Part shown: positions 1 through 64,000 of the stretch, one piece after another
How positions within the stretch are numbered: the stretch's first letter is position 1
Layout of the letters: each line of letters starts with the position of its first letter
Source of the DNA: Terriglobia bacterium
GTDB taxonomy: Bacteria > Acidobacteriota > Terriglobia > 20CM-2-55-15
Assembly: GCA_963664115.2 (NCBI GenBank)
Contig: CAXWPJ010000010.1
Span: 352,001 to 416,000 of the forward strand
Length of the DNA stretch: 64,000 nucleotides
Direction: 5' to 3'
Notes under the pieces: model-generated
The model's database searches: none
Told to the model about the DNA's origin: nothing
The model's input: the letters and a program-made list of their open reading frames with translations, nothing else
Position numbers and translations under genes: made by a program

Positions 1-461
1 GTTTCCTTTGGCTTGACCAGAGTTTGCCTATCCACGACCGAACGGGCCAACTCCTCGCGAATGGCATTCAGACGCAGGCCGCGCTCGTGCAGGATTTCCC
101 CCGCCACACACTTTTCTTCCCGCAGGATGCCGAGCAAGAGATGCTCGGTTCCGATGTGACGGTGATTCAAACGCTCGGCCTCTTCGGCCGCGTACGCCAG
201 TATCCGCTTGCACTCGTTGGACAGGGGCAAATCAATGGACGTCGATACCTTCTCGCGTATCGTCGTCCGTCCTTCAATTTCTTTGCGGATGCTTTCGATG
301 GAAGACTGGTTGCGCAGGAAACGGTTGGTAAGATTCTTGTCCTCCCGAATCAGCCCCAACAACAGGTGTTCGGTTTCTATCGTCGTGCTACCGAACTGGC
401 TGGCTTCATAGCGCGCGAAGAAGATTACGCGACGGGCTCTTTCTGTATATCGTTCGAACAT
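1..461 (-). CDS. clpC: ATP-dependent Clp protease ATP-binding subunit ClpC/ClpA, N-terminal part (runs off window)
   Basis: Minus strand from ATG at 461 reads MFERYTEKARRVIFFARYEASQFGSTTIETEHLLLGLIRE...RHIGTEHLLLGILREE, i.e. two Clp-N repeats. Absent from the ORF track because it has no stop in the window. Confidence 0.9.
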   Translation of the reverse strand, partial: MFERYTERARRVIFFARYEASQFGSTTIETEHLLLGLIREDKNLTNRFLRNQSSIESIRKEIEGRTTIREKVSTSIDLPLSNECKRILAYAAEEAERLNHRHIGTEHLLLGILREEKCVAGEILHERGLRLNAIREELARSVVDRQTLVKPKE

Positions 462-652
462 GGTCTCGTCTTCAAGGTGAACCGAATTCCAGAAGGACTT
501 CCGTTCTCAATTATCCAGTCGTTTCTTCCGGTTGTGCAACTCTATCGATTCTAAACGAAGGCCAAATTCAGAACAAGGCCCCGGGAAGGATAACTCTTCC
601 CCCCACACCAACTCTTCCCAATACTCTCTTCCCAATACTCTTCCCTACGCGA

Positions 653-741
653 GGGGACAGGGCAGTCAGACCCCTTTTTCTGTGGGCTTTTCAGCTTATC
701 TAAAAATTAAGCTGAAAAAGGGGTCAGACGGCCCTGTCCCC
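653..741. repeat. Long intergenic inverted repeat (GGGGTCAGACCCC-type REP-like hairpin)
   Basis: Left arm GGGGACAGGGCAGTCAGACCCCTTTTTC matches the reverse complement of the right arm with 2 mismatches; inner TTTTCAGCTTA/TAAGCTGAAAA stem. Lies just after the lolD stop. Confidence 0.75.
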
Positions 742-746
742 AAGGG

Positions 747-1451
747 TTACACCAACTTTCCCCTATCGATCTGCCAGATCTGGTCACACTGTGCCGCAAT
801 CGTTTCGTTATGTGTCACGATCACTGAGGTCAACCCACGCTCGGCATGGAGTTTGCGTATCACTTCGAACACTTCGTCTCCCGTCTCGGGATCCAGGTTA
901 CCGGTCGGCTCGTCGGCCAGAAGAAGTTCCGCATCTCCGGCCAGGGCACGTGCGATAGCAACTCTCTGCTGCTCCCCTCCGGAAAGCTCCCCGATCTTGT
1001 GTTCCCTCCGTGCTCCGAGACCCATTTGGTCAAGCAATTGGCCCCCGCGTGCCATGGCATCGTCCCGGGTCTCTCCCCTCACGATCAACGGCATCGCCGC
1101 ATTTTCGGTCGCGGTAAATTCGGGCAGAAGGTGATGAAATTGAAAGACAAAGCCCACATGGCGGTTTCGATACTGTGCCAGACGGATTGGATCCAATGAA
1201 AAGATGTCTTCCTCCCCGAACAGGACCTGGCCCGAGGTTGGAGAATCCAGGCCACCCAACAAGTGGAGCAACGTGCTCTTACCTGCACCCGAAGGTCCAA
1301 TTACGGCGATCAGGTCGCCCGAGGCCACACGCAGATTCAGCTCTTCGAAAACGACGATGTCTGAGGCGGGCGTAGGGTATATTTTCGTTAGGTTTACGGC
1401 CTCCAGCACTGCGGCAGAGGACGGAGAGCTATTTTCAGATTGTATCTGCAC
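747..1451 (-). CDS. lolD: Lipoprotein-releasing ABC transporter ATP-binding protein
   Basis: Walker A GPSGAGKS, GFVFQFHHLLPEFTA, LSGGEQQRVAIARAL, LLADEPTGNLD; downstream of a LolC/E permease. Confidence 0.9.
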   Translation of the reverse strand: MQIQSENSSPSSAAVLEAVNLTKIYPTPASDIVVFEELNLRVASGDLIAVIGPSGAGKSTLLHLLGGLDSPTSGQVLFGEEDIFSLDPIRLAQYRNRHVGFVFQFHHLLPEFTATENAAMPLIVRGETRDDAMARGGQLLDQMGLGARREHKIGELSGGEQQRVAIARALAGDAELLLADEPTGNLDPETGDEVFEVIRKLHAERGLTSVIVTHNETIAAQCDQIWQIDRGKLV

Positions 1452-1546
1452 AGCGTAGGATTATGACCCGTGCGACAGTTTGTCTGATCCAAAACGGGCA
1501 CACGGCGTTCTCACTGGGAAAAAATCGACCAGAACGTGCCCAAAGC

Positions 1547-2761
1547 TTACTCATACCGGAGAGCCTCCACGGGCTGGAGCTTCGAGGCCGCTCTGGAAGG
1601 GTACAGGGTGGCGGCGTAGCTGATCGCGACTGCCGCAACGGCCACGATAGCGGAGTCGGCTGCGCTGGTCTGGAAAGGAACGTATGCGATGGAATAAACG
1701 TCCTGGGAGATGCTGACCCACTGGTACCGGTCCGCCATGAAGCTGACGAGATTCCCGATGACGAGGCCCAAACTCGTGCCGACGACACCGATGATCACCC
1801 CCTGGGCGATGAAGACCCGCCGGATGTTGTCAGGGGTCGCACCCATAGCCATGAGCACCGCGATGTCGCGGGTTTTCTCCATAACCATCATGACGAGCGT
1901 CACCACGATGTTCAACGAAGCCACGAACACGATCAGACCGATCGTGATGAACATGACGATCCTCTCCAACTGCAATGCCTCAAAGATCGCCGAATTTTGA
2001 GCTCTCCAATCCGTAAACTCCAGGCCCTCGCCGGCGGCAGCGGCGATTTCGGGACCGAGTACTCCGGATTGATCGATGTCGTCAATCCGGACTTCTATCG
2101 AAGAAGCCATGTCGCCGGCCCCCAACAATCGTTGCGCAGCCTCCATCGGAACGTACACATAGCCGGCGTCGAATTCGTAGAGCCCTGAGCGGAACACGCC
2201 CGAAACTTCGAACGAACGGGATCGCGGCGCGGGACCGGCCGGAGTGAGTATCGTTTCCGCGCTCAAGGCCCGGACACTGTCCCCGACGAAAGACCCCATC
2301 GCCAGTGCCAGCTCTTCGCCGATCAGAATCGAACGGGGCCCAAAATCCTCCGGGCTGCCCTCAATGAGGCTTTCAAACACCTCAGAACGCTTCGCTTCCA
2401 GTTCGGGCACGATTCCCTTCATGTACGCAGGGCGGCTCTGAAAACCATTTGTCAGGAGCACCTGCTGGTAGAGAGCGGGCGCTGCAGCGTTAACACCGGC
2501 GACCGATTCCGCTCTTCGGGAGATCTCGATATAGTTGGGAATGCCCTCCCGGGTCGGCCGCAACAAGGTGATGTGGGCCTGTGTACCGAGGAGCTTTTCT
2601 TCAAGGTCCTGGCGGAAACCCGCGTTGATCGCGAGCGCGATGACCAGAGCAGCGACACCGGCCGTGACGCCGATAACCGAAATGATGGTAATCAGAGACA
2701 CCACGGCCTGCTTACGCTTGGCCTTCAGATACCTGAAAGCAACGATGAACTCGAACCGCAC
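1547..2761 (-). CDS. LolC/E family lipoprotein-releasing ABC transporter permease
   Basis: FIVAFRYLKAKRKQ..VSLITIISVIGV N-terminus, EKTRDIAVLMAMGA, C-terminal ATLYPSRAASKLQPVEALRYE. Start set at GTG 2761 because the upstream extension is repeat sequence. Confidence 0.9.
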   Translation of the reverse strand: MRFEFIVAFRYLKAKRKQAVVSLITIISVIGVTAGVAALVIALAINAGFRQDLEEKLLGTQAHITLLRPTREGIPNYIEISRRAESVAGVNAAAPALYQQVLLTNGFQSRPAYMKGIVPELEAKRSEVFESLIEGSPEDFGPRSILIGEELALAMGSFVGDSVRALSAETILTPAGPAPRSRSFEVSGVFRSGLYEFDAGYVYVPMEAAQRLLGAGDMASSIEVRIDDIDQSGVLGPEIAAAAGEGLEFTDWRAQNSAIFEALQLERIVMFITIGLIVFVASLNIVVTLVMMVMEKTRDIAVLMAMGATPDNIRRVFIAQGVIIGVVGTSLGLVIGNLVSFMADRYQWVSISQDVYSIAYVPFQTSAADSAIVAVAAVAISYAATLYPSRAASKLQPVEALRYE

Positions 2762-2828
2762 GAAGGAAATTATGACACGGAAAGCGCCCGACACCGTATG
2801 GCACAGCAACTTGAGAGGTTTGATTTCT

Positions 2829-3002
2829 TTCACCGCAAAGGCGCAAAGACACAAAGAATAAAAAGAGATAGGCTGTCTGGATTTCGGCGGGATGACCCTA
2901 GTAGGTTCCCAATGACTATGGTGCTAAGCCAACTGAGTGTGAGCAAAGTAGACTCAACGAAACCCGGTCTTGTCTTTTTTTCCTTTGCGCCTTTGCGGTG
3001 GA
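2829..3002. mobile_element. CGCAAAG-arm inverted-repeat element, copy 1 (MITE/REP-like)
   Basis: TTCACCGCAAAGGCGCAAAGACACAAAG ... CTTTGCGCCTTTGCGGTG with internal motif GGTTCCCAATGACTATGGTGCTAAGCCAA. Confidence 0.8.
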
Positions 3003-3070
3003 AAAGTAATCGATGCGATTGTGGCACAATGGAGGTTTGGACTGAGAACGGAAGAAGGAACTGACACTGA

Positions 3071-4879
3071 ATGAATCTTCGTAACATCGCCATCGTCGCA
3101 CACGTCGACCATGGCAAGACCACGCTCGTCGACGCCATGCTCTGGCAGAGTGGAACGTTTAAGAAGCACCAGACTGTGCAGGACCGCGTCATGGACTCGA
3201 TGGATCTCGAGCGAGAAAAAGGCATCACGATCATGGCCAAGAACACGGCCATTCGATATGGCGACATCAAGATCAACATCGTCGATACACCCGGACACGC
3301 TGACTTCGGAGGTGAAGTGGAACGCACTCTCGGGATGGTCGACGGCATCATGTTGCTTGTTGATGCAGCGGAGGGACCGCTGCCACAGACACGCTTCGTG
3401 CTGTCGAAAGCCCTGGATCTGAAGCTGCCCGCCATCGTCGTCGTCAACAAGGTCGACCGCAAGGATGCACGCGCCGCAGAAGTACTCAACGAGATCTACG
3501 ATCTGTTCATCGATCTCGACGCGACAGAAGGTCAAATCGATTTCCCTGTGGTCTACGCGGTGGCGCGGGAAGGCCAGTGCACTCGCACTCTCGGAGAACC
3601 GCTCACAGACCTGCGACCACTCTTCGACACGATCGTCGATCACATCCCCGCCCCAACTGGCGAGCCGGACCGGTCGTTTCAGATGTTGGTCACGACTGTA
3701 CAGCCGGACGACTACAGGGGACCGCTGGCGATCGGACGCATCGTTACCGGAACAATCCGTAATCGTCAAAAGGTCACCCTCTGCCACCGGGACAGTTCAC
3801 AGACTCAGGCTGAAGTGACCGAGCTGTTTGTTTACGAGGGCCTGGAACGCGTATCGACCGAGGAGGCCGGCCCGGGCGAAATCGTAGCGGTGGCCGGCAT
3901 GACGGGAATCGGGCTTGGCGAAAGCCTCGCAGACGGCGAAGATCCTCACCCCCTTGCACCGTTACACGTGGATGAACCGACGATGTCGATGGAATTCTTG
4001 ATCAACAACTCTCCCTTCAGCGGCAAGGACGGGGCCTACGTGACGTCGCGCCATCTGCGGGAACGCCTGATGAAGGAAGCGAGCAACAATCTTTCGATGC
4101 GGGTGGAAACCACCGATTCGCCAGACCGCTTTGAAGTATTCGGCCGGGGCGAGCTGCAACTGGCAATCCTGATCGAACAGATGCGGCGCGGGGGCTACGA
4201 GTTCTCGGTCGGAATGCCCCGCGTCATCACCCGGGATATCGAGGGACGCAAACACGAACCTTTCGAGCTGGCCCTGGTCGACACCCCGGAAGAGTATATG
4301 GGTGTCATCATGCAGAAGCTCGGGACGCGAAAAGGCGTGATGGGAAAGATGGTCAACCACGGCTCGGGTCGCGTGCGGCTGGAGTTCGACGTCCCCAGCC
4401 GGGGACTGATAGGATACCGGACCGAGTTTCTCACCGACACCAAAGGCACCGGCATCCTCACACATATCTTCAACGAGTTCCGACCGTGGGCGGGCGAGAT
4501 CAAACATCGGGCGACCGGAGCCCTGGTCGCTGACCGGGAGGGCCCCGTCACCGGCTTCGCGGTGATTAATCTGCAGGAGCGCGGTGAGCTCTTCGTCGCA
4601 CCTACCGATAAAGTCTACCGGGGCATGCTGGTAGGAGAAAACAGCCGGGACGCCGACCTCGACGTCAACATCACCAAGGAAAAGAAGCTGACGAACATGC
4701 GGGCGTCGGTCTCAGACACCTACGAGAAAATCGTTCCGCCCCGCCTGATGTCGCTGGAACAGTCCATCGAATTCATCCGCGACGACGAGCTGATCGAGGT
4801 CACTCCAAAACACCTCAGGCTCCGCAAACGCCACCTCGACCCCAACGACAGAAAGCAACACGCCGCACGGAATAATTAG
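3071..4879 (+). CDS. typA: Translational GTPase TypA/BipA
   Basis: [61 protein letters not shown]; 602 aa. Confidence 0.97.
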
Positions 4880-4880
4880 C
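4818..4880 (+). repeat. 63-bp direct repeat, copy 1 (3' end of typA)
   Basis: GGCTCCGCAAACGCCACCTCGACCCCAACGACAGAAAGCA...ATTAGC recurs at 5666-5728; first 40 nt identical, 5 mismatches in total by eye. Confidence 0.9.
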
Positions 4881-4899
4881 GCTCATTAAAAGACTAAGA

Positions 4900-4989
4900 T
4901 TTTTAACACGGAGGTCACGAAGTTGAGATGTCTTCAGAAAAAGAAACTTCGTGTTCCTTCGTTACTCTTCGTGGTCTTCGTGTTAAAAA
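4900..4989. repeat. ACGAAG-arm inverted-repeat hairpin element
   Basis: TTTTTAACACGGAGGTCACGAAG ... CTTCGTGGTCTTCGTGTTAAAAA with tandem CTTCGT units in the right arm. Confidence 0.7.
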
Positions 4990-5058
4990 CTCCCCTCTTA
5001 CTCCGGCCGGAGATGCGGGATGCTCTCCGTGCGTGAGTATATGTGATATATATACATA

Positions 5059-5364
5059 ATGGATCCGGGGGAACTGCTTACCAACTGCACCGGATTTGAT
5101 TGGGATGAAGGCAATCTGCTCAAAAACTGGGAGAAACATGCAGTCTCAGGCGCCGAATGCGAACAAATTTTCTTCAATCGGCCACTTGTCGCAGAACCAG
5201 TCGCCAAACATTCGGGTGGAGAAATACGGTACTACGTCTTGGGCCAGACAGATTCTGGTCGGCCGCTGTTCTTGGTCTTCACGGTTCGTGGCCAATTGAT
5301 TCGAGTGATTTCGGCTCGCGAGATGAGCCGCAAGGAGCGACGGGAGTACGAGAAACATGGCTAA
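5059..5364 (+). CDS. brnT: BrnT family toxin
   Basis: FDWDEGN..KNWEKHAVS, LFLVFTVRGQLIRVISAREMSRKERREY; overlaps the antitoxin start. Confidence 0.9.
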   Translation: MDPGELLTNCTGFDWDEGNLLKNWEKHAVSGAECEQIFFNRPLVAEPVAKHSGGEIRYYVLGQTDSGRPLFLVFTVRGQLIRVISAREMSRKERREYEKHG

Positions 5365-5656
5365 CAAACTGAAGAAGGTTCCTAGACAGCGGAATGAGGA
5401 TCAGGAGCGGAGCTTTTGGGCAAAGGCGGATTCGACAGGCTATATCGATTGGAGTCGAGCGCGCCCCCTGCTCTTGCCGGGCCTCAAACCGACGCTTAAA
5501 ACCATTTCAATTCGCTTACCTGAACACATGATTGCTGAATTGAAACTTCTCGCAAACAAGCGGGATGTCCCGTATCAAAGCCTGCTCAAGCTCTACCTGG
5601 CGGAACGGATCGACAAGGAGATGAAGCACCTCGGCCCATCGAAACTGAAAGCCTAG
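5357..5656 (+). CDS. brnA: BrnA/CopG-type ribbon-helix-helix antitoxin
   Basis: ERSFW...DSTGYIDWS, TISIRLPEHMIAELKLLANKRDVPYQSLLKLYL; coupled to brnT. Confidence 0.85.
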   Translation: MANKLKKVPRQRNEDQERSFWAKADSTGYIDWSRARPLLLPGLKPTLKTISIRLPEHMIAELKLLANKRDVPYQSLLKLYLAERIDKEMKHLGPSKLKA

Positions 5657-5665
5657 CCAGTCCCT

Positions 5666-5728
5666 GGCTCCGCAAACGCCACCTCGACCCCAACGACAGA
5701 AAGCAGCACGCTGCACGAAACGATTAGC
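5666..5728 (+). repeat. 63-bp direct repeat, copy 2 (duplicated typA 3' end)
   Basis: Diverged copy of 4818-4880 located 9 bp after the brnA stop. Confidence 0.9.
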
Positions 5729-5763
5729 CTGATTGGAACAATTGAGCTAGTCCAAATGTTTTT

Positions 5764-5945
5764 TTCACCGCAAAGGCGCAAAGACGCAAAGGAAGATAAA
5801 GACAGGATAGGTTGCCAACGCCGAATTCGACCGGCACCAGTTGGGTTGGCAACACAGTTGTTGGAAACCCACAAAACTGCATGCTGCTCGAATTTAAACA
5901 GCCTATGCCTTCTTTTTCTTTGCGCCTTTGCGCCTTCGCGGTGAA
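5764..5945. mobile_element. CGCAAAG-arm inverted-repeat element, copy 2
   Basis: TTCACCGCAAAGGCGCAAAGACGCAAAGG ... CTTTGCGCCTTTGCGCCTTCGCGGTGAA; core GGGTTGGCAACACAGTTGTTGGAAACCC; ends 3 bp from the lysS stop. Confidence 0.85.
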
Positions 5946-5948
5946 TTC

Positions 5949-7424
5949 CTACTCCGGGCGGAGATGGGGAAAGAGTATGACGTCGCGGATGGACTTGGAA
6001 TCGGTCAACAACATCGTCAAGCGGTCCAGGCCGATGCCTTCCCCGGCGGTGGGGGGCATGCCGTATTCGAGAGCATGGACATAGTCTGCGTCCATGGAGT
6101 GCGCTTCGTCGTCGCCCCGCGCCTGCGCTTCCAACTGGGCTTCAAAACGCTTCTTCTGGTCGATCGGGTCGTTCAATTCGGAATAGGCGTTGGCCAACTC
6201 CATCCCGGCGATATACAGCTCAAATCGCTCGACCAGGCTCGGATCGTCCTTCTTGGCCTTCGAAAGAGGCGACATCTCGATGGGGTAGTCGTAGACAAAC
6301 GTGGGTTGGATCAGGTGCTTTTCAGCTACGGCATCGAAAAGCTCGCCGATCAGGCTTCCCAGCCCGAGTTGCGGATTGTAGTTGGCACTCACCTTGTCCA
6401 GCAGAGCCTTCACTCGGTCAAGGTCCGATAACTCCGCTTCTTCGATCGCATCGCCCGGAAAATACTTAACGATGGCTTCCTTGACTGTGATCCGTGTCCA
6501 TTGATTGAAATCCACTCCAACGCCGTCGTAGGTGATCGTCCGGGAACCACAAACTTTGTCCACGACCCCGGTGATCATTTCCTCAGTGAGATCCATCAGG
6601 TCGGTGTAGTTGCTGTAGGCCTGGTAGAACTCCAGCATCGTGTATTCGGGATTGTGCTTGAATGATATGCCCTCGTTTCTGAAGTTGCGGTTCAGATCAT
6701 AGACCCGCGTCAAGCCCCCGACGATGAGACGTTTCAGGTACAGTTCCGGTGCGATCCGCAGGTACAGGGGCATGTCGAGGGCATTGTGGTGAGTCTGGAA
6801 CGGCCGGGCCAGCGCACCACCGGCGATAGGCTGCAGAATCGGCGTTTCCACTTCAAGATATCCGCGATCATCGAGAAAGCGCCGCAACTCGCGGATGATC
6901 ACGCTTCTCTTGACAAAAACATCCCGCACATCCTGATTGACGATCAAATCGACATAGCGGCGGCGATAGCGGATTTCGATGTCGGTGAGACCGTGCCATT
7001 TTTCAGGCAGAGACCGCAGGCTCTTGGCCAAAAAGGTCAACCCGGACGCCAGGACAGTCAGCTCGCCTGTGCGCGTGCGAAACATCACGCCTTCGGCTCC
7101 GATGAAGTCGCCGATATCGAGCAAACGATAGAGTTCGAAATCAAGTTCGGAGAGCTTGTCCTTCCGGGCGTAGACCTGGATCTGTGAGCCGCCTTCGGAA
7201 ATCGTCAGAAAACCAGCCTTCCCGAAAGGCCGTGCGGCAACGATCCGACCGGAAACCCTTACCGTCGTCGGTTTGGCTTCGAGCGTCTCCGCCGAGTCCG
7301 GCTCAAACTGCTCAACCGCCGCCGCAATCGTGTGGGTATAGCGGTAGCTCGTAGGATAGGGATCACACCCCAACGCCTCGATCTTCTGGAGCTTCTCTAA
7401 GCGTATTTCTTCAGGTTCGTCCAT
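5949..7424 (-). CDS. lysS: Lysine--tRNA ligase (class II)
   Basis: [59 protein letters not shown]. Confidence 0.97.
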
Positions 7425-7432
7425 AAGATTTT

Positions 7433-7603
7433 TTCACCGCAAAAGCGCAAAGGAAAAGAAAACGTAGCCTGTGAAAGTTCAGGGCAATCAATTCTCATGG
7501 GTTCCCAATAACCGTATCGAAAATCCAACTGTTTCTGGTCGATTTAGATGTAGGCAAGGTGTTCAGTCTTTTCTTCCTTGGCGCCTTTGCGCCTTTGCGG
7601 TTA
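7433..7603. mobile_element. CGCAAAG-arm inverted-repeat element, copy 3
   Basis: TTCACCGCAAAAGCGCAAAGG ... CCTTTGCGCCTTTGCGGTTA; fills the nusB-lysS spacer, and its terminal TTA is the nusB stop. Confidence 0.85.
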
Positions 7604-8020
7604 GCTCTTCCTCTCTTCTTCGATTTCCTTGTAGATACTGTCGAGCAAGCCGTTGATGAACCGGGGGGATCCCAGGGTGCTGAAACGGCGCGCGATTTCA
7701 ATCGCCTCATCGATCACGACCGTCGCCGGTGTATCGGGTTCGTGCAACAGCTCCTGGGTGGCCATGCGCAGCAGGTTACGGTCGAGAGTTTCCATCCGCT
7801 CCAGACGCCAGTTCTTTGCGTGGCGCTCGATCAATGGATCCAGGGCTTCAAGATGTTCGACGGTGCCGTGTACCAGGCGGTCGGCAAAGGTGCGGACATC
7901 GTCTTCTGCTTTGTTCACTTCCCAGAACGTCGCAATCGACGTATCCAGGTTGTCGCGCCGGAGATCCCACTGATACAACATCTGAAGCGCATATTCTCTC
8001 GCGGCCCGTCGACTGCCCAT
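7601..8020 (-). CDS. nusB: Transcription antitermination factor NusB
   Basis: SRRAAREYALQMLYQWD, NWRLERM..LDRNLLR, VVIDEAIEIARRF, FINGLLD; follows ribH. Confidence 0.95.
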   Translation of the reverse strand: MGSRRAAREYALQMLYQWDLRRDNLDTSIATFWEVNKAEDDVRTFADRLVHGTVEHLEALDPLIERHAKNWRLERMETLDRNLLRMATQELLHEPDTPATVVIDEAIEIARRFSTLGSPRFINGLLDSIYKEIEEERKS

Positions 8021-8023
8021 AGA

Positions 8024-8509
8024 TCAGAGACCCCGAAGCGACTGCACCATCTCGATGACAGCAATAGCCGCGTCGTAACCGCGGTTCCCGATCCCACCGC
8101 CGGCCCGCGCCAGGGCTTGTTCGACGTTATCGGTCGTCAGCACTCCGAAACCGATCGGGATGCCCGAATCCAATGAGACACGTTCCAATCCATGGGTCGC
8201 AGCCTGGCTCACGTACTCGAAGTGCGGCGTCTCGCCACGAATAACGCAACCCAGCGCAATGACCCCATCGCAGTTCTTCGCCAATCTCTGCGCGGCCAAG
8301 GGTAACTCGAACGCGCCCGGAACGCGGACGACGTCCACCCCATCACGACGGGTTCCGGTCTTTTCGAGCGCACTGAGCGCTCCTTCAAGGAGACGATCCA
8401 CGATCTCCTGATTGAATCGGCCCGCGACAATCGCGAAGCGATAGCCCTCTGAAGCGAGGTCCTCGATCGGATCCGGTTCTTTTTTACTTCCCTTTGAAGT
8501 TGGGGGCAC
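8024..8509 (-). CDS. ribH: 6,7-dimethyl-8-ribityllumazine synthase
   Basis: RFAIVAGRFN, VPGAFELP, ALGCVIRGETPHFEYV, FGVLTTDNVEQA. Start (GTG 8509) uncertain. Confidence 0.93.
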   Translation of the reverse strand: MPPTSKGSKKEPDPIEDLASEGYRFAIVAGRFNQEIVDRLLEGALSALEKTGTRRDGVDVVRVPGAFELPLAAQRLAKNCDGVIALGCVIRGETPHFEYVSQAATHGLERVSLDSGIPIGFGVLTTDNVEQALARAGGGIGNRGYDAAIAVIEMVQSLRGL

Positions 8510-9263
8510 GTTTCTCCAGGAACGCTTCGGTCCCTTCTCGCACGTCTTCGGTCGCAAAGCACATCCCGAACAGAGTCGCTTCAAGGAACTGCCCTTCGGA
8601 CAAAGTCATTTCCATTCCACGATGGACGGCTTCGAGACAGTACCCGACGGCGAGAGGTGCGTTCGTCATGATTTTCCTCGCCAAGCCTTCCGCTGTCGAG
8701 AGAAGTTCAGACTGTGACACAAGGCGATTGATGAGACCCATTGCCAGTGCCGCTTCCGCAGAAACCGTCTCGCCCGACAACAGTATCTCGAGAGCCCGTC
8801 CTTTCCCGACCAGCCGAGGCAGGCGTTGGGAACCGCCGTATCCGGCAATCAGGCCCAGGCCAACTTCGGGCTGTCCAAAGACTACGTTCTCCGATGCCAC
8901 CCGCAGCGTGCATGCCATCGCCAGCTCACATCCTCCGCCCAGCGCGTATCCGTTGACGGCAGCGATCACCGGTTTGCCGAGTTGCTCAATAAAATTGAAG
9001 ACATCCTGTCCGGCGAGGGCATACTCGCGTCCGTCCGCAGGCGAAAGGGAGGCAAACTCTTTGATGTCCGCACCGGCAACAAAAGCCTTTGTGCCACTGC
9101 CGGTCAAGATCACGACACGCACTTGATCGTCACCCACAGCGGACTCGAAGGCCGTAACCAACTCCGACATCGTCAACTTGTCGAGTGCGTTGTGAACTCT
9201 CTCCCGGTTGACGGTAACGAAAGCGACACCATCTTTTACGTCATAGAGCAGATTTTCGTACAT
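8484..9263 (-). CDS. Enoyl-CoA hydratase / crotonase family protein
   Basis: AFVAGADIKEF, AAVNGYALGGGCELAMAC, FGQPEVGLGLIAGYGGSQRLPRLVG. Confidence 0.92.
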   Translation of the reverse strand: MYENLLYDVKDGVAFVTVNRERVHNALDKLTMSELVTAFESAVGDDQVRVVILTGSGTKAFVAGADIKEFASLSPADGREYALAGQDVFNFIEQLGKPVIAAVNGYALGGGCELAMACTLRVASENVVFGQPEVGLGLIAGYGGSQRLPRLVGKGRALEILLSGETVSAEAALAMGLINRLVSQSELLSTAEGLARKIMTNAPLAVGYCLEAVHRGMEMTLSEGQFLEATLFGMCFATEDVREGTEAFLEKRAPNFKGK

Positions 9264-9289
9264 CAGCGCTTTTCTCTAGCGTCAAAGGA

Positions 9290-9424
9290 TTCACCGCAAA
9301 GACGCAAAGGAAGACAAGAAAGACATGGAATTGGGATATCAGGACAGTCGTTGAGAACCCTGAAGGGTCCAGTTCGCTGCACCTTTCACGGCCTATCCCT
9401 TTTTTCTTTGCGTCTTTGCGGTTA
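9290..9424. mobile_element. CGCAAAG-arm inverted-repeat element, copy 4 (internally shortened)
   Basis: TTCACCGCAAAGACGCAAAGG ... CTTTGCGTCTTTGCGGTTA; retains core TTGGGATATCAGGACAGTCGTTGAGAACCC. Confidence 0.8.
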
Positions 9425-9506
9425 GATCCCGAAGGGGAGATTATCTCATATACATGGACTGCAGGGATTCGTCGGCAGAATCCATTTCAATCTGTGTAAT
9501 CCGCAG

Positions 9507-10478
9507 CTAACGGTAGCGGACGGTGAAGTTGGTGTTGACGTTTTGGCCGGGATAGGTCTGGGACAGCGTGAAGACATCGCCTACGGCGAATGGCTGGCCC
9601 ATCGGTTCCGCGTACACAGTGTAGTTTCCGGGCGTCAATCCCTGGATCGTGAACACTCCGGTCGGATCTGTCACCGCGCTGGCAGCGGCCAGACCGTTGG
9701 GATCGAGCGCCAAAACCATCGCACCAAACACTGCGGCATTCGCCGTCGTGCGCACGGTGCCGCTGATGGACCCCAGCGCTGAGAAGGACGCGTCCGGATA
9801 GATCGTCGACAAACCAATCATGTCGTCGAGCGCTATCGTTCGGGGAAAACTGACACCTGGAAGAATCGTTGGGAACATGGCCGATGACAGTATGTTGGAA
9901 TGATCCAGTCCCAGAAGGTGGCCCACCTCGTGTGTTGCCACAGATTCCAAATCGAATCGGTCCGAAGGGGTCGTGGTGCTTAAGCTGAAGCTGACATCGG
10001 GGTTGAACATGATGTCCGCGTCAATGATTTGCCCGGCAAATTCTACTTCGGTTCCGGTCGTCATATCGGTTCCCGTACTGGTAAAGCTGAAAGCACCGGT
10101 CAGTCCGAGCGCCGTGGAATTGAAGTCGGACGTCGACACGTTCGTCGTGATGAGGTTCACCAGATCCAGGCCAGGCAACACCGAGGGATCCGTGACCTGA
10201 CCTTCGCTGAACGTCAGGTCTGAAGTCGTCACATCCGCCCATTGCTGGAACGAATTTCGAAACACATCGGCCTGTTCCCGGTCTCCGGTAACGTTGGAAC
10301 CCACGGTCGGGTTCATGCGCCAGGTGATCGGCATGAATGAATCGGCCCACTTCACTGCAATCACGTTCCCGTTTATATCCAGATTGGTTTCCGGAATGTA
10401 GGCCAGAAGCGGCACCGTCACGAGCACAAAGGCCGCGGCGACGACAATGCGTTTCCGCTTTGATGGCATCTGATTCAT
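9507..10478 (-). CDS. Secreted matrixin (M10-like) metalloprotease with C-terminal carboxypeptidase-regulatory-like domain
   Basis: Signal peptide; metzincin motif HEVGHLLGLDH plus Met-turn SAMFP; C-terminal GSISGTV...G.FTIQGLTPGNYTVYAEP. Confidence 0.8.
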   Translation of the reverse strand: MNQMPSKRKRIVVAAAFVLVTVPLLAYIPETNLDINGNVIAVKWADSFMPITWRMNPTVGSNVTGDREQADVFRNSFQQWADVTTSDLTFSEGQVTDPSVLPGLDLVNLITTNVSTSDFNSTALGLTGAFSFTSTGTDMTTGTEVEFAGQIIDADIMFNPDVSFSLSTTTPSDRFDLESVATHEVGHLLGLDHSNILSSAMFPTILPGVSFPRTIALDDMIGLSTIYPDASFSALGSISGTVRTTANAAVFGAMVLALDPNGLAAASAVTDPTGVFTIQGLTPGNYTVYAEPMGQPFAVGDVFTLSQTYPGQNVNTNFTVRYR

Positions 10479-11044
10479 CGACCCACTCCCGCGACCAACT
10501 CACGGATCTGGGCTTTGAACTCCTCAAGCCCCACTCTCCGGACAATCGAAGCACCCGTGACGAGCCCGGTTTTGGGGCTCACCAGATCCACGCCGCTGAT
10601 GTTCGCGGTCGCAAAATCCTCTTCGATCACATAACGGCCCTGGTTCAGACCCACGACGTGGAAGGTCCCGTTGCCTGCGTCCTTCAGGAACACGATGACG
10701 CTCGCGCCTTCATTGAATTCCGGCATACCCGGCACAGACAGGACAAGCGCACCGACCTGGCCACCCATCTGGCGTATCTGCAATGTCCGACGTCGCTCTC
10801 CTTTTAGAGGATCATCAACCCGGATCGTCGCATAGGTGAATATCAGTTTCTTTTCGCTGTCCCATTGGCTCGAGACCGACTCCACGACACCCTGGATGAT
10901 GCTGTCAGACTCGCTGACAAGATCTTCGAGATCCATATCGACGACGATGCTGCTCGCGACCGGCCTCGCCCACAGGAGCACTGCCAGTCCGAAGCAGAGC
11001 GTGAGGACGAGCGATTTTTTGTCGAGTTGGTTGCTATGCTTCAT
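10475..11044 (-). CDS. Secreted hypothetical protein
   Basis: Signal peptide; DLEDLVSESDSIIQGVV...GGQVG...GMPEF..G..VIVFL; ATGA overlaps with both neighbours. Confidence 0.7.
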   Translation of the reverse strand: MKHSNQLDKKSLVLTLCFGLAVLLWARPVASSIVVDMDLEDLVSESDSIIQGVVESVSSQWDSEKKLIFTYATIRVDDPLKGERRRTLQIRQMGGQVGALVLSVPGMPEFNEGASVIVFLKDAGNGTFHVVGLNQGRYVIEEDFATANISGVDLVSPKTGLVTGASIVRRVGLEEFKAQIRELVAGVGR

Positions 11045-12525
11045 TTGATGATGATCCCTCCGGAAAGTACGGAAGTGTCCAGGTTGGAGTTCGTGACGGT
11101 CACGGTCCGGGGACCGAGCGACGCGTTGGCGGCAACGTCGATCTGAATGAATATGACGTTGCCCGAATAAGAAACGTTGGACAAGGTGATTCCGGTGCCA
11201 CTGACTGTAACGTTCGACCCATTCGCCTCGCTGATCCCCGTACCCGCCACGACAAGGTCCGTGGTCTCACCCTGTGAGACCTGAGCACTGCTGGATGCAA
11301 ACGAAATGCTTTCGAAACGATTTCCGACACCGATACTCGTAAAGTTGAGACTCCCGGCCGGCACCGGCACGTATATATCCACGCCCGTTGTCGTTTGCCC
11401 TCCCACAACACTGCTTGTGGTTTGGACAAGTTCGGTGGAGGAGCCGAACGACTCCGTGACCTCCAGAATTACGGAGGATGTGGAGGCCCCCGTCACCTGC
11501 ACGACAACCGGACCGCTGATCGCCGTGTCCGGCACCACTACCCTGAGCTCGGTCGGCGTCGCAGTATCGGGAGAGACACTCACGGTCCCCATTGCCGCAT
11601 TGAACACAACAGTGTTACTGGCCGCATTGGAATCAAAACCGCTTCCGTTCACCGTGAGCGTCTGTCCCCGTGAAACACGGGTGGGCGAAAGCGAATCCAG
11701 AGTCAGGGACCCGGACACCACCGAGCCATCCAGATTGAAAGACGGCAAGGCTGTGAAGTTTAGTGCACCGGAAAAACGCAGGGCAACCGCCACGACAGGA
11801 ATGTCGCTCGTAATGCGTAATGTTCCGACGAGTCCTGCTGTACCCTCAAAAAGAGTCGACAACGACAGCAACAATGCATGGGGGGCTGTGGCCGGCAGCA
11901 CCTGAGGGGGAGCCGTACCCAGCGAATTCGCCGACGCATCAAACAGCTCAAAGCTCACACTTGCGCCAGTCGTGGTCGAAGGATTTGCATACGCAATAGC
12001 GGTCGTGAAACCAGAGGTCTCATCCACAAAAATGTCTTGAATCGTCGCCGCCTCCGATCCCGCCATGGATGTTTCGTTGATCAAGGATCCCTGACCGGGA
12101 GTGCCTTCGAACAATGAAATGATGGCGGTCGCAGTGATCTCAGGTGTCGCATTCACAGTCGCCAGGGCCTGAATAAAACTGCCCCCTGAGGTGGAAACGT
12201 ACTTCTGACTCCCTCCAGCGGCAAGCGAGCTTGCGATCACACCTCCCGCACTCACCACGTTACCCGCACTATCTTCAAAGACCGCGCTAAACGGAGCGCC
12301 ATCCTGACCCACGAAGGTAATTGTCACATCCGCGGTTGCTGACGGGGAGGGATTCGCCACAAAGATCGTTGTTGTAAGAAAGAGCGAATCGCTCAGGGCG
12401 CCGTCAACAATCTCGGGGAAAAAGACCGTCTCAGTCTGAGCCGCCCCAACACCTGGCAAGGTGATGACCAAGGCCAGCAGTAACAGGACCTTTCCCAACG
12501 GTCCTCCGAACACTTTATCGCACAT
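11041..12525 (-). CDS. Secreted Ser/Thr-rich protein with IPT/TIG Ig-like domains
   Basis: Signal peptide; LDSLSPTRVSRGQTLTVNGSGF...NTVVFN...ELRVVVPDTAISGPVVV (IPT/TIG). Confidence 0.75.
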   Translation of the reverse strand: MCDKVFGGPLGKVLLLLALVITLPGVGAAQTETVFFPEIVDGALSDSLFLTTTIFVANPSPSATADVTITFVGQDGAPFSAVFEDSAGNVVSAGGVIASSLAAGGSQKYVSTSGGSFIQALATVNATPEITATAIISLFEGTPGQGSLINETSMAGSEAATIQDIFVDETSGFTTAIAYANPSTTTGASVSFELFDASANSLGTAPPQVLPATAPHALLLSLSTLFEGTAGLVGTLRITSDIPVVAVALRFSGALNFTALPSFNLDGSVVSGSLTLDSLSPTRVSRGQTLTVNGSGFDSNAASNTVVFNAAMGTVSVSPDTATPTELRVVVPDTAISGPVVVQVTGASTSSVILEVTESFGSSTELVQTTSSVVGGQTTTGVDIYVPVPAGSLNFTSIGVGNRFESISFASSSAQVSQGETTDLVVAGTGISEANGSNVTVSGTGITLSNVSYSGNVIFIQIDVAANASLGPRTVTVTNSNLDTSVLSGGIIIK

Positions 12526-12679
12526 GGAAAATGCCTCCGAATCTCATTTCTCCGACGGATATTTTACTGTCTGGCCACTTTCGGCATCAATGTTCTTTAT
12601 TCGCGCAGGTCTCGGTCCTCGACTTCGCCATATGCTAGAATTTTCCTTCATTTACAAGAACCCGATAAGGAGCAACACA

Positions 12680-13273
12680 GTGAAACTACTATTGATCCTG
12701 GCACTGTTCGCCGTAGTCCCGATGGGTTTCGCCCAAAGTAACGGGAATCTGGGCCCCGGCGTTTACGCGCTCTTCGAAACAACACAGGGCGACTTCACCG
12801 TCAAACTTTACGATGATATGGCACCCAATACCGTCGAGAACTTCGTCGGCCTTGCCACCGGAACCAAGGAGTGGACGCACCCCGTCACGGATGAAACCTT
12901 CCAGGACACTCCCTATTACGACGGCATCCTCTTCCACCGCGTGATCCAAGGCTTCATGCTTCAGGGGGGAGACCCCAGCGGCACGGGAACCGGTGGCCCC
13001 GGATTTCGATACAACGACGAGTTCCATCCCGAGGCGCGGCACAGTAAAGCCGGCATCCTCTCAATGGCCAATTCAGGCCCCAACACCAACGGCAGCCAGT
13101 TCTTCGTCACCCTCGGACCGACACCCCATCTGGACAACGTCCACTCCGTATTCGGTGAGGTTGTCGAGGGCATGGATGTGGTCATGGCGATCGGCAACGT
13201 CCCGACCGGCGCCCGTGACAAACCTGTCGAAGATGTCGTGATGACTAGCGTTACGATCCAGACGGTCGAATAA
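12680..13273 (+). CDS. Cyclophilin-type peptidyl-prolyl cis-trans isomerase, exported
   Basis: FHRVIQGFMLQGGDPSGTGTGGPG, LSMANSGPNTNGSQFF, HSVFGEV; AAGGAG RBS before GTG 12680; signal peptide. Confidence 0.93.
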   Translation: MKLLLILALFAVVPMGFAQSNGNLGPGVYALFETTQGDFTVKLYDDMAPNTVENFVGLATGTKEWTHPVTDETFQDTPYYDGILFHRVIQGFMLQGGDPSGTGTGGPGFRYNDEFHPEARHSKAGILSMANSGPNTNGSQFFVTLGPTPHLDNVHSVFGEVVEGMDVVMAIGNVPTGARDKPVEDVVMTSVTIQTVE

Positions 13274-13286
13274 AAGAATAAGAGTT

Positions 13287-13471
13287 TTCACCGCAAAGGC
13301 GCAAAGACGCAAAGGAAGAAAAGATAAAGACGGATAGGCTGCCTACATCCCGCTTAACTAGAGCTATTTGGGTTAGCAAGAAAGTTGTTGAGAACCCATC
13401 GAGCTTCGGTCAGCTGAAATCTCGACAGACCATCCCATCTTCCTTGTGCGCCTTTGCGTCTTTGCGGTAAA
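13287..13471. mobile_element. CGCAAAG-arm inverted-repeat element, copy 5
   Basis: TTCACCGCAAAGGCGCAAAGACGCAAAGG ... CCTTTGCGTCTTTGCGGTAAA; core GGGTTAGCAAGAAAGTTGTTGAGAACCC; between convergent genes. Confidence 0.85.
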
Positions 13472-13474
13472 AAA

Positions 13475-14893
13475 TCATCCTGCTGCTTCTGATCTAAGCA
13501 CTTCCAGGAATTCGGTGGCGCTGTATCCGGATCGGATCACCCGGATACCCAGTTCCCTTTCCACATCAGCGAGGGTCATATCGTCTAAGAAAAGGCCTTC
13601 CTCACCAATCATGGCCTCCGATGGCAGAACGACGAAGTCGCCATAGACCTTGTCCTTGAGGGCCGCTACGAAATCACTGCCCGTCAACAACCCGGCCACA
13701 TTGATCCCGGAGCCCCAGAACCGGTTCTCCACAACGACCGTCTTGAGATCCAGCCCCAGTCGGGCGACACATTCGGTAAGGTAGGGATGGAAGAGTCGCC
13801 CGGTACAGAGCGTTCCTTTGGAGACGGTGCCGTTTAAGGCCGCACCATCGAAGAAATCACTCACCGCATTCTCGAATTCGTCGAGAAAGGTCCGAACCAT
13901 TCCAACTCCGTTTTCAATCTGGGGAAACTCCTCATAGTGGTCACCGTCGGGAATGGCCTGACCGGCAAGAATATAGAATTCGTCGCCCAAAAAGACGAGC
14001 GGCGTCCCCAGGTCCATTTCGAAGCGCTGCTGGATCGGCGTAACGTGCGCTATCGTCCCGCGAGCATAGTCCGGCGTGACCGCTTCGAGTGTCGGAAGGT
14101 TTTCCCGATGATCGGTGAGTCCGACCGGAACCACAGCGACAGACCCTACAGACGGAAAGCGATGTGACAGATCCGCTATCGTTCGCTCCAGATGAGGGCC
14201 GTCATTCAAACCCGGACACAGGACGACCTGGCAGTGCAGGACGATTCCGGCCGCAGTCAGGCGATCGAGTTTGCCATCCAGCCCGTCGTAGGCCGTGTTC
14301 CCCAACAAACGTGTCCGAAGTTCGGGTTCGGTGGCGTGGACCGAAATATAGAGAGGCGACAAACGCTGTTCGATGATCCGGTCCAGTTCGGCGTCATCAA
14401 CGTTGGTGAGGGTCAGGTAGTTACCAAAGAGAAACGAAAGGCGATAGTCCTCGTCTTTGATGCGAAGAGATCGGCGAGCGTCGGGCCGGTTCTGGTGAAC
14501 GAAACAGAACACGCATTCGTTGTCGCACACCCATGGCTCGATGGGCTCCAGTTCAACCCCAAGACTTTCCCATTCTTCCCGTACGAATTCGTGGGTCTGC
14601 CGCTGGGTCCGCAGCGACACAGGCGCATCAAAAACCGCCATCTGGAACTGTAGGTCGATGACATCTTTGGGCGGTGTGCCGTTGACTTCTACGATCTCGT
14701 CACCCGCCTGAAGCCCGATTCGCGCGGCCAGCGATTCGGGTTCTACTCCCAGAATCCGCAAGGGAGCCGAGACGCCTTTATGCGTGGGCGGGGCATGCCG
14801 GTATTCATGCTGAGCCGACATTTTACGCGCGAGGTCCTGATCGTTGGCTTTACGGACGTAGGCGCTTGAAGAAAACTGCTTTTTCGCAGCCAT
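13475..14893 (-). CDS. PDZ + radical-SAM-like + DUF512 Fe-S protein
   Basis: N-terminal PDZ-like segment, CDNECVFC (CxxxCxxC), KDEDYRLSFLFGNYLTLTN, QIENGVGMVR, VAGLLTGSD. Confidence 0.85.
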   Translation of the reverse strand: MAAKKQFSSSAYVRKANDQDLARKMSAQHEYRHAPPTHKGVSAPLRILGVEPESLAARIGLQAGDEIVEVNGTPPKDVIDLQFQMAVFDAPVSLRTQRQTHEFVREEWESLGVELEPIEPWVCDNECVFCFVHQNRPDARRSLRIKDEDYRLSFLFGNYLTLTNVDDAELDRIIEQRLSPLYISVHATEPELRTRLLGNTAYDGLDGKLDRLTAAGIVLHCQVVLCPGLNDGPHLERTIADLSHRFPSVGSVAVVPVGLTDHRENLPTLEAVTPDYARGTIAHVTPIQQRFEMDLGTPLVFLGDEFYILAGQAIPDGDHYEEFPQIENGVGMVRTFLDEFENAVSDFFDGAALNGTVSKGTLCTGRLFHPYLTECVARLGLDLKTVVVENRFWGSGINVAGLLTGSDFVAALKDKVYGDFVVLPSEAMIGEEGLFLDDMTLADVERELGIRVIRSGYSATEFLEVLRSEAAG

Positions 14894-15487
14894 TCAATGC
14901 TCGAGAAGCCTGCGGCCAACGGCGAGGTACTGGAAACCCGAGACAACGGTGAGCAGACCGGTCAGGATGAACAAAAAATATATCCCACTCTCCTCGACGC
15001 CGATCCAATTGTAGAGGAGCACGGCAAACACAGTCAGGAATTGAAACACTGTGTTGGCTTTCCCGACAAGCGTGGGTGGAAAAACGCGAAAGCCGTAAGT
15101 AATGATGAACGCCAATCCACCAAGCAGTATGAACACATCGCGAAAAATCACCAGTAGAAGAAGCCAGATCGGAATAGGGTTCGCAAACCCCATCTGGGGT
15201 AGTGACAGCACAACGATGGAGCTACTCATGAGCAACTTGTCAGCGATCGGATCCAGGATCGCGCCCAGGGATGTTTTCTGCCGAAAGTGACGTGCAATAA
15301 GCCCGTCCATCCCATCGGTCACCGCGGCCACGCAGAAGGTGATCAGCGCCCAGCCCAGCCGGTTATAAGCGAGGAGAATAATGAACACCGGGATAAAGAC
15401 GATCCTCAAGAGCGTCAACTGGTTGGCTATCGTTAGAATGTTCGGCCGGTACTTCTCAACGGTACGGTCGGAGAGTCTGGTGGACAC
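14894..15487 (-). CDS. pgsA: CDP-alcohol phosphatidyltransferase (PgsA-like)
   Basis: TIANQLTLLRI, TDGMDGLIARHFRQKTSLGAILDPIADKLL. Confidence 0.85.
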   Translation of the reverse strand: MSTRLSDRTVEKYRPNILTIANQLTLLRIVFIPVFIILLAYNRLGWALITFCVAAVTDGMDGLIARHFRQKTSLGAILDPIADKLLMSSSIVVLSLPQMGFANPIPIWLLLLVIFRDVFILLGGLAFIITYGFRVFPPTLVGKANTVFQFLTVFAVLLYNWIGVEESGIYFLFILTGLLTVVSGFQYLAVGRRLLEH

Positions 15488-15566
15488 GCTTTTTATCCTA
15501 AAATGAGGAAAGGACGCAATGACCTCGTCACTGCGTCCTTCAATTTTCGGCCGCTTACCGTGGAGC

Positions 15567-15995
15567 TTACTCCGCCGTCACGGGAACAACAACGTCCACG
15601 ATCTGGCGCGAGCAAAAACCGTCGGATTTGGAACAAAAGAAGTAAACGAGTTCGCCTGGAATCTCATACTCACCCGCCACGGCCGCTTCCACGGCAACAT
15701 TAAAAGCGGGCACGTCCACGTAATAATCGTCAGTCGATTTCGGATCTTCTGGAGGCGACTCCAGCTTGGCCGCATCGTGCGTCAACCCTTCAACAGGCTG
15801 CAGCTTCAACTGGATCGCCGGCACGCGGTTGATCACGTATCCGTCCAGGACGTCGAACGAGACGACAACCTCGCCGCCGGCGCCGGCTTCGATGGCATCG
15901 TCAGAATAGTTCGCTTCCATAACCTGCGGCAGTCCCCCTCCCAAAGTCAGGAGCTGGGAAAGAAGAAGGATGATTCCGAATCCAAAATTCACCAT
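15567..15995 (-). CDS. Secreted hypothetical protein, DsbD N-terminal-like fold
   Basis: Signal peptide; GELVYFFCSKSDGFC Cys pair resembling nDsbD. Confidence 0.55.
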   Translation of the reverse strand: MVNFGFGIILLLSQLLTLGGGLPQVMEANYSDDAIEAGAGGEVVVSFDVLDGYVINRVPAIQLKLQPVEGLTHDAAKLESPPEDPKSTDDYYVDVPAFNVAVEAAVAGEYEIPGELVYFFCSKSDGFCSRQIVDVVVPVTAE

Positions 15996-16072
15996 AATAG
16001 TCTCCTGCGATTGCCCGTACGGATGTATTCCTCACGACATCGAATGCGCTGGAAATCGTTCAGAATTATAAC

Positions 16073-17164
16073 ATGAGAATCATTTCCGTCGCGGGCGCCC
16101 GGCCCAACTTCATGAAGATCGCGCCCCTGGTCGCCGAGTGCAGCAGGGTCTCTGGAATCAACCACTTGCTGGTCCATACCGGGCAACACTACGACACACA
16201 GATGTCAGACGTATTCTTTCGGGATTTGTCCATTTCCTCACCCGATATCGATCTCGGTGTCGGATCGGCGTCCCACGCGGTTCAGACGGCCCGGATCATG
16301 ATGGAATTCGAAAAGGTCTGTACGCGGGAGCTCCCGGACCTCGTTATCGTCGTCGGTGACGTCAACTCGACGATGGCGGCAACCCTGGTAGCGGCCAAGC
16401 TCAACATACCGGTTGCGCACGTCGAAGCGGGCCTGCGCAGTTTCGATCGCGGGATGCCCGAGGAGATCAATCGCATCGTGACGGACCAGTTGGCGGACTA
16501 TCTGTTCACGACGAGCCGGGAGGCGGACGAGAACTTGAAGCGGGAAGGCGTGAACCCTGAGAAGATCCACTTCGTCGGAAACGTCATGATCGACACTCTT
16601 CTCAAGCACCGGGGGAAGGCCGATGGTCTCAACGTTGCCTCCGGGCTGGGAATCGACGGCACAGACTACGCTCTGATGACCCTGCACCGGCCGTCAAACG
16701 TAGACAACCCGGCCGTTCTTCAGGGAATTCTTACCGCCGTTCAGGACATCTCGACATCGCTCCCGGTGATCTTCCCCATTCATCCGCGTACATCGCAACG
16801 GATCCGGGAATTCGATCTCGACGCGATGGTCCACGGCAGCGTCCGTCTGACCGACCCCCTGGGATACCTTGAGTTTCTCAACTTGATGTCGGGAGCCCGC
16901 CTGGTCCTGACCGACTCAGGAGGCCTGCAGGAAGAAACGACGATTCTGGGCGTCCCGTGTCTGACGATCCGGCAAAACACCGAGCGCCCCGTGACAATCT
17001 CCGAAGGCACGAACGAACTGGTCGGGACGGATCCGGTCCGTATTCGGGAAGCTGCAGACAGGATTCTTGCCGGAAATTGGAAAACACCCCGCGTACCCGA
17101 ATACTGGGACGGCAAAGCGGCTGAACGGATTGTTGCGATACTCACCGCGAACGTTTCTGCCTGA
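16073..17164 (+). CDS. wecB: UDP-N-acetylglucosamine 2-epimerase (non-hydrolysing)
   Basis: GARPNFMK, HTGQHYD, VGDVNST, HVEAGLRS, MPEEINR, TDSGGLQEE. Confidence 0.95.
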   Translation: MRIISVAGARPNFMKIAPLVAECSRVSGINHLLVHTGQHYDTQMSDVFFRDLSISSPDIDLGVGSASHAVQTARIMMEFEKVCTRELPDLVIVVGDVNSTMAATLVAAKLNIPVAHVEAGLRSFDRGMPEEINRIVTDQLADYLFTTSREADENLKREGVNPEKIHFVGNVMIDTLLKHRGKADGLNVASGLGIDGTDYALMTLHRPSNVDNPAVLQGILTAVQDISTSLPVIFPIHPRTSQRIREFDLDAMVHGSVRLTDPLGYLEFLNLMSGARLVLTDSGGLQEETTILGVPCLTIRQNTERPVTISEGTNELVGTDPVRIREAADRILAGNWKTPRVPEYWDGKAAERIVAILTANVSA

Positions 17165-17195
17165 ACTGCACAACTGTCGAAGAGAAGCCGAAGAT

Positions 17196-17379
17196 TTCAC
17201 CGCAAAGGCGCAAAGACGCAAAGGAAGATGGGATGGTCTGTGTAGATTTCGTCTGATCGCAACTCTATGGGTTCTCAACGACGTTCTTGCTAACCCGAAT
17301 AACTCCAGTCGAGCGGGATGAAGGCAGGCTATCCCGTCCTGCTTTTTCTTCCTTTGCATCTTTGCGCCTTTGCGGTTAA
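17196..17379. mobile_element. CGCAAAG-arm inverted-repeat element, copy 6
   Basis: Same arms; the interior is closely similar to the reverse complement of the copy 5 interior. Confidence 0.85.
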
Positions 17380-17555
17380 TCCCCTCTTAATTCTTCCCTT
17401 AAATGTCTCGAAAGCCCGGAAAAAGTGGGTCGTTGACCCGGAGGTTATGGGTCAGACGCCCATTCAGTTTCAATAGTTTAGTGGAGGACCATGACATGCT
17501 CAGTCGTCGATGGGTCGGTGACGATGATTACTCTGTTAACTTCGAGTGGGATAAA

Positions 17556-18101
17556 ATGGCACATATGGATACCAAGGGGCCGGCGACGATCGACGATCTC
17601 TATAACGTTCCCGAAGACGGGCGTAAATACGAGCTGGTCGACGGAGAGATTCTGGTGAGCCCGGGTGGGTTCCGCCACGGCCAAGTCTCCGTCCAGATCG
17701 GCTACCTGATCAAACGATTCCTGGAAGGTTCACCGATCGGCGTTGTCTGCGGCGCGGACCTCGGCATTATCTTCCCCAACGGCAACTTGAGATCTCCGGA
17801 CGTAACTTTCGTTCGTAACGAAAAGGTCCCAGCCGGGGAGGCGGCTGAGCGATTTCTTGAGGCTGTGCCCGACCTCGTGGTCGAAGTACTTTCTCCGGGC
17901 GACCACATGCGGCATGTCGCAGACAAGATCGGTGAGTTCCTGGAATCCGGTGTGTGTCTGGTCTGGTTGGTCGACCCTCAGCCCGAAACCGTCACGGTGT
18001 ACCGCTCGTTGACCGATACCCGCCAACTCCGGGGCGACGACCTCATCGACGGAAACTCTGTCCTTCCAGGCTTCAAAGCGAAAGTCTCCGACTTCTTTTA
18101 G
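17556..18101 (+). CDS. Uma2 family (DUF820) PD-(D/E)XK endonuclease
   Basis: KYELVDGEI, RSPDVTFV, PDLVVEVLSPGD, LVWLVDP, VLPGF. Confidence 0.9.
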   Translation: MAHMDTKGPATIDDLYNVPEDGRKYELVDGEILVSPGGFRHGQVSVQIGYLIKRFLEGSPIGVVCGADLGIIFPNGNLRSPDVTFVRNEKVPAGEAAERFLEAVPDLVVEVLSPGDHMRHVADKIGEFLESGVCLVWLVDPQPETVTVYRSLTDTRQLRGDDLIDGNSVLPGFKAKVSDFF

Positions 18102-18142
18102 CTTCAGCTGAACTGCAGATTACTCAGACCGAAACAAAATCT

Positions 18143-18321
18143 TTCACCGCAAAGGCGCAAAGGAAGATGGGTTGGTCTGTGTGAATTGCGTCGGACTGAA
18201 CCTCTATGGGTTCTCAACAGCATTCTTGCTAACCCAGACAGCTCAAGTCGCGCAGAACGTAGGCAGTCTTTCCGTCTTTCTTTCATTTTCTTCCTTTGCG
18301 TCTTTGCGCCTTCGCGGTGAA
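18143..18321. mobile_element. CGCAAAG-arm inverted-repeat element, copy 7
   Basis: Same arms and interior orientation as copy 6; the flanks are also homologous. Confidence 0.85.
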
Positions 18322-18651
18322 TCCCCTCTCAGTTCTTCCTAAAGAAGTCTCGAAAGCTGCGCCTTTGCGGGTCGCGGTTTTAGCGGTCTTTCACTTCCCC
18401 TCTGTTTGATTTCAGTGCGTTAACAACGGACCTCTCCGTGCACTTCTAGTCAGCGTTCCGGTGGATGGCGGGCTTGGGGGCTCAATTAACCGAAGGGCCG
18501 GTGCCTCCGACGTGATTCGCCGGAACTCATTCTCCAAATTCCTCTCGGCGGTTAGAAGGCGAGGCTGTGTATTTACAAATGGAAAGGGCCGCAGTTTCGC
18601 GGGCCGCCGGGAGGAAACACATCCAACCACTATTACCTCAAAGGAGGTTTC

Positions 18652-18957
18652 ATGTTTCGAAAAGCATTTGCAGCGACGCTCCTCTTCACGTTCCTGTTCG
18701 CCATGGCCACGATCGCGCCCCAGAGCAGTGAAGCTCAGTCTGCGACCACCATGGTCATCGATATCAATTCGGCTCCCCTGGCTGCGCTCCAAGGCATCGT
18801 TCAGGACGAGGGTCTCGCCCAGCGGATCATCGAAAATCGGCCGTATGCCAACAAACGGCAGTTGCTTTCACGTCAACTCGTGTCGGCAGAGCAATACGAC
18901 GAGATCAAGGACAGGATCATTGCTCGACGGATCGAGGATTCGGAAGACTCCCGGTAG
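18652..18957 (+). CDS. Exported helix-hairpin-helix (ComEA-like) protein
   Basis: AGGAGG RBS, signal peptide, IDINSA..AALQGI...LAQRIIENRPYANKRQL...YDEIKDRIIA. Confidence 0.8.
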   Translation: MFRKAFAATLLFTFLFAMATIAPQSSEAQSATTMVIDINSAPLAALQGIVQDEGLAQRIIENRPYANKRQLLSRQLVSAEQYDEIKDRIIARRIEDSEDSR

Positions 18958-18964
18958 CGCGGCA

Positions 18965-19252
18965 ATGTACGCGCGCATGGTGATCGGCGAAGCAATCCAT
19001 GAAGATCAGGTTTCAGAGTTCGTTCGGATCTACGAGTCAGAAGTGCTTCCCAAGCTCCACGACGAACCGGGGTTCGAATCGGCGAACTTCATGGTCGAAG
19101 ATGGAGGCCGGATGGCGATTTCGCTCACGCTCTGGCAATCCCAGCAGGACTGCCTGAAATACCACTCCAGTATGGCTTACCGCCAGTTGGTGGAAAAAAC
19201 CCAGCATCTGTTGAAAGGCAGTTTCATCGTGCGGTTATTCCGTACCGTTTAG
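18965..19252 (+). CDS. ABM (antibiotic biosynthesis monooxygenase-like) dimeric alpha/beta barrel protein
   Basis: MYARMV...EVLPKLHDEPGF...ISLTLWQSQQDC..YHSS..Y. Confidence 0.7.
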   Translation: MYARMVIGEAIHEDQVSEFVRIYESEVLPKLHDEPGFESANFMVEDGGRMAISLTLWQSQQDCLKYHSSMAYRQLVEKTQHLLKGSFIVRLFRTV

Positions 19253-19285
19253 GCCCGAGACAGAAAGCGGGGGAGGCAAGAGACC

Positions 19286-19392
19286 TAACCGCAGAGACGC
19301 AAAGGCGCAAAGGAAGAGAGAAGAGTCAGTTTGTCTTTTCTGAAAATCATTTTTCTTTGTCTTCCTTTGCGCCTTTGCGTCTTTGCGGTTCA
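19286..19392. mobile_element. CGCAAAG-arm inverted-repeat element, copy 8 (short, no core)
   Basis: TAACCGCAGAGACGCAAAGGCGCAAAGGAAGA ... TCTTCCTTTGCGCCTTTGCGTCTTTGCGGTT. Confidence 0.8.
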
Positions 19393-19426
19393 AACTTCTT
19401 GCCTCTTCATATCCATGCCTCTGCGT

Positions 19427-20443
19427 TCATTCTTTTTCTTTTCTGCGGTAGGGCCTGAAATCGACGTTGCATCGGTGGCGCCGCAGGAAGTCCATGAATC
19501 GCTTGTAATCGGTGTCGGGCATATTAAAGAGTCGGACGACCTTTCTGTAGCTACCGTGGGTTTGAACCAGGCCACGCCGGATGACGGCCTCGACCTGTCG
19601 CTTGGTGATCAGACGGTCGGTGTAGGGCCGGGCGACCGATTCCCAGAAATCGTCGACGACGACTGCCTCGACAGGTTCCCGAACCAGGGCATCCGTGGGC
19701 AGCGTGATCGCATCCGGTGCAATAATTTCTGTCTCCGACATGTAGTAGCTGCTTTCAATGACGTTCTGCAGTTCGCGAATGTTTCCCGGGTAATGATAGG
19801 CAAGCAACTTTTCCATGGCATTGGGCGACAGAGTTCTCTCTTCTCCACTGTCGGCATTCAGCGATGCGACGATATGACGCACCAGAAGCGGGATGTCGGA
19901 CCGGCGCTTTCGAAGCGGGGGAACTTCAATCGCAAATACGTTGAGACGGTAGAGGAGGTCTTCGCGGAAATCACCCGAACGCGCCATCGACCGAAGGTCA
20001 CAGTTGGTGGCGGCGATTATGCGGGCGTCGATCGGGCGGTCGACAACGTCACCGAGTCGACGCACCTGCTTCTCCTGAAGCACGCGGAGAAACTTCACCT
20101 GGAATCGTTTGGAAGTATTCGCAATTTCATCCAGGAAGAGCGTTCCCTGGTTCGCTTGCTCAAAAAGTCCGGGTTTGTCGCCGATGGCCGTCGTAAAGGC
20201 GCCACGCCGGTAGCCGAACAGTTCGCTTTCGACCAGTTCTTCCGGAAGGGCACCGCAATCAATGGGCACGAACCGGCGCTGGCGGCGGCTGCACTGATCG
20301 TGAATAGCACGTGCGACCAATTCCTTTCCGGTACCGGTCTCTCCCTGGATCAGAACCGAACTCGAAGTTCTGGCAGCGGCTTGAATTTTTGAGTGCAGGA
20401 GTTCGACCGCATCACTTTGTCCAATCATTTTTGTTCGCATCAT
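19427..20443 (-). CDS. Sigma-54-dependent activator (bEBP) lacking an N-terminal sensor domain
   Basis: MIGQS, VLIQGETGTGKELVARAIH, ESELFGYRRGAFTTA, GTLFLDEI, FREDLLYRLNV, YPGNIREL. The upstream part of the 558-aa ORF is antisense to the ECF gene. Confidence 0.88.
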   Translation of the reverse strand: MMRTKMIGQSDAVELLHSKIQAAARTSSSVLIQGETGTGKELVARAIHDQCSRRQRRFVPIDCGALPEELVESELFGYRRGAFTTAIGDKPGLFEQANQGTLFLDEIANTSKRFQVKFLRVLQEKQVRRLGDVVDRPIDARIIAATNCDLRSMARSGDFREDLLYRLNVFAIEVPPLRKRRSDIPLLVRHIVASLNADSGEERTLSPNAMEKLLAYHYPGNIRELQNVIESSYYMSETEIIAPDAITLPTDALVREPVEAVVVDDFWESVARPYTDRLITKRQVEAVIRRGLVQTHGSYRKVVRLFNMPDTDYKRFMDFLRRHRCNVDFRPYRRKEKE

Positions 20444-20464
20444 GACACTACAGCCGGAGCAGAC

Positions 20465-20992
20465 ATGGAAAAGGTCACTCAAAAATTGGAGCAAGGCAGC
20501 CCGGAGGTTCTCGAAGAGCTCGGTCGCGCAATCCGAAAGATCCATGGCACGCGCGATCCGGATCTCGAGCAGGAAGTCTTTCTCAGAACGCTCAAGGCGT
20601 TTCGGAAGGAAAGAAGGGTCGAGCATCCGCGGGCACTCATATGGAAGATCGCCAAAGACACGGTCGCTGACCATTGGAGGCTCAGGGCGCGGGACCGTTG
20701 GGACCCCCTGGACGAACTCCAGCACCCGGCCGCCCAGGACACGGATGCCGAACGCGACCTCGATCGAAAACGTCGTGTCGAACAATTGCGAAACGGGATC
20801 CTGCGACTTGGATGCGACATCCGGGGATCGGTCTACCTGTTTTACATGGAAGGCTATTCGGTTTCCTCGATCGCGCGGATTTATGGAAAGACGCCCTCCG
20901 CGGTCAAGATGGCCCTCTACCGGGGACGGCGGCAATTGGTGCGAATGTTTCGATCGGACGCGACTAACAAGTCGGGCTTCGAGCGACTTTGA
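20465..20992 (+). CDS. ECF-type RNA polymerase sigma factor
   Basis: Region 2 DLEQEVFLRTLK...LIWKIAKDTVADHWR; region 4 LFYMEGYSVSSIARIYGKTPSAVKMALYRGRRQL. Confidence 0.85.
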   Translation: MEKVTQKLEQGSPEVLEELGRAIRKIHGTRDPDLEQEVFLRTLKAFRKERRVEHPRALIWKIAKDTVADHWRLRARDRWDPLDELQHPAAQDTDAERDLDRKRRVEQLRNGILRLGCDIRGSVYLFYMEGYSVSSIARIYGKTPSAVKMALYRGRRQLVRMFRSDATNKSGFERL

Positions 20993-21102
20993 GGCCCGCC
21001 AGAGCCGTAACTCATTGATCTCAAGACGGACTAAGAATGGAACCCCACGTGAAACAGTCTGAGTCGGGCACACGGTCCGCGATCTGGGAGGATCAACACA
21101 CA

Positions 21103-21285
21103 ATGAATCGACAAATTGTAACGCTCAGCAGCACAGAGCTCATGGGAACAGTCGGCGGTGACTGGAATTGGCACGATTTCTTTGCGGGGGCCACCTGGGG
21201 TTTAGGCGCAGGCTGCGGGATCAGCGGTCACCCCGTTCTGTGTATGGGCGCCCTGTTTACTGGCGGCATAACGATGTTCTTCTAG
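21103..21285 (+). CDS. Bacteriocin-like precursor peptide A (double-glycine leader)
   Basis: GGAGG RBS; leader MNRQIVTLSSTELMGTVGG, then 41-aa hydrophobic core DWNWHDFFAGATWGLGAGCGISGHPVLCMGALFTGGITMFF. Confidence 0.85.
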   Translation: MNRQIVTLSSTELMGTVGGDWNWHDFFAGATWGLGAGCGISGHPVLCMGALFTGGITMFF

Positions 21286-21297
21286 GAGGAATGAACA

Positions 21298-21483
21298 ATG
21301 ACATCACACGTCCAAGACATTTCCGCATTGGAACTCCAGCAAATTGGTGGAGGTGACTGGTTTGAAACCACCTGGGGAATCCTGCTCGGCACGGGATTCG
21401 CTGCCGGCTTCCTCGGTTCGGGTGGACTGCTGACGATTGCAGGAATCGCCGGATTTGGCCTGATCTTCGGTCCCCCGTTCTAA
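21298..21483 (+). CDS. Bacteriocin-like precursor peptide B (double-glycine leader)
   Basis: AGGAGG RBS; leader MTSHVQDISALELQQIGGG, then 42-aa core DWFETTWGILLGTGFAAGFLGSGGLLTIAGIAGFGLIFGPPF. Confidence 0.85.
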   Translation: MTSHVQDISALELQQIGGGDWFETTWGILLGTGFAAGFLGSGGLLTIAGIAGFGLIFGPPF

Positions 21484-21505
21484 GCATTCAACCTCTTCAA
21501 CCCTT

Positions 21506-21529
21506 AGGTGCGCTCGAATGGGCGCACCT
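21506..21529 (+). terminator. Stem-loop after the precursor genes (no U-tract; attenuator or RNA stabiliser)
   Basis: AGGTGCGCTC-GAAT-GGGCGCACCT, 10-bp stem with one G-U pair. Confidence 0.5.
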
Positions 21530-21576
21530 CGCATTCCACCTGGACCTGCGTGCCATGCGCGCACAAAACTAAATCA

Positions 21577-22317
21577 ATGGACGTCTTTCAACTCGAACAA
21601 GCCGTCAAAAAGCGCAGCGACGATTTTGTCCTGGGACCGCTCGACCTTCATCTCTCAGCGGGGGAAATCCTCGGTGTCATGGGCCCTAACGGTGCGGGCA
21701 AAACCACCCTCCTGCGATTGTTGTGGGGCTTTCTGCGTCCGGACGCCGGGCGCGTGTCTGTGTTCGGCAGAACACCCCATCTGGAACAGGTCTGGATTCG
21801 TCTACGGGCGGGCTACCTTCCCGAGTCGTTGAAGTTCTATGACTGGATGACGGTGGATCGATTCCTTGCGTTCATGGCCGGTTTCTATCCGTCCTGGGAC
21901 TGGGGCCATGCCCTTGAACTCCTGGAGCAGTTCGGAATAACTCCCGCCCGGACTATCGGGACCTTATCCAAAGGAAATCGGGTGAAGCTGGGCCTTCTGG
22001 CAGCGGTGGCCCATCGGCCAAAGCTACTGATCCTGGACGAACCGACCTCGGGTCTGGACCCCTTGATACGAATCGACATCCTCCATTTCCTCCGATGCTC
22101 CGCACAAGAAGACGGCACGGGAATCGTCCTGTCCTCTCATGTGTCCGACGATCTGGACCGGATTGCCGATTCCGTTCTGATGCTGAACGACGGCAAGGTA
22201 TTGGAGTATGCGCCGACTAAGGTTCTGCTCGACAAAACCAACGAAACTCAACTGGAGGCTGTGTTTTTGAATGCGGTCGGTAGGATTCCCACATCTCGCG
22301 TTCCACATCGCGCGTAA
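21577..22317 (+). CDS. ABC-2 type transporter ATP-binding protein (putative immunity)
   Basis: GPNGAGKTT, LSKGNRVKL, LLILDEPTSGLDP, LSSH. Confidence 0.88.
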   Translation: MDVFQLEQAVKKRSDDFVLGPLDLHLSAGEILGVMGPNGAGKTTLLRLLWGFLRPDAGRVSVFGRTPHLEQVWIRLRAGYLPESLKFYDWMTVDRFLAFMAGFYPSWDWGHALELLEQFGITPARTIGTLSKGNRVKLGLLAAVAHRPKLLILDEPTSGLDPLIRIDILHFLRCSAQEDGTGIVLSSHVSDDLDRIADSVLMLNDGKVLEYAPTKVLLDKTNETQLEAVFLNAVGRIPTSRVPHRA

Positions 22318-22906
22318 AGACTGGGCCGAAGCGCGTCATGTCGTGATCGCGCTGACCCTGGGTCTTATGGTTCCCGCCCTGCTCGTCCGCTTCGCTCCGG
22401 GCCGTTCGGACGACTTCGCAAAAGGTCTGCTGGCCGGCTTGCTCGCAGGTGCCGGTTTCGGCTACGCCCAGTTCTGTTTCCTGAACGAACGCCAGCGAGG
22501 CACACTGGAGTTTCTGCTCAGCCTTCCCATTGAGCCCCGACAGCTTGTCCTCGCCAAATTCGTCTCCCTGTACTCAATGGTCCTTTTCACCGTAAATGTC
22601 CCTGGCCTGCTCGTCCCAGACCTTCGGCTCGTCTACATCACCAACGCCGCAGCCCTTTCACTAGCAACCGTCTTCATGGCCACAACGGTCATCTCAGACA
22701 AGCCCTGGGCCTCGCAAATACCCATCTGGTTCCTTCTCGTCTTCATCCTCCCCATCCAACGCCTCCTCGAACGCTACTACCCCAACGGACTGCAGCTCTT
22801 CGAAACCCTCACCGCCAACCCCATTCTGTTAGCGACATTCGCCTTGCTCGTCAGCCCGCTCGTTGTCGCTGTATCCGTTTCGATTTTTCACCGCAAAGGC
22901 GCAAAG
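22271..22906 (+). CDS. ABC-2 type permease (putative immunity); no own stop, reads in frame into the GxxExxY gene
   Basis: About 6 TM segments; ERQRGTLEFLLSLPIEPRQLVLAKF motif. Confidence 0.8.
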
Positions 22907-23393
22907 GTGAATGAGAACCCTTTGTCACGGAAGGTCATTGGGGCCGTAATTGAAGTGCACCGCATCTTAGGCCCGGGCCTACTAGAGTCGATTTATCAAG
23001 ACTGCCTCGACATTGAGTTCCGGCTTCGAAGAATCAGGTTCGAAAGGGAAAAGAGAATCCCTCTCATCTACAAAGACCAAGATCTGAGAGAGCGCCTTCG
23101 TATCGACTTTCTCGTCGCAGATGAAGTCGTAATCGAAACCAAATCCGTTCACTCGTTACTGCCCGTACATGACGCGCAAGTGCTCACGTACCTAAAGTTG
23201 ACCGGCTGCAAATTAGGTCTGCTGATCAACTTCAACGTCCCAGTAGCAAGAGACGGAATCAAACGCATCGTAAACCGCCTCTAGCCCCCCCCCTTTTCGT
23301 TTGCATCGACGCCCCCTTTGTTTCCCATTCGGATTCCCCCTCCCCCATATAGAATCGTCTTTCTTCTTTGCGTCTTCGCGCCTTTGCGGTGAA
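22887..23393 (+). mobile_element. CGCAAAG-arm element, copy 9, enclosing a GxxExxY nuclease gene
   Basis: Left arm TTCACCGCAAAGGCGCAAAGG abuts the GTG start; right arm CTTTGCGTCTTCGCGCCTTTGCGGTGAA. Confidence 0.8.
22907..23284 (+). CDS. GxxExxY protein (PD-(D/E)XK nuclease fold)
   Basis: VIGAVIEVHRILGPGLLESIYQDCL, RIDFLVADEVVIETKSV, HDAQVLTYLKLTGCKLGLLINFNV, GIKRIVN. Confidence 0.92.
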   Translation: MNENPLSRKVIGAVIEVHRILGPGLLESIYQDCLDIEFRLRRIRFEREKRIPLIYKDQDLRERLRIDFLVADEVVIETKSVHSLLPVHDAQVLTYLKLTGCKLGLLINFNVPVARDGIKRIVNRL

Positions 23394-23543
23394 CCTCTTC
23401 ATGTCTTCGCCTTGAAGCTCTAAATTCCCCGCTTTATCTCCCCGTACCCACACAAACAAATCGCCGATCAAGCGTCTTTCCCATTCTTGGTCCTATGGTG
23501 TGAGCCGTTTAGCTATGGCCCCCCAACTGCCCTTTCTCCCACT

Positions 23544-25618
23544 GTGGCATACACCATCATTCACCAGCATGACGCCAATGACTGTGGCCCCGCGTGTCTG
23601 GCGATGGTGGCGGCGCATTATGGAAAACGTCAGTCCATTGCTCGACTCAGAGAAAAATCTGGAACCGACCGCCAGGGCACAAACCTCGCAGGGCTAATAC
23701 AGGCGGCCCAGGAAGTGGGCTTCGAGGCCCGTGGCGTCCGCGCCACCCCGGAAGGCCTCACCGAGGTCACGCTCCCCGCCATCGCCACTGGTCCGAAGAC
23801 GGGCGGAACCACTTCGTCGTCCTGTTCAAACAAAGCTCGCGGCGCATTACGATCGGCGACCCCGCCCTTGGTGTACGCAAGCTCACACCCGAAGAATTCG
23901 CTGCGCACTGGACCGGGATACTCGTACTTCTGAAACCCACCCTCAACTTGCGGGATCTATCCACGCCCTCGCTTTCGAAACTGTGGTCCCTGGTTGGCCA
24001 CCATCGAAAGCTCTTCCTGGATGCACTGCTCGCGGCAGTCCTCATGACGATCCTCGGCCTCGCCTCAGCCTTCTTCATCCAAGTCCTCGTCGACTTCGTG
24101 TTCCTTGTTGGAGCCGAACCCACCTTAAACTGGCTCGGCCTGGGCATGCTGCTCGTGCTGGGTGCGCGTGTCGCGTTCCACGGCCTCCGAGCCTATCTCC
24201 TCGCCCACCTCAGCCACCGGATCGATGCGGACATTGTGTTGGGATACCACCATCATGTCCTGGGACTGCCGCTTGATTTCTTCTGGACCCGCCGGACCGG
24301 CGAGATCCTCTCCCGCTTGTCTGATGCGATGAAGATCCGCCTGGCGATCAGCGGGACTGGCCTTGCCGTCATCGTCGACGGCATCACCTTGATTCTGACC
24401 GCCACCATCATGTGCATCCTTCATTGGAAACTGGCCATCGCTTCTCTCGCTCTTTTGCCAGTGCTCGTCGTTGTCCTCTATGGTTTGACGGGGCCTATGA
24501 AACGCGCCCAGCGGACGGCCATGGAGCGGGCCGCACACTTCGAGTCGCACACCGTAGAAGCCGTCAGCGCCATCGATACGGTCAAGGCGTTTCGGGCCGA
24601 AGACCGCATGCGGCTTCGCGGCGAAGTCCGCTTTGGTGAGTTGATCGACGCCACGTTCCGGGCCGAGATCTTTGCCTTGCACGCCTCCACCTTAACAACG
24701 TTTCTGACCGGACTGGCAAGCCTGACGCTGCTGTGGGTCGGCGGGCGCGAAGTCCTCGCCGGTGGTCTGAGCGTCGGTCAGCTCATGGCACTCTTCACGA
24801 TGTTGGGAACCGTTATTGGCCCCGTCGAACGACTGGCCAATGCGAATCAATCCATACAGGACGCATTGGTCGCTGGAGAACGCCTTGGGGAAATTTTTGA
24901 AATAGAGCCCGAAGAAAATCGGGAACCTCAGGAAAGATCGATGAAGGTCGCACGTTCCATTGAAGGTGCCATCGAATTTCAGAACGTGACATTTGGCTAT
25001 GGAAACCGGCCGCCCGTCATCAAAGATCAGAGCTTCCGCATTGACCCCGGCGAATGTTGCCGCATCGTAGGCGCAAGCGGTAGCGGCAAGACAACGCTTG
25101 CCCGGGCGCTGGGACGGTTTCTGAAACCCCACAGTGGGCGTGTCTTAATTGATGCCATCGATGTCAACGATTACACCCTGGAGAGTCTGCGCCGCCAGGT
25201 GGGCTATGTCTCCCAGGACGGGCACATACTGAGTGTCTCCATCGCCGACAACATTCGCCTGGGCCGGGCGGACGCTTCCCCTACAGAAGTCCGCCTGGCC
25301 GCGACCCAGGCCGGAGCCGCCGCATTTATCGAACACCTACCCCTGGGCTACAACTCGCTGGTCGGCGAGCGCGGCACTACCCTATCGGGTGGGGAACGGC
25401 AGCGCTTGCTCCTGGCACGGGCCATTCTTGTCAACCCGCCCATACTGGTTCTTGATGAACCGACCAATCACCTCGACCGGGCATCGACACAGGCAGTCCG
25501 GGAACTGATCGATCAGCGCAAACGCGACCACCGCACAACGATCATAATCTCCCACGACGAACTGCCCGCCCACAGAACGATTGCCATCGACAGCAACACT
25601 TATGCGCTGGCGAACTGA
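23544..25618 (+). pseudogene. Peptidase-containing ABC transporter (C39 PCAT), split by a 1-bp frameshift at ~23786
   Basis: HQHDANDCGPACLAMV (C39 catalytic Cys) in one frame; HWSEDGRNHFVVL, TMD, GASGSGKTT, LSGGERQR, LVLDEPT in another. Adding one C to GCCAC restores LPAIAHW. Confidence 0.88.
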
Positions 25619-26771
25619 GCTTAACCTCGGCGGAAAGCCCCGCCTGGTGGGCGCGACGGTCTACGTCCTTGCCACTCTCCTGGCCATTGCACTCACATGG
25701 AGTTATTTCACTGAAGTGGACGTCGTCGTCCGTGCACCCGGCCTGGTCCGGCCCGATGGCGAAGTCGTTCGAATCACCTCCGAGGTCGCCGGAACCATCG
25801 AGGCCGTCCACGTTGAGGAGGGCGACGCAGTTCACACAGGTGACATCGTCGTCCGGTTGGACAACCAGCAGATCCGTTTGGAACGCGAAACGATAGAACA
25901 CCAAATCGCTCTCGCCGGGGAACAACTCCGGGACCTCGATCGCAGGATCGCGACCACGGCCAGAATCCACGTTCTGGAACTGGAAAAGCTCGACACGGAA
26001 ATCCGCTCAGCCCGTCAAGTCCTGGAACAAGGACACAGGGAACACGCGGCTCAAATGGAATCAGCCTCGCTTCGGCTGGAACAGACACGCCAGGAACACT
26101 TGAGGAACCAGCAATTGTTCGCGGAAGGACTCATCTCCCGGCAAACTTCGGATCGCTTCCGGAACGATTTCAATCTGGCCGAGGCCCAGCACCTGGAAAT
26201 CCTCTATCGGAAACCCACTGACGCATCCTTGCAATCGTTGCTGGAAACGAAAAATTTGATCGATGCGGAACTTGAATCACTCCAACAGGACCTTCGGATG
26301 GAATCCGTGCCGATCGAGGCCCAACGGACCGAACTCCGGTCACGACAACAGCAAGTCGATCAGGAAGCGGAGCGCCGCTTCATTCGCAGCCCGTCTACGG
26401 GCCAGATTACCCTGCTGCCCACAGTACATCCGGGAGAACATATTGCCGCCGGCACTCTGATCGCAACGCTGGCCCCGACACCGGTCCGTCCCATCGTCGA
26501 GGCCTGGGTCCCAAACGCCAAGGCCACGGACCTTCGGCCCGGCCATCCCGCCCGTCTCCGTCTTGACGATTCGGAAACCATAGACGGCATCGTCTTCGCC
26601 GTCAGCCCGGACGTGCGGTTTACCGAGTCCGCGAACGGCGCCTTCCAGGTCCTGATCGCCCCCGACACGCTGGGCCTCCGCCTCGGCCTGGCCGTCGACG
26701 TCCGCCTCATTACACGCCAGGAGCGAGTCCTGACCTTGCTGTTCAACAGAATCGAAAGGGCGTTTGACTAA
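25602..26771 (+). CDS. HlyD family membrane fusion protein
   Basis: N-terminal TM, VDVVVRAPGLVRP, GTIEAVHVEEGDAVHTGD, long coiled coil, IRSPSTGQI. Confidence 0.88.
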   Translation: MRWRTELNLGGKPRLVGATVYVLATLLAIALTWSYFTEVDVVVRAPGLVRPDGEVVRITSEVAGTIEAVHVEEGDAVHTGDIVVRLDNQQIRLERETIEHQIALAGEQLRDLDRRIATTARIHVLELEKLDTEIRSARQVLEQGHREHAAQMESASLRLEQTRQEHLRNQQLFAEGLISRQTSDRFRNDFNLAEAQHLEILYRKPTDASLQSLLETKNLIDAELESLQQDLRMESVPIEAQRTELRSRQQQVDQEAERRFIRSPSTGQITLLPTVHPGEHIAAGTLIATLAPTPVRPIVEAWVPNAKATDLRPGHPARLRLDDSETIDGIVFAVSPDVRFTESANGAFQVLIAPDTLGLRLGLAVDVRLITRQERVLTLLFNRIERAFD

Positions 26772-26875
26772 CTAGTAATTCATACTCGGAAAGCTAACAC
26801 TGGCCTCCAACTGGCCCACATGACAATGCCCGACCCTTGACTCGACTTCTGGCCTACGCACAACGGGTGTACTAG

Positions 26876-28724
26876 ACCCAAAACAAGCGCATAACCAGTC
26901 CGCCGAGGCCCAGTTCGCGCCGATAGAATTCGAGGCATAGAATCCCGTTCCCGGATGGCCTGTTCCAGGTATCGAGTTTCTGTTGAATCTGTTTCAGTTC
27001 AGCCTCGCTGGTGTTGGACGGTTGACAGAAACCGGGACCTCGATCGCCCGGGCTCAGAGTCATGATCGGGTCAACATCGCAGAGGCTGACGCAACACATC
27101 CACCCCGCGGAACAAGACCGGCAACCACCGGTTCCAGGCCAGGATCCGGAACAGAATGCGCCGCCCGGTGCGCACGAGTTGGCACGGCACAAGCATGAAA
27201 GCGTTCAAGAAGGTTTTGAACTCCATGCGCAGCACGGTTTGCTTCTCAGCCTGATATTTTTGGCCCCAACGTCCGGTTTCGGGAAGCAGCAATGCAAACC
27301 ACGCTTTCAGTGTCCAGGCCAGTGACGCGATCACCATGTAGGCCCAGTTGCTGGTCTGATCTCCGACCGGCATCCGCAACGCCTGAACGCCGTTCTTCAA
27401 CTGCTCAATGAGATTCTCCTGATTGCACCGTTGATTGGCACGCATCACAATCTGGTCGGCCGGATCCGAACGGTTGGTAATGTAGAAGAAGTACCGGATG
27501 TCGTCAAACAACACCTGCTCTCCTTTGGCCACCGACAGATTCTTCCGCACCACGACGACACGGTAGTCCCGATCGCAGGCTCCGGGTCGATACCGAAACT
27601 CGGCCACATCCTCACCCTGCAAGCGGATATTGTCGAAACCGCGCTGCCGAACGATCTCTTCCTTCACGTTGTCGGGACGTTGGCGCGGTTCGGTCGCCAC
27701 GTCGTATTTCGCGGGCCGTTCCAGGCGCTTCCACTGGCGCGGCTCCAGTTCATCGGCCCGGGCCTTCAGGTTCGCCATCGCGTCAATCCCGAATATGAAA
27801 CCCACCTGCTGGTCGTCCCATCCGTCCAGATGCCGGGTCTGGCTGAAGTCCGTGTCCCCGCGCAGCAGGATCTGGCGAAACCCCGCATGCCGGCACAATG
27901 CGATGGCTTGGTCGAACCGGACCGCGGCTCCTTCATGCGACGGCCGGTTGCCGCTACGATTGACCAGATACAGCGGTTCGGCGGTGTTGGCCAGCGAGAT
28001 CATCAGCGGGTGATATCCCCACGTCCCGTCGTAGGCCACGTCCATCCCTTGCTTGCATTCCCCCGTGGTTTCGGCCAGTGTCCCGTCCGCGTCCAACACC
28101 GCTTCTTCGAAAAACGCCGCCGGTTGCTGTCGCCAGACTCCGAGCCGGACTTGATTGGTTGCCTCCATCAGACACTCCACGTCGTCGGCCTCGAATCTCC
28201 GGCAGAAGTCTCCCGCCGTCGTCGGATCCGGAATCCGTTGCGCTCCCAGCGCATCCAGATACACCGCATCGTTGCGCCGCAGTTCGATGTCTTCCAGGCA
28301 CGTTCCTCCGCTCAAGGCGTTGTAGGCGATGTTCAGCACGTGATCCGACTCGTGATACGGCAGGTGCCGCTTCAACACATGCACGCCCTTGTCGATGGCT
28401 TCGATCAGCCCGGTCCGCCGCGCCACCAGTTGCATCGTCCCGATACCACCAACCGATGTGCCCCGCGTCCGCTCTCCCATCTCGTACTGAATGTTGCTCG
28501 CCGAAAACATCGGCTCTACCTGATCCGTCCAATGCCGGTCCCCAAGCCGACGTTCGATTCGCCGCTTGCGGTTCCTCATGTTCTTGCGCGTATAATCGTT
28601 CATCTGAAATGCCTCCTTTTCCGAAGAATCTGTTCAAGGTTTTTTTCGCACGGAGACGGGGCATTTCGGGTACTTCCGCTCTTATTGCACTATCATTTCC
28701 TCGTCAATCACGCTTGTTCAGGGA
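26876..28724 (-). mobile_element. IS1380 family insertion sequence
   Basis: Imperfect TIRs ACCCAAAACAAGCG / TCCCTGAACAAGCG; CTAG on both sides (26872-26875, 28725-28728). Confidence 0.8.
27071..28603 (-). CDS. IS1380 family DDE transposase
   Basis: PDPTTAGDFCRRF, VLDADGT, GYHPL, LLRGDTDF, RCNQENLIEQLKNG, NWAYMVIASLAWTL. Confidence 0.9.
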   Translation of the reverse strand: MNDYTRKNMRNRKRRIERRLGDRHWTDQVEPMFSASNIQYEMGERTRGTSVGGIGTMQLVARRTGLIEAIDKGVHVLKRHLPYHESDHVLNIAYNALSGGTCLEDIELRRNDAVYLDALGAQRIPDPTTAGDFCRRFEADDVECLMEATNQVRLGVWRQQPAAFFEEAVLDADGTLAETTGECKQGMDVAYDGTWGYHPLMISLANTAEPLYLVNRSGNRPSHEGAAVRFDQAIALCRHAGFRQILLRGDTDFSQTRHLDGWDDQQVGFIFGIDAMANLKARADELEPRQWKRLERPAKYDVATEPRQRPDNVKEEIVRQRGFDNIRLQGEDVAEFRYRPGACDRDYRVVVVRKNLSVAKGEQVLFDDIRYFFYITNRSDPADQIVMRANQRCNQENLIEQLKNGVQALRMPVGDQTSNWAYMVIASLAWTLKAWFALLLPETGRWGQKYQAEKQTVLRMEFKTFLNAFMLVPCQLVRTGRRILFRILAWNRWLPVLFRGVDVLRQPLRC

Positions 28725-28783
28725 CTAGGGCGGAGTTTTCCGCTTACAGACTACTAAGAGGTTCTGCTTCGAGGAGGTGGGTC

Positions 28784-29191
28784 TTGGATATTCGGCGAAT
28801 ATTAGTTGTTGTGGCAGTTGTTGTGACGGTGTTCTCCGTGCTCGGTGGCGTGGCTGTGGCGCACCACGTCCGTGCCGCTTACAGCAGGGAAGATGTGACG
28901 ATGGAGGGAACCGTTACCGACTTCATATGGAGAAACCCGCACGCCCAAGTGGTGTTTGAGGTGAAGGATGCGGATGGAAAAGTCGTCGAGTGGAGGGGCG
29001 AATATTCGTCCGTGACCTCGATGATGGCAGCGGGCATGACTCGAAACACTTTCAAGCCGGGAGATGTCATCCGGTTCGAGGCGAGGGTGGCGACGTCGGG
29101 GGCGCCTTATGCTGTGCTGGGTGCAGCCTGGAGAGCCGATGGCACGCTGATTGTCCAGGGCGACTACACAGACCTAACTCGCGGAAATTGA
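28784..29191 (+). CDS. DUF6152 family exported protein
   Basis: GAGGAGG RBS; signal peptide then AHH...MEGTVTDFIWRNPHAQV...W..E...FKPGDVI. Confidence 0.75.
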   Translation: MDIRRILVVVAVVVTVFSVLGGVAVAHHVRAAYSREDVTMEGTVTDFIWRNPHAQVVFEVKDADGKVVEWRGEYSSVTSMMAAGMTRNTFKPGDVIRFEARVATSGAPYAVLGAAWRADGTLIVQGDYTDLTRGN

Positions 29192-29296
29192 TTCGGTTGT
29201 TCTTCGGTACTGGTGTTGGTTCTGTCAACTTACGGTGCGAAAGTCGAAATTGTACCGATTAGGCAAGTGCCTTTTTGGGATACCCTCAGACGTTTC

Positions 29297-29359
29297 GGGA
29301 CAGTAGGTCGTTCGGCTTCACATGCAGGAAGTCATCGGTTCAAATCCGGTCGGTCCCAC
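29297..29359 (+). pseudogene. Degenerate tRNA-Val(CAC) / tRNA fragment (possible att site)
   Basis: Anticodon loop TTCACAT, GCAGG, T-arm ATCGG-TTCAAAT-CCGGT, acceptor 3' CGGTCCCAC; 5' GGGACAG present, but the D-arm and 5' anticodon stem are broken. Confidence 0.7.
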
Positions 29360-29446
29360 TTTTGTGTTCAAAATAGGTTACCGGCACACAATGCATTCGC
29401 GAAAACCCCGCTTGTAGCCCGTCAAATCATTTCGTACAGAATCAGC

Positions 29447-29565
29447 TGAAACTCTAAGAGACACTTTCCTGATCGGAGGATCGAATGAACGAAAAAGTGT
29501 CTGCAGAAGATTGAGTGAGTGAGATTCGTCGAAAGACTCGAATGAAGTACTCGTCCGAGGAGAAG
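29447..29565 (+). mobile_element. IS3 family left-end / orfA remnant
   Basis: TG-starting end, GGAGG RBS, then MNEKVSAED*VSEIRRKTRMKYSSEEK resembling an IS3 OrfA N-terminus. Confidence 0.6.
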
Positions 29566-29693
29566 GGGACCTGTCAAGTCACTTCGTGAAGTTCTCGCTG
29601 CCCTCTACCAGCGCTAGAGTCAATCGACATTGTCCCAGCTCGGAACTACTGATATCGGACACTGCCAAAACGGACGGGATTGGCTTTGCTGCG

Positions 29694-29888
29694 TTACGCG
29701 CCCTTTGGTTCGGGGATCTCAAGATTCCGACAGATCTTGCGAACGAGGAAGTCGTTGATCTCGCGATGCCGGGGCACCGTAGACACCTTGCTCCGCGAGC
29801 GGTTCACATAGACCGAGTGATTTCCATCTTCGCGAAGCAATTCGCAACTATGTTGTTTCAAATGTCGGACGACGTCGCGGCGTTTCAC
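29694..29888 (-). CDS. hicA: HicA family toxin
   Basis: MKRRDVVRHL...LLREDGNHSVYVN...TVPRHREI; ATGA-coupled to hicB. Confidence 0.88.
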   Translation of the reverse strand: MKRRDVVRHLKQHSCELLREDGNHSVYVNRSRSKVSTVPRHREINDFLVRKICRNLEIPEPKGA

Positions 29889-30109
29889 TCAGACACGAGT
29901 TCGAAGGGTTCCCGGATGACGAGACGATTTTCGAGGCTCTCTTCGGCAAGTACGCGGTTCGTTTCAAGCACCAACTCTACGGCCTCCTGGAGATTTGATC
30001 GAACCTCTCGAAGAGTGGCCCCTTGCGTATTTGCACCGGGCAGTTCCTCAACGAACCCGATATAGCCCTCGGGCACTTTTTCGAAGATCGCCGTCAGTTT
30101 CAGAGTCAT
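29885..30109 (-). CDS. hicB: HicB family antitoxin (short)
   Basis: EGYIGFVEELPGANTQGATLREVRSNLQEAVELVLE. Confidence 0.88.
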   Translation of the reverse strand: MTLKLTAIFEKVPEGYIGFVEELPGANTQGATLREVRSNLQEAVELVLETNRVLAEESLENRLVIREPFELVSE

Positions 30110-30282
30110 GATGAATATCCTTGATCCATATTCTACACCCCAGCCGCGATCACTCCGTCATCGGCATCGCTCAATTTTCACCTAAACTACGAACCGGCAT
30201 TTTCCTGCCGCCTGCAAGCAATCAGCGCGTCCGCGCCGCCGAGCCGGGTATTTCCACCGCTCTGTGACCCTCCGATTTCCTC

Positions 30283-30603
30283 TTACATCCCCAAGCGATC
30301 CAGAAACCGGCGCATCCCCGCCGGGTGGATTCCAAGAACGATGGCTGCATCCCGGTGGTTTCCTCTCGTGAGTTCCAGGATGCCTCCGACGAACTTGCGC
30401 TTGGCCTGGAGGACGGCCTCTTCGAGTGTTTCGGGTTCGGTCTCCCGCACCTTGGGGCCGGCGAGCAGGTTGGCCGGCAGGTCTTCGACGGCGACAGGCT
30501 CGGAGGTGGCGAGCACCATCAGCTGTTCTATGACGTTCTGGAGTTGCCGCACGTTCCCGGGCCAGTCGTAGTTCTGGAACACCCGGAACACCTCCGGTGA
30601 CAG
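30283..30603 (-). pseudogene. C-terminal remnant of a sigma-54 activator
   Basis: YDWPGNVRQLQNVIE plus Fis-type HTH (GNHRDAAIVLGI); AAA+ core missing. Confidence 0.75.
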
Positions 30604-30789
30604 CGTGCGTGCTGCGTCAGACCAGCGGCATCAGCCCACTTGATGCACTTCGCTACGATTGATGTCGGTAGTGGACAGAAATTGCGGAACCGTTTACAAC
30701 ACTGCTTCTTGAAAAAATGCGGGCGTGTGCCGCGTGGACGGTTCGCCGGTTAACCAGCCAGGCGACCTGCGTCATGACTCCAGGTTCCC

Positions 30790-32361
30790 CTAAGGCAGTG
30801 GGTGATCTCTTGGAACTCTGACGACATAGGTTCCGGCGATCTTGTCGTGCCACGACTGCCGTTCGGGATCTGTCAGGATCCAGAACCAGCCCAAGCCGAG
30901 TACCACGGCGGAGAAGATGCTTGAGAGACCGCGGACGAAAGCGTCCGTAAAGCGCAGTGGGTGTCCATCGATCCTGACAACGCGTAGTTGGCAGATGATG
31001 CCGCCGACGGTTGTGGTCTTCCAACTCCAGAACGCGATGTGGTATGCGAGCAGAAGCACGAAGAATGCCCCGCCGTTGCTGAACACCAGGAGGCTGTTTA
31101 GAATCGCGACCAAAAGCAGGTCGAGGACGAAGGCGCCCGCCCGGATCAGGAAGGTCGCGCGTGGGAATAAGGTCAGATCCGTCGCTGCGGTTGCCGCTTC
31201 GGAAGCGGGCGACTCTGAAAATGACGGGTCCGACTCTGTCGACCTCGTTTCATCTGTGTGGGGAGTTCCCTGAGGCTCTCGTGATATCCCTTCTCCGGGG
31301 GGTGGAGGCGGCGGACTCGTCAGATTGGGATTTTCGTTGCGCAGTCCATCGGCCAGGCTGATTGAAGCTGCGCCGACCGCGAAAACACCCAGGCTCGCCG
31401 AGGCAACAAATCCGATAATGGGGACCATGAACGCGAGAACGATTAACCCGAATCCTACAAGCATAGAACCCGCCGCCTGAAGGCGGTTTCCGCCCCCGTC
31501 GGGACGCACCATTGTGTCGCCAATCCACCGGGCAACGGCCACGCTGCCCAAAAGGCCGGCAGCGGCCAGCGCCGCCCAGAGGAAGGGAATGATCGCCAAT
31601 CCGATGACCGATACCATCAGGATGAACGACGCCGGTCCGATCAGAAGCAATACCAGCAAGCCAACGAGGAACGTGGTCAGCGGCTTCCGTCCGAGAGTCT
31701 GAACGCAGGCTCTTACCGGTCCGTCAAAGAGAAGGTTCAGGCCAAGATACAGGGCCAACAAGACAGCCACAAGACTCCAGACCCAGGCGAGTTCGGGGAC
31801 AATGAGTCTGCCCCAAAAAAGACCGCGGGTTACCCAGGGAACCGCGGCTGCAAGCAAAGCGGTGCCGCCGAAGATGTTACCCATGATCACCTGATCGCCG
31901 CCGGGCGCGAACCCGGCCGGGCTGTCGATCACGCCGGCGATGACCACCATATCGCCGGCCACGGTGGCCCCGGGGAGGATTGTGAGGTTTCCGCCTATCA
32001 ACACGAAGTCGCCCTCGATACTTCCGGTTTCGGAAATTTCGGCTGAGCCGCCCATGACGACGACATCGCCATCCACGTCGCCGTGGATTGTCGCCATTGC
32101 GCCGAAAAGGACCAGGTCCCCTACGGTCTCATCTGCTTCGATCGTGTAGTCGTCCCCGAACCGGACGATGTCAGTATTCCTGCGGCGAGTGCCGGCCGGC
32201 GGTTCAGACTCGGTTCCAACTTCGCCTTCCTGTGCAGCCACGACTGCTTCGCTAATCGCTTCTGCAAGTGGCGTCGGCTGTTGGGCGCCGGCGGAACTCG
32301 CAGTGAAACCGCACAGTAGGAGCGCGGCAATCCAGCGCCGAATTTCGATTCCGTCAATCAT
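30790..32361 (-). CDS. Membrane protein: bactofilin/polymer-forming-like beta-helix + TM region + RDD domain
   Basis: Signal peptide; GDLVLFGA..IHGDVDGDVVVMGG repeats; C-terminal RAGAFVLD...TTVGGIICQLRVV...RQSWHDKIAGTYVV (RDD). Confidence 0.8.
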   Translation of the reverse strand: MIDGIEIRRWIAALLLCGFTASSAGAQQPTPLAEAISEAVVAAQEGEVGTESEPPAGTRRRNTDIVRFGDDYTIEADETVGDLVLFGAMATIHGDVDGDVVVMGGSAEISETGSIEGDFVLIGGNLTILPGATVAGDMVVIAGVIDSPAGFAPGGDQVIMGNIFGGTALLAAAVPWVTRGLFWGRLIVPELAWVWSLVAVLLALYLGLNLLFDGPVRACVQTLGRKPLTTFLVGLLVLLLIGPASFILMVSVIGLAIIPFLWAALAAAGLLGSVAVARWIGDTMVRPDGGGNRLQAAGSMLVGFGLIVLAFMVPIIGFVASASLGVFAVGAASISLADGLRNENPNLTSPPPPPPGEGISREPQGTPHTDETRSTESDPSFSESPASEAATAATDLTLFPRATFLIRAGAFVLDLLLVAILNSLLVFSNGGAFFVLLLAYHIAFWSWKTTTVGGIICQLRVVRIDGHPLRFTDAFVRGLSSIFSAVVLGLGWFWILTDPERQSWHDKIAGTYVVRVPRDHPLP

Positions 32362-32819
32362 GTTGACTCTCCTCCAAGACTGGCCATGCGTGTCAGGGCC
32401 GCTCCCAATCCCGCGCACGTTGTGCCCATCATTATTCCAAGTACGACAAGGTAGCCGAGCAAGGGTTCGATCAGCACGCGCCGGAGAGCTTCAACGGCGA
32501 CAAAGGTGGCCCGAACGTCTCCGGTAAGATTCATCACAGGTTGGACAACGACAGACAGGACATCTCTCAAAGCGCCCTGAAACAGCGGCTCCACAAAAGT
32601 GAGACCTGCAAGGACGACGCCCATCATCCCCGCGGAGACGAGACGCAACACCGGCGGCCAGTGCGACCACGTCCGCCGGTACCAGGGAATTTTCGGCGGA
32701 CTCTCGAGGGCCGCAAGCACTCGGGGGAGCAGCGTCGAAGGCGCCTCCGGCAGGGGCAGGCTTTTCAATCCACGGTCAATAAGCTCTTCAAGATTTTTAC
32801 TATTCATCGGTCTTCGCAA
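32358..32819 (-). CDS. Putative membrane anti-sigma factor
   Basis: LKSLPLPEAPSTLLPRVLAAL followed by two TM segments; directly after the ECF sigma gene. Confidence 0.65.
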   Translation of the reverse strand: MRRPMNSKNLEELIDRGLKSLPLPEAPSTLLPRVLAALESPPKIPWYRRTWSHWPPVLRLVSAGMMGVVLAGLTFVEPLFQGALRDVLSVVVQPVMNLTGDVRATFVAVEALRRVLIEPLLGYLVVLGIMMGTTCAGLGAALTRMASLGGEST

Positions 32820-32830
32820 ACGCCATGTCT

Positions 32831-33358
32831 CTATTGGAGTTGTCGTTTCAGTGTCGCGCGGCCCCTATGGATGTCGGTCTTCACTTTCCCCAATGAAACG
32901 CCCAGCAACGCGGCAATGTCCTCATAGCTCTTGTCTTCAAAGTGGAACAGGACCAGAGGCACCCTTTGCTGATCCGGCAAAGCTCCGAGCGCCGCTTCCA
33001 GTCTTTGTTGCCGCTCGGCCCGCTCGATTTCTCGTGCCGGGGTCTCTCCGCTGGAAATGCTGTCCTCATATGCGTTTTCCGTTTCCTCGCCGTCACCCCG
33101 ACCCATTTCGCTGAAGAAGCGCCAGCGTTTTCTATAGCGTGTAAGGTGGTTGAGACATACATTCGTCGTTACTTTTTTCAGCCACCCGCCCAGGGCCGGA
33201 CTGGAGCCAATCGATTCGAAGTGCTCGAACGCCTTCAGGAAGACCGTTTGAGCCACATCCTCCGCGTCGGTGACATTGCCGAGCAGCCGGAACGCGGTGC
33301 CGAACACGAGGTCCTGGTACGCCCTTATAAATGTCTCAAATTGGTGGGCGCCCGTCAT
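32831..33358 (-). CDS. ECF sigma factor (SigW-like)
   Basis: DAEDVAQTVFLKAF, WLKKVTTNVCLNHL, SYEDIAALLGVSLGKVKTDIHRGR. Confidence 0.9.
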   Translation of the reverse strand: MTGAHQFETFIRAYQDLVFGTAFRLLGNVTDAEDVAQTVFLKAFEHFESIGSSPALGGWLKKVTTNVCLNHLTRYRKRWRFFSEMGRGDGEETENAYEDSISSGETPAREIERAERQQRLEAALGALPDQQRVPLVLFHFEDKSYEDIAALLGVSLGKVKTDIHRGRATLKRQLQ

Positions 33359-33393
33359 CGTGTGGAGATTGTTGGCCCTCTGCCGTCCCCTAC

Positions 33394-33421
33394 ATAACCC
33401 ACGAGGCCGGCGAAAGTTTCA
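33394..33421 (-). promoter_or_regulatory. Putative autoregulatory ECF promoter
   Basis: TGAAAC-N16-GGTTAT upstream of the sigma gene, resembling SigW-type TGAAAC-N16-CGTA. Confidence 0.4.
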
Positions 33422-33603
33422 AGAGAGACACGGTCAAGTGATCCGAGCAGGGGCTCAAATACTAGAGTTTGCCCGTCAGGAAACATGCCCAGTTTGGTTC
33501 GCTCCCTCTGTTTCCCTTCACTTTACCCTGCGTTTCTCTACGGGTGAGGTGTTCACCTCGACTGCACAGGGATCTATATTGAAGAGGAAAGATCCTTGAC
33601 GAG

Positions 33604-33792
33604 ATGACGCAGCAGGAGCTCGCCGAGAGGATCGCCGTCACGCGCCAGACCGTCAACGCCATCGAGCTCGGTAAGTATTCGCCGTCGCTGGAGATCGCGT
33701 TTCGCATCGCTAATATCTTTGGCATGCCGCTCGAGGAGGTGTTCCAACATCAGGTAGCTAAAGAGGCAGATCGAGATGGGCGTCATTGGTGA
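33604..33792 (+). CDS. XRE/Cro-family HTH regulator (probably N-truncated)
   Basis: MTQQELAERIAVTRQTVNAIELGKYSPSLEIAFRIANIFG. Confidence 0.75.
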   Translation: MTQQELAERIAVTRQTVNAIELGKYSPSLEIAFRIANIFGMPLEEVFQHQVAKEADRDGRHW

Positions 33793-34218
33793 ATGTGCTC
33801 ACTGATGACTGCGGCGATGCCTGGGGCCCTGGAAATACGGTCATTTGATCGCCGTTCGTTGGATGCGTCGCCGGTTATACGGCAAAGTGACTCCGGCCCT
33901 AATCCCTATGGCTGCGGGTTCCTGAGGATGCTCTTATTGAACGATGTTCTATTTGAAGAACTGGAAAAGTGAGACGTCGTATAAACCTGCTGTTGCTACC
34001 AATTTATTGCAAGTATATGATCCGTCCGTGTTAATTCTAGCCACTGTCTAAGCAGCCCGAAGACTCGGAGAACCACCGGGGACCGTAACGTTGCGCCCTC
34101 CATTAATGGTGTCCGATTTCGGGGTCTGGCCTCCTCATTCTATTCACCAACTATTCCGTCTCATCCAGAGGCCGCGTGCCGGGCGTGCTCGGCAATTCCA
34201 GGTAAAAAGGAGTGAGCA

Positions 34219-34722
34219 ATGCTCGTTCGATCTGAGGAAATAACTGATCGGGATGCCGTATATGCCGTCAATGTAGCAGCCTTGGCAACGCCATCTGAGG
34301 CCGATCTTGTTGACGCCCTTCGAGAGCAAGCGCAGCCGGTCATTTCGCTCGTTGCTGACGTTAGCGGGGAAATCGTTGGCCACATCATGTTTTCGCCGGT
34401 TTCTCTTTCGGAGCATCCGGATCTAAATGCGATGGACCTAGCACCCATGGCGGTTGTGCCGAAATACCAGAGGAATGCTATTGGCTCAGCCCTTGTGCGG
34501 GTAGGTCTTGAGCGGTGTGTGCAACTGGGATTTGCTGCAGTGTTTGTTCTGGGACACCCAGAGTATTATCCCCGCTTTGGCTTCGTGCCTTCGTCCCGAT
34601 TCGGTATCGACTCTGAGTATGACGTGTCAGAGGACGTGTTCATGGCGATGGAGTTGGGGCCAGAAGCTTTGACTGGAAGGACTGGTAAACTCAAGTACCA
34701 TCCGGCATTCAGCGACGTATAG
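34219..34722 (+). CDS. GNAT N-acetyltransferase (YhbS-like)
   Basis: AAGGAG RBS; EADLVDALR, IVGHIMFSPV, LAPMAV.P.YQ, VLGHPEYYPRFGF. Confidence 0.88.
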   Translation: MLVRSEEITDRDAVYAVNVAALATPSEADLVDALREQAQPVISLVADVSGEIVGHIMFSPVSLSEHPDLNAMDLAPMAVVPKYQRNAIGSALVRVGLERCVQLGFAAVFVLGHPEYYPRFGFVPSSRFGIDSEYDVSEDVFMAMELGPEALTGRTGKLKYHPAFSDV

Positions 34723-34813
34723 CAACACAGTAGGGCAGTTGTTGGAGGCTACCCTTACCAGGACGAAATCGGCGGCAACAAACGATTGGACCGAGATTCC
34801 GAAGCGTTACAAG

Positions 34814-35936
34814 TTAGAAGTAGAAGCCCTTCTTGTGCTGGAAGGTCACGGAGTCCGGGTCCGGAACCTCGGATTCGGGGGCAAGTTCCACGGTGATCTC
34901 GCGGAGATCGTCGGTCGCTTGCAAGTCGCCGGGTAGGAATCCCAAGCGGTATCTGGATCGGAGATGAATGTCTATCGCGTTCAGCATGCCACTGTACTGG
35001 TTCGCAGTTACCGGGAAGCAAGGATGTCCCTCCAGTCACATCGGCAAGCGAGCGAAGGGCAGCCCGCGCTTGTAGCAACTGGGTGCGAGTCGGTAATCTG
35101 CGAAGCGGATCTGGGGAAAAAACATCGTCCAGGGGACCGCTTTTCATCCCTGCCTGTTCTTGATCCTGCCGCGCCTCGATGAACAAGAGAGCTTCTTCGC
35201 TCATTCCGAAGGAGTAAATCGTCGTATCTGATGCGTTCGCGATTTTCAGCAACTCACCATAGTTGTTGTCGCTGCTGGTGTCCCATCCGCTGCTGAAGAG
35301 AACAATGGCCTTGGTGCCCTCGATCGACTTCATCCGGTCGAGCGTGAGATAGACGGCGTCGTAGAACGCCGTGCTCAGTTGAGTCAGCGTGGATAGACGC
35401 TGATCCCGGATCCGGTCAATAAGGAGGGCCTTATTTTGAGTGAATTCAGCATCGATCCAGGGGCGCCTATCGTAGCCGACAATGGCAGCCCAATCTTCCG
35501 TCCGGAGCGATCGGATGAAGCCCTCGGCCGGAACCAGGCTCCGGTCTTCCGCAATGATGGACTCATCGAAGACAGAACGATTTAACAGTGCGCTGAATTC
35601 GATAATCACGGTCGCGGTGACCGGGCCACCCACTTCCTGAAAACTCGAAATCGGCTGCTCCGTACCGTCCACAAATAGCTTGATTTGCTCTTGCAGCAGT
35701 CCGCGAAGCGGCTGGCCGCTGGCGTCTCTGACGACGACGTCAACGGTGATGAGGTTCTCGTCCGTAACGTCGTTGGCGGAAGCGGCTGGACCGGTGGGGA
35801 CCTCCGTTGCTATCGCCGGTAGCGGAATGTTTCGTCCGACATCTCTTCGGGGGCCTTGCGCGCCGGCAACGCCAAGCCCGAATACGAGCAGCAAGAGCGT
35901 TGCTGTGGGACAACGTCGGGGCAAAAAACGTGTCAT
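34814..35936 (-). pseudogene. Acidobacterial VWA-domain exported protein, frameshifted near 35020
   Basis: LITVDVVVRD..G.PLRGL, TAFYDAV, KAIVLFSSGWD, LADVTGG; the family-type C-terminus FPVTANQY...LRSRYRLGFLP...HKKGFYF* lies in another frame. Confidence 0.8.
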
Positions 35937-35950
35937 GGGTAGCACCTCGC

Positions 35951-37105
35951 TAGTGGTCCCCGTTAAACAGACTGTAACTTATCAAGATTTCGCCGGCCGC
36001 GCTGGACTTTAGCAAGGATGTCGGAAGCCGTTGCAGTCCAGATGAAGGGTTTCGGGTCTTCATTGTGACGAGCGAGGTAGTCCTCCACGGCCTGGATCAA
36101 CTCGGGGACCGAGCGGAAAACGCCACGCCGGAGTCGTTGCTCGGACAGATCCCGGAAAAAGCGCTCGACCATGTTGAGCCACGACGCACTGGTTGGCGTG
36201 AAGTGCACATGAAAACGCTTGTTACGCTTGAGCCAGTTGACGACTTTCTGATGTTTGTGAGTCGCATAGTTGTCGCAAATAATGTGGATCTCCTTATCTT
36301 TCGGCATGGCGCGTTTGATCTGATTCAGAAACCGGATCCATTCCTGATGGCGATGCTTTGGCATGCAGGTTCCGATGACCGAACCGTCCAGGATGTTGAG
36401 CGCGGCGAAAAGCGTGGTTGTCCCGTTACGTTTGTAATCGTGGGTCATGGTGCCACACCGCCCCTTCTTCAGAGGTAACCCGGGTTGCGTGCGGTCCAGG
36501 GCCTGCATCTGGCTCTTCTCATCGCAGGACAAGACAATGGCGTTTTCCGGTGGGCTCAGATACAGACCGACCACATCCTCCAGCTTTTCGGCGAATCGTT
36601 TGTCGTTGGATAGTTTGAAGGTTCGTGACAGATGAGGCTTCAGTCCATGGACCCGCCAGATTTTCCCGACCGTGGACTCGCTCACGCCAACGGCCTTCGC
36701 CATCGAGGCCCGACTCCAGTGCGTCGCGTTCGGGGGCTTCTCTTCCAGTGTCTTCTTGACGATCCGGGCTCGCTTCCGGCGACTGATCGTGGGAATCCGT
36801 CCGCTTCGCGGCGCATCCTTTTCGATCCCAGCCAAGCCCTGTTCCACAAAACGATTGCGCCAGCGGCCCGCTTTCTGGCGCGTGATCTCCAAGCGGGCGG
36901 CGATCTCATAATTGTTCCGACCTTCAGCGGCCAGTAATACAATTCGGGATCGTTCCGCCAACCGGACCGATGTACTCCGGCTTCGACTCAGTCGCTCCAA
37001 CTCCATCCGCTGCTTGTCATCCAATTCAATGGTCGGTGCTTTCCTCATTCTCTATTGGACGTTGGAAAGCTATTTTAGTTACATTACTTCGAGCGGGGTA
37101 CACTA
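35951..37105 (-). mobile_element. IS630 family insertion sequence
   Basis: Ends TAGTGGTCCCCG / TAGTGTACCCCG (reverse complement) in a CTAG context with TA duplication. Confidence 0.85.
35963..37048 (-). CDS. IS630 family transposase
   Basis: THWS, SCDEKSQMQALDRTQP, THDYKRNGTTTLFAAL, ICDNYATHK, HFTPTSASWLNMVERFF. Confidence 0.95.
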   Translation of the reverse strand: MRKAPTIELDDKQRMELERLSRSRSTSVRLAERSRIVLLAAEGRNNYEIAARLEITRQKAGRWRNRFVEQGLAGIEKDAPRSGRIPTISRRKRARIVKKTLEEKPPNATHWSRASMAKAVGVSESTVGKIWRVHGLKPHLSRTFKLSNDKRFAEKLEDVVGLYLSPPENAIVLSCDEKSQMQALDRTQPGLPLKKGRCGTMTHDYKRNGTTTLFAALNILDGSVIGTCMPKHRHQEWIRFLNQIKRAMPKDKEIHIICDNYATHKHQKVVNWLKRNKRFHVHFTPTSASWLNMVERFFRDLSEQRLRRGVFRSVPELIQAVEDYLARHNEDPKPFIWTATASDILAKVQRGRRNLDKLQSV

Positions 37106-37313
37106 GAGGCTACATGGGACTTGCAGGCAGCGCAACGTTTCTCGATGGGGATTCACTGCCTGCTGCCGCGCCCCAATTTCGGATCGAGATTGCCTATTCA
37201 GCCCTTTGCGTCGTAAACTCCTTCTACCCTCGATGGGGTCAGTTGTGCCTCACCCGAGGCTTCAGGCCATAAGGGTTTGGGCTGACGACTGATCTCACGG
37301 CAGGTGGCGATAA

Positions 37314-38924
37314 ATGAATATCCTTCTATACAGTCCGGACAACGGTGTCACCCGCAACTTCATGCCCCACCTGTGGATGTTCCTGCTCAAGTCCCTGACC
37401 CCTTCCGAACATACGGTGTTTCTCCTCGACGGTAACGCCCAGCCGATGAGCGAGGCGCAGCTGGGGCAGTTTGTCCGCAAGAACAAGATTGAACTCGTGG
37501 GCATCGGCGCCATGACCCGAATGGCGGCGCGCGCCTACCGGGCGGCAGACGCCATGCGTGGCGCCGGCGCGAAGGTCGTTTTCGGGGGACCTCACGTCAC
37601 CGAAGTCCCGGACGAGCCTCTCGGGCTGACTGATGAACCCCAGCACGCCGACGCTGTGGCGCTGGGAGAAGCGGACGCGACCTGGCCGCGGATTGTTGCC
37701 GATGCGGCGCGCGGGCAATTGCAGCAACGATACGAGCCTCTCGACTCGTCTGGAAAAGAAGTTAAACCCGATCTTAAGGACTACCCGATCATTCCCTGGG
37801 AAGACATCGACCTCGAGCAGTTCAACCTGCTCGGTCACTTTCCGAAACCAGCGCGATATGTCCTCGGCAAGCTTGGAATGACCTGGAAGAGCCTGCACAT
37901 GGTCCCGATTGAGTCGGGAAGGGGATGTCCCTACGGCTGCGATTTTTGTACGGTGACCGGCTTCTTCGGCGACTCGATCCGGTTTCGGACCGACGAGAGC
38001 GTCGTCGACGAACTGCTCCGACTAAAAGCACGCGCACGACGGGATGGCGGCAAACTGGCGGTCTTCTTCATTGACGACAACTTCGCGATCAATGTGAAGC
38101 GCACGAAATCCCTGCTCCGCGAGATCATTGCCAAAGACGCAATCGTCCCATGGGTGGCCCAGGTCAGCGCAAACTTGCTCAAGGACGAGGAGTTGCTGGA
38201 CCTTATCGAGGATAGCGGCGGGAAGTGGATCTTCATCGGCATGGAGTCGATCGACCCGGAAAACCTGGCCGGCGTGAACAAGAGCTTCAACAAGCCGGGC
38301 GATTTCAAGGGGGTTCTCGATCGCCTTGCGAGCCGTGGAATTTACGCCATCACGTCGTTCATCTTCGGTATGGACGGCGATAGTCCGGGTGTTGCCGCCA
38401 GGACGATCGGACAGATCGAGACCTGGGCTCCCGGCCTGCCCGTCTATGGCCTGATGACGCCCTATCCGGCGACGCCACTTTACGATCGGCTGGCCAAGGA
38501 AGGCCGCTTGACACGACCGCAGCATTGGCTGGATTTTCGCCCGTTCCGAATGGCGTATACGCCTGACGGGATCTCGATCGCTCAGGCCGAGAAAGAAGTG
38601 CGTAGCGCCTGGACCCGTTCTTATTCTGCCCGTCAGATCGCGGCCTCACTCCGTAAGATCCGGCACCGGCCGTTCGCCGAGCGCGCCGTGATGTTCTCGG
38701 CCCAGATGGCGTTCCGGGGAATCTACTTTCCTCAAATGAAGAAGTCCCAGTGGGCCTTGCTGGTTGCACAAAACTCGCGGACGATCTGCGGGCTGATCTG
38801 GGAAGGCGTCCGCCTTCGGTTCACTCGTTCCCGAAGCCCTCAGGTAGCGGAGACCGAGGCCACGTCCGGCCCCGCACCAGTCGCGAGCCCGGCCCCCGCA
38901 ACCGGCTCGAAGATCGACAGATAA
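37314..38924 (+). CDS. B12-binding radical SAM protein
   Basis: N-terminal cobalamin-binding domain (VVFGGPHVT, GEAD..WP), SGRGCPYGCDFC, FFIDDNF, FIGMES. Confidence 0.88.
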   Translation: MNILLYSPDNGVTRNFMPHLWMFLLKSLTPSEHTVFLLDGNAQPMSEAQLGQFVRKNKIELVGIGAMTRMAARAYRAADAMRGAGAKVVFGGPHVTEVPDEPLGLTDEPQHADAVALGEADATWPRIVADAARGQLQQRYEPLDSSGKEVKPDLKDYPIIPWEDIDLEQFNLLGHFPKPARYVLGKLGMTWKSLHMVPIESGRGCPYGCDFCTVTGFFGDSIRFRTDESVVDELLRLKARARRDGGKLAVFFIDDNFAINVKRTKSLLREIIAKDAIVPWVAQVSANLLKDEELLDLIEDSGGKWIFIGMESIDPENLAGVNKSFNKPGDFKGVLDRLASRGIYAITSFIFGMDGDSPGVAARTIGQIETWAPGLPVYGLMTPYPATPLYDRLAKEGRLTRPQHWLDFRPFRMAYTPDGISIAQAEKEVRSAWTRSYSARQIAASLRKIRHRPFAERAVMFSAQMAFRGIYFPQMKKSQWALLVAQNSRTICGLIWEGVRLRFTRSRSPQVAETEATSGPAPVASPAPATGSKIDR

Positions 38925-38966
38925 ACGGCCGCATTCGCGGTCGAATCCAGCCTACCCCGAACGGAA

Positions 38967-39725
38967 ATGGACAAGAACTCTCCAGCTCTGGTCGAGTCTC
39001 TCAGAGTTGCGCAGCAGATCATGATATTCACCGGCGCCGGCATCTCCACGGCGAGCGGAATCCCTGACTTTCGCGGGCCACAGGGCGTGTGGACGCGACG
39101 CAAGCCGGTCTACTACCAGGATTTCATGACGTCGGAAGAGGCGCGTGTTGAACACTGGGCGGACAAGTTAGAAGGATGGCCTGCAATGGCCGCGGCACGA
39201 CCCAACGCCGTGCATCACGCGATCGTCAAACTCGAAAAGGCTGAAAAAATTGGCAGCGTCGTGACCCAGAACATTGACGGCTTACATTCGCTGGCTGGAA
39301 CCCATCCCGATCTTCTGGTCGAACTCCACGGTACGAACTTACTTGTGGAATGTCAGAGCTGCCACCAGCGTGGCGATCCTGAACCGCAGCTTGATTACTT
39401 CCGGGAACACGGCCAGTCTCCTTTATGTGCCTGCGGCGGATTCCTGAAAATGGCGACGATCAGCTTCGGGCAGGGTCTGGATCCGAGCTCGCTCGATCGT
39501 GCGGCCGAAGCGGCCGCAAAGGCCGACCTTGTTGTCGCCCTCGGCTCCACGCTTTCGGTGCATCCCGCGGCCTCGTTTCCATTGTTGGCGGCCAGCCGGG
39601 GCGTTCCTTATGTCATCATAAATAGAGGAGTGACCGAGCACGATAACGAACCCGTCGTATCTTTAAGACTGGATGGCGACGTGGGAGAAATCTTCGCCCG
39701 CGCGGTAGACCTGGCCTTGGCATAG
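38967..39725 (+). CDS. cobB: NAD-dependent protein deacylase (Sir2/CobB family)
   Basis: FTGAGISTASGIPDFRGPQG, TQNIDGLH, ELHG, CxxC...CxC zinc site, GSTLSVHPAA. Confidence 0.9.
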   Translation: MDKNSPALVESLRVAQQIMIFTGAGISTASGIPDFRGPQGVWTRRKPVYYQDFMTSEEARVEHWADKLEGWPAMAAARPNAVHHAIVKLEKAEKIGSVVTQNIDGLHSLAGTHPDLLVELHGTNLLVECQSCHQRGDPEPQLDYFREHGQSPLCACGGFLKMATISFGQGLDPSSLDRAAEAAAKADLVVALGSTLSVHPAASFPLLAASRGVPYVIINRGVTEHDNEPVVSLRLDGDVGEIFARAVDLALA

Positions 39726-39840
39726 CAGACCGTTCCGGCCCATCTCGAAAAGCCCCTGAAAAATGAAAGCTAAGGACTTCTGTTTGCCAGGGTCTATGCG
39801 TAGAATGGTTTTGACCCAGGTCACCGATGTAAGATTGCGA

Positions 39841-40629
39841 ATGCGAATGAAGCGACTGTTACAGATCATCGCTGGTGCGCTGCTACCTCTGCCCCTGCTC
39901 GCGATTCAGCTTTTTCCGGGACAAGAGCTGGGCGGTTACGGTGGAGTGGATGGTTCAGAGTTCGTATTTGCGCGGCTGCGGTACAACGAGGGATTGAGTA
40001 ATTTCCGGGGCTGGGGGGGAAGACCCAGCTGGGCGGTCGACTGGCCGAAAGCCGACAAGCAGTTCATATTCGCCATCGACCGGATGTCCAATGTCCGGGT
40101 CGTTCTCGACAAGGATGTTGCGATCGACATCATGGACCCCAATCTGTTCAGCTATCCCTTCCTCTATGCACTCGAAGTCGGCCGCGGTATGACCCTCAGC
40201 ACACCGGAGGCCGAACGTCTGCGCGAATACATGCTTCGGGGTGGTTTTCTGGTGATCGATGATTTCTGGGGCACTTATGAGTGGCAGAACTTCTACGCTC
40301 AATTGCACAAGATCTTCCCGGACCGGGAACCCGAGGAAATCCCGCTGACGCACCAGATTTTCCACTCGTTCTTCGACATCCCGGAGATCCTCCAGGTACC
40401 GAACGTGAACAATGGTTGCAGAGGAGGTCCCACATACCAGCGGGATGGCTATGTGCCCCATGCCCTGGCGATTTTCGATGACGATAGGCGCCCGATGATG
40501 GTGATCAACTTCAACACCGACATCGGCGATGCCTGGGAATGGGCCGATGTGGAGTGCTATCCCAACCGGTACGCGGGCTATGCATTCCGCATGGGGATCA
40601 ACTGGATCGTCTATTCGATGACCCACTGA
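39841..40629 (+). CDS. DUF4159 domain protein
   Basis: FVFARLRY, W.VDWPKAD, YPFLYALEVG, LREYMLRGGFLVIDDFWG, NTDIGDAWEWAD, MGINWIVYSMTH. Confidence 0.82.
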   Translation: MRMKRLLQIIAGALLPLPLLAIQLFPGQELGGYGGVDGSEFVFARLRYNEGLSNFRGWGGRPSWAVDWPKADKQFIFAIDRMSNVRVVLDKDVAIDIMDPNLFSYPFLYALEVGRGMTLSTPEAERLREYMLRGGFLVIDDFWGTYEWQNFYAQLHKIFPDREPEEIPLTHQIFHSFFDIPEILQVPNVNNGCRGGPTYQRDGYVPHALAIFDDDRRPMMVINFNTDIGDAWEWADVECYPNRYAGYAFRMGINWIVYSMTH

Positions 40630-40642
40630 ATGCGCGCGGTGA

Positions 40643-41263
40643 TTACCCCATGATCGACCCACCGCCGTGCGGGTCCACCCGCGGGCAGATACCCAGCCCC
40701 CGGCTGCTGTAACCTACCTCGTGGCTGCTGACGAAGAGCCCCTTTTTGCCAAAGGCCCCAATCGTTACAAAGCGTTTATTATCCGTACGATCCATTGTCC
40801 ACGTGTGTTTGTTTACCATCAGTCGCTTGCCTGTGGTGGCGAAGTAAAGGAATAGCGTCAGAACCACTTCTGCCGCCGAGGCGAGATACTGTCGGGAGCC
40901 CTTAATACTATCGGCATAGTATATTGGCTGGCCAACGCTGTCGGGTGTGACCGCCATCGCCACCGAGTGCCACCCCGGTTCGCATCCGATCTTGCCGAAC
41001 GGCTCTTCGAGGTACCAGGGATGGTCAAAAAAAACAGGTTCCCGCGACGGATCGGTACCGACCGCTTTCCTGAGGTTCAGGATCGATAAAGCGCTGTGGT
41101 CCTCCGGCGTGGGAAAAGTGATAAAGCCCTGTTTGTTCTGTACCTTGTCGGAATTCAAGCTCTCAATTTCCGCTTGGGTGAATCGGGCCCGAATGCCCAT
41201 GCGGTCCAATAGTTGTTGCACTTCTTGTGGAGACAATAGAAGGGAAGCCGCAGGCTCAATCAT
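40643..41263 (-). CDS. Hypothetical protein
   Basis: 206-aa ATG ORF filling the gap between known genes; no recognised motif. Confidence 0.55.
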   Translation of the reverse strand: MIEPAASLLLSPQEVQQLLDRMGIRARFTQAEIESLNSDKVQNKQGFITFPTPEDHSALSILNLRKAVGTDPSREPVFFDHPWYLEEPFGKIGCEPGWHSVAMAVTPDSVGQPIYYADSIKGSRQYLASAAEVVLTLFLYFATTGKRLMVNKHTWTMDRTDNKRFVTIGAFGKKGLFVSSHEVGYSSRGLGICPRVDPHGGGSIMG

Positions 41264-41509
41264 AATACTATATATGTAGTTACTATTCCGCTGTTCTCGA
41301 ATTCCCGGGCAACTGCCCGAACCGTCCGATCCTTGTAACCCTAAGTTATATTAGAAGTTACGATTGACAGTCAATCCTCGCTATGGTAGTTTGCGATTCA
41401 CGTATTCTTAGGGGCGTTTCGGGAGCCGCAAATCTCGAGGGATGCGGTTTCCGCGTTAACCCGAGTTGGTTTAGATGTTAGTACAGCGCAAGAGACTGAA
41501 AACCTGAAA

Positions 41510-42790
41510 ATGACGACAGCAAGTAATTCTTCCGTTCTCTCCACTCGCGACGTCCGGCGGACCGTTCTCGATAACGGACTCGTGGTCCTGACGCGGGAAA
41601 GCCACCGCTCGCCGACCGTCAACAGCATGATCTGGTACGGCGTGGGGTCATCCGACGAAGTGGCGGGGCACACGGGAAGTTCCCACTTTCTTGAGCACAT
41701 GCTCTTTAAGGGTACCGCCCGATATGGAAAAGGCGTCATCGACCTGGTGACGATGAGGAACGGCGGTAGCAACAATGCCTTCACGTCCTACGATTTCACG
41801 GCCTACTACTTCAGTTTTGCCTCCGACCGCTGGGAAACGGCCATCGACATCGAATCCGATCGCATGATCCACACGATATTCGATCCTGCCGAATTCGAAG
41901 CGGAAAAGAGCGTTGTCATCGAAGAGTTGAAATCATGTCTGGACCAGCCGTGGGGAAAACTGATGCAGGAACTCAGTAAAACGGCTTTCGAGCGACACAG
42001 CTATCGCAACCCCGTCATCGGATGGCTTTCGGATGTGGAAGCGGCAACGCCCTCTGCGATGGAGGCGCACTATCGCCAGTACTATCACCCTGCCAACGCC
42101 ACCCTTGTTTTGGTTGGCGATTTCGAAACCGGCCACGCGTTGGACCTGGTAAAGGGCGCTTTCGGGCAGATTCCGGCGGGTGAATCCCAGCCCAGACATA
42201 CGCTTCAGGAACCCGAACAAAACGGTGAGAAACGGCTTGACGTGCGGTGGCGATCTGAGGTGCCCCGGATGGCCATCGCCTATCACACCCCGGCTATCGG
42301 GCATCCCGACTCTTACGCCTTGCAGGTTCTTTCCGTCGCGCTGGCCGAAGGCAAGGCCTCACGGTTCTACCAGCGACTCGTTGAGCGGGAGGGGTCCACC
42401 ACCTTCATGAGTGCAGAGTATGGCGAGTCCCGGGATCCGACGCTGTTCTATATTCGTGGCGAAGGCTGTGGCGACGGTCCTCCCGAAGCCATTGAAGCCA
42501 GTGTCCACGACGAATTGTCCCGGATCGCAACGGACGGAATCAACGCAGATGAACTCGAGAGGGCAAAACATCAGATCGAAGCCCACTTTGTGTTTTCGCT
42601 GGAGCGAACCCTGGATCAGGCGATGTTGCTCGGCCAGATCGAAACGCTCGCTGAACTGAACTACATCGACCAGTATCTGTCTCACATCGCCGCCGTCGAT
42701 ACCGCCGCCGTAGCCGAGGTCTGTCGAAAGTACCTTTGCGAGAGCAATCGGACCGTGGCGTGGTTGTTGCCCGAAGAGGCCGGTCCTTGA
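41510..42790 (+). CDS. M16 (pitrilysin) family zinc protease, catalytic subunit
   Basis: LDNGLVV, GSSHFLEHMLFKGT (HxxEH), NAFTSYDFTAY, EKSVVIEE. Confidence 0.92.
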   Translation: MTTASNSSVLSTRDVRRTVLDNGLVVLTRESHRSPTVNSMIWYGVGSSDEVAGHTGSSHFLEHMLFKGTARYGKGVIDLVTMRNGGSNNAFTSYDFTAYYFSFASDRWETAIDIESDRMIHTIFDPAEFEAEKSVVIEELKSCLDQPWGKLMQELSKTAFERHSYRNPVIGWLSDVEAATPSAMEAHYRQYYHPANATLVLVGDFETGHALDLVKGAFGQIPAGESQPRHTLQEPEQNGEKRLDVRWRSEVPRMAIAYHTPAIGHPDSYALQVLSVALAEGKASRFYQRLVEREGSTTFMSAEYGESRDPTLFYIRGEGCGDGPPEAIEASVHDELSRIATDGINADELERAKHQIEAHFVFSLERTLDQAMLLGQIETLAELNYIDQYLSHIAAVDTAAVAEVCRKYLCESNRTVAWLLPEEAGP

Positions 42791-44121
42791 AGGCGCCCCG
42801 GTCGCTCTTGCCAAACAGTCGCCGCAAGGACAGACTCCCATCCCCGGGGAAGGCAGCATTTCACCCGGAACGCTTCACACTGAGCAATGGCTTGAGGGTC
42901 CTGCTTGCCGAAAACGCCGCATTGCCGGCCATATCTTTGAGCTTAAGTGTTCAGGCCGGCGCTCGCGCTGAGCCCGAAGACCGTGCCGGAACGGCCGTCC
43001 TGCTCAGCCGTTTGCTGGATGAAGGAACCACGAGCCGTTCTTCGTTGGAGATCGCCGAAGCCATCGAGTCCGTGGGCGGGGCCATCGATTGTGACTGCTC
43101 CTACGAACGGGTGTCGGCGTTCCTTGGCGTATTGAGCAAAGACATTGATCTCGGGTTGGCACTCGTCGCCGACATCGTGATGCATCCCGTCCTCGGGGAA
43201 GAGGCTTTGGCCAAAGAGCGCGACCGCGTCCTGGCGGAAATCCGCAGCGCGATGGACCGCCCACAGACCGTAGCGGGATGGGAATTTAATGAGCTGGTCT
43301 ATCGGGATCACCCTCTGCACCGTCCGGTGCACGGTTATCCTCACACGATAGAAAAGATCACCCGTGGAGACCTCCGGGAATTTCATAAACGGCATTTCCA
43401 TTCCAACAACGCCATGGTGTCCGTCGTCGGTGATTTCAAGACACCCGACATGTTGTCCCGATTGGAATCGGCGTTCGGCGGGTGGGAACCCGGCGAGATC
43501 GACAACAGTCGCGAAACTACGCTCGAACGCCAAAGCGATGTGCGCCGAAAGTTTCTGAAGGTGGAGAGCGAACAGGCGCATATCTATTTTGGTCATCTCG
43601 GCGTGCGGCGAACGCATCCGGATTACTATGCCCTGCAGGTTCTCGATACGATTCTGGGCGGGGGGGCCGGTCTCACGGCCCGCATACCGCGCAAGCTACG
43701 GGATGAGCAGGGCCTGGCGTATACGACCTTCGCCAGCATCACCGGGTCGGCCGGCTTGGATCCGGGCAAGTTCCTGGCTTACATGGGAACTTCTCCCGCG
43801 AACATCGGACGGGCGATAGCCGGATTCAAAACCGAAATCCAATCGGTCATTGCCGAAGGCGTGACTTCCGAAGAGTTGGATGACGCCAAAGCATATCTGA
43901 CAGGCAACTTCGTCTTTGCGTTCGAGTCCAATTCGCGAATCGCGCGATTCCTGCTGAGCGCGGAGGTCTTCGGTCTCGGGTTCGACTATGTCGAAAAATA
44001 CCCCGGCTACATCGAAGCCCTCACCTTGGAAGACATCGCTCGGGTCGCGGCCCAGCACTTGAGCACGGAACATTACTCGCTGGTGATTTCCAGCTCGGAA
44101 GATACCGAGGAGTTCGAGTAG
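42787..44121 (+). CDS. M16 family protease, non-catalytic partner subunit
   Basis: LSNGLRV, no HxxEH, ILGGG...LRDEQGLAY; overlaps the partner's stop. Confidence 0.88.
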   Translation: MKAPRSLLPNSRRKDRLPSPGKAAFHPERFTLSNGLRVLLAENAALPAISLSLSVQAGARAEPEDRAGTAVLLSRLLDEGTTSRSSLEIAEAIESVGGAIDCDCSYERVSAFLGVLSKDIDLGLALVADIVMHPVLGEEALAKERDRVLAEIRSAMDRPQTVAGWEFNELVYRDHPLHRPVHGYPHTIEKITRGDLREFHKRHFHSNNAMVSVVGDFKTPDMLSRLESAFGGWEPGEIDNSRETTLERQSDVRRKFLKVESEQAHIYFGHLGVRRTHPDYYALQVLDTILGGGAGLTARIPRKLRDEQGLAYTTFASITGSAGLDPGKFLAYMGTSPANIGRAIAGFKTEIQSVIAEGVTSEELDDAKAYLTGNFVFAFESNSRIARFLLSAEVFGLGFDYVEKYPGYIEALTLEDIARVAAQHLSTEHYSLVISSSEDTEEFE

Positions 44122-44216
44122 CTGTTTCTGGCGCCCGGGCCTGTCTTTAGGTATTCTTCCCTTCAAGAGCGGGCGCGCGATCGCACACCGGCGGCTCCCG
44201 CACTCAGTACGGAACA

Positions 44217-44651
44217 ATGTTACAAACGCGCATCATCATCGGTAGTTTCCTGCTGTTCGGACTGGCGATGATGGGGTTGTGGTCTGCCGCTTCCCAACCA
44301 CCGCCGGGCAATACGGACCCCCTGGTCTTCATTGAAGCCGAAGCGGACTTTCCCGACTATGTCGAGTTTCCCCGCCTTGGAATTCGGACAGGTAGCAATT
44401 TTGTGGGCCATAGAATTCAGGTGATCGAAGGGACGATCAGTAACGTCAGCGAACAAACCCTGCGTTCGGTCGAGTTGAACCTGTCGTTCAACGGCTACGA
44501 CGGGGAGGTCGTGCTGGAGTCTCCCGAGTAGGGCCTGCGTTCACCGCTTCCAGCTGGCGAGGACAGGCGCTACAGCTTTCGCTTCGAAAACCTTCCCGAG
44601 GGCTGGAACTACCGCGTTCCCGACGTCGATATTGTCCGAATCGGATACTGA
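44217..44651 (+). pseudogene. Membrane-anchored FxLYD-like Ig-fold protein interrupted by TAG at 44529
   Basis: IEGTISNVSEQTLRSVEL..F...DG then TAG; the same frame continues PLPAGEDRRYSFRFENLPEGWNYRVPDVDIVRIGY*. Confidence 0.65.
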
Positions 44652-44906
44652 TCCAATGCGAAACTTACTAAGTTTCAGGATCGGAGCGGGCCACAGGCTT
44701 CGATCTCGTCTTCGACGTGACGGCGACCCCGCCTTTCAATGTTGCTGCCCCTATGCTGAGGCGCCACACCATGCGGTCGTTCTGCATCCCAATTCCTAAA
44801 TCCTGTTCACAGTTGAAAGTTTTCTTGCGTACAAAATCTGGCTGCAGTTATCTTGACGCTATTGTTCCACCCACAGCGTGACTCTCTATCGACGGAAAAA
44901 ACCTTG

Positions 44907-45899
44907 ATGATACGGAAAAGTCGGGTTGTTTGGCTGATCCCCTTCCTGTTCGTGGCCTGTGGTGGGCCCCCGAACGAAACGGCCACAAGTCCGCTTACAC
45001 AAATTGACCCGGCCGACGCCGAGGCCCAGTACAACCTGGCTCTGAGGTATTACGATGGCGAGAGCGGGGCGGCCGATTACGGCGCGGCGCGGGTGTGGTA
45101 TGAGAGGGCAGCCGCACAGGACTATGCCCCCGCGCAGTACAACCTGGCTTTGATGTACTACGACGGCGAAGGTGGGACCCGGGACTACAGTGTGGCGCGG
45201 CGATGGTATGAGAGAGCAGCCGAACAAGGATATGCTCCTGCGCAGCTCAACCTGGCTTTGATGCATTACGACGGCGAAGGTGGGACCGCCGACCATAGCG
45301 CGGCGCGCAGCTGGTATGAGAGCGCGGCCAAACAGGGACATCCCGATGCCCAATTCCTGTTGGCGCTGATGTATCACGAGGGCGAAGGCGGGGCCGTCGA
45401 CCACAGTGCGGCGCGGGCGTGGCATGAGAGTGCGGCCCGACAGGGCTATGCGACCGCGCAGTTCAATCTGGCGTTGATGCATTACACCGGCGAGGGCGGA
45501 GCTGCCGACTACAACGCGGCGCGGGCGTGGTACGAGAGAGCAGCCCAACAGAGGTATGCCCCGGCGCAGTTCAATCTGGCGCTGATGTACTACGCGGGCG
45601 AAGGTGGAGCCGTCGACTACAGTGTGGCGCGGACATGGTATGAGAGTGCGGCCCGTCAGGGGTATGCGCCGGCGCAGTTGAGTGTGGCGTTAATGTATTA
45701 CAACGGGGAGGGTGGGCCACCGGACGTCACTTTGGCCTATGCGTGGTTCCATGCTGCAGCTGAGCAAGGTGAGGCAGACGCGGCTGAATACCGGGAAAGT
45801 TTAGACGCAGCCTCTGAGTGGCCCAACGGCACCTCTCTCACAGAAGCTCAGCAGCTTGCAGACATGTACTATCAGACGTACGTGGAGCCATTTAATTGA
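44907..45899 (+). CDS. Sel1-repeat lipoprotein
   Basis: Lipobox-like FVAC; seven 36-aa Sel1 repeats (AQ.NLALMYY.GEGG..DY..AR.WYE.AA.QG), 108-bp tandem units. Confidence 0.9.
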   Translation: MIRKSRVVWLIPFLFVACGGPPNETATSPLTQIDPADAEAQYNLALRYYDGESGAADYGAARVWYERAAAQDYAPAQYNLALMYYDGEGGTRDYSVARRWYERAAEQGYAPAQLNLALMHYDGEGGTADHSAARSWYESAAKQGHPDAQFLLALMYHEGEGGAVDHSAARAWHESAARQGYATAQFNLALMHYTGEGGAADYNAARAWYERAAQQRYAPAQFNLALMYYAGEGGAVDYSVARTWYESAARQGYAPAQLSVALMYYNGEGGPPDVTLAYAWFHAAAEQGEADAAEYRESLDAASEWPNGTSLTEAQQLADMYYQTYVEPFN

Positions 45900-46068
45900 T
45901 CGGGGCATGGGGCTATTTCGTTAGCAATTTTCCTGCGGCAGGGAGAGCCTCCAGCTTGGGACGGGGGTGTCGTCAGGACATGAGCTTCTGATTGCGCAGA
46001 ACTCCTGCCTTTTAGTATCGTTTGTGGACGCTTGATTCCGGTCCGCCGTTTTACTAAGGACGTTCTTT

Positions 46069-46567
46069 GTGAGTCTGAACATTGGCAAGCTTTCTTTGAT
46101 GCTGAGCATGAGTGTGGGGCTATTGATGGCTGCCGGTTGCGGGGGTGGCTCGTCCCCTGAACCCGCTAACGACATTGCCGCTGAACCGTCACCCGCACCC
46201 GCCGCATCCACCGTCATCTTGGACGGCCTGATGTGGACAGCCGAAGATAACGGGCAGGACATCGATTGGAACAACTCGAGTGCCTACTGCGAGGAGTTGA
46301 CGCTGGACGGATTTACCGACTGGGGGCTGGCGACCGTGTCCCAGCTGGAGTCCCTGTACGATCCGACCGAAAGTTACATCCCGGAAGGCGGGGGGGGCTC
46401 CTGTGAACGTCAAGAATCCGATTCAGTTGACCTCTGACTCGGTCTGGAGTTCGGAGCGATCCGGTACGGGTTCCGCGTGGTATTTCTTTTTCGCCAGGGG
46501 CTACCGGAACTCGCTCCAGCTCATCAACCCCAGCGGCGGACGGGTGTTGTGCGTGCGTGTTCCCTGA
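46069..46567 (+). pseudogene. DUF1566/Lcl-type lipoprotein, frameshifted at a G8 tract (46390-46397)
   Basis: Lipobox AAGC; GLMW...WNNSSAYCEELTLDGFTDW.L.T..QLESL; C-terminus VWSS...AWYFFF..G...RVLCVR in a shifted frame. Confidence 0.78.
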
Positions 46568-46668
46568 GTAACGAGAGGATCATTTTCGCTTCCGATAATG
46601 CCGTTAGGGGTTCTGAAAATAGCAGAAATACATCGTATATTTTGTCTTCTATGAGGGAGTAACAGCTT

Positions 46669-47745
46669 ATGAAACGCAACTTGCTGATGGGGTTATTTGG
46701 GTTGATGCTTTTGGCCGGTTCAATGGCCGCGGAAGTGGATGCCCAGATCCCTTCGATCGAAGAATTGGCCCAACTCCATGTGGCCCGTGCACGGGACGCG
46801 GCCTACGAGCCGGGATTTGATTTTACCTACATTTTCGACGGTCTTTGCCGAAAGCCCAGTCCCGCACAGCTTGCCGCTTCCGCGCAGCCAACCGCCACTC
46901 CGGTCCGCGCAGCCAACCGCCATCCGGCCAACCAGCCCGCTGGCCGAAGCACGGTCCCGCCGAGGGAAGAATGGCATCTGGAACCCGCCAAGATATTCGA
47001 CAACCTTTACTTCTTGGGGAGCGTCAACGACTCGGCCTGGGCGGTCACCACATCCGAGGGCATCATCATTGTCGATTCCACCGTGGAGTTCGCCGTCGAA
47101 GGACAGATTGTTGAAGGTCTCCGGGCCTTTGGTCTGGATCCCGCTGATATCCGCTACGTGGTTCTAAGCCACGCACATGGCGATCGCTATTTTGGAGCGA
47201 AGCATCTCCAGGACACTTACAACGCCCGCGTTATCATGTCGGGGGCCGACTGGGTTACAGTTGCCGACAGCAACGAGCCCGACGAACTCAAGCCCAGGAA
47301 AGACATGGTCGCCACCGACGGGATGAAGCTTACGCTGGGTGATACCACGCTTACGCTCAACCTTACGCCCGGGCACACTCCGGGGACGATTTCGACGCTG
47401 ATTCCGTTGAAGGATGGCAACGAAACCCATGTGGGTAGCATCTGGGGCGGGAACGCATTTGGCTACGAACGTTACGGGCTCCGTTACTTTCCGACGCAAT
47501 CCGACGCCATAAGAACCTGGAGAGACTCTTCCAGGCGCTACATGGAAATCGCGAAAGAGGCTGGTGCCGATACCTATCTGTCGATCCATCCGCACCATGA
47601 CCTGACCCCGGCCAAGATCAACGCCCTGCGGTTTCGCATGCCGGGTGACCCGCATCCTTTCGTCAGTGCTGACGCCGTCCAGAACCATCTGACGGTCAGC
47701 ACCGAATGCATGGAAGCACAGTTGGCCTGGAGAAACGGCCAGTAG
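46669..47745 (+). CDS. Exported metallo-beta-lactamase-fold hydrolase (subclass B3-like)
   Basis: EPAKIFDNLYFLG, TTSEGIIIVD, SHAHGDR, TPGHTPG, IHPHH. Confidence 0.85.
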   Translation: MKRNLLMGLFGLMLLAGSMAAEVDAQIPSIEELAQLHVARARDAAYEPGFDFTYIFDGLCRKPSPAQLAASAQPTATPVRAANRHPANQPAGRSTVPPREEWHLEPAKIFDNLYFLGSVNDSAWAVTTSEGIIIVDSTVEFAVEGQIVEGLRAFGLDPADIRYVVLSHAHGDRYFGAKHLQDTYNARVIMSGADWVTVADSNEPDELKPRKDMVATDGMKLTLGDTTLTLNLTPGHTPGTISTLIPLKDGNETHVGSIWGGNAFGYERYGLRYFPTQSDAIRTWRDSSRRYMEIAKEAGADTYLSIHPHHDLTPAKINALRFRMPGDPHPFVSADAVQNHLTVSTECMEAQLAWRNGQ

Positions 47746-48013
47746 TCGAGTGGCTGTCGATCGCGGACGCATAGGGCGACCCCTCAGGCGGACTGACTGA
47801 CATCGTCCTGAACTGATTTCAATTCTTGAATTACTGGCCGAAGGGGCGCCGGTGACGTAAATAGGCCGGCGCCGTAATTCAAGGAGAAAGCGATGCGTTG
47901 GCGTGGACAGTGCCATCGAATCGATTCCAGAAGAGTCAGCCGCGGACGGACTGAACGTGACGCGACACCGCACGTTTGAATTACCGCGACCAATAGCTTC
48001 GTCCTAGATGTGA

Positions 48014-49160
48014 TCAGCTAAGAGTCGTTGTTGGCATAAGGAGGAGTTTCTTATTCTCTGCTGCTTTTCGCCAATCTTTGCTGTCGTGTGCAAGTTTGGC
48101 TTCCTCAAGTATCGGATAACCCCGCTCACGTTCCCATTGATCAAAGTCCAGCGGGCGGGTCAGCATCATCCGCACTGCGAAGGCAAGCGCCTGCGCTTTG
48201 GTTCCCTTGGCCAATTTGGGATGGATCAGCGACGGATCGTTCAAATAGCGTCGCGTGATGCTCTCAAACGACTCCGGCTTCTGGCCCGTGATGGCTTCGA
48301 CGTGATCGGTAGGTGCGCCGATCTCATAAGCGCCGTTCCGAATTTCCTCGGTGTAATAACGCAACTGAGCGACCTCGAAATCAGGGAAACCGAGGGCCTT
48401 TGCCGCCTTGGCGAATGACTTGAACGCTCGAAATCAGGGAAACCGAGGGCCATGCCGCCTTGGCGAATGACTTGAACGGCGTGTCCTGATACTTCACTTT
48501 CCTTCCCACGACATTGCTCAGGATGCTCGCGATATCACTCGACGAAAGCAGCTCGGGACCTGTCGGCCGATAGCTTTTGCCAATGTGGGGGCGCGGGTCG
48601 CTCAGCACGCCAACGGCGACGCGGGCGATGTCCTCATTGGAAGGAGGCGCGTTTCTGCCGTCTCCGAAGGGAGCGGAAAGGATCCCCAGGTGCATGATGG
48701 CCGGCCGGCCGAGCAGGTAGATGAACGCGAATATGCCGGGATTGACATGCACAACGTCCACGGAAGGCATCCAGCGGTACAGCTGATTGGCCATCCAGTG
48801 TTCGCGGCTCACGATCGATGGATGCGTCGGATGTGGGTTCCAGCCGCTCATCAGTGCGACGACTTCGAGTTTCGCTTCTTCGGCGGCCAGCGCGAACAAT
48901 GCGGCACCGTTCAGAAGAGTGGGTGCGAAAGGCGGGCAATGGTAAGCCCTCTGGACGCCGGTGAGGGACTTTCTGAGGTCGCGAAGGTCGAATAGATCGC
49001 CTACGAAAATTTCGGCTCCTGCGCTTTCCAGGGCTTTGCTGCGAGCATCACGCCGGCGAACAAACGCACGAACGGGAAATCCCTTTTCCCGCAATCGCAA
49101 CACGGCGGCAGCTCCGGTACGTCCAGCCGCCGAGGTCACCAGAATCTTGGGTTGAGTCAT
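48014..49160 (-). pseudogene. NmrA-family NAD(P)-binding protein broken by a 52-bp tandem duplication
   Basis: ILVTSAAGRTGAA Rossmann start; 48374-48426 is repeated at 48427-48478, and removing the second copy fuses the two ORFs. Confidence 0.82.
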
Positions 49161-49212
49161 AACACTCTCCTTTTTGATGTGAGATCGTTGGTTTCTTTTT
49201 TCAAGTGAGGCC

Positions 49213-50553
49213 TTAAGAGGGGAAGCATTTTCCGAATGCCAGGAGGAACTTCGGGGAGCCCCGGAACCTGATCTTCCGCGTCAGCAGGGCCCATGCAAGA
49301 TTGCGTTCTTTGGCAAGAAAGCCCAGCCAGGTGTCCCCATCGGTGATAAGACGCAGGTCAGCCTGTCCCCTGTGCCCTTCTTCTATTCGCAGAGTCTTGT
49401 TTCGAATGACGACGGTCGCCTTCCTTTCCTCTTCCCCGGTGAACCTGAAGTGATACGTGGCGTCGAGTCCTTTAGACCGTTCTCTTTGAAACACCAGCGG
49501 CAGACCCGTGAGGAATTGATCGATTGACCGTGGATGGAGGCTGCCCCCGACGCGCTTGATTTCCTTGTGGGGGAAGCGACGCGCTGCATGCGCTTCAGCA
49601 TCCGACCCGGCAACGACATAGAGCTCTTCTTCCTTGTCCTGAAGCGGTTTGACTACGTCGCTGAGGAAGCCTTTTCGGTCGTTGAGGAAGGGCGTGATCA
49701 CGTCGTCACCCGCTGGGCACACCGCCATGCAGTAGGCCGCCTTGTAGTTGGCCCCGAAAGACAGGCTCTGCCACATCGAGGCCGACGCGGCGTCGCTCAC
49801 CTTCGTCCGGTAATCGCGGGCGTCCTTGCTGTCGGCTACCTGCTCGACCCAGTCCGTGAATCCGCCCATGAATTCCCGATAGTTATGCGTGTAGCACGCT
49901 GAGAAATTGAAGTGTCCGTCAGGCGAAATCGCGCCGACCGGGCAGGCCGCGACACACAGTTTGCATTCCAGGCAGGGGTTGTAATCGATGGGTTGGCTCG
50001 ATTCGGTGACCTCGGCGTCGGTGAGAACGGTTCCGAGGAGGACGAAGTTGCCAAACTTGGGATGGATCAGGTTTCGGTGAATCCCGATCTTGCCAAGGCC
50101 GGCTGCCGCGGCGACGGGTTTGTGTGAGACGACCCAGACTTTGCCGGGGAAACGATCCATCTCCATTGGGAATCCCATCGAAGGATTGATCGCCCGGATC
50201 CCTTCGTTCTCCAGTTCCCGGACGATCCTGCGCGAAATCTCGTTGACCGTGTCTCCCGCATGGTGGAATTCCAGATTGGCCACGGAACGGGCCGTGCTCC
50301 GGATCGGCTCCCGACTCATTCGGCAGACGAAACTGATCAGTGTTCGGGTGTGAGGGAAGTAACTGAGAATATCGTCCCGTTGGTCGTCGATTTCCCGACG
50401 AGCGATTGCGACAAAACCAACGTCGTCCGCACCAAACTGCAGACACAAATCCCGGAGCCGATCTGCATCGAGTTGCTTTGGGCCCGCGGGTTTTGGTTCA
50501 GTGGCTTCCGTTGTCTGATGACGCTTCACTGTGGGGTGCTCGGCGAGTCTCAT
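49213..50553 (-). CDS. QueG/reductive-dehalogenase-like 4Fe-4S protein fused to an SCP2 sterol-binding domain
   Basis: GADDVGFV, SHKPVAAAAGLGKIG..HPKFG, CLECKLCVAACP, CMAVCP; C-terminal ATYHFRFTG...ALLTRKIRFRGS (SCP2). Confidence 0.8.
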   Translation of the reverse strand: MRLAEHPTVKRHQTTEATEPKPAGPKQLDADRLRDLCLQFGADDVGFVAIARREIDDQRDDILSYFPHTRTLISFVCRMSREPIRSTARSVANLEFHHAGDTVNEISRRIVRELENEGIRAINPSMGFPMEMDRFPGKVWVVSHKPVAAAAGLGKIGIHRNLIHPKFGNFVLLGTVLTDAEVTESSQPIDYNPCLECKLCVAACPVGAISPDGHFNFSACYTHNYREFMGGFTDWVEQVADSKDARDYRTKVSDAASASMWQSLSFGANYKAAYCMAVCPAGDDVITPFLNDRKGFLSDVVKPLQDKEEELYVVAGSDAEAHAARRFPHKEIKRVGGSLHPRSIDQFLTGLPLVFQRERSKGLDATYHFRFTGEEERKATVVIRNKTLRIEEGHRGQADLRLITDGDTWLGFLAKERNLAWALLTRKIRFRGSPKFLLAFGKCFPS

Positions 50554-50571
50554 AGGAATGTCCTCACTGTA

Positions 50572-50582
50572 TGTATATACAA
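50572..50582. promoter_or_regulatory. Putative MarR operator palindrome
   Basis: TGTATATACA(A) upstream of the Fe-S/SCP2 gene; matches TTGTATATGCAA upstream of marR. Confidence 0.55.
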
Positions 50583-50616
50583 GTAGGTGGATCAAAAAAA
50601 ATTCGCATTGACGTCT

Positions 50617-51066
50617 TCATGCGGCCCTCCGAACATTTTCGATGGCCTCTAGAAGGCTTGTCACACCCGCTGGGCCGAGAAGTTCTTTCGCCTTTATCTG
50701 GGCTTCTTCCCAAGCCGGGCTGGCCTTTTCGAGGAGCTTAGAGCCCTTCCGGCTGAGGCGAATCTGTCGGGCGCGCGCGTCCTCCTCGTCTGCGACCACC
50801 TTGAGCCAGCCGGCGGCCTTCATCCGGTCGACGTTCCGGCTTACCGTCGACATGTCCATCTTTAGCCGGGAGCAGATCTCCGCCGGGCGAACCACGCCGA
50901 GCCGGGCTGTCACGACCAGAATGTTCATTTGGCTTGTCTTGAGCCCCAACGGTCGTAGCGCTTCATCATAGATCTTCGTGATGACGCGGCTCAGAATCCG
51001 AACACGAACGGCAATACACTCTCGGGCGATGATATCTGGAGTGGTTTTGGTCTTCTGTGAACTCAT
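50617..51066 (-). CDS. MarR family transcriptional regulator
   Basis: ECIAVRVRILSRVITKIYDEALRPLGL...STVSRNV...DARARQIRLSRKG. Confidence 0.9.
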   Translation of the reverse strand: MSSQKTKTTPDIIARECIAVRVRILSRVITKIYDEALRPLGLKTSQMNILVVTARLGVVRPAEICSRLKMDMSTVSRNVDRMKAAGWLKVVADEEDARARQIRLSRKGSKLLEKASPAWEEAQIKAKELLGPAGVTSLLEAIENVRRAA

Positions 51067-51077
51067 TGTTCCATTAT

Positions 51078-51089
51078 TTGTATATGCAA
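51078..51089. promoter_or_regulatory. Putative MarR operator palindrome (autoregulation)
   Basis: TTGTATATGCAA 11 bp upstream of the marR ATG. Confidence 0.55.
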
Positions 51090-51147
51090 CTATTGTGCCT
51101 GTCAACAAAAAAGTTTGATGATCTTAAAACTTATGTTCCTTCTGGAG

Positions 51148-51508
51148 GAAGGAAACCGAAACCGTCATCAACGCGCTGATCGAACACGCAGACAAACTCC
51201 CGACCGAACTCTATAAAACACTGACCTGGGATCGCGGATTGGAAATGGCCAATCACAAACGGTTCACTCTGGCCACCGACATTGCCGTTTACTTTTGCGA
51301 TCCGAGGAGTCCCTGGCAACGGGGTTCGAACGAAAACACGAACGGTTTGCTCCGACAGTATTTCCCTAAAGGTACGGACTTGTCGGTTCACTCACAGGAG
51401 CATTTGGATATGATCGCAAGGAAGCTCAACGGGCGACCTCGTGAGACGCTGGACTTCGCTAATCCGGCAGAGACATTAAACGCAGGTGTTGCATCGACCG
51501 GTTGATCT
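51148..51508 (+). mobile_element. IS30 family transposase 3' remnant
   Basis: LTWDRGLEMANH, YFCDPRSPWQRGSNENTNGLLRQYFPKGTDL, LNGRPRETL, VASTG*; 5' part missing. Confidence 0.85.
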
Positions 51509-51609
51509 GAATTCGTTTCTCAGGACTTGAGAATTTGATAGCGCCTAACTCACTCCTCTAGTATCGTTTACTCAACTTTTCACAGTTCGTTTCGACGCAC
51601 ACTAAAACG

Positions 51610-51759
51610 ATGGAATCAGGCACCAAACTTGGCCACTCCGAGATCTCAACTCTCTATAGGTAAGGGTGGAATGGGTGAAGTCTGGCGTGCACGGGATACG
51701 AAACTGGGCCGTGAAGTTGCTATAAAGACTTTGCCTGAAGAGTTTGCGAAGGATGATCC
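51610..51759 (+). pseudogene. Ser/Thr protein kinase N-terminal remnant
   Basis: [12 protein letters not shown], then after a frameshift [33 protein letters not shown]. Confidence 0.8.
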
Positions 51760-51798
51760 TGTCGCCCCACCGGCTTCTCGGACACCCAAATAACGAAC

Positions 51799-53724
51799 AT
51801 GAACTTCCAATATCATCCCTTTTCTCTCTCACTGCTCCGAAGCCTAGGCCCAATCGAAATCGTACATGTAGATCGGGTGTTAGAGGAGCAACTCGGCCTG
51901 ACGAGCGACGAGATTGCAGCTCAGCCTCTCATAGACTGGATTCATCCTGAAGACAGGGCCGTTATCAAGGAAGCCCTGGATTCCGGCGCTGGCTACGCGT
52001 GGGCCCGGCATCGGACGAAACATCACGATTGGGTACCTTTTGATTGGCAGGTAGAGACCGCGGATGGTGGGGTTTTTGTGCTCGGGCGACTGGCATCGGA
52101 AAGCCCGATGAGCCCCGCGTCTTTCGCCCCTAGCAAGTCGAATACGCAGGCTGAGGCGCTGGAGGCCATGGCGCTCGTCGTGGAGGCAAAGAACCCGGAA
52201 ATGCGATGCTCGATCCTGCTCGTCGATTCTGCGACCCGTCGCGTCACAGTCGGCGCCGGTCCGAGTCTTCCGGCCGAGTACAATGAGGCGGTTGAGGGAT
52301 TGCAAATCGGACCCGCCGTCGGTTCCTGCGGGACCGCAGCGTTTTGGAATGTGCCTGTCATTGTCGATAACATTGCAGAGGACCCGCTGTGGCGTAACCT
52401 GCGTGGGACGGCCTCCATCGCCGGTGTCTGCGCGTGCTGGTCGCACCCGATCACGGCGACGGACGGTACTGTCCTCGGTGCCCTGGCGCTGTATGCCGAT
52501 GAACCAAAATTTCCTGACGAGAGCCAGATGGATGGACTTGAGATCGCGGCTCGCATGGTTGGCATCGCGCTCGAACGTGACCGCCTGCAGGAGCAGCTGA
52601 GGCGATCCTCGAAGTTGGAAGCAATTGGCCGACTGGCCGGAGGGATCGCGCACGACTTTAACAACTATCTGACGGCAATCGTGGGCAATCTTGACTTGGC
52701 GATGCTGGGGCTTGCGCCCGACGACGAGCGAAGACCCCTGATCCTGGCGGCCCAGAATGCGTCGCTCAGGGCGCGTGACGTCACGCAACAATTGCTCACC
52801 TTTGCCTCGGGTGGTGCTCCCGTGACCTCGGCTCAATCACCCATCGAGCTGGCCAGGGAGACCGTCGATTTCTCGTTGGCGGGCTCCAACGTGCGCTATG
52901 AGATGCGTTTCGGGTCCGAAATCAAGAATGTCGAAGTCGATAGAGGACAGGCGAGCCAGGTGATCCAGAACGTGGTCCTCAACGCCGTTCAGGCGATGCC
53001 GGAGGGTGGCGACATTGTCGTTAGCGCGGAAAACGTCCCCGCCGAATCGTTGCCTCACTCGGAGTCATCCGGTTCGGGCGAGTTTGTCCGATTGTCGATC
53101 GCTGACCAAGGTCTGGGCATACCGGAGCACCATCTGACTCGCATCTTTGATCCGTTCTTCTCGACGAAAGACCAGGGACGGGGGCTGGGTCTGGCGACGA
53201 CCTATTCGATCATGAAGCGGCACGGGGGCCAACTGACCGTGGATTCCACGATGGGCAAGGGAACGACCGTCCAACTGTATTTCCCGGTGGCGCAGCGAGA
53301 AGCCCAGCCCCTAGACCCGGACGTTGAGCCTCTTCTCTGCCCCGTCGGCAGGGTGCTGGTGATGGACGACGAGGAGTCTGTTCGGGACCTGCTCAAGAGG
53401 ATGCTCGTGATGCATGGCGGCGAGGTCACGCTCGCTTCAGACGGGAGCGAGGCGATCCGAATGTTTGAGCAGGCCCGGGGAGAGGAGAAGCCCTTTGATC
53501 TGGTGATCCTCGACCTGACGATTCCCGGTGGCATGGGAGGCGTGGTCGCCCTGAGCCACCTCCGAAAACTCGATCCTGAGGTCCGCGCCGTCGCCACGAG
53601 CGGCTACGCGGATAGCCCGATTCTGTCGGAACACGCGGCGCACGGATTCGCCTGCAGCTTGAAGAAGCCCTACTTGCTGGAGGATCTGAAAACACTGCTA
53701 TCCTCCGTGTCGGGGGATGTTTAG
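51799..53724 (+). CDS. Hybrid sensor histidine kinase (PAS-GAF-HisKA-HATPase-REC)
   Basis: WIHPEDR, GSCGTAAF (GAF), LAGGIAHDFNNYL, DPFFSTK..GRGLGL, VLVMDDE, DLTIPGGMGG. Confidence 0.92.
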   Translation: MNFQYHPFSLSLLRSLGPIEIVHVDRVLEEQLGLTSDEIAAQPLIDWIHPEDRAVIKEALDSGAGYAWARHRTKHHDWVPFDWQVETADGGVFVLGRLASESPMSPASFAPSKSNTQAEALEAMALVVEAKNPEMRCSILLVDSATRRVTVGAGPSLPAEYNEAVEGLQIGPAVGSCGTAAFWNVPVIVDNIAEDPLWRNLRGTASIAGVCACWSHPITATDGTVLGALALYADEPKFPDESQMDGLEIAARMVGIALERDRLQEQLRRSSKLEAIGRLAGGIAHDFNNYLTAIVGNLDLAMLGLAPDDERRPLILAAQNASLRARDVTQQLLTFASGGAPVTSAQSPIELARETVDFSLAGSNVRYEMRFGSEIKNVEVDRGQASQVIQNVVLNAVQAMPEGGDIVVSAENVPAESLPHSESSGSGEFVRLSIADQGLGIPEHHLTRIFDPFFSTKDQGRGLGLATTYSIMKRHGGQLTVDSTMGKGTTVQLYFPVAQREAQPLDPDVEPLLCPVGRVLVMDDEESVRDLLKRMLVMHGGEVTLASDGSEAIRMFEQARGEEKPFDLVILDLTIPGGMGGVVALSHLRKLDPEVRAVATSGYADSPILSEHAAHGFACSLKKPYLLEDLKTLLSSVSGDV

Positions 53725-53749
53725 GGCCCCTGGGCGCCACCCTCACCGG

Positions 53750-54050
53750 GGTTCTGTCAACTGATCTTCCGATGGCCGAACCGATGGCGCATGGTTACCA
53801 GTTGATCAACCTGTCGTGATCACTTCCCAAGTCCCAAAAGAAAGTGCCCGCAGCATCCGATGATGAGCCGATTTCAGCCGGTGCCGAGCAATTCGGAAAA
53901 GATTCAGAACGAGACCGTGAACAAAGAGGAATCGTTAAGTCTGAGCGGGGGACTTGAACCTTCTCATCTGCCGCTCCCGCTGCCGGGTTGGTTGGTGCGA
54001 GACTTCCGCTCGATTGTTCGCGTATTGATCGGTGTCATGGTTCACCGAAG
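53750..54050. mobile_element. Possible IS6-family remnant
   Basis: GGTTCTGTCAACT end (also seen at 29218) resembles IS6 TIRs; the downstream EESLSLSGGLEPSHL...LVRDFRSIV reading resembles IS6-associated sequence from memory only. Confidence 0.35.
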
Positions 54051-54278
54051 GCATGATCGTGCACGACTTATCGGGATTTGAGATTGGACCAGTAAACACT
54101 GGCTCGTCAGGGGCGATCCATAGGTCTCTCGGAGTATTCCGGCGGGCGAGGCGAGCTCGGAGATTCGGCCGGTGGAGACTGGTCGGCGCGATCGTCAGGT
54201 CACGAGCGCCGCAAGGCGTGCGACGAAGATGAGGACGATCAGGAATGTGAAGAAGTAGAGAAGGAGAACGCCGAGGTC

Positions 54279-54398
54279 GACGGTCGCTTTCTCATGATCT
54301 CCGCAGCGAACCAACCTGAATTCGGTCTCAATCGTCCTCAAATCAACATCGTCCTCAACTGGTTTGAAGAACTGAAGGAACGGTTGCCGGTGCCGTAA
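54279..54398 (+). pseudogene. Ser/Thr kinase (TolB/PD40-propeller type) C-terminal remnant 1
   Basis: DGRFLMI...PQINIVLNWFEELKERLPVP*. Confidence 0.7.
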
Positions 54399-54433
54399 AA
54401 CAGGCCGTTTGTTCCTGTCTATCGCTGAAATCC

Positions 54434-54475
54434 ATTCTCAAGTCCTGAGAAATCATCTTCTCGGACGTTGAGAAT
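54434..54475. repeat. Bulged-hairpin repeat (other copies at 58628-58666, 63441-63477, half copy reversed at 51516-51534)
   Basis: TTCTCAA-GTCC-T-GAGAA-ATCATC-TTCTC-GGAC-G-TTGAGAA. Confidence 0.8.
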
Positions 54476-54543
54476 TGAAACCACCACTTTCCGCTAAGGC
54501 GACCAACCTTCGATTGGGGCATATGGACGGTTTGCCGACTATA

Positions 54544-55390
54544 TTGTGCCACGAGCATAGAAGGCCGAATGGCCTTCGAGTGCGCAACTGCTCAACTGAT
54601 GAGGGAGGGCCCCTCGGAATCGGCTTGCAGGAGTTGGTTTCAAACCACCTTTGGCGGCTGTGGTCAAAAGCCATGGTCGTGAGCGCGTAAGGAAAAGGCC
54701 CGGCAGTGATCGGGTCAGGTGTCAGGCAAGAAGAGGACCGCAAGGGAACCACTGCTGAAGTGTCGAAAGCTTAGAGACGATGGCCAAAACCGCGGAGTTA
54801 TAGTTGCTGCGGGATGAGATCCGACGATACCTGTTTACGGGCGGAGTGGCCTCCGGCATGAGAGGTGGCCTGAGCTTGCCAAGAGGCGGTTGAGCGGAAC
54901 GTGGGAACCTGAACTTCGATGCTAACGGAGAAGCCACAAGTGGAAGCACCACGAGGGCGAGAGTACGGATGCGGGGTTCAGGGGCGGACTGCCTTGTAGT
55001 AGTGATGAACCTCTTGTAATGAGAGGGGAGCGAAGGGGGCAGGCCATTCGCGTCATGGTCCATGAACTCAGGAGGAACCGACTGTTGTGGCGGGGAGCAA
55101 CAGTAAGCCGTGTGAGAGAGGGGACGTCCGCGTTGCGCCTTGAAAGGGAAGTCTAGTCAGCCTGCCGTGGCAAATTCGCGTCATGGTCACTGCCGTAGAC
55201 AGGGAGGGAGTTGATAGCCCCGAAATCGATCGTGGTTGAAGTAGCCGACCTTGTCAACTGGTAACAGGAGGAACCGACTGTTGTGGCGGGGAGCAACAGC
55301 TCTCAGTGAATGGCAAGAGCCGTGTGAGTTGAGAGGCTCACGCACGGTTCTGTGAGAGGCTCGGGGTGAAATTCCCCGGGCCTACTCGGC
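54544..55390 (+). ncRNA. ORF-less group II intron, RmInt1-like (bacterial class D)
   Basis: TTGTG 5' end; DI-DIII landmarks (GGAACGTGGGAACC, GAGAGTACGGATGC, GTAGTAGTGATGAA, GTAATG...GGAGCGAAGGGG); DV GAGCCGTGTGAGTTGAGAGGCTCACGCACGGTTC; DVI ending CCTACTCGGC; no RT ORF. Confidence 0.8.
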
Positions 55391-55623
55391 CGTCAAGTAG
55401 AAGGTCGACTGATGTGCCAGAGGGCGGCTTGTGCGGCGTTGACGATCAATTCCCTAAACACTAGGCGACAAGGGTGGATCTATCTCACGAATCTCACTCA
55501 GCTCCCTTTATCAGAGATGGCGGAACCGGCGACCCGAATCGAGGAGGACCTGACTCCAGGGCTCTTTGACAGACGGAATAAACGACGGCGTCGGAGAATG
55601 GCCGTGCTGGCAATGCCAGCAGA
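55360..55623 (+). repeat. 264-bp direct repeat, copy 1 (intron DVI + 3' exon); copy 2 at 56243-56506
   Basis: CTCGGGGTGAAATTCCCC...GCAATGCCAGCAGA appears identical in both copies by eye. Confidence 0.9.
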
Positions 55624-56241
55624 GGGCTGACGTCAGGTGGCGGATCAGCGGAATAAGCAGGGTCTGGTGTTATGGAACCGACAAAGACAAAGCTCGTTGA
55701 ATTCGGTCGCTTTGCTCAGCGGGATGCGGGCAAGCACGGGAGAAAACGTCCAGAAACGATCTACTTTCTGGGCATGACCCTGTACTGCTCGCAGAATCGC
55801 AAAGGCAATTTCCGGGTGGGATTGCGCACTGAGAAGTCTCGACTTCAACGCAGTCTGGCCCATCTACGCGATCTGATGAGACGAATGCGTCACTTGCCGG
55901 TCCGGGAGCAGGTTCAGAATCTGAATCGGGTCTTGCGTGGTCACTACGCCTACTACGGCATCGCCGGAAACTTCCGGGCCCTCCAGCACGTTGCTCGGGT
56001 CGTGGAGCGTTACTGGCGCAAGATGCTGAGCAGCCGGAGTCGCGCTGGTTACGTCCGGTGGGAGGTATTCAACCGGATTAAGACGCGCTTTCCGTTGCAG
56101 CGGCCCAAGCTGGCGCTTCCGTATCGGGAGTTCCAGTCTCTTGCTGTGTTGTGAATCCGTTTCTGAAGAGCGTAGTGCGGGAAATCCGCACGCTACGTTC
56201 TGTGGGAGCCGGAGGCGGGTGACCGCCTCTGGCGACCCGGT
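55624..56241 (+). mobile_element. 3' fragment of a second group II intron (RT/maturase C-terminus 55672-56154 plus DV/DVI)
   Basis: KTKLVEFGRFA, ETIYFLG, LNRVLRGHYAYYGIAGN (domain X); DV GAGCGTAGTGCGGGAAATCCGCACGCTACGTTC. Confidence 0.85.
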
Positions 56242-56957
56242 CCTCGGGGTGAAATTCCCCGGGCCTACTCGGCCGTCAAGTAGAAGGTCGACTGATGTGC
56301 CAGAGGGCGGCTTGTGCGGCGTTGACGATCAATTCCCTAAACACTAGGCGACAAGGGTGGATCTATCTCACGAATCTCACTCAGCTCCCTTTATCAGAGA
56401 TGGCGGAACCGGCGACCCGAATCGAGGAGGACCTGACTCCAGGGCTCTTTGACAGACGGAATAAACGACGGCGTCGGAGAATGGCCGTGCTGGCAATGCC
56501 AGCAGACGACTATGGCAGCGCTGTCAATGTCGTCGTATGAGTGTTATGTCAACCCGCGCGCGGCCACAGGCCGTCGCGCGACGGAGGCGTACTTTACAGA
56601 ACGTCGAGGAGCCCGACCAAGCGCAACGCAACACTGGCGGATGGATCCGGCGCTGGAGCGGACAACTCGTGAGAACTGCGGGTTAGGGACGAAACCTGCT
56701 GGTGCCGAAACCGTTAACCAAAGAATTAGAGGTGGGAGAGCACAATCAGAAGGCCGCCAGCCCGCTTGACCTGACCCTGGCATCAACTCGTCGCGACGAC
56801 GTTAGCTTGCCCGTGCCCCGCAGTTCCACGCCCGGCATCGCTTCATTGAGTGGTAACGCGGGTGGTAACACCCATCAAGCGCTGGCGCCCGGATGAAACA
56901 GGATCGAAGCGGGGCACAAGCGCAGCGCTGAACACAGTTCGTTGCAGAGATTGAACG

Positions 56958-57764
56958 TCACACCGAGATTACGATCAGGTAGATCAGCAACCCGACCGGA
57001 TAGACAAGGCCGACGTTCGCCATGTTGGACGCGGTGAGATTGTCGAGCACCTCCTGCGTGTCAGCCAGCGATCCCAGCTTCCCCGCAGCTCGTGCGCTAG
57101 CGTAGACTGAAAAAAAGGTGATGGCCTCCGGCAGGCTGGAGGTGAAGCCCAGGATCAAACCGGCGATCGCGGGGCTTATGCCGATGCGGTTGACCACGTT
57201 CTCCGTCGCCCCGCCCAGGAAGAAGCCGGCGATGGCGAGGGTGACCAGGGCGGTCGCGGTCAGGATCAGGCCGATTCTGAGGCTGCCGGCGGCCGGCTCG
57301 CCGCCGCCCTCGAGCTCCGCGCGGTTTACCCGAACGTCAACGAAGCGGTACAGACCGAAGAACAGGAGCAGGACCGGAATCACCGTCCAGCTTTCGTCGA
57401 TGCCGTACAGCATGAGTACGATCGGGGCCACGATGGCGAGGACGGCGAACAGAATCTCGTCCAGGAACCGCCTGTTGAAGAGGTCGGGTAACTGGAGGTT
57501 CCACCCGGCTGCGAAACCCATGAGGATGAAATTGATTATGTTACTGGACGCGATGTTCCAGAGACCGGCTTCCCACACGCCCGCCAGACCCGCGGCGACC
57601 AGGCACACGAACTCCGGAGCGGAGGTCGCGAAGCCCGTCCACTGGCCGCGCGCCTTGGCCGTCCACTTCAGCGAAGCGGCCACATGCTCGATGCCCGTCA
57701 CGAGCCCGAATTTCGCGATCAAGATGATCGCCCCGGCCGAGAGGACCATGATCAGAATGGACAT
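56958..57764 (-). CDS. Sodium:calcium antiporter-family membrane protein
   Basis: Two alpha-repeats GFATSAPE...NIASSNIIN and GFTSSLPE...ASNMAN; multiple TM segments. Confidence 0.72.
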   Translation of the reverse strand: MSILIMVLSAGAIILIAKFGLVTGIEHVAASLKWTAKARGQWTGFATSAPEFVCLVAAGLAGVWEAGLWNIASSNIINFILMGFAAGWNLQLPDLFNRRFLDEILFAVLAIVAPIVLMLYGIDESWTVIPVLLLFFGLYRFVDVRVNRAELEGGGEPAAGSLRIGLILTATALVTLAIAGFFLGGATENVVNRIGISPAIAGLILGFTSSLPEAITFFSVYASARAAGKLGSLADTQEVLDNLTASNMANVGLVYPVGLLIYLIVISV

Positions 57765-57879
57765 CCATGCTTCCTCTCGCCGCTTCCGGCGGCAATGAAA
57801 CGACAACACTCACCTGGGCGATCGACCCGGAACGGACCCGCCATTGCCGGGGCTGGGATTGTTCGATGTCGGGTTACGC

Positions 57880-58464
57880 CATAGTACTACGTGCTCCCCA
57901 ACTGGACGTTACGGCTTCTGCCCATGCGCTTCAACCGCAGACGGCGATGCCCTGAAGGTCAGCAAAGCGCTGCTCTGCAAATTTCCCGGTGAGATCGCGG
58001 AGGGAAACGGCAAGCGCCAAATCGTAATTGACGAACGGGCCGACGACGCGCAACGCACGTCGCTCGAGACGATTATCTCAGGCGAAGCGTGCGAACCCTT
58101 CAGCAATCATTTCTCTGTCTTCGGTTCATTATGCACGGAGTTTTTCGACACGCTCGTTCTGCCGATCGAACTCGAAGTGGACCTCGAGCGCAGAACGGCT
58201 AAGGTCGATATTCCAGGTGTCCTGAAGAGTGCTGGCAGGCCGATCATCAACAAGTTCAATGGCGAACCGTTCCACATTGCGATTGCACGTCCGACTGGCA
58301 GCTTCGAATTTACCTATGGGGAAATCGGACGCGGAACGACCGCAGTGACGGGTGACATGGAGATGTCGTTCGAAGATTCATGGGCGCTGTATTGTGTTCA
58401 CCACTACGATCAGAATGGTTTGATTCACTCAAGATCGAAGCTCACAGACTGGTTTGGAGCCTGA
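57880..58464 (+). pseudogene. DUF1326 family protein, N-terminally truncated
   Basis: FPGEIAEGNGKRQIVIDERADDAQR..LETIISG, PTGSFEF; the Cys-rich N-terminus is degenerate and there is no good start. Confidence 0.6.
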
Positions 58465-58545
58465 ATTCGCGTTCCCCTGAATGACGGCAATGGGTCAAAG
58501 CGGAAGGTGTTGTCCGCCGACCAGACTTAAGCCGCTGTACCTGGT

Positions 58546-58611
58546 CGACCGCAGATCCGTGTCGTTCTGAACTGGTTTGAAGAACTGAAAGACCGGGTGC
58601 CGGTTCCATAG
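58546..58611 (+). pseudogene. Ser/Thr kinase C-terminal remnant 2
   Basis: RPQIRVVLNWFEELKDRVPVP*, followed by the same bulged hairpin as remnant 1. Confidence 0.7.
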
Positions 58612-58727
58612 ATGACCATGAAAATGATTCTCAAGTCCTGTAAATCATCTTCTCGGACATTGAGAACTGTAATTCCTGAAAACTGCTATGAATTGGGCCT
58701 GGCTTCCTGTCAGACGTTGCGATGTGC

Positions 58728-58768
58728 CCGAAGTGCTTTCGGAAGGTTACGGACAAGACGTTGGTCGA
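58728..58768 (+). repeat. ~41-bp dispersed repeat (other copies at 59245-59285, 59457-59494, and 61098-61110 + 62505-62533 split by IS256)
   Basis: Consensus CCGAAGTGCTTTCGG.AGGTTACGGA.AAGACGTTGGT.GA. Confidence 0.7.
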
Positions 58769-59021
58769 ACTGTATGGGCTCTGGTCCTCAATTGGCGAAG
58801 CTGTTCATAACTATAATTATTGTATTTACTACAACTTAGCTAGAATTTGGTCTGTTTTTCCTCTCGTGTTCAATTATGTCCCCGAACTATGCTTCCGCCG
58901 AACGCAGAGTTCCTACGATGGGTGACGAGGCGTTTGGCTTCTTTTCGGAGGAGTTCAAAATGGGCGTGAGCCTTAGGATGCACGCTCTAATAAGTATGCT
59001 TATTGTCAGGAGGACAACAGG

Positions 59022-59165
59022 ATGGAACCGAAGAATATCGAAGGATTCGAGCTCGAACTTGAAATTAAAGTAGAAGAATTAGAAGAGCGCATCGCTCCCG
59101 GCGAGTTGGTTTGGCCCTTCCCTGGTGGCGGCAAAGGCAAAGGCGGAGGCCACGGCGGTCGCTAA
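59022..59165 (+). CDS. 47-aa peptide, putative RiPP-like precursor or secreted peptide
   Basis: AGGAGG RBS; MEPKNIEGFELELEIKVEELEERIAPGELVWPFPGGGKGKGGGHGGR*; own terminator; below the ORF-track cutoff. Confidence 0.75.
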   Translation: MEPKNIEGFELELEIKVEELEERIAPGELVWPFPGGGKGKGGGHGGR

Positions 59166-59173
59166 AGCATTCT

Positions 59174-59210
59174 GTGAATCCCCTGTCGCTTGACAGGGGA
59201 TTCGCTTTTT
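59174..59210 (+). terminator. Rho-independent terminator
   Basis: GTGAATCCCCTGTC-GCTT-GACAGGGGATTCGC followed by TTTTT. Confidence 0.85.
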
Positions 59211-59296
59211 CTCCTCCCACTTGCTGTCTGAACCCGCGAAATGCCCGAAATGCTTTCGGGAGGTTGACGAAAAAAGTCTGATGGGCATGGTGCTTT

Positions 59297-59458
59297 ATGA
59301 AGTGCCCCAGGTGTGACTCGGAAGACGTTCGGCGTTCTCGCCGTAGCTTACTAGATCGGTACGCTCGCTTCTTTCTCCTTCCATTCCGTTGCCGAAATTG
59401 CAATAGGCGATTCTACCGCTTTCGTTTCCTGCTCTCGCAACCGACAGCGAAACATTAA
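59297..59458 (+). CDS. 53-aa basic zinc-ribbon protein
   Basis: MKCPRCDSEDVRRSRRSLLDRYARFFLLPFRCRNCNRRFYRFRFLLSQPTAKH*; two CxxC pairs. Confidence 0.6.
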   Translation: MKCPRCDSEDVRRSRRSLLDRYARFFLLPFRCRNCNRRFYRFRFLLSQPTAKH

Positions 59459-59732
59459 GTGCTTCAGAGAGGTTACGGAGAAGAGGCTGGTGGAGCCAAA
59501 GTGATTCTCAACTTCCGCGAAGGTCGTTTGAACTAAGCCGCTGGCGCGGCGGACACGTTGCGTGCGTGGTCGAGGACCTTGCCTGACCGAGAGAGGGTTT
59601 CGCGTTGTTACCGTTTGGAAAGTTCCCGGAGGTAACGGCTCGTGACGGTTACGTGGACGAGTTCGAGCTGCCACTGACGAAAGCTCTGGGCGCTCGACTT
59701 CTTGGCGAATGTTACCGCGACCTAAATGGGGG

Positions 59733-60935
59733 CTACATGTTGAGTCCTTCGCTGATCCGGCGAGCCCACCCCAACGAATCTAGGTAGTGGCTCCGAATTG
59801 TCATGGGCGGGAGGTCCTTGTAACGAACCTGATCCCACTCACCCCGCTCGTAAGCAAGCACACACTGGAGCGCGTCGCCAAGAGATCCTTCCGAGCGTAT
59901 CAACGCGGATTTGATTTCACTCGAAACGGGAATATCTCCGAGCGCCTCTTCCATGGGACAATCCATCAGAGCGTCGAGAACTGACAACAGACCGACCGTA
60001 AAGAACGTCTCTCGTGGCCCCTCGTCTGCTGAAGAAGCCAGTCTTTCGCACATAGCGGCCCGCACGATTGCCGTGGTCATAAGCTCGGGCGGCTTATCCT
60101 CCATCTTGCAAAACATCAGAAGGCTCGCCCATACGCGAATCCGCTCGATTCCAACCATCTTGACAGCGTGGTTGATTGACTTCATAGGCCGATCCAGCCC
60201 CATGAAAGCGGAGTTCGCAAAGCGCAACAACTTGTAGCTAAGCGTAACGTCGGCGCTAATCGTTGCCTCCAGTTCGTTCGAGCTGACGTCCGGGTTCTGG
60301 AGATTCGCTAAGACCCGCAACGCGCCCAGGCGACTGACGGATATAATCGTGGCTTCGCCGTTAGGTGTACAGAAGAAGTTTCCCCGGTACATGTCGAAGT
60401 TGTGCTGCTGGCACAACTCGAATTGTTTATAGGTATCGACATGGTCGGCCAGCAACTGGATGTTGGGACGGGATAACCGATCGACCTGCTTGGCCAGTTC
60501 GTCATCATTCAAATCAAGAACGTTGATCCGAACAATATCCGCAATCGACCGTCCGTTTCCGTTCAAGGACTCGAGCATCGTGCTTCCGACCGCGATCTTG
60601 AATCCCATTCTGGACAACTCAAGAAGCGCATCCGTGAAGGCGGTGTCGGAGACAATATCATCGAGCACCTCCAACACAACCCGGCGCTTTGAAAGAGACA
60701 GACAATGCCCGGCGATCACGGCTTCACGGGATACGCTCACGAAGGCTTGATGGTCCCCAACAATCTGATCGAGACGATCTTCGGTAAAAGTGCCCAGATC
60801 GTCACGTAGAGTGTCCAGCTCGCCGGCCGTGGGGAGAGGTCCTCTGTGTTCACGGGGCTGTGAAACGAGTGCGTAGGCTCGCAACCGCACGTTGGACTTG
60901 TATATTGGTTTTCGACTAACGTGTGGTTTTTTCAT
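59733..60935 (-). CDS. Degenerate EAL + HDOD domain signalling protein
   Basis: VSRKPIY, VVLEVLD, RGNFFCTP, DVTLSYKLLRFANSA, RAAMCE, FFTVGLLSVLDAL, AYERGEW. Confidence 0.85.
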   Translation of the reverse strand: MKKPHVSRKPIYKSNVRLRAYALVSQPREHRGPLPTAGELDTLRDDLGTFTEDRLDQIVGDHQAFVSVSREAVIAGHCLSLSKRRVVLEVLDDIVSDTAFTDALLELSRMGFKIAVGSTMLESLNGNGRSIADIVRINVLDLNDDELAKQVDRLSRPNIQLLADHVDTYKQFELCQQHNFDMYRGNFFCTPNGEATIISVSRLGALRVLANLQNPDVSSNELEATISADVTLSYKLLRFANSAFMGLDRPMKSINHAVKMVGIERIRVWASLLMFCKMEDKPPELMTTAIVRAAMCERLASSADEGPRETFFTVGLLSVLDALMDCPMEEALGDIPVSSEIKSALIRSEGSLGDALQCVLAYERGEWDQVRYKDLPPMTIRSHYLDSLGWARRISEGLNM

Positions 60936-61110
60936 GCCTTCTTCCCGACCGGGCAGGGTTCAAGTCCTCCGTGATTTGTTGGCCACCTTCGGTGAGGCGC
61001 TGTCGCCTGAGTTTTCTGCCTACTGGCGTTCGAGCCTCGACACCTTACCTATCGGAAAATTGACTTACTATCTTTACTATAAAAACTGTACCGTCTACCG
61101 AAGTGCTTTT

Positions 61111-62495
61111 GAGTTATTGTCAAAAGTGGTGTTTAGGAGATTGATTCAAGCGGCGGCCTGATCGACTTGTGTCGCTTCGACACCATCGTTGAATTTCACT
61201 CCGATGATTACCTTGCTCAGATCATCGAATCCTCGTAATCGTCGCCAATTGTTCTCAGCGCACTGGCCCAGTTTGAACATCATGTGCAGCATGCCATCCC
61301 GTGTCAGGCAACCTCTGGATCGCTTCGTTCGGTGTCGAATGGTGGCAAAGGTCGACTCAATGGGATTCGTCGTTCTGATGCTCTGCCAGTGCTTGGCCGG
61401 AAAGTCGTAAAAGGCCAGCAGTTCCTCTCTGTCTTTCTGCAGGCAGAGTGTGGCTTTCGGATACTTCGGTTCATAGGTTTCAATGAACAAGTCGAATGCC
61501 TTCTCGGCGTCTGCCTTCGTCTCGGCCTGCCAGATCGAGTGCAGGGCCTGTTTCGCCTTCGCCTGGACCGACTTGGGCAGGCAGTTGAGGACGTTCATGA
61601 CTTTGTGCATCCAGCAACGTTGTTGACGTGTCTCGGGATAGATTTCCTCCAGTGCGGCCCAGAACCCCATCGCACCGTCACCGATGGCCAACTTCGGAAC
61701 ATTCATCCCACGGGACTTCAGCTTCAACAAGACCTCGCGCCAACTCTGTGTCGATTCCCGTACACCGTCTTCGATCGCCAGGAAACGCTTCTCTCCGCGT
61801 TCATTCACGCCGATCACGACCAATGCACACAACTTGGTTTGTTCCGCCCGAAGTCCGCTGTAGATGCCGTCGGCCCAGACATAGACCCAGCGATCTGCAT
61901 CCAAACGCTCCTCGCATCCGAGGCGGTACTGTTCGCCCCAAACCTGTTTCAACCGCGATACCGTGCTCGCCGACAGACCCTGCGCCTGGGGACCGACAAG
62001 AACTTTTAGGGCCTCACCCATCTCGCCGCTGGAAACGCCTTTCAAATACAACCACGGCACCGCTGCTTCCAGCGACTTCGTCTTCCGAATGTACGGTGGT
62101 ACCAGGGCCGATCGGAACGTCACAGCTTCGCCCGTCTTGGCACGGACCTTCGGGATTTGGACTGTTACCGGACCCAATCCCGTCTGCAGTTCGCGTTCCG
62201 GCAGATAACCGTTGCGTACCACCCCGGCGTTTCCTGTCTCAGTTCGCCGGCCACCGTGCTGGGATAGCAGCTCTGCCAATTCGGCTTCCACTGCGCGTTG
62301 GATCAGTTGCTGTGCCCCAACTCGTAGTAGTTCTGTTACTGGATCCTCAATCGTTTCTCGACCTTCCGGTCCATTCACGTTACTCTTGCTCACAGTGGCG
62401 TATCTCCTATGGTTGCTTTGAAGTTTTGTCACAACAAATCAACCAGATACGCCGCTCTTATTCAATCCCTCAAACACCAGATTCGGTTATAACTC
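61111..62495 (-). mobile_element. IS256 family insertion sequence
   Basis: TIRs GAGTTATTGTCAAAAGTGGTGTTT / GAGTTATAACCGAATCTGGTGTTT; 9-bp TSD AGTGCTTTT (61102-61110, 62496-62504). Confidence 0.9.
61146..62393 (-). CDS. IS256 family transposase
   Basis: RNGYLPER, LYLKGVSSG, YVWADGI, AIGDGAMGFW, QRCWMHK, IRTTNPIES; AGGAGA RBS before GTG. Confidence 0.95.
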   Translation of the reverse strand: MSKSNVNGPEGRETIEDPVTELLRVGAQQLIQRAVEAELAELLSQHGGRRTETGNAGVVRNGYLPERELQTGLGPVTVQIPKVRAKTGEAVTFRSALVPPYIRKTKSLEAAVPWLYLKGVSSGEMGEALKVLVGPQAQGLSASTVSRLKQVWGEQYRLGCEERLDADRWVYVWADGIYSGLRAEQTKLCALVVIGVNERGEKRFLAIEDGVRESTQSWREVLLKLKSRGMNVPKLAIGDGAMGFWAALEEIYPETRQQRCWMHKVMNVLNCLPKSVQAKAKQALHSIWQAETKADAEKAFDLFIETYEPKYPKATLCLQKDREELLAFYDFPAKHWQSIRTTNPIESTFATIRHRTKRSRGCLTRDGMLHMMFKLGQCAENNWRRLRGFDDLSKVIIGVKFNDGVEATQVDQAAA

Positions 62496-62684
62496 AGTGC
62501 TTTTGGGGAGATTACTGAGAAGACGTTGGTGGAGGGAGCGTAATTCAAACTACCACCTTCCCAGTTCCCTTGACTCCCCTCCGGCCCGTCCATAGAGTCA
62601 CAGCATAGAAATCACGCTTGATATTGAAATCGAAGAGTTGGAATGCCACGTCGGCGAGCCGATTCCCGAAATTAGGAGGTAACG

Positions 62685-63335
62685 ATGTCGATTGTGTTGA
62701 GCTTGACTCTGATACTTATCCCATTGGCGCAAAGTCGCGATGATGTGAGCGAACGCCTCGACGAGGCCGCCGAGGTCTTTAGTGAACTTCTGAACGCGCC
62801 CGATGCCGACGTGCCCGAGGGGTTGCTCGAAGATGCCGAATGCGTCGCGGTGATCCCCGACGTTCGGAGAGCGGCATTTGGATTCGGCGGCCAGTCGGGG
62901 CGCGGTGCAGCATCCTGCCGAACGGATGGAGGCTGGAGCGCTCCTTCTATGCTCGCTCTGGACGGGGGGAGTTTTGGCTTTCAGATCGGAGTCAGCTCGT
63001 CCGACGTAGTCCTGCTCTTCATGGCCGATGACAGCGTCGAGCACCTGCTCGAGAACGAGGTGACCTTGGGTGGGGATGCCAGCGTTGCGGCTGGCCCGAA
63101 GGGCCGGGACCTCGGCGCCGATACGAACCTGACGTTTCAGGCCGAAATCCTTTCGTACAGCCGAAGCCGTGGCCTATTTGCGGGGATCGCGATCGAAGGT
63201 GCCTCGATGCGACCCGACCGGGATGCGAACGAAGTGCTGTACGGCCGGGAGATCTCGCCTGCGGAAATCCTTATGGAAGGAACGCCCGTGCCCGAACTGG
63301 CGACGCGATTCATTGAAGCGTTGCGATCAAACTGA
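62685..63335 (+). CDS. SYLF/Ysc84 lipid-binding domain protein, exported
   Basis: AGGAGG RBS; GWSAPS..L.GGSFGFQIG, LGGDASVAAGP.GR, SYSRSRGLFAGI, ANEVLYG. Confidence 0.9.
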   Translation: MSIVLSLTLILIPLAQSRDDVSERLDEAAEVFSELLNAPDADVPEGLLEDAECVAVIPDVRRAAFGFGGQSGRGAASCRTDGGWSAPSMLALDGGSFGFQIGVSSSDVVLLFMADDSVEHLLENEVTLGGDASVAAGPKGRDLGADTNLTFQAEILSYSRSRGLFAGIAIEGASMRPDRDANEVLYGREISPAEILMEGTPVPELATRFIEALRSN

Positions 63336-63636
63336 GCTTCGTTCGTCGGCTTCGTGTCTCGGTGTTGAATGCTCTACTTCCGCGTCTCGATTCCTCTTTC
63401 AAGTGGGTACACGTATCCCTCAGTTCCTAATTCTGGAAGTTCAAGTCCTGAGAAATCATCTTGTCGGACATTGAGAATTTCAGCGAACGGAAGCTAGAAC
63501 GCAGCCCGACGCTACCCCTACGTTGCCCCAAGGACACGCGCGTAGCCTGTAACCAGTTGATTCCGTGGTGCTAAATGTTTTGAATCTACTGACAACTAGT
63601 CAGCTTCCTGCCGAATGGCTGGATTTCGAGGCGCCA

Positions 63637-64000
63637 CTACTTGGTGGGCGCGCCCGACAAGTGGTATTCGTTCCCTAATTCCTCTGTTCCGCCCATCTCC
63701 AACGTCTTGCCATCCGCGAACTCGACGCGCACGATGCGTCCCACGGGTTTCCCACTCTTGGCCGGTTGTACAGTGACGGTAACCTGATCCCCAGGTTTCA
63801 GGGAGTTCTTCCTCCAGCCGGCATCAATCATGTTGGCCGGAGCCCTAGTCTCCGCAACCCACTGCACCACCTCGCTGCTGTCGGTCTTTACGTCGAACTT
63901 CAGGAGACAGTGCGGGTTGGCCCAGAACCATTCCGTGACCGTCCCCTCAATCGTGAGATTTTTCCCGGTCTCAAAAGCCGCCCCGCTGTGGTGTGCGAAC
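63637..64000 (-). CDS. DUF6152 family protein (5' end outside window)
   Basis: FAHHSGAAFE...IEGTVTEWFWANPHCLL...W.AE...LKPGDQVTV. Confidence 0.78.
   Translation of the reverse strand, partial: FAHHSGAAFETGKNLTIEGTVTEWFWANPHCLLKFDVKTDSSEVVQWVAETRAPANMIDAGWRKNSLKPGDQVTVTVQPAKSGKPVGRIVRVEFADGKTLEMGGTEELGNEYHLSGAPTK

Follow-up and report, generated by a model that had tools for sequence, protein, structure and literature searches.

In REPIN/RAYT systems (REPtrons) and TIRtrons, as their published accounts describe them, a low-copy nuclease gene has repeats on either side that are also found between genes as inverted doublets without a gene, the type of repeat is tied to the type of enzyme, and the repeats cluster near the gene (PMC3116915; PMC3733652; PMC8266576). 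Among PD-(D/E)XK enzymes, TnsA of Tn7 acts in transposition (PMC3424549), and a role in gene acquisition, by way of DNA cutting and repair by the host, has been proposed for the Rpn/YhgA nucleases (PMC5350276). The PDDEXK_3 family has been listed as being of unknown function, with multiple transfers (PMC3424549). For the heptamer runs of Beggiatoaceae, cyanobacteria, and Bacteroidetes, a word-binding protein was suggested as a possible mobile unit (PMC4679880).

We analyzed a 64,000-nucleotide stretch (the window) of the genome of a Terriglobia bacterium, here called G000, together with relatives labeled G001 to G029. Nine elements built on the word CGCAAAG lie within about 21 kb (2,829-23,393), at the positions given by a first-pass annotation of the sequence, each with two or three CGCAAAG(G/A) units plus the inverted arm. 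Gene-less elements make up eight of the nine and measure 107-185 bp, in agreement with the earlier estimate of about 105-185 bp. Elements with a shared core lie between the lolE and typA starts (2829..3003), at the lysS 3' end (5764..5946, reverse), from the lysS start to the nusB stop, with the nusB TAA within the arm terminus (7433..7604), between the convergent PPIase and radical SAM genes (13287..13471, reverse), and after wecB (17196..17379), where the element is predicted to fold as one long hairpin. The element at 9290..9425 (reverse) has a shortened core, that at 18143..18321 is a diverged direct duplicate of the one at 17196, right flank included, and the short element at 19286..19392 lacks the core. 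A tenth element in the region, with the sister word CACGAAG (about 4902-4990), had been overlooked.

The arm consensus consists of a purine-rich flank, TT(C/A)AC, and two or three CGCAAAG words in direct order. Genome-wide, the exact pattern CGCAAAGRCGCAAAG gave 57 + 61 occurrences versus none for a reversed control, so the arm pattern is not due to chance. Most arms form inverted doublets (brackets) between genes, with 46 paired elements versus 15 unpaired arms; four of the pairs lie in a 14.3-kb segment that occurs twice in the assembly, leaving 42 distinct. About 40 gene-less brackets occupy intergenic gaps of G000, which also has 16 paired CACGAAG and seven CGCAGAG elements and no gene of either word.

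The ninth element (22887..23393, 507 bp) has a left arm of two words, a GxxExxY gene, a spacer of ~75 bp, and a right arm of three words. The enclosed ORF (22907..23284, + strand, 125 aa), recognized in the first-pass annotation, was confirmed by TIGR04256 (147 bits, cutoff 35) and by PF13366 (143 bits, cutoff 22), the only Pfam family matched; PADLOC gave no defense-system match. Residues E27, D67, E77-x-K79, and Q91-xxx-Y95 are conserved, and the catalytic positions are retained in 90-100% of the 55 proteins aligned (D67 invariant, E77 and K79 in at least 90%). The predicted structure had a pLDDT of 94.5 (35.5 when predicted without an alignment), and its best match was SSO0001 (Z 10.4, rmsd 3.3, 100 aligned), a fold statement that rests on Foldseek plus its second look; Foldseek alone gave no match at E ≤ 0.001. 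No sequence relative was found in the PDB, and an Atlas search returned PDDEXK_3 clusters only. On this model, the protein is a predicted PD-(D/E)XK nuclease, as the first-pass annotation had stated for the family, and its fold is Cas4/RecB-like.

The GTG start abuts the left arm, as annotated, but the annotation had overlooked that an ABC-2 permease-like ORF upstream (22271..22906, + strand), the last codons of which are the left arm, lies in the same frame. With no stop between them, the two form one frame of 337 aa (22271-23284), and the same fusion occurs on contigs of other samples. In relatives, the stop codon of the permease comes from a third word and falls at the nuclease start or just ahead of it. 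This arrangement suggests that translation of the two is coupled, with the arms serving gene expression. The G000 arm at the nuclease start is one 8-bp unit shorter than in relatives; given this and the fusion, the nuclease of G000 may be tethered or may have lost its activity.

The arrangement is not confined to this genome. Among 268 non-redundant GxxExxY genes from many phyla, 219 lie inside inverted arms of CRCNRAK words and 49 lack arms. An upstream/downstream inverted match score of at least 24 was reached by 163 of 194 loci and by 56 of 74 held-out loci (reduced from 220 and 80 by leaving out loci with at least 90% identity or short flanks), versus none of 30 nusB control loci and 30% of mismatched pairs. 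The enrichment between arms that the first-pass annotation proposed to look for is thus present. In a hand tally in which related genomes are not independent, 37 genomes had a GxxExxY hit, and 25 of these carried at least three triple arms, versus four of the 24 genomes without a hit. GxxExxY/PDDEXK_3 genes are carried by 103 of 301 genomes sampled from the phylum. Searches of viral contigs gave zero and two relatives; none turned up among 50,697 phage records, and seven did among 72,556 plasmids. At the sensitivity of these searches, nothing points to a phage or a plasmid as the vehicle.

Arm words and protein sequence covary, a second relationship for which the annotation had suggested looking. 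For the covariation set, 149 and 43 loci remained after removal of those that lacked arms, contained stops, or had words other than CRCNRAK. Among 186 scored loci, Thr at residue 7 accompanied G at word position 5 in 120 cases and A in three, versus 25 and 38 for other residues. In the held-out loci, Thr7 went with G5 in 20 of 20 and non-Thr with A5 in 15 of 22. Within sequence clusters of the combined set, residue 7 outranked the rest of the 103 columns (z 7.2), and all eight informative clusters agreed at a 0.35 cut (p 0.0002); strict independent pairs, an underpowered tree test, gave 4.2 in the same direction and 0.1 in the opposite one (median p 0.125). No single clear residue emerged for the remaining word positions (best z 3.8, 4.4, and 2.2). 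Serine encoded by AGY codons went with G5 (13:1) and serine encoded by TCN with A5 (22:11), an opposite bias that a pure residue rule does not predict; Ser7 of the window's protein fits A at this position. A linkage of the 5' end of the gene to the left arm is unsupported as a cause, as neighboring third codon positions showed no covariation and left-only and right-only arms gave the same signal (z 6.9 and 7.2). Support is likewise lacking for a fourth word hidden at codons 6-8 (6 of 190 exact matches). Since residue 7 tracks the word letter across many bacteria, the protein likely reads and cuts at its own brackets, and residue 7 is its predicted specificity residue. Judged from this sequence covariation, direct binding of the arm words by GxxExxY is quite probable.

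Seven of the eight gene-less window elements share a homologous interior that the first-pass annotation had overlooked. This core of ~100 bp, found in most gene-less copies, does not derive from the nuclease gene; it occurs at 24 distinct G000 loci (16 of which were used to build its profile), in both orientations and always beginning at an arm, and therefore requires copying within the genome. Pairwise core likeness in G000 is 70-85%, and in sister species the same core bears another word. Near-identical element copies at unlinked G000 loci and empty alleles among the conspecific contigs compared were both absent, so there is no sign of current movement. Junctions seen in conspecific contigs had sides of <30 bases and were read as other loci with the same arms.

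Retention of the elements could instead reflect a role as mRNA hairpins or as binding sites for proteins at the ends of genes, with an incidental link to GxxExxY. The element after wecB has a strong predicted fold (z -7.7), crude ORF calls place 16 of 39 elements between convergent genes, and a regulatory role was suggested by MacGregor for heptamer runs close to start codons (PMC4679880). Selection for a hairpin was nevertheless rejected, as 15 predicted pairs showed no compensatory changes over 16 copies; outside the words, the two arms agree no more closely than random pairs do, Rfam gave no match at the gathering score in window positions 2000-24500, and the corresponding sites of relatives are empty or hold unrelated elements. 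We therefore consider this regulatory explanation very improbable.

Comparison of orthologous sites points to turnover. Among 21 relatives, the lysS-nusB spacer was empty (6-18 bp) in seven, held an intact CRCNRAK element in six and a decayed one in two, and contained other sequence in six. The empty sites anticipated in the first-pass annotation exist, but close relatives show replacement and nesting rather than clean insertion: in pairs with 91-96% identity, the differences consist of replaced whole spacers and nested arms, and orthologous junctions elsewhere carry other words or families that nest in and replace one another. The resident gene and nearby gene-less elements share a word in G000, G007, G017, G019, G026, and G029, with a mismatch in G003 (gene with CACGAAG arms, nearby elements CGCAGAG). 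In G004, the gene at the same site is decayed, as are the arms there and at lysS-nusB (the G004 contig C2, 99.5% identical to G007, was treated as probable bin contamination), and G001 has no gene and a decayed element. Triple arms cluster near the gene (14 of 62 within 50 kb versus 1.3 expected; enriched in five of six relatives tested); we kept this clustering out of the main evidence because all cases share one site and gene-less G002 shows the same.

Such patterns might also arise if the nuclease cut intergenic sites in a homing-like manner and the DNA of relatives replaced the whole spacer, producing no new copies and colonizing new sites only rarely, by illegitimate events. Consistent with this, replaced tracts extend 20-60 bp past the arms and into gene ends, gene ends are duplicated at the permease (G013 and G021), typA/lysS, and L011, a chimeric element in G002 has one arm of each word, and one permease site holds different GxxExxY genes (39-69% identical to that of the window). 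The within-genome copying required by the core argues against it, and as a full account we regard it as improbable.

If the elements were an ordinary MITE or REPIN family mobilized by a RAYT or an IS transposase, and one copy had captured the gene, this would account for the inverted termini, shared core, and intergenic location; G000 contains abundant IS copies as well as two Y1_Tnp genes. However, neither Y1_Tnp gene has arms, both being >114 kb from any arm, and only one of 290 multi-copy segments (≥500 bp) had an arm near an end, with the arm outside the segment. No IS or RAYT with these termini was thus found in G000 among the multi-copy segments and Y1_Tnp genes screened. Target-site duplications were also absent, as first noted: the mean longest flanking direct repeat of 41 elements was 3.98 versus 4.02 in shuffled pairs, and 62 of 100 shuffles reached the observed mean. 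With the same layout around GxxExxY genes in many phyla, this explanation is largely refuted. Enrichment between arms, empty sites, and the lack of a RAYT or IS with these termini all fall on the side of the first-pass proposal. The resemblance that it drew to RAYT/REP or transposase/MITE pairs is partial: unlike in REP/RAYT, hairpin pairing is not conserved beyond the words, and the gene-less copies here are not deletion derivatives of the gene copy.

Arms may alternatively be handles by which host recombination or another enzyme shuffles cassettes, with GxxExxY, four-helix-bundle, Uma2, and toxin-antitoxin genes as passengers and the nuclease binding arms only for self-regulation. Four-helix-bundle genes lie within periodic inverted arms of other words (clear in four of seven loci inspected). 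These genes are not known to encode nucleases, so the layout does not require one. The PPIase-radical SAM site of G010, read by eye, holds a RAYT-like cassette with its own palindromes. Within the window, an Uma2 (PF05685) nuclease-fold ORF (17403..18101, + strand, true start probably later than 17403), which matches PADLOC profile PDC-S03, is flanked by two diverged direct element copies plus ~35 bp of flank and is likely cargo. So, too, is a BrnT/CopG-BrnA toxin-antitoxin pair (5059..5656, + strand) between two typA-lysS junction copies (the end of typA, 4818-4887, recurs at 5666-5734, and the lysS end has copies at 4996 and 5947), the first of which bears the CACGAAG element. Gene-less arms abound in G002 (two contigs, 97% complete, 51 triple arms) and G023 (230 contigs, 155 arms), in neither of which GxxExxY was detected. 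Against the nuclease as mere passenger stand the retained catalytic residues, the joint decay of arms and gene, and the lack of a candidate enzyme with these termini in G000. In addition, in the sequence scanned, six of 14 long inward arm pairs enclose an intact GxxExxY gene, the commonest content, although regions chosen around the gene bias this count. On balance, we judge the passenger explanation unlikely, though less so than those above.

We favor, with moderate confidence, the reading that GxxExxY and its arms form a selfish nuclease-and-repeat system that spreads by cutting and host repair. The protein would bind the tandem 7-bp words of its arms and cut at or near them; host recombination would then mend the cut by copying or swapping arm-bounded DNA, and gene-less brackets of the same word would thereby spread and displace older ones between genes. 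Integration would proceed through host repair with short or arm homology, not strand transfer. Cutting near the arms is probable, and that this cutting, rather than a third-party enzyme, spreads the elements is somewhat less so. The first-pass annotation had suggested that the enzyme may recognize the arms and spread the elements; recognition gains support from the covariation, whereas spread by the nuclease alone does not. We know of no way for a hydrolytic nuclease to join DNA by itself. Also counting against this reading are the arms of G002 and G023, where no GxxExxY was detected, the word mismatch in G003, the CACGAAG and CGCAGAG elements of G000 that lack a gene of their word, the layout of the four-helix-bundle genes, the strict independent-pair result, the serine codon split, the missing signs of current movement, and the 49 loci that have no arms.

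More tentatively, at slightly below an even chance, these elements would constitute a new class of prokaryotic selfish element that has no transposase, recombinase, or reverse transcriptase. In it, a 125-aa Cas4/RecB-like nuclease would read words through its N-terminal helix and cut beside them, host repair would copy, nest, and replace elements, word and enzyme would coevolve letter by letter, rival words would overwrite one another, and brackets would be landing pads for toxin-antitoxin and small nuclease genes. The class label hinges on the proposed mechanism; with the genes as passengers, this would still be an undescribed cassette layout. If the enzyme drives spread, the class lies outside DDE, HUH, tyrosine, and serine chemistry and would explain a common unannotated repeat family and fast intergenic turnover in uncultured bacteria. 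The widespread GxxExxY/PDDEXK_3 family of unknown function gains a candidate substrate and a predicted specificity residue, and a 125-aa nuclease with a target shifted by a single residue would make an attractive tool.

In the literature covered, mostly open-access texts, we found no description of a GxxExxY-arm system, which is likely an undescribed kind of selfish DNA driven by the GxxExxY protein. It resembles REPIN/RAYT systems and TIRtrons in all the features given at the outset. Unlike the REPIN/RAYT systems of the cited accounts, it has a PD-(D/E)XK enzyme rather than an HUH Y1 tyrosine transposase, two or three direct 7-bp words with an 8-9-bp period rather than short self-palindromes with a GTAG/CGTC tag, conservation that follows the word and not base pairing, and cassettes that are patchy, often multi-copy, and swapped at one site. 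As in IS-derived MITEs, terminal inverted repeats surround a noncoding core copied to many loci, but here there is no target-site duplication or transposase with these ends, the core does not come from the gene-bearing copy, and one core has different arm words in sister species. Like Rpn/YhgA, GxxExxY is a patchy, stand-alone PD-(D/E)XK nuclease with independent arrivals at one site; it belongs to PF13366 rather than PF04754 (which the ORF did not match), RpnA has little sequence specificity, and the abstract mentions no cognate repeat arms (PMC5350276). The D...ExK and QxxxY motifs are those of Cas4/RecB-like nucleases (SSO0001, the closest solved fold, and 4ic1), but GxxExxY has 125 aa and, in the window, no adjacent Cas or TnsB/TnsC gene. 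The TAACTGA runs are likewise short, patchy runs of a 7-bp word at gene boundaries; as described, they are direct repeats of a different word with no enzyme identified, and they resemble the four-helix-bundle arms rather than CRCNRAK (PMC4679880).

All nine arm-bounded elements that the first-pass annotation had claimed for the window proved real and correctly placed. Genome-wide, the 4.89-Mb assembly of the genome studied (G000; 12 contigs, with the window at C10:352001-416000) contains 46 paired CGCAAAG elements of 58 to 499 bp and 15 unpaired arms, and the arm pattern had 118 genome matches versus 0 for the reversed pattern. Four of the 46 pairs sit in a 14.3-kb segment that occurs twice in the assembly, leaving 42, of which 16 fall within the 66 kb ending at the GxxExxY gene. 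The doubled segment, which carries the GxxExxY cassette in both places (C9:1-14285 and C10:366445-380728, 99.9% identity) and ends at an IS1380 copy, is either an assembly overlap or a recent duplication. Across 41 elements, the arm consensus consists of a purine-rich outer flank of ~12 bp, then TT(C/A)AC, two or three CGCAAAG words with an 8-bp period, and a purine-rich inner flank. No target-site duplication (TSD) was found at these elements, bearing out the annotation's observation that none was consistent. A RAYT or IS transposase with the same termini, which the annotation had set against its own proposal, was looked for in G000; no multi-copy IS or Y1_Tnp gene has them. It is extremely unlikely that the elements are ordinary MITEs or REPINs. 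The five segments 27071-28603, 35963-37048, 55672-56154, 61146-62432, and 46669-47745 of the window hold IS1380, IS630, and IS256 transposases, a group II intron RT fragment, and a metallo-beta-lactamase-fold gene that scores under every curated cut-off; they lie in a window half with zero paired elements. G000 also has two further palindromic families (GGGGACGGACACTT... and GGGGTCAGAGCCCT...), a repeat of ~220 bp inserted within the element at C10:327104, and a CGCAAAG arm pair (L342:1228-1629; C6:113829-114170) around most of a small non-GxxExxY ORF, whose neighbors, named by eye, are an RNase-H-like gene on one side and an endonuclease III-like gene on the other.

A ~100-bp core is common to seven of the eight gene-less window elements and occurs in either orientation at 24 distinct G000 loci, an arm marking its start in every case; it has no match to the GxxExxY cassette. 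A core profile was built from 16 of the 24 loci. Core copies are 70-85% alike, and the words are nearly perfect throughout. Two relatives, G002 and G003, carry the same core with mostly CGCAGAG arms, and one G002 copy is chimeric, with one arm of each word type. One gene-less copy has a long-hairpin fold (z -7.7); a role of the elements as regulatory hairpins is nonetheless very unlikely, since comparison of core copies revealed no compensatory change in any predicted pair. Partner arms agreed no better than random at non-word positions. We infer that the word itself is under selection, as protein-binding sites would be.

The gene-bearing element (window 22887-23393) encloses the GxxExxY ORF (22907-23284; matches to TIGR04256 and PF13366), the only copy in G000 when the doubled segment is not counted. 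Its structure model, built from a 55-sequence alignment, is confident, with a pLDDT of 94.5. Foldseek returned only weak matches, to lambda exonuclease, Cas4, and RecB-like domains; upon realignment, SSO0001 ranked top (Z 10.4, rmsd 3.3, 100 aligned), with Hjc at 7.3. Residues E27, D67, and Y95 are invariant in the alignment, and E77, K79, and Q91 are kept in at least 90%. An upstream ABC-2 permease-like ORF reads in frame into the GxxExxY GTG, with the left arm as its last codons; the two-word left arm of G000 therefore yields a permease-nuclease fusion, and contigs from other samples span this joint unchanged. The permease stop lies inside arm-like sequence in the relatives G007, G017, G026, G029, G004, and G013/G021, in most of which it is at or overlaps the nuclease start. 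In G006, the permease (L085) lacks the cassette and ends in AKAQH/AKAQR, resembling the arm-encoded ends of cassette-bearing relatives; this end is either an old arm that survives within the ORF or a near-cognate target. A peptidase-containing ABC exporter (window 23513-25618) loses its frame near 23784. Because the C run there is one base longer in contigs of three other runs and, of the sequences compared, X5 agrees with the window, we read this break as either a slip in the assembly or a variant between strains.

GxxExxY loci were sampled from relatives, named genomes spanning many phyla (archaea among them), metagenomes, and two viral contigs. The enrichment between arms that the first-pass annotation had suggested looking for was evident: inverted flanks scoring at least 24 occurred in 163 of 194 non-redundant GxxExxY loci and 56 of 74 held-out loci, versus none of the 30 nusB loci and, among mismatched pairs, 30%. 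CRCNRAK-word loci were inward-facing in 170 cases and outward-facing in 22. By a hand tally of 61 genomes, in which kin are not independent, at least three triple arms were present in 25 of 37 genomes with a GxxExxY match versus 4 of 24 without. G004's own copy has become a pseudogene, and its arms are decayed too; contig C2 of that assembly, 99.5% identical to G007 from a different genus, is probably bin contamination.

Arm sequence also covaried with the protein. In the first locus set, word position 5 covaried most strongly with residue 7, and the link was repeated in held-out loci (Thr7 with G5, 20/20; non-Thr with A5, 15/22). Over the combined 186 loci, Thr7 accompanied 120 G and 3 A, and non-Thr 25 G and 38 A. 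When residues 1-10 were left out of cluster building, residue 7 ranked first among 103 columns within clusters (z 7.2). Informative clusters all pointed in one direction at four cuts (3, 8, 5, and 4; p 0.065 at the tightest cut and 0.0002 at the others), and strict independent pairs, too few in number, gave a median p of 0.125. Synonymous neighboring sites showed no covariation with position 5, and the far arm alone carried an equal signal. Ser7 codon types differed, AGY going with G5 (13:1) and TCN with A5 (22:11), a split that a rule based on the residue alone would not predict; the G000 protein has Ser7 and its own word A5.

Synteny is retained family-wide, and the proposed comparison of filled and empty orthologous sites did yield empty ones. 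Among 21 relatives, the lysS-nusB spacer is 6-18 bp in seven, holds an intact CRCNRAK-word element in six and a decayed one in two, and contains another periodic family in two and other sequence in four. By eye, the PPIase-rSAM, crotonase 5' side, wecB 3' side, and sigma-54-activator junctions behave similarly, with a RAYT-like cassette occupying PPIase-rSAM in G010. The listed pieces of conspecific contigs from eight runs included no empty allele. The permease end carries GxxExxY genes 39-69% identical to that of G000, with five different words, and none in G006. In pairs 91-96% identical, the whole spacer was often replaced, with the tract extending past the arms, and new arms were also nested within older ones; a cassette that is whole in G021 is internally deleted in G013. 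As an account of the elements, pure allele replacement is distinctly improbable. Elements with differing words begin at the nusB stop, both in the window (7601-7604) and at the orthologous places of G002, G003, G026, and G029; the TAA of this stop is inside the arm terminus, possibly a target preference. At window 4818-5990, the 3' ends of typA (~65 bp) and lysS (~25 bp) are each doubled around a BrnT/BrnA pair, the first copy with a CACGAAG element and the second with a CGCAAAG element. Uma2, like BrnT/BrnA, is flanked by duplicated junctions containing elements, a placement compatible with a landing-pad role under a nuclease or a cargo model alike. Locus L011 (G059 C33) has two tandem GxxExxY cassettes, with the 3' end of the upstream gene copied before each.

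Several results run against the nuclease reading. GxxExxY was not detected in G002 and G023, which have many arms; since the query used did not find the permease in G002 either, that genome has possibly lost the region. In G003, the word of the GxxExxY arms differs from that of nearby elements, and G000 holds CACGAAG and CGCAGAG elements but no GxxExxY genes of those words. Four-helix-bundle (TIGR02436) genes of relatives, which are not known as enzymes, are bracketed by periodic inverted arms with other words, so the layout is not exclusive to nucleases. Four such loci (L349, L350, L353, and L356) lie within inverted runs of CTGACCA/CTGACTA-type heptamers, G026 has two tandem copies of such a gene, and no four-helix-bundle gene was found in G000; judged by their organization, these genes would form a parallel system. 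That GxxExxY is passive cargo of some other process is unlikely, though a serious contender.

We favor, with somewhat better than even confidence, a reading in which binding, cutting, and joining are all inferred: the N-terminal helix of GxxExxY would contact the tandem words, the protein would then cleave DNA close to them, and host repair, via arm or short flanking homology, would copy and swap the arm-bounded DNA. Such a process would explain word conservation without pairing, the lack of TSDs, nesting, replacement, chimeras, and gene-end duplications.

The GxxExxY-arm system is real and general, its mechanism is unproven, and it is apparently unpublished: a literature search, with supplements and most subscription papers outside its scope, returned no paper on GxxExxY with arms. 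In their accessible text, PMC3424549 lists PDDEXK_3 as unknown, and PMC4679880 describes heptamer runs with no enzyme attached. The elements do not qualify as MITEs, lacking both a TSD and a partner IS. Of the RAYT/REP-like arrangement originally suggested, the layout stands, but enzyme type and repeat type both differ from REPIN/RAYT as portrayed in the available portions of PMC3116915, PMC3733652, and PMC8266576, and membership fails. The nearest precedent for mobility by cutting and host repair is the Rpn nucleases, a different family, as far as the available part of PMC5350276 describes them.

Follow-up and report, generated by a model that had tools for sequence, protein, structure and literature searches.

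A brnTA toxin-antitoxin module between duplicated copies of the typA-lysS junction in a Terriglobia bacterium

The route by which chromosomal toxin-antitoxin (TA) pairs reach their sites in the absence of mobility genes is a standing question. A compact and testable case is offered by a locus of a Terriglobia bacterium (GenBank assembly GCA_963664115.2), at which a unit of 850 to 950 bp has empty and filled states and coding repeats record past recombination. We analysed this locus in a window of 64,000 nucleotides (contig CAXWPJ010000010.1, positions 352,001 to 416,000), to which all coordinates refer. It lies between two intact, convergent host genes, typA (bipA; 3071..4879, forward strand; TIGR01394, 904.7 bits, cut-off 757.3) and lysS (5949..7424, reverse strand; TIGR00499, 639.9 bits, cut-off 427.6). 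The initial annotation had described a brnTA module bracketed by a duplicated typA 3' end, each copy being followed by a hairpin, and we confirm this. The functioning typA end (T1, 4818..4880, forward) and a spare end (T2, 5666..5728, forward; in frame and with its stop kept) are 63 nt long, 92% identical (58/63) and spaced by 848 nt, and neither has further copies elsewhere in the genome. They are followed by an ACGAAG-type heptamer hairpin (H1, 4900..4989, z -3.6) and a CGCAAAG-type one (H2, 5764..5945, z -8.5), respectively. The duplicated part had been taken to be the last 63 bp of typA; that repeat is real but incomplete, since the spacer and the lysS end are duplicated too. The unit is the whole typA-lysS junction, i.e., the typA end, the hairpin spacer, and the last 23 bp of lysS, which are present as a spare end (L1, 4996..5018, reverse strand; reads PHLRPE-stop) and as the functioning end (L2, 5947..5969, reverse strand), identical at 20 of 23 positions. 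The left repeat unit (4818-5018) thus measures 201 bp and the right one (5666-5969) 304 bp. Under an identical test, a flanking direct repeat of at least 24 bp was seen in 2 of 300 windows taken at random from this genome.

The 647-bp insert between the junction copies contains only two ORFs. The first, brnT (5059..5364, forward), is intact and encodes a predicted ribonuclease toxin of 101 amino acids (PF04365, 78.9 bits, cut-off 34.5), for which the nearest solved chain is 7vd7_A (E 8e-7). It overlaps by 8 nt the gene for a brnA-type (CopG/RHH) antitoxin of 99 amino acids (5357..5656, forward; PF12441, 94.3 bits). As a toxin-first bicistron with a PF04365 toxin and an RHH-type antitoxin in one operon, the module resembles BrnT/BrnA type II TA systems; it differs in that the antitoxin belongs to PF12441 and scores 46.4 bits with the NCBIfam BrnA model NF047399, under its cut-off of 60, and toxicity and neutralisation are predicted only. 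GC3 is lower in the cargo (0.56 and 0.63 vs 0.74 and 0.72). The AT-rich leader of the cassette (5019..5058, forward) is likely a promoter or operator, and similar leaders precede BrnT relatives; a promoter and terminator scan returned none, including no sigma-70 site in the leader, and a search of Rfam over 2700-7700 gave nothing meaningful (1 match, E 0.49).

That the cassette was gained with a duplication of host sequence, as proposed in the initial annotation, is borne out by the relatives. The congeners G004 and G001 have an empty typA-lysS site with a single junction copy, and G003 has other cargo at the site and no second copy, i.e., congeners without brnTA carry one copy only. By contrast with these, G002 has the same cassette, H1, right joint, and layout as this genome; brnT is 95% and the antitoxin 86% identical, with both frames intact in the two species. 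Judged by fourfold sites in typA, G002 is the closest of the congeners (94/291; the others, 126-135 of approximately 285). A second typA end is present in 2 of 35 family genomes. The empty sites belong to other species of the genus rather than to strains of one species. A pattern scan of metagenomes for the typA end gave 3 loci, and the DNA read at these shows neither brnTA nor another typA end. Fourfold differences in brnTA and in the flanks (19/85 vs 156/505, P 0.12) do not support faster transfer of the module. A candidate lysS remnant directly after T2 in G002 was rejected, as the sequence is the end of an IS.

The differences between the repeat copies are informative. The first 40 bp of T1 and T2 are identical and all 5 differences fall in the last 23 bp (P 0.005); 4 of these, and all 3 differences between L1 and L2, are synonymous. 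For this genome alone, 7 of 8 copy differences are synonymous (P approximately 0.01). Pooling three related comparisons with small counts gives 12 of 16, whereas a dead copy would give 39-42% (P 0.004-0.007); the G002 typA ends contribute 3 non-synonymous changes. Stop codons are kept in all spare ends. Because the differences are mostly synonymous, the sequences suggest that each of the two repeat copies has at some time been a working allele. Counting against this, T2-T2 divergence (9/62) does not fall significantly below spacer divergence (30/118), with a Fisher P of 0.13.

Our preferred reading, to which we give a probability of roughly 55%, is that the 647-bp module entered once by a recombinase-free "insertion with long target duplication", and that homologous recombination later kept swapping the spare ends with working alleles. 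Its first element is observed directly: the site is empty or filled in congeners, with both host genes intact. The module would derive from an integron cassette whose attC was lost immediately beyond the R'' box, and would have become linked, through an illegitimate microhomology-type joint, to typA sequence approximately 70 bp from the stop. DNA comprising junction plus cassette, either a circle or a linear piece with homology on the lysS side, may then have recombined into an empty chromosome, which would leave two allelic junction copies. Exchange via the 40-63-bp repeats and the flanking genes would subsequently have refreshed the spare ends and replaced the right-hand H1 by H2, and the addictive TA pair would counter-select pop-out loss between the repeats.

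Several known systems are comparable. Minimal mobile elements of Neisseria swap their cargo, which varies and is flanked by two conserved genes, through homologous recombination; the locus resembles them in this arrangement and differs by its duplicated gene ends, which the Neisseria elements are not known to need. Insertion with long target duplication was reportedly described for restriction-modification (RM) genes by Nobusato et al. in 2000. The main text of Furuta, Abe and Kobayashi 2010 (PMC2853133) gives as criteria a repeat longer than 30 bp, an insert shorter than 20 kb, and no mobility gene, and states that many of the repeats span a start or stop codon. Here we likewise find a small addictive module without a mobile element or mobility gene (647 bp), repeats longer than 30 bp that are single at the empty site in relatives, span a stop codon, and have slightly diverged, and host genes that stay intact. 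Since the cargo (PF04365 plus PF12441) lacks restriction and modification genes, the locus is a variant outside the RM set: it carries a type II TA system rather than a nuclease-methylase pair ("toxin" does not occur in the main text of PMC2853133), its repeat (201/304 bp) takes in the ends of two convergent genes, and the comparison is between species. In addition, the synonymous excess points to a release-and-reinsertion step, for which that main text reports no evidence. The term names a footprint, not a demonstrated mechanism. In the literature searched, which takes in few subscription journals, we found no report of TA modules inserted with long target duplication.

BrnT relatives in other lineages provide a wider view. 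Among 80 BrnT loci, 18 were too short to test and 62 were tested, of which 13 are framed by repeats. Seven of these were set aside (four attC-like, the long-repeat array of L168, the dispersed repeat of L160, and the paralogous signal-peptide match of L108). The remaining 6 of 62 lie within a single pair of direct repeats of 24-139 bp; among shifted controls the count is 3 of 239 (Fisher P 0.003). For L111, L120, L148, and L171, the framing repeat consists of part of an adjacent gene. Within this genome, a partial copy of the 3' end lies downstream of 11 of 3,052 ORFs, and three internal controls give 1-2. Given that most of the 11 belong to one multicopy kinase family, and that a 24-nt gene-end scan hardly exceeds its controls (20 genes vs 13-18), gene-end duplication concerns a handful of sites and is not a genome-wide rule.

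The main rival is a decayed integrase element, a reading we regard as possible though doubtful. In such a scenario the locus would be what is left (a CIME) of an integrative element. Its tyrosine integrase would have acted at the typA 3' end (approximately 65-bp core) or at lysS (approximately 22-bp core), with extended homology across the junction and later deletion of the integrase. Sites of the attL/attR kind typically look like replacement gene ends with synonymous differences, and CIMEs, together with tandem accretion at the 3' ends of genes, were reportedly treated by Pavlovic in 2004. The copies at typA and lysS do have that appearance, and integrase-less cargo between attL/attR-like gene-end copies agrees with CIMEs as defined in PMC5704250. 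The genus has a true case: at mtaB/acpS, this genome has an integrase-free duplication and G004 a tyrosine-integrase element, so that decayed integrative elements do yield this look here. The genome also has 27 PF00589 matches, and in metagenome contig L065 a 24-amino acid integrase-like fragment, with no Pfam match, follows the typA stop. A further duplication, at a sigma-54 regulator gene, can be used on both sides: its tandem copies share a 5' extension, in line with a CIME, but its repeats differ in length (52 bp here; 39, 73, and 126 bp in G004), which is what homology-based rather than site-specific joints should give.

The typA/lysS site itself differs from CIMEs as defined in PMC5704250 in that no cognate integrase or arm sequence was found. 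The absence of a tyrosine recombinase nearby, already remarked on from the window, holds: the closest PF00589 match on the contig is 154 kb away. PF01797 matches lie approximately 133 kb from the locus, and no transposase is evident in the ORFs of window positions 1-12000. No integrase was found downstream of typA in the DNA read from 12 relatives. Near the lysS end, 27 loci of relatives searched over 1.5 kb likewise gave none apart from one weak, spurious match inside an IS. The genus itself is thinly sampled, by 5 genomes. Among viral contigs, the typA end has 0 matches as an attP and the lysS end 1 chance match, without a lysS or integrase match, i.e., none carries either gene end as an attP. 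Moreover, arm sites would have no space, given that only 9 bp separate the brnA stop from T2 and that the leader directly adjoins L1, and the ends of both genes are duplicated. The comparison with attL/attR made in the initial annotation survives in part: the cassette was gained with host duplication, whereas strict attL/attR sites are not established because no integrase was found at this site in any relative examined. Classical transposon or IS features are absent as well, with no transposase ORF in the insert and no inverted repeats at its ends, and the duplication far exceeds 10 bp, unlike the short target duplication of such elements.

The right joint hints at integrons. RYYYAAC, which we take to be the attC R'' consensus, is the basis for calling an R''-like box over the brnA stop (5651..5657, forward), with one mismatch here and a perfect match in G002. 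Such a box lies on the stop in 1.2-2.0% of 3,050 ORFs of this genome, and the layout is shared with integron-borne brnA relatives. A complete attC (R'', L'', L', R') is absent after brnA; there is only the R''-like box, followed by typA sequence. That brnA ends on this box hints at integron-cassette ancestry of the module, as judged from sequence. brnTA relatives are frequent as integron cassettes (attC-type repeats at L097, L098, L100, L131, and others), and in a sister-genus genome an 84%-identical brnA piece is directly followed by an attC-like hairpin resembling the integron hairpins of this genome. A GTT at the place expected for a cassette start, approximately 59 bp before brnT, is seen in G002 only, and such a word occurs in 22 of 72 loci.

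Could the integron integrase itself have put the cassette into a secondary (attG) site, with the junction duplicated afterwards and typA restored? This genome does encode IntI (TIGR02249, 440 bits, cut-off 265) alongside an attC array, and the process is documented (10.1101/2022.09.11.507474); frequent brnTA cassettes, the stop on an R''-like box, and the GTT in G002 recall the integron cassettes, SALINs, and attG insertions treated in that source. Nevertheless, we consider this route unlikely. After attG insertion, the gene is followed by a whole attC, and no long host duplication is reported for this process (the word "duplication" is absent from the text of 10.1101/2022.09.11.507474); opening at R'' would need top-strand recombination, which is reported there at background level. 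The upstream attC likeness in G002 has P 0.01 against one chosen site and P 0.04-0.07 against five sites.

The hairpins had been proposed to be linked to the insertion, and this part of the initial annotation is not supported. H1 and H2 are 2 of 56 dispersed heptamer elements in this genome (19 ACGAAG-type paired copies and 37 CGCAAAG-type), and the right copy in G002 has the other hairpin type: its lysS end is still preceded by an arm of the H1 type. H1, with an orthologous copy at the same place in G002, sits inside the duplicated junction as a passenger; H2 is specific to this genome among those seen and occupies the position of the congener's H1-type hairpin. Neither is present at the empty sites of G004 and G001. 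They are ordinary genome-wide repeats rather than a likely cause. A version in which a GxxExxY nuclease cuts the junction hairpin, and repair imports the cassette and swaps hairpin types, appears improbable to us. Both repeat units do hold a hairpin at the same position, of differing type, two GxxExxY genes of this genome are flanked by CGCAAAG arms, and the main text of Furuta 2010 (PMC2853133) proposes breaks as a trigger. Against this, H1 and H2 alone among all 56 were seen next to a gene-end duplication (local repeats also occur at three others), a hairpin of this kind is absent at the two other gene-end duplications examined in this genome, the elements simply prefer convergent gaps (22/56 vs 22% expected, P 0.003), and the nuclease activity of GxxExxY is hypothetical here. 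H1 and H2 thus resemble gene-less members of REP/REPIN-like, heptamer-armed GxxExxY elements, of which those with H2-type arms can enclose a GxxExxY gene, but on present evidence they are incidental to the cassette.

It is very improbable that the junction was duplicated just once, long ago, in tandem or by unequal exchange, trapping brnTA between the copies, and has merely decayed since with no later exchange: one shared gain in this genome (G000) and G002 and a spacer divergence (30/118) near that of the species would fit, but the synonymous excess, the stops kept in all spare ends, the 40-bp identical tract, and H2 in place of H1 would not. Misassembly, raised as a concern in the initial annotation, has a negligible chance of explaining the locus, with nothing in its favour except that repeats exist, and with diverged copies, the same layout in the independent genome G002, and identical contigs in four studies against it. 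Positions 4828-5695 show 0 differences in all 4 public runs, one of which may be the source sample (a single contig in 3, three overlapping contigs in the fourth). Public contigs break within the 40-bp perfect T1/T2 repeat, and one spans 5608-5790, bridging the second typA-end copy. These contigs, broken as they are at the repeat, show no circle, pop-out or crossover product. In run X16, a contig joins an H1-type hairpin directly to lysS, skipping 951 bp; it could come from an empty allele, or from the right-hand junction copy where a relative's locus is filled, and it supports the repeat unit, not excision.

Beyond this locus, we tentatively propose a broader view, which we hold to be possible but far from probable: integron-escaped TA cassettes may persist as 850-bp recombinase-free mobile units with a piece of the host as landing pad, cycling between filled and empty states by homologous recombination. 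A step of release and reinfection, only hypothesised for RM genes, would then have left its footprint in the synonymous-only divergence of the two spare ends, and the BrnT family would behave in this way at many unrelated sites across phyla. If the locus is a decayed integrative element, it is ordinary. If cycling by homologous recombination is true, many "orphan" TA and defence modules would be mobile and would be missed by scans based on integrases or transposases.

The 63-bp repeat of the typA end described in the initial annotation is borne out: the end of this host gene (3071-4879, plus strand) is present as a working copy, T1 (4818-4880), and a spare copy, T2 (5666-5728), which are 58/63 identical. 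The extent had been set too small, however, as a second repeat was overlooked, the last 23 bp of lysS (5949-7424, minus strand) being present again at 4996-5018. Since the lysS end is also duplicated, the repeat unit is the entire convergent junction, i.e., typA end, hairpin spacer and lysS end. It measures 201 bp on the left, with the ACGAAG-type hairpin H1 (4900-4989), and 304 bp on the right, with the CGCAAAG-type hairpin H2 (5764-5945). The 647 bp of unique cargo between them contains brnT (5059-5364, plus strand) and a brnA-type CopG/RHH antitoxin gene (5357-5656, plus strand). Misassembly, which had been raised as a possible objection, is countered by identical contigs: 4828-5695 was recovered with 0 differences in 4/4 runs from four studies (one run possibly being the source sample), and one public contig spans the second repeat copy. 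Public contigs end inside the 40 bp over which the repeat copies match perfectly. The duplicated-junction cassette is real. A seawater run contains a relative with brnA-T2, H1-L1-brnT (L1 being the spare lysS end) and H1-lysS joins, the last of which may represent an empty allele or the right-hand copy.

The empty-site comparison proposed initially supports a gain with duplication of host sequence. Of four congeners, two without brnTA, G004 and G001, have typA-lysS gaps of ~40 and 260 bp, respectively, where each end occurs once and heptamer hairpins are absent. In a third, G003, the genes are separated by 23 kb of different cargo, and a second typA end is lacking. The typA end was matched in 24/35 family genomes, with two copies only in the source genome and congener G002, which carries the same cassette (91% DNA identity) with an orthologous H1 and spare copies of both the lysS and the typA end. 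Among the congeners, G002 is the closest at fourfold sites, which makes a single gain in the common ancestor the simplest history. In G002, an IS follows T2, and another copy of this IS lies 500 kb off, next to the true lysS end. The final bases of an H1-type arm remain ahead of that lysS stop; therefore, the right unit formerly had an H1-type hairpin, and H2 has probably taken its place in the source genome. At most of the loci read outside the genus (L225-L247), a lolC/E-type gene comes after lysS, so that the typA-lysS junction itself is genus-specific among these loci. In this genus, typA (3071-4879) is placed between lysS and the lolC/E-type gene, on the opposite strand.

We favour, with a probability of roughly 0.55, a recombinase-free insertion that would have duplicated the junction and been followed by allelic exchange. 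T1 and T2 have 5 differences, 4 of them synonymous and all within the last 23 bp (clustering P 0.005), while the 3 differences between the lysS ends are all synonymous, including a stop-to-stop change; T1 and T2 of G002 have 8 differences, 5 synonymous. Were one of the copies non-functional, synonymous changes should make up about 39-42% of the differences. The pooled value is 12/16 (P 0.004-0.007, from related comparisons with small counts), and that of the source genome alone 7/8 (P about 0.01). This is moderate evidence, from sequence comparison, that the spare gene ends derive from functional alleles, which is what entry or later refreshment of the unit by recombination with homologous DNA would produce. 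The synonymous excess fits RecA-type and integrase-type crossover alike.

A decayed integrative element that lost its integration genes is the main, though less probable, alternative. Its strongest point is a second site, where the 3' ends of mtaB and acpS overlap and occur in duplicate on either side of 2.1 kb in the source genome (C9:76870-79070; L067). G001 and G007 have nothing inserted at this site, which holds 2.9 kb in G002 and, in G004 (L175:1295-16400), 15 kb with an Arm-DNA-bind_3 and Phage_integrase pair and satellite-like genes; these 3' ends are an integration hotspot. CIMEs, decayed elements keeping attL/attR, have the same look (PMC5704250), but a cognate integrase was found neither in the typA/lysS flanks read nor in viral contigs. 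Along the contig, tyrosine recombinase matches come no closer than 154 kb, in line with the initial annotation. On a metagenome contig (L065:1381-1452, minus strand), a 24-aa stretch directly behind the typA stop, ending RFHDL-stop-HT, looks like a tyrosine-integrase box II remnant; a Pfam match for it was not found.

The cargo itself has a GC3 below that of host genes. BrnT relatives are spread over a wide range of phyla (80 of 377 loci were retained), and several are integron cassettes in which the antitoxin stop overlaps what we take, from the attC consensus, to be the R'' box. brnA ends in a perfect box in G002 and a one-mismatch box in the source genome, where 1.2-2.0% of 3050 ORFs have such a box at their stop. 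In the sister-genus genome G017, a brnA piece (84% identical) is followed by an attC-like hairpin matching the attC family of the source genome's own integron. Upstream in G002, sequence resembling an attC scored P 0.04-0.07 against five sites and may be a further remnant. The module is, on the downstream similarities, likely an ex-integron cassette. In the integron (C9:710500-715760), a cassette array lies beyond the 3' end of the integrase gene (TIGR02249), and there are at least 4 attC-like sites. Initial insertion by the integron integrase is nevertheless improbable: the canonical reaction is a misfit because a complete attC would remain after it, and because top-strand recombination was at background level in 10.1101/2022.09.11.507474.

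A pattern search yielded 19 ACGAAG-type and 37 CGCAAAG-type paired heptamer elements. Convergent gaps are favoured (22/56 elements, P 0.003, with crude ORF calls); only H1 and H2 were found beside a gene-end duplication, and three further elements have local repeats. The window's contig has 17 of the 37 CGCAAAG pairs, several with related loop sequences; further hairpins of this type lie at 2829-3003, 7430-7601, 9293-9422, 13285-13473, 17199-17376, 18143-18321 and 19287-19390. The H2 hairpins may have their full form in a GxxExxY gene (PF13366) enclosed by CGCAAAG arms, with two copies in a near-identical duplicated segment (window 22890-23390, i.e., C10:374.9-375.4 kb, and C9:8.4-9.0 kb). The proposed link between cassette and hairpins is not supported: with the 54 other elements dispersed and the empty sites hairpin-free, H1 and H2 are best read as passengers, and a hairpin-nuclease-driven event is an improbable origin.

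Does such framing recur? Tight direct repeats of at least 24 bp frame 13/62 testable BrnT-relative loci, versus 3/239 shifted windows and 2/300 random source-genome windows. Seven were set aside (attC-like, array, dispersed repeat, paralogue); the remaining 6/62 loci are each framed by a single 24-139-bp repeat pair (Fisher P 0.003), the repeat being in 4/6 cases part of the adjoining gene (tadA-like deaminase twice, DHH phosphoesterase, phospholipase D-family gene). In three genomes labelled planctomycetes (L111, L120, L117), a tadA-like gene has a brnTA relative at its 5' end, and the 43-56-bp duplications in L111 and L120 stop at the same base. Genome-wide scans of the source genome returned only a handful of gene-end duplications. 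At C9:878000-882850 (L066:2000-6850), the last 52 bp of a sigma-54 regulator, with a shared 5' extension, are present twice more, lying between toxin-antitoxin-type cargo downstream of that gene (DUF433/DUF5615, HTH-Fic, an HTH_37 antitoxin and an addiction-module pair). G004 has a different array there, with three more copies and other repeat lengths, and its working regulator end resembles the second source-genome copy; G002 has one copy. Separately, 35-60-bp start and end pieces of a Ser/Thr-kinase-like multicopy family are strewn among unrelated cargo genes (C2:319-340 kb, C2:744-777 kb, C9:910-948 kb and C10:222-251 kb), a single gene being followed by as many as ten copies, and relatives contain dozens of matches to the end piece; these pieces may act as recombination landing pads.

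The structure matches insertion with long target duplication as described in PMC2853133, except for the type of cargo. The model given there comprises invasion, amplification, release and reinfection, with no evidence reported for the last steps. We found no description of toxin-antitoxin cargo in this class in the literature, mostly outside subscription journals. The footprint class is already known, the cargo being what differs. What makes the mechanism testable is the combination of the two-ended coding repeat, the hint of integron ancestry and the recurrence around the BrnT family.

Follow-up and report, generated by a model that had tools for sequence, protein, structure and literature searches.

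Within the window (the whole stretch of 64,000 nucleotides that was analysed), the host gene wecB is followed by two diverged copies, A and B, of one target segment, which enclose a small intact gene of the Uma2 family. The features of this locus, and of others in the window that bear on its interpretation, are as follows.

16073-17164, + strand: wecB, UDP-GlcNAc 2-epimerase, host gene (TIGR00236, 347.7 bits against a cut-off of 210; PF02350)
17151-17446, + strand: copy A of the target (right edge approximate; core previously given as 17161-17415)
17196-17379, no strand assigned: hairpin element A, inverted arms 17196-17228 and 17347-17379, 115-nt interior
17344-17357, + strand: 14 nt identical in A and B (18286-18299 in B), the switch point seen in the X16 contig
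17447-18101, + strand: unduplicated insert, made up of a leader of about 110 nt and Uma2 (approximate left edge)
17552-17557, + strand: candidate -10 box TAAAAT, separated by 7 nt from an in-frame ATG (17565)
17556-18101, + strand: Uma2, putative PD-(D/E)XK endonuclease, 181 residues, intact (PF05685, 122.5 bits)
18100-18388, + strand: copy B of the target, starting inside the Uma2 stop codon (from alignments with relatives)
13287-13470, - strand: third element, of the interior subfamily of A and B, inverted, with unrelated flanks
4818-4880, + strand: typA 3' end (typA by TIGR01394), first copy of a 63-nt duplication
4904-4985, no strand assigned: typA-brnT intergenic hairpin whose arms are of another type (from the sequence)
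5059-5656, + strand: brnT-brnA toxin-antitoxin pair between two typA ends (PF04365, PF12441)
5666-5728, + strand: second copy of the typA 3' end, 57/62 identical to the gene, followed by a main-family hairpin at 5764-5945
22887-23393, + strand: GxxExxY gene (22907-23284; TIGR04256, 147 bits), flanked by arms on the left (22887-22906) and right (23364-23393)

The duplicated part of wecB consists of its last four codons and the stop. In copy A these are followed by a 35-nt spacer, the hairpin element and a copy of the conserved downstream spacer; copy B carries a decayed version of the four codons, the spacer, its own hairpin (18143-18321) and the downstream spacer, and runs on without a break into the ancestral downstream DNA. 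As single-stranded DNA, element A folds at -47.7 kcal/mol (z -6.7, 0/200 shuffles) and the hairpin of copy B at -35.6 kcal/mol (z -4.5, 1/200 shuffles). The duplicated unit measures about 290 bp around an insert of about 650 bp, in which open reading frames and profile search reveal Uma2 only, with no integrase or transposase and no methyltransferase ORF.

The start of Uma2 was set from a 181-residue homologue of 93% identity (P0001), which is encoded in a 4.9-Mb contig; relatives in the PDB are 9y1l, 1wdj, 6okh and 3ot2, and this genome holds two Uma2 copies. A sigma-70 scan finds no full promoter upstream of the gene; a -10-like box and its spacing (TACAAT, 7 nt, ATG) recur in all six homologues compared. 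We infer from this recurrence a predicted leaderless promoter of its own, and Uma2 appears, on sequence grounds, to be a self-transcribed passenger.

The homology between A and B had been proposed to extend beyond the hairpins, and it does: 194 of 247 positions match (78.5%) between 17161-17415 and 18108-18357. CTGAACTGCA has just two occurrences in the window, at 17161 and 18108, in each case 35 bp 5' of the left arm (at 17196 and 18143), and both right arms are followed by the same motifs, AATCCCCTCT at 17378 and 18320 and GTCTCGAAAGC at 17405 and 18347. The homology is in fact wider than first described, from about 17151-17446 to about 18100-18388. A further motif, TCCCCTCTTA, is present as claimed behind the hairpin preceding brnT (4991), but carries little weight, because that hairpin is of a different arm type and the 10-mer recurs at 49223 on the other strand. 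In 2,070 oriented comparisons of the flanks of 46 non-redundant elements, the A/B pair ranks first for both flanks jointly (z 6.2) and for the right flank, and ninth for the left; it is also the only neighbouring pair with matching flanks among the 13 pairs less than 4.2 kb apart. The sequence-only reading had conceded that the likeness might simply mark a longer element subfamily found at unrelated loci. This holds for the interior, where likeness is a subfamily trait (that of A is 84% identical to the interior of the 13287-13470 element and 77% to that of B), but fails for the flanks, which match only each other. Judged by these alignments, the similarity outside the arms is greater than family resemblance, and Uma2 does lie, as had been suggested, inside a true local duplication that starts at the end of wecB.

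Compared across genomes, the wecB locus has the Uma2 unit in some relatives and not in others, which agrees with the sequence-only reading. In G002, a member of the same genus with a wecB 89% identical at the protein level, the wecB stop is followed by a single target copy without Uma2, and the DNA downstream of it continues as that of copy B does; within the first 50 nt, B shares the letter of G002 at 11 sites and A does so at 3 (p 0.057). The right flank of A resembles the spacer behind Uma2 in G017 (z 4.3, 0/300 shuffles) and the spacer behind a hairpin in G007 (1/300 shuffles), and does not match the spacer preceding Uma2 in G017 (299/300 shuffles); homology between the leader of the insert and that of G017 is below significance (z 1.8). 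Uma2 stands behind wecB in one of the 18 relatives with sufficient downstream sequence, namely G017, a sister genus, and additionally in contig L094; in both it is unduplicated and flanked by unrelated hairpins. Uma2 has diverged from its G017 counterpart exactly like wecB (0.768 and 0.767, respectively, for amino acids, 0.710 and 0.714 for nucleotides, 0.40 and 0.40 at four-fold sites), and the Uma2 proteins of the wecB site form a group with support 97/92. Measured by this divergence, Uma2 is an old resident of the wecB site, and since the same Uma2 sits there unduplicated in G017 and L094, the duplication does not mark its original capture.

The X16 strain, which is 97% identical, appears to have an allele without Uma2. 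One contig (depth 5.9) covers 16096-17343 with 28 differences and then 18286-18521 with 12, joining 17343 to 18286 and skipping 942 bp; 14 letters at the joint fit either side, and the Uma2 bins have a depth of 0 to 1.6 against 5.9 for the joined contig. Behind the switch point at 17344-17357, this one contig is B-like at at least 8 of 10 diagnostic sites. The contigs from two further runs of this sample end at 17224. A wide read layout displayed 15 of 108 joints, for which reason it is silent on the X16 joint in X17 and X18, and it gave no usable empty sites for other elements.

These alignments show that copies A and B are each built like the Uma2-less allele, and that single-copy alleles without Uma2 exist. 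As both copies probably derive from such an allele, about 290 bp of target would have been duplicated around a Uma2 unit of about 650 bp; and as relatives with one copy and without Uma2 exist, the locus rather probably goes back to an old event in which DNA was inserted, with long target duplication, into a Uma2-less form of wecB, followed later by pop-out between the repeats. The incoming DNA would have come from a relative carrying Uma2 at wecB, so that the event was likely a re-acquisition; its staggered ends would have been joined by break repair or by homology-assisted illegitimate recombination, one join presumably on two shared bases within the Uma2 stop codon. The hairpin was likely duplicated only because it lies inside the target. 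Homologous recombination between the repeats would then delete Uma2, as in the X16 strain. An empty allele as ancestor, and thus insertion as opposed to deletion, would fit the make-up of the two copies, but A, B and the G002 copy are near-equidistant, as in a star, so that donor and recipient are not assignable: A and B agree at 194/247 positions, the comparisons with the G002 copy give 192/255 and 189/247, and among the site classes A=B is the largest (27, against 22 and 18). The 3' part of wecB carries no mosaic signal. Transformation is not supported as the route, since ComEC has no match in this 97% complete genome; DprA is present.

The X16 allele can also be read as the state before insertion. 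A circle of Uma2 and one target copy from another species would then have entered by a single crossover in the right arm, in a Campbell-type cycle, leaving the left of A and the right of B native and the right of A, Uma2 and the left of B foreign. The X16 allele is exactly the left of A joined to the right of B at the 14-nt identity, and the divergence between A and B resembles the level between species. G021, moreover, has two tandem Uma2 genes among three similar hairpins, and therefore repeat-bounded units of Uma2 do amplify. Yet the left of B, foreign in such a model, is the part most like G002, and the 93%-identical P0001 in its 4.9-Mb contig fits an older residence. Because the donor must already carry the duplication, the cycle would explain its spread and not its origin; as an account of this locus we regard it as unlikely.

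The hairpins themselves belong to a dispersed family. The genome contains 46 non-redundant paired elements, and 37 unpaired arms (the latter counted before overlap removal); contig C9 contains the entire locus again through an assembly overlap (14.3 kb, 99.9%), which was taken out of the counts. Elements adjoin a gene 3' end in 44 of 46 cases, 38 of them within 60 nt, and 14 of the 46 lie at most 70 kb from GxxExxY, where 1.3 would be expected. GxxExxY (PF13366; Uma2 belongs to PF05685) is a single-copy gene framed by arms of this family, and it also lies between arms in relatives belonging to g1, g4 and g10, with an arm sequence that differs by genome. It is found in 13 of the 16 genomes with at least 10 arm matches against 6 of the 19 others, counts in which kin are non-independent; G002 and G023 have many arms, yet no GxxExxY match. 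Uma2 does not track arm abundance (14/16 against 14/19 genomes), and is found with these elements at wecB only. GxxExxY had been listed as a third captured cargo, which the locus contradicts: the arms around it are inverted, without a gene-end copy in this genome. From its sequence context it is likely better read as the partner gene of the repeats, and the hairpins likely form a REPIN-like family dispersed at gene 3' ends, with the GxxExxY protein as putative maintainer. This protein is uncharacterised, and its putative cutting of hairpins is the testable part. Three other candidates were rejected: the interiors are not recognisable as decayed GxxExxY genes (best E 0.74 in tblastn and 0.089 in blastn for the 46 elements), Rfam returns only sub-threshold hairpin matches in window positions 1-30000, and no four-helix-bundle gene that could serve as partner was found in this genome.

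At orthologous sites, G000 and G002 differ by replacement or inversion of the elements, which show 60-70% identity; at 2832 the interior is reversed. Together with the age of Uma2 at wecB and the subfamily members at unrelated loci, such replacement would be in keeping with a Uma2 already in residence, beside which members of one element subfamily inserted independently, once on each side, and whose flanks were later homogenised by gene conversion spilling over from the elements. Two copyings would be needed, of the wecB end to behind Uma2 and of the downstream spacer to before it, and flank spill-over is seen in 0 of the 12 other neighbouring pairs, making this origin of the flanks improbable.

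Elements that form long single-stranded hairpins right behind stop codons also recall attC sites. That no integron integrase is in view had been remarked before, and is true of the window, but one is encoded on another contig (C9:714608-715549; TIGR02249, 440 bits, cut-off 265), which could have moved Uma2 in trans as an orphan cassette. This is nevertheless very improbable: the RYYYAAC/GTTRRRY core pair is present in 0 of 46 elements, the sites beside the integrase have no arm sequence in common with them, most elements follow housekeeping genes, and integrases do not duplicate host gene ends. In the one X16 contig, the crossover lies at the inner end of the right arm and not at the outer GTT; an integrase would presumably cut about 30 nt away from it. 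A folding-based attC scan missed the genome's own integron sites and so has no working positive control. Finally, A and B lack the conserved AAC triplet (CAC on the left), as judged by the criterion in PMC4889954.

The placement of the elements behind gene ends, their clustering near GxxExxY and its excess in arm-rich genomes would all fit a capture driven by the hairpins, in which GxxExxY or Uma2 nicks a hairpin and repair inserts small genes for nucleases or toxin-antitoxin pairs while duplicating the target. In G021 and G013, moreover, the end of the ABC2 gene is copied at the left arm of GxxExxY, as a short piece without cargo. What the sequence-only reading had envisaged, a repeatable capture system based on hairpins, is not supported by the genome-wide comparison, in which 45 of 46 elements have no flank duplication; the local duplication at wecB and a second gene-end case at typA-brnTA are. 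This second case is a gene-end duplication around a small cargo, but of just 63 nt, and the two hairpins that follow are of different types. It recurs in G002, is absent from G001 and G004, and is the sole gene-end copy with cargo among 796 ORF ends in the syntenic regions of 11 genomes (G000 and G002). Over the whole genome, 11 of 3,962 gene ends have a match, against 3 of 3,962 mid-gene controls; by inspection, the 11 are three kinase-family tails, two paralogue pairs, one IS end and five scars. The scan misses wecB because only about 12 coding bases are duplicated there. Of the 44 gene ends next to these hairpins, 2 have a scar, compared with 4 among the remaining ends, which number about 3,900; this difference, assessed post hoc (p 0.002), hints that the hairpins are perhaps not neutral bystanders. 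Gene-end scars around toxin-antitoxin-like genes also occur away from these hairpins, and scars are stacked at C9:876-882 kb with no paired element of the family nearby. Among 38 Uma2 loci scored, the five others with flanking repeats have other causes (three tandem paralogues, a heptamer repeat and a 22-nt match). With G002 and G023 rich in arms and lacking GxxExxY matches, and with arms that do not track Uma2, we consider hairpin-driven capture quite unlikely. Its broadest form, which would make wecB-Uma2, typA-brnTA and G021 stages of one cycle, in which GxxExxY nicks at gene-3'-end hairpins and repair allows integrase-free entry, target duplication, amplification and pop-out of small nuclease and toxin-antitoxin genes, seems to us distinctly doubtful; if true, insertion with long target duplication would have its enzymatic cause in GxxExxY nicking. 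As to transposition, the signs of an IS or MITE composite transposon, a short target duplication beyond the outer ends of the repeats and recurrence of the unit at unrelated loci, are missing at the locus, where the duplicated DNA is host gene end plus spacer, and two weak Y1_Tnp matches (38 bits) at C10:490-493 kb have no paired element within 100 kb.

The locus, likely an old insertion that duplicated its target, would then belong with scars already described rather than represent a new cassette system, and it alone shows no new mechanism. Uma2/COG4636 proteins are predicted PD-(D/E)XK endonucleases and likely solo toxins, often in paralogue cassettes (Makarova 2009, PMC2701414), which G021 and G024 resemble; this genome, unlike these, has only two copies, the one at wecB being an old resident of a single locus. 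A literature search covering few subscription papers returned no description of Uma2 or GxxExxY with flanking hairpins or duplications.

With REPINs and their RAYTs (Bertels and Rainey 2011, PMC3116915), the hairpins share extragenic inverted doublets with a spacer, long hairpins, clustering near a partner gene and tandem copies that include flanks; here, however, the partner is the PD-(D/E)XK protein GxxExxY inside the arms and not an HUH RAYT, and the published tandem units are near-identical, with short DNA and no gene in between. Ssn nucleases with their NTS/SRM repeats, for which an IS-like origin has been proposed (Chenal 2025, PMC11893778), are likewise small single-domain nuclease genes with cognate hairpin repeats on both sides, further copies of which are dispersed; unlike GxxExxY and Uma2, which are PD-(D/E)XK proteins known here from sequence, Ssn is a GIY-YIG enzyme with shown cleavage of single-stranded DNA, and the main text of that paper mentions neither Uma2, PDDEXK nor duplication. 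In homology-facilitated illegitimate recombination and 3'-end displacement (Kirchberger 2017, PMC5361080; Touzain 2010, PMC2884548), upstream homology similarly anchors incoming DNA and the old gene end is shifted downstream without an integrase; these are described mostly in competent species, whereas ComEC has no match here, and at wecB both copies resemble the cargo-less allele.

In the published insertions with long target duplication (Furuta, Abe and Kobayashi 2010, PMC2853133), the repeats measure 46-423 bp and in some cases overlap the 3' end of a gene. As in those cases, a nuclease gene without adjacent integrase or transposase lies between long, diverged direct repeats, the repeat site is single in a relative, and amplification proceeds via the repeats; the repeats at wecB exceed 30 bp and align to one copy in G002 and in the contig from X16, the insert is below 20 kb, and the repeat is not merely dispersed, since only its core is, while the flanks match only each other. 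The site differs in that its cargo is a lone Uma2 and not the R plus M pair of the survey, that its repeats are older (78% against 93-100% in the published rows examined), that its target holds a dispersed hairpin, and that the same gene sits unduplicated at the site in a sister genus. It bears on the question of how lone toxin-like genes without a recombinase enter and leave housekeeping regions, and because related bacteria show the site in three forms, with Uma2 unduplicated, with Uma2 duplicated and as a hybrid empty allele, it offers a clean comparative case.

The open reading frame between copy A (17161-17415) and copy B (18108-18357), downstream of wecB, encodes a Uma2-family protein (PF05685, 122.5 bits; relatives with solved structures exist), whose start codon is likely at 17556 or 17565. 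A -10-like box 7 nt upstream of an ATG is kept in six of six Uma2 homologues compared, and the sequence suggests that the gene may have its own promoter. A and B are identical at 194 of 247 aligned positions. The sequence-only reading was right that these repeats are real, but their homology begins earlier and ends later than it claimed; B opens within the Uma2 stop codon on a degenerate version of the last four wecB codons, and the right ends lie near 17446 and 18388. The three motifs that it named stand where it placed them, and nowhere else in the window.

Each copy contains one member of a dispersed hairpin family, with folding z-scores of -6.7 for the element in A (0 of 200 shuffles) and -4.5 for that in B (1 of 200). 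In its interior, A shares 84% with the element at 13287-13470 and 77% with B; likeness of the hairpin interiors is a subfamily trait, and likeness of the flanks is not. The A/B flanks rank first among 2,070 element comparisons (z 6.2), and among 13 pairs of close neighbours only A and B have matching flanks; their similarity is therefore not that of a mere element subfamily at unrelated loci, the outcome that the sequence-only reading had set against its own proposal. The window also holds several copies of another genome-wide repeat (54332-63479), associated with the tail ends of a large family of kinase-like paralogues, a coding 108-bp tandem repeat (45019-45750), and a 269-nt direct repeat (55360-56511; 99% identical, 883 bp apart) that resembles IS ends.

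Among the 21 relatives examined, 18 have more than 1.2 kb downstream of wecB; Uma2 follows in one of these, G017 of the sister genus (75% at the amino-acid level), as it does on metagenome contig L094 (73%). In both, no duplication surrounds Uma2 (their repeat scores, 11.8 and 9.8, are at chance level), and the hairpins flanking it are unrelated. G002, of the same genus as the window, has a single copy of the repeat and lacks Uma2; three further relatives (G008, G009, G010) carry hairpins of other types behind wecB. The wecB contig of G004 (L005/L051) is near-identical to G007 of another genus, and its typA-lysS contig is like those of genus g1; G004 is possibly mis-binned, and so is not an independent data point for g1.

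In sequencing run X16, from a strain 97% identical to that of the window, one 1,484-nt contig (depth 5.9) tracks window 16096-17343 with 28 differences and, after a jump of 942 bases at a 14-nt stretch of identity, resumes at 18286-18521 with 12; depth across Uma2 is 0 to 1.6, and past the joint the contig is B-type at at least 8 of 10 diagnostic sites. The joint is seen in this one contig, those of X17 and X18, from the same sample, stopping at 17224. The window form is at least 85% present in twelve runs from four studies, and two runs labelled as sponge metagenomes contain fragments of the Uma2 gene that show zero differences.

Divergence from G017 is equal for Uma2 and wecB (0.768 and 0.767 for amino acids, 0.710 and 0.714 for nucleotides, 0.40 each at four-fold sites), and in a midpoint-rooted tree of 27 proteins (no clade test) the three wecB-site Uma2 proteins and the homologues P0001-P0003 are grouped at 97/92; Uma2 has thus been with this locus since before the split of the two genera, or arrived in linkage with it. 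The duplication is of later date; A, B and the G002 copy are roughly equidistant, with pairwise identities of 78.5, 75.3 and 76.5% and site patterns of 27, 22 and 18. The most telling evidence is the composition of the copies. Behind A lies a spacer that agrees with the conserved one found after Uma2 in G017 (0 of 300 shuffles) and L094 (7 of 300), as well as with that behind the hairpin in the Uma2-less G007 (1 of 300), and does not match the spacers preceding Uma2 in G017 and L094 (299 and 271 of 300). This post-Uma2 or post-hairpin type, together with the wecB end that opens B, shows that both were copied from an allele lacking Uma2, which now stands with Uma2 placed between its two copies. 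Copying around an already resident Uma2 would need two events, whereas one, an insertion duplicating a target of about 290 bp, most likely accounts for the arrangement. In such an insertion, Uma2 would have been regained from the allele of a relative, its ends being joined in staggered fashion through break repair or homology-assisted illegitimate recombination; homologous recombination between the repeats could later remove it. Counting against this mechanism, no mosaic signal was found in wecB and no ComEC in the genome, and the data do not assign donor and recipient.

The hairpin family comprises 49 paired elements in the genome, or 46 once a 14.3-kb assembly overlap is removed (G000 C9:1-14285 equals C10:366445-380728 at 99.9%, doubling wecB, Uma2 and GxxExxY in genome searches). 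By a crude gene caller, 44 of the 46 adjoin a 3' gene end, 38 at no more than 60 nt, and two fall into divergent gaps, a class that makes up 557 of all 2,474 gaps (p 0.002). Arms of the family abut the genome's single GxxExxY gene, within 70 kb of which lie 14 of the 46 elements (1.3 expected). Across 35 family genomes, whose kinship makes them non-independent, a PF13366 match occurs in 13 of 16 with at least 10 arm matches and 6 of 19 others, and Uma2 in 14 of 16 and 14 of 19; the hairpins thus go with GxxExxY and not with Uma2. G002, G023 and G024 have arms and no PF13366 match. G002 elements at orthologous sites show 60-70% identity, different arm variants and one reversed interior.

At 22271-23284 an ABC-2 membrane ORF continues in frame across the left arm into GxxExxY, giving a 337-aa fusion frame; long ABC-2/GxxExxY frames likewise occur in G004 and G007 (324 aa). 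In the related genomes G021 (L061:6300-6480) and G013 (L126), a copy of about 35 nt of the ABC-2 gene end and a decayed arm precede the left arm of GxxExxY, a gene-end duplication without cargo; in G013 just 31 codons of GxxExxY are left between the arms.

No integron integrase had been in view, but the same genome carries one on C9, beyond that view:

G000 C9:710000-715550 (L161): complete-looking integron, with integrase above the TIGR02249 cut-off, accompanied by four to five ORFs that look like cassettes and by attC-like palindromes

The sites beside this integrase are dissimilar to the hairpin elements, none of the 46 elements has the attC core pair, and the AAC triplet described as conserved in attC sites in the available text of PMC4889954 is absent in A and B. 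In X16 the crossover lies away from the outer GTT.

At typA, a 63-nt gene end is duplicated around brnT-brnA, a state that G002 shares and that G001 and G004 lack; the hairpins behind the two typA ends are of different types. The end copies (4818-4880 and 5666-5728; L048 in G002) share genome-specific bases within G000, the window's own genome, and within G002, where these extend past the stop codon; the pattern suggests conversion between copies or separate re-duplication. GxxExxY, put forward as a further cargo bounded by gene ends, has no gene-end copy in this genome. A scan of its 3,962 gene ends gives 11 matches, five of them scars by our reading, against three for mid-gene controls; one of the five sits among stacked toxin-antitoxin-like genes, together with three additional sigma-54 activator ends.

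G000 C9:872001-884000 (L159): toxin-antitoxin-like stack, about eight genes or pairs between three extra sigma-54 activator 3' ends and a duplicated part of tRNA-Val
G000 C9:77000-80400 (L160): radical-SAM (UPF0004) gene whose 3' end recurs as a duplicate 2,167 bp downstream, with an alpha/beta hydrolase gene lying between the two ends

The L159 stack contains three DUF433 genes, DUF5615, Fic with HTH, Gp49-like with HTH, DUF2283 and an addiction-module antitoxin; paired hairpin-family elements are absent there. Among 796 ORF ends in syntenic regions of 11 genomes, typA-brnTA is the sole gene-end copy with cargo. Flanking repeats occur at 6 of 38 Uma2 loci (36 top-ranked of 164 family matches and three known loci, less one with short flanks) versus 2 of 188 control genes; the six are the wecB locus, three tandem paralogues, one heptamer repeat and one 22-nt match. 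Of 15 metagenome Uma2 loci, 13 were looked at; 12 of these include downstream sequence, and none of the 12 has flanking repeats. Related Uma2 genes fill two more gaps of the same neighbourhood: in G048, adjoining a four-helix-bundle gene, and in G021 (L061:3500-5900), where three hairpins of another family separate GxxExxY, a Phd-type antitoxin pair and a tandem pair of Uma2 genes. Counted post hoc, scars lie at 2 of 44 hairpin-bearing ends versus 4 of about 3,900 others. Scars of this sort turn up repeatedly at gene ends, but they are not a trait of these hairpins. The repeatable, hairpin-based capture of cargo that had been proposed is not supported; hairpin nicking is an improbable cause of such insertions.

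In the literature, whose supplements could hold such lists, no report was found of GxxExxY or Uma2 with cognate hairpins. Uma2 is described as probably a solo toxin, occurring in cassettes of paralogues (PMC2701414), and tandem REPIN units including their flanks are reported (PMC3116915), as is displacement via homology-facilitated illegitimate recombination (PMC5361080, PMC2884548), each in the text available. The Ssn/SRM system, as far as PMC11893778 describes it, parallels the design of nuclease gene plus repeat seen here. The locus is a genuine and clearly resolved scar of a known type, and the closest known system, in the available part of PMC2853133, is insertion in which a long stretch of target is duplicated.

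What the first reader, a model, noticed from the sequence alone, without database searches (positions are those of the whole stretch)
19427..26771. Two-peptide double-glycine bacteriocin-like cluster in a probable Acidobacterium
Seen: two tandem precursors with 19-aa LS/IS..EL....GG leaders. Both cores begin Asp-Trp and are hydrophobic and Gly-rich with GxxxG motifs; core A has two Cys. Neither core contains Lys or Arg, so they are anionic, unlike typical cationic class II bacteriocins. Downstream are an ABC-2 pair, a C39 PCAT and HlyD, with no modifying enzyme. Known: C39 PCATs cleave after GG leaders and export with HlyD/TolC in diderms; class IIb bacteriocins use two GxxxG peptides. Inference: a new class IIb-like or microcin-like pair from an under-explored phylum.
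Basis: partly seen in the sequence, partly recalled or inferred. Interest (0 to 1): 0.8.

Follow-up and report, generated by a model that had tools for sequence, protein, structure and literature searches.

The report
Acidobacterial two-peptide bacteriocin, regulators, new RNA
An Acidobacteriota bacterium carries two small, greasy, negatively charged peptide genes with export genes, likely an antibacterial pair of a known general kind although this strain's exporter gene is frameshifted, and beside them lie family-wide regulators and a predicted structured RNA that matches no Rfam family.

Summary
The peptides are real: two tandem double-glycine precursors with anionic, hydrophobic 41-42 aa cores, then ABC-2 pair, C39 transporter and HlyD, no modifying enzyme. 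The host is a Terriglobia (Acidobacteriota) seen in sponge metagenomes. The pair occurs in 10 of 35 family genomes, a single peptide in 6. Cores are swapped between close relatives (core A 63% DNA identity, flanks 95-98%) while the ABC pair is not. Best reading: a class II bacteriocin/microcin pair working like Caulobacter CdzCD, with likely ABC-type immunity; killing, synergy and cleavage are untested. It meets no curated family cut-off. The newer part is the wiring: conserved promoters suggest ECF sigma -> receiver-less sigma54 activator -> peptide operon, plus a second sigma54-like promoter ahead of a covarying two-hairpin RNA (29 of 35 family genomes, no Rfam match). The scan noted a different sigma54-linked double-glycine locus elsewhere (e1-8362721, unchecked). 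New variant of a known kind.

The parts
18427..18443 (+). Second sigma54-like -24/-12 site (YGG-N9-TGC), ahead of the RNA-HhH-ABM unit
   Evidence: Present 135-182 nt before the same RNA motif in 27 of 27 loci examined; 10 of 11 consensus matches in G022 and G049, 6 of 11 here; consensus recalled; function inferred
18441..18625 (+). Predicted two-hairpin structured RNA with an invariant GGGCC in both loops; no Rfam family
   Evidence: z -4.95; 13 of 28 pairs with two-sided changes, 95.6% of cells paired, 0 of 500 shuffles; 29 of 35 family genomes; no Rfam match
18652..18957 (+). Small protein with hydrophobic N-terminus and weak helix-hairpin-helix (HHH_3) match
   Evidence: PF12836 E 9e-5, below cut-off; syntenic in relatives
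18965..19252 (+). ABM-domain small protein
   Evidence: PF03992 E 5e-6; 29 of 35 family genomes, the same 29 that hold the RNA
19427..20443 (-). Receiver-less sigma54 activator (AAA+ domain starts at the N-terminus; GAFTTA loop)
   Evidence: PF00158 E 1e-64 from the first residues scanned; GAFTTA in 16 of 18 orthologues read, never GAFTGA
20448..20478 (-). ECF-type promoter-like motif GTGACC-N15/16-CGGCT, 4-5 nt before the activator's ATG (predicted leaderless transcript)
   Evidence: 26 of 30 loci by pattern, visible variants in the other 4; resembles ECF41 TGTCACA-n16-CGTC (PMC3426412)
20465..20992 (+). ECF sigma factor, no adjacent anti-sigma gene seen
   Evidence: Sigma70_r2 and r4_2; TIGR02937 over cut-off; 30 of 35 family genomes
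20960..20989 (+). Conserved palindromic element 75-79 nt before the -24 site (candidate activator-binding site; overlaps the 3' end of the ECF gene)
   Evidence: same spacing in 12 of 14 loci by the automatic anchor
21038..21052 (+). Sigma54-like -24/-12 site ahead of the peptide operon
   Evidence: TGG-N9-T 59-75 nt before the first precursor in 16 of 16 loci; 10 of 11 consensus matches in G006 and G016, 7 of 11 here
21103..21285 (+). Precursor A: 19-aa GG leader plus 41-aa core, predicted helical hairpin with two Cys flanking the turn
   Evidence: pLDDT 85.6, helices 23-41 and 44-59
21298..21483 (+). Precursor B: 19-aa GG leader plus 42-aa core, predicted single long helix
   Evidence: pLDDT 77.2, helix 20-57
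21577..22317 (+). ABC ATPase (candidate immunity transporter subunit)
   Evidence: PF00005; best NCBIfam hit PmtA, far below cut-off
22271..23284 (+). ABC-2 permease (about 210 aa) fused in frame to a GxxExxY nuclease domain (22910-23284)
   Evidence: separate ORFs in the relatives read; permease in 16 of 35 family genomes
22887..23393 (.). Inverted CGCAAAG-type repeat arms (22887-22906 and 23374-23393) flanking the GxxExxY gene
   Evidence: 60 exact copies of the 17-mer in the genome
23487..25618 (+). C39 peptidase-containing ABC transporter (likely start GTG 23544), one base short at 23784-23787, which separates the QxxxxDC cysteine from the NHFVV histidine and GDP aspartate
   Evidence: allele survey; catalytic roles of the residues recalled from the C39 family
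25581..26771 (+). HlyD-type periplasmic adaptor
   Evidence: PF13437 over cut-off, TIGR01843 E 2e-30
26871..28728 (-). IS1380 element marking the right border (not part of the system)
   Evidence: NF033539 over cut-off; 73 full-length copies in the genome

Best explanation
The locus encodes two double-glycine precursors that, in strains with an in-frame C39 transporter, are likely cut after GG and exported through PCAT-HlyD-TolC, and whose hydrophobic cores likely act together as a membrane-damaging class II bacteriocin against related bacteria, while the ABC-2 pair likely protects the producer and this strain, with its frameshifted transporter, is likely a non-producer. Shown: the genes, their order, their conservation across four genera, the allele exchange of the cores, the frameshift polymorphism, TolC-family genes and rpoN in the genome. 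Inferred: cleavage, export, killing, synergy, immunity. Also inferred from conserved motifs: the ECF sigma factor transcribes the receiver-less activator as a leaderless mRNA, and the activator turns on a sigma54 promoter ahead of the peptides, so production is switched at the level of activator synthesis.
For: Gene set matches class II bacteriocin/microcin loci (PMC2850506 passages; PMC12219008 passages). At least 4 TolC-family genes (11 OEP matches) and one rpoN. A and B are the only such precursors in the genome. Weak PF10439 hits in 4 of 10 A and 4 of 12 B-type orthologues; A profile finds 32 proteins that grade into generic GG peptides, 6 of 25 scanned hitting PF10439 below cut-off; Atlas neighbours of B are Blp class II bacteriocins (0.92, 158 shared features, lead only). 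Predicted membrane-type helices. Allele exchange: G017/G007 activator 98%, leader A 96%, core A 63%, core B 83% DNA identity; G006/G016 96/96/64/76%; both cores change together in these two pairs and both stay 89-98% alike in G048/G047 and G021/G013. G006 holds decayed downstream cassettes, one with a G016-type A allele. Peptides and permease travel together: 15 of 16 permease-bearing genomes have a precursor, 15 of 16 precursor-bearing genomes have the permease, the 16th ending at a contig edge. Second ABC transporters give self-protection in other bacteriocin loci (PMC8538875 passages).
Against: No activity, expression or cleavage data. No member reaches a curated bacteriocin family cut-off. 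No small dedicated immunity gene is seen, and the permease stays 94-95% identical while cores are exchanged, unlike allele-matched toxin-immunity pairs. Six family genomes have one peptide only, two with 19-20 aa cores, and one metagenome contig has B without A. Only 1 of 10 two-peptide genomes (G004 C18) shows all six cargo genes uninterrupted in the stretches fetched; G006 and G016 have no HlyD match. The activator lacks the canonical GAFTGA loop and the window's -12 element reads GA instead of GC. dN/dS of cores stays below 1 in all 7 pairs, so there is no direct sign of positive selection.
Confidence: 0.48

Rival explanations
1. A and B are two independent class IIa-type microcins, products of an old tandem duplication, each active alone.
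For: Single-peptide loci in 6 family genomes of 3 genera; B without A on contig L063; A and B profiles align (hhalign 96.4%, E 1e-9, mostly leader and first core residues); core A keeps a Cys pair in 9 of 11 loci as disulfide microcins do.
Against: All 10 two-peptide genomes keep one A-type and one B-type gene in fixed order, and both cores change together in the two exchanged pairs.
Confidence: 0.17
2. The peptides are signals (pheromones) sensed by kin, with the ABC-2 pair as sensor or importer feeding back on the ECF/sigma54 circuit.
For: No receiver domain on the activator and no anti-sigma gene nearby, so the input is unexplained; 19-20 aa cores in G046 and G045 are pheromone-sized; single orthologues hit BlpC and ComC models, below cut-off and through the leader; allele exchange also fits pherotypes.
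Against: 41-42 aa cores with 19-residue hydropathy up to 1.8 suit membranes better than diffusion; no histidine kinase in the locus; the regulators persist in about 13 genomes that lost the peptides; the putative sensor does not change with the cores.
Confidence: 0.13
3. The peptides are surface or matrix amyloid proteins that build biofilm, like cyanobacterial EbfG1-4 or the biofilm role of Acinetobacter MccAB1.
For: GG-leader proteins exported by a C39 transporter build biofilm in Synechococcus (PMC4997328 abstract) and Acinetobacter (PMC13188072 passages); glycine zippers aggregate in CdzC (PMC5380434); the locus sits next to a UDP-GlcNAc 2-epimerase-like gene (recognised by eye).
Against: Models are helical with good confidence; core exchange between close kin is not expected of a plain structural protein; a matrix role and killing can coexist.
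Confidence: 0.12
4. The cargo is a decaying relic with no present function in this lineage; only the regulators and the RNA unit still matter.
For: Broken or missing export genes in 9 of 10 two-peptide genomes and in most other family members; 73 IS1380 copies point to relaxed genome maintenance.
Against: In-frame transporter allele in 6 of 8 runs; cores under purifying selection (0 amino-acid changes against 4 and 2 silent ones in G021/G013); no variant listed inside either peptide gene in the 8 runs; some breaks in long-read assemblies may be errors.
Confidence: 0.1

Closest known systems
Caulobacter crescentus Cdz system (CdzCD, CdzAB, CdzI; PMC5380434)
   Same: Diderm host, two adjacent small hydrophobic GG-leader proteins with glycine zippers, type I exporter plus adaptor in the locus, TolC elsewhere, no modifying enzyme.
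   Different: Shorter precursors (60-61 aa against 84-86), no polar C-terminal tail in this strain, Cys pair in A, ABC-2 pair instead of a three-helix CdzI, ECF/sigma54 regulators. No sequence comparison with CdzC/D could be made; no Acidobacteria named in the main text or in 4 supplements held.
Class IIb two-peptide bacteriocins of lactic acid bacteria (lactococcin G, plantaricin EF/JK; Blp and lactobin A/cerein 7B types, PF10439, TIGR03949)
   Same: Two neighbouring GG precursors with GxxxG motifs, dedicated cleaving ABC transporter and accessory protein.
   Different: Gram-negative host, net negative cores, no small immunity gene next to the precursors, no peptide-pheromone two-component system, scores below family cut-offs.
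Class IIa microcins (MccV, MccL, MccN) and bacteroidetocins (PMC12219008)
   Same: GG leader, PCAT plus membrane-fusion protein plus TolC, unmodified, under 10 kDa, possible disulfide.
   Different: Two different co-inherited peptides; ABC-2 pair; no Gly/Ser-rich siderophore-accepting tail, so not microcin class IIb; phylum not covered in the passages read.
EbfG1-4/PteB of Synechococcus elongatus (PMC4997328) and MccAB1 of Acinetobacter baumannii (PMC13188072)
   Same: GG-motif small proteins exported by a C39 transporter.
   Different: Those build biofilm; nothing here shows a matrix role.
ECF41-type promoters (PMC3426412) and receiver-less sigma54 activators such as PspF (PspF recalled)
   Same: Bipartite motif with about 16-nt spacer (GTGACC/CGGCT against TGTCACA/CGTC); AAA+ activator without sensor domain.
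   Different: The sigma factor is 175 aa with no long C-terminal extension, so not ECF41; its predicted target is a sigma54 activator; the activator has GAFTTA and a C-terminal domain type common in Acidobacteriota (64 of 401 genomes).

Membership tests
Class IIb two-peptide bacteriocin | Two adjacent genes for different precursors with 15-30 aa double-glycine leaders | tested here: met
   leaders 17-20 aa in 11 loci
Class IIb two-peptide bacteriocin | GxxxG or GxxxG-like motif in helical cores | tested here: met
   3 GxxxG in each window core; 0-4 in orthologues, all with small-xxx-small motifs; helices predicted
Class IIb two-peptide bacteriocin | Dedicated cleaving ABC transporter and accessory protein | tested here: inconclusive
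   Present, but frameshifted in this strain; in frame in 6 of 8 runs and in G004 C18
Class IIb two-peptide bacteriocin | Dedicated immunity gene in the precursor operon | tested here: inconclusive
   No small membrane-protein gene between B and the ABC ATPase (93-nt gap); an ABC-2 pair stands in that place; its role is untested
Class IIb two-peptide bacteriocin | Both peptides needed in about equal amounts for activity | not testable with these tools
PF10439 / TIGR03949 (Bacteriocin_IIc, lactobin A/cerein 7B) | Score over the curated cut-off | tested here: not met
   No hit for window A or B; homologues at most 24.1 bits against 27.1; for the alignment members only E-values were shown (best 3e-5)
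Cdz-like contact-dependent bacteriocin | 60-151 residues, leader ending G[G/A/S], glycine zipper | tested here: met
   60 and 61 aa; core A G10-G14-G18 zipper; criteria from PMC5380434 passage
Cdz-like contact-dependent bacteriocin | [quoted passage not shown] | tested here: not met
   Window cores end in hydrophobic residues; some B orthologues have acidic ends
Cdz-like contact-dependent bacteriocin | Small three-helix immunity protein; surface retention and contact-dependent killing | not testable with these tools
   No CdzI-sized gene seen; retention needs experiments
Class IIa microcin | GG leader, PCAT, membrane-fusion protein, TolC, no modifying enzymes | tested here: met
   (with the frameshift caveat)
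Class IIa microcin | Antibacterial activity of a single peptide, blocked by an adjacent membrane immunity protein of up to 216 aa | not testable with these tools
   The 210-215 aa permease fits the size (criterion from PMC12219008) but is an ABC-2 permease
Class IIb (siderophore) microcin | Gly/Ser-rich C-terminus and siderophore-attaching genes | tested here: not met
   Core ends and gene content
Known Rfam RNA family (for 18441-18625) | Match at gathering score | tested here: not met
   best E 0.34 in permissive mode
Competence-coupled bacteriocin locus (ComEA/ComEC type) | ComEA over cut-off in the locus and ComEC in the genome | tested here: not met
   HhH gene below cut-off while 4 other loci pass; no PF03772 match in this 97%-complete genome

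The most novel reading that the evidence does not exclude
The peptide cluster is the exchangeable cargo of an undescribed, family-wide three-tier switch: an ECF sigma factor makes a leaderless, sensor-less sigma54 activator, which fires two sigma54 promoters, one for an anionic two-peptide weapon whose cores are swapped as alleles under a single generalist ABC immunity pump, the other for a new two-hairpin regulatory RNA that feeds back on the switch; producers and transporter-null cheaters coexist in natural populations.
Probability: 0.22. Interest if true: 0.8.

Novelty: new variant of a known kind. Interest (0 to 1): 0.55.

Why it matters
If the pair kills, it would extend unmodified two-peptide bacteriocins to Acidobacteriota, for which my searches found no described example, and give a ready panel of natural alleles to ask how anionic peptides attack diderm membranes and whether one ABC pump can protect against many alleles. 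The allele survey makes a producer/non-producer polymorphism in an uncultured, sponge-associated bacterium directly testable. Independently of the peptides, the conserved ECF -> activator -> sigma54 motifs and the covarying RNA are concrete, cheap-to-test predictions about gene control in a family known here only from metagenome assemblies. The bacteriocin part alone is an expected member of a very widespread class.

Tried and rejected
Assembly error as the sole cause of the transporter frameshift: my first reading (two copies in the assembly with different indels), dropped after searches showed the short allele in contigs of two studies; a platform-specific homopolymer error is not excluded because library types are not on record. 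True duplication of the cluster: C9:1-14285 is 99.9% identical but starts at a contig edge and ends at an IS1380 copy, so more likely a second haplotype or misjoin; not counted as a paralogue. My notebook calls the His at the break catalytic; by recalled C39 motifs it is the conserved AHW histidine, not the catalytic one. Competence coupling: rejected. Positive selection on cores: not shown. A wider regulon for the upstream element in this genome: no second strong site (55 against at most 19; the matrix includes the site itself). Single-sequence search with A found only itself. Fold search of model A: no match at E <= 0.001; PDB sequence searches: nothing under E 0.2. Complex prediction of A with B was not available, so there is no verdict. 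No RNA holder listed, which says nothing on expression. The C-terminal domain of the activator is not a marker of this system. Two weak metagenome hits (L067, L068) showed no neighbouring genes of the system and were dropped (2 of 6). Paper searches for a sigma54-controlled double-glycine bacteriocin and for the RNA showed nothing matching in their listings; most subscription papers are outside the library.

Full report
OBSERVATION. A (21103-21285) and B (21298-21483) have 19-aa leaders ending GG and cores of 41 and 42 aa that begin Asp-Trp, lack Lys/Arg, carry two acidic residues, three GxxxG each, and in A two Cys. A leader-plus-hydrophobic-core pattern finds only these two genes (in two assembly copies) in 4.9 Mb and nothing in the reversed genome. 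Downstream lie an ABC ATPase, an ABC-2 permease, a C39 transporter and HlyD, and no modifying enzyme was hit among 13 ORFs scanned. Three things were missed: the transporter is split over two frames at 23784-23787; the permease runs in frame into a GxxExxY nuclease domain flanked by CGCAAAG-type inverted repeats, whereas the relatives read keep two ORFs; and the left end holds a receiver-less sigma54 activator facing away from an ECF sigma factor.

HOST. Records with the orthologous permease are titled Terriglobia or Acidobacteria gp5 (8 loci). Two runs labelled sponge metagenome (one study, low depth) hold 151-244 nt pieces with 0-1 mismatches across the locus, one covering most of B. The genome has rpoN and at least four TolC-family genes.

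IS THE EXPORTER BROKEN? The assembly has a second 14.3-kb copy on C9, 99.9% identical, starting at the contig edge and ending at one of 73 IS1380 copies; it is in frame at the break but changes the conserved AHW histidine and has its own indels, and is best read as a second haplotype or misjoin. Of 8 public runs laid (of 22 listed; 5 studies), the window's short allele is in X3 and X6 (long contigs without gaps, depth 3.1 and 10.2) and X1 (mixed), and an in-frame allele is in X1, X2, X8, X9, X17 and X18. One holder may be the window's source and library types are unknown, but the short allele is in two studies and whole samples differ, so a natural null allele is more likely than an error. The break separates the catalytic Cys from the His and Asp (roles recalled).

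DISTRIBUTION. In 35 family genomes: ECF 30, ABM gene 29, permease 16, B-type profile 13 plus 3 short precursors found by eye. The permease profile found 0 of 400 other Acidobacteriota genomes at E <= 1e-10, with at most 7 candidates scored per genome. Gene order is conserved. Ten genomes of four genera have the A+B pair; six have a single peptide, two with 19-20 aa cores. Four of 6 metagenome loci show the same neighbourhood, one with B alone. Of 22 cores in two-peptide loci, 19 have no Lys/Arg and all are net acidic; 9 of 11 A cores keep both Cys. The cargo decays often: only G004 C18 among the ten shows all six genes uninterrupted in the stretches fetched, G006 and G016 lack a HlyD match, and about 13 genomes keep the regulators without peptides; single-base breaks in these assemblies may partly be errors, and G004 C2 and G021 C15 look like contigs of other family members, so G004 C2 was not counted as a further genome.

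EVOLUTION OF THE CORES. In two of four within-genus close pairs the cores are exchanged inside near-identical flanks: G017/G007 activator 98%, leader A 96%, core A 63%, core B 83%, permease 95%; G006/G016 96, 96, 64, 76, 94%. Silent divergence in core A is about ten times that of the activator, which points to recombination of old alleles rather than fast point change; dN/dS is below 1 throughout. The other two pairs keep both cores (89-98%). G006 and G016 carry decayed downstream copies of the ECF-end/peptide/permease block, one in G006 with a G016-type A allele. This is what conflict or kin-recognition genes do. The permease does not change with the cores, so if it gives immunity it is a generalist.

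RELATIVES OF THE PEPTIDES. B has 37 database relatives, a tight family. The A profile finds 32 representatives that grade into generic GG peptides. PF10439 is hit weakly by 4 of 10 A, 4 of 12 B-type and 6 of 25 further sequences, never shown over the cut-off, and not by the window's own peptides. The Atlas puts B beside Blp class II bacteriocins (0.92) and the permease beside generic ABC-2 permeases. AlphaFold2 gives A a helical hairpin with the Cys pair flanking the turn and B one long helix; no solved structure matches. Whether A and B bind each other is open.

REGULATION (inferred from conserved DNA). (1) Before the activator's ATG, GTGACC-N15/16-CGGCT ends 4-5 nt short of the start in 26 of 30 loci, with visible variants in the rest; it resembles the ECF41 promoter TGTCACA-n16-CGTC (PMC3426412, passages) and occurs once per locus copy in this genome. 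(2) A TGG-N9-T(G) site lies 59-75 nt before the first precursor in 16 of 16 loci, matching the recalled sigma54 consensus at 6-10 of 11 positions, with a palindromic element 75-79 nt upstream and an AT-rich stretch between. (3) A second such site precedes the HhH-ABM unit in 27 of 27 loci. Together they suggest ECF -> activator -> sigma54, which would explain an activator without a sensor domain. Against: GAFTTA replaces GAFTGA in 16 of 18 orthologues read, the window's -12 is non-canonical, the palindrome overlaps coding sequence, and the loci are kin, so counts are not independent.

THE RNA. Between site (3) and the HhH gene lies a 170-185 nt element that folds into two long hairpins, each loop holding an invariant GGGCC. 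Window z -4.95; 23 of 24 sequences z < -2; 13 of 28 pairs change on both sides, 95.6% of cells pair, 0 of 500 shuffles reach this, slid controls pair 37-53% (the structure came from these sequences, which favours it). Spacing between motifs varies in all three frames, so it is not coding. No Rfam match. A model built from 24 of the sequences finds it in 29 of 35 family genomes, exactly those with the ABM gene, once per locus, and in 1 of 150 other Acidobacteriota genomes at a marginal E 6e-4. It follows the regulators, not the peptides. Whether it is transcribed, and whether it is a leader, an sRNA or a DNA-level hairpin, is unknown.

MECHANISM AND RIVALS. Best: a membrane-damaging class II pair, exported by PCAT-HlyD-TolC, with ABC-type self-protection, this strain being a likely non-producer (0.48). 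Rivals: two independent microcins (0.17), signal peptides (0.13), matrix amyloid (0.12), relic (0.10). Killing in some form totals about 0.65.

COMPARISON. It works most like CdzCD of Caulobacter (PMC5380434: abstract, passages, first part of Discussion, search of 4 supplements), meeting its size, leader and zipper criteria but not the polar tail or the small immunity gene. It fits the genetic definition of class IIb (PMC2850506, passages) except for the immunity gene and untested synergy; ABC-based self-protection is known from other bacteriocins (PMC8538875, passages). Class II microcins are widespread in diderms (PMC12219008, passages; its supplements not read). Biofilm roles of GG proteins: PMC4997328 (abstract and start of introduction), PMC13188072 (passages). 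Listings showed no acidobacterial example, no sigma54-driven GG bacteriocin and no such RNA; these were seen as listings only.

VERDICT. Observation partly confirmed, interpretation partly supported. Not filed as a member of Cdz, PF10439 or microcin IIb. New variant of a known kind; interest 0.55, carried by the allele exchange under an unchanged ABC pair, the transporter-null polymorphism, the predicted regulatory cascade and the unclassified RNA.

Noticed in passing
window 18441-18625: Family-wide two-hairpin RNA-like element without Rfam match; both loops carry the self-complementary GGCC, so loop-loop pairing or twin protein-binding sites are possible (untested); several loci have a third short 5' hairpin, also with GGCC.
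   Followed up: yes
window 17190-17380, 18143-18321, 19287-19390, 22887-23393: CGCAAAG-type inverted-repeat elements between genes, 60 exact 17-mers in the genome; one pair flanks the GxxExxY gene, whose sequence turns over fast (58.5% DNA identity where flanks are 94-97%). Looks like a repeat-associated mobile nuclease.
   Followed up: partly
window 26871-28728 and genome: IS1380 with 73 full-length, about 99.8% identical copies: a recent burst.
   Followed up: partly
G000:C9:1-14285: Second near-identical copy of window 14445-28728 at a contig edge; likely another haplotype or a join at IS1380.
   Followed up: partly
L033:6571-6675 (G046) and L034 about 7657-7768 (G045): Very short precursors with 19-20 aa cores that still begin Asp-Trp; one has two Cys, the other one Cys five residues from the end; pheromone-like in size.
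   Followed up: partly
L030:8950-15550 (G006) and L031:8890-10080 (G016): Arrays of decayed ECF-end/peptide/permease cassettes with alternative peptide alleles, like orphan modules of polymorphic toxin loci.
   Followed up: partly
window 24089-24292: A 204-nt alternative contig with 18-19 differences inside the transporter gene in 4 of 8 runs (X2, X3, X8, X9): a recombined patch or a related strain.
   Followed up: no
window 19430-19720: The activator's C-terminal domain has no Pfam hit yet occurs in 64 of 401 Acidobacteriota genomes, often at the end of 1000-2000 aa open frames.
   Followed up: partly
window 54601-56241: Group II intron domains (RF01999 once, RF00029 twice).
   Followed up: no
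window 29410-29566: A repeat of about 160 nt with many diverged copies across contigs, next to two small ORFs at 29694-30109 that look like a HicA/HicB pair (recognised by eye).
   Followed up: no
L034 about 3345-3762 (G045): A shortened 138-aa HlyD-like ORF follows an intact transporter; G006 and G016 have the transporter but no HlyD match.
   Followed up: no
L022 (G021:C15) and L027 (G047:C5); L019 (G004:C2) and L021 (G007): Identical or near-identical hits suggest contigs shared between bins.
   Followed up: no
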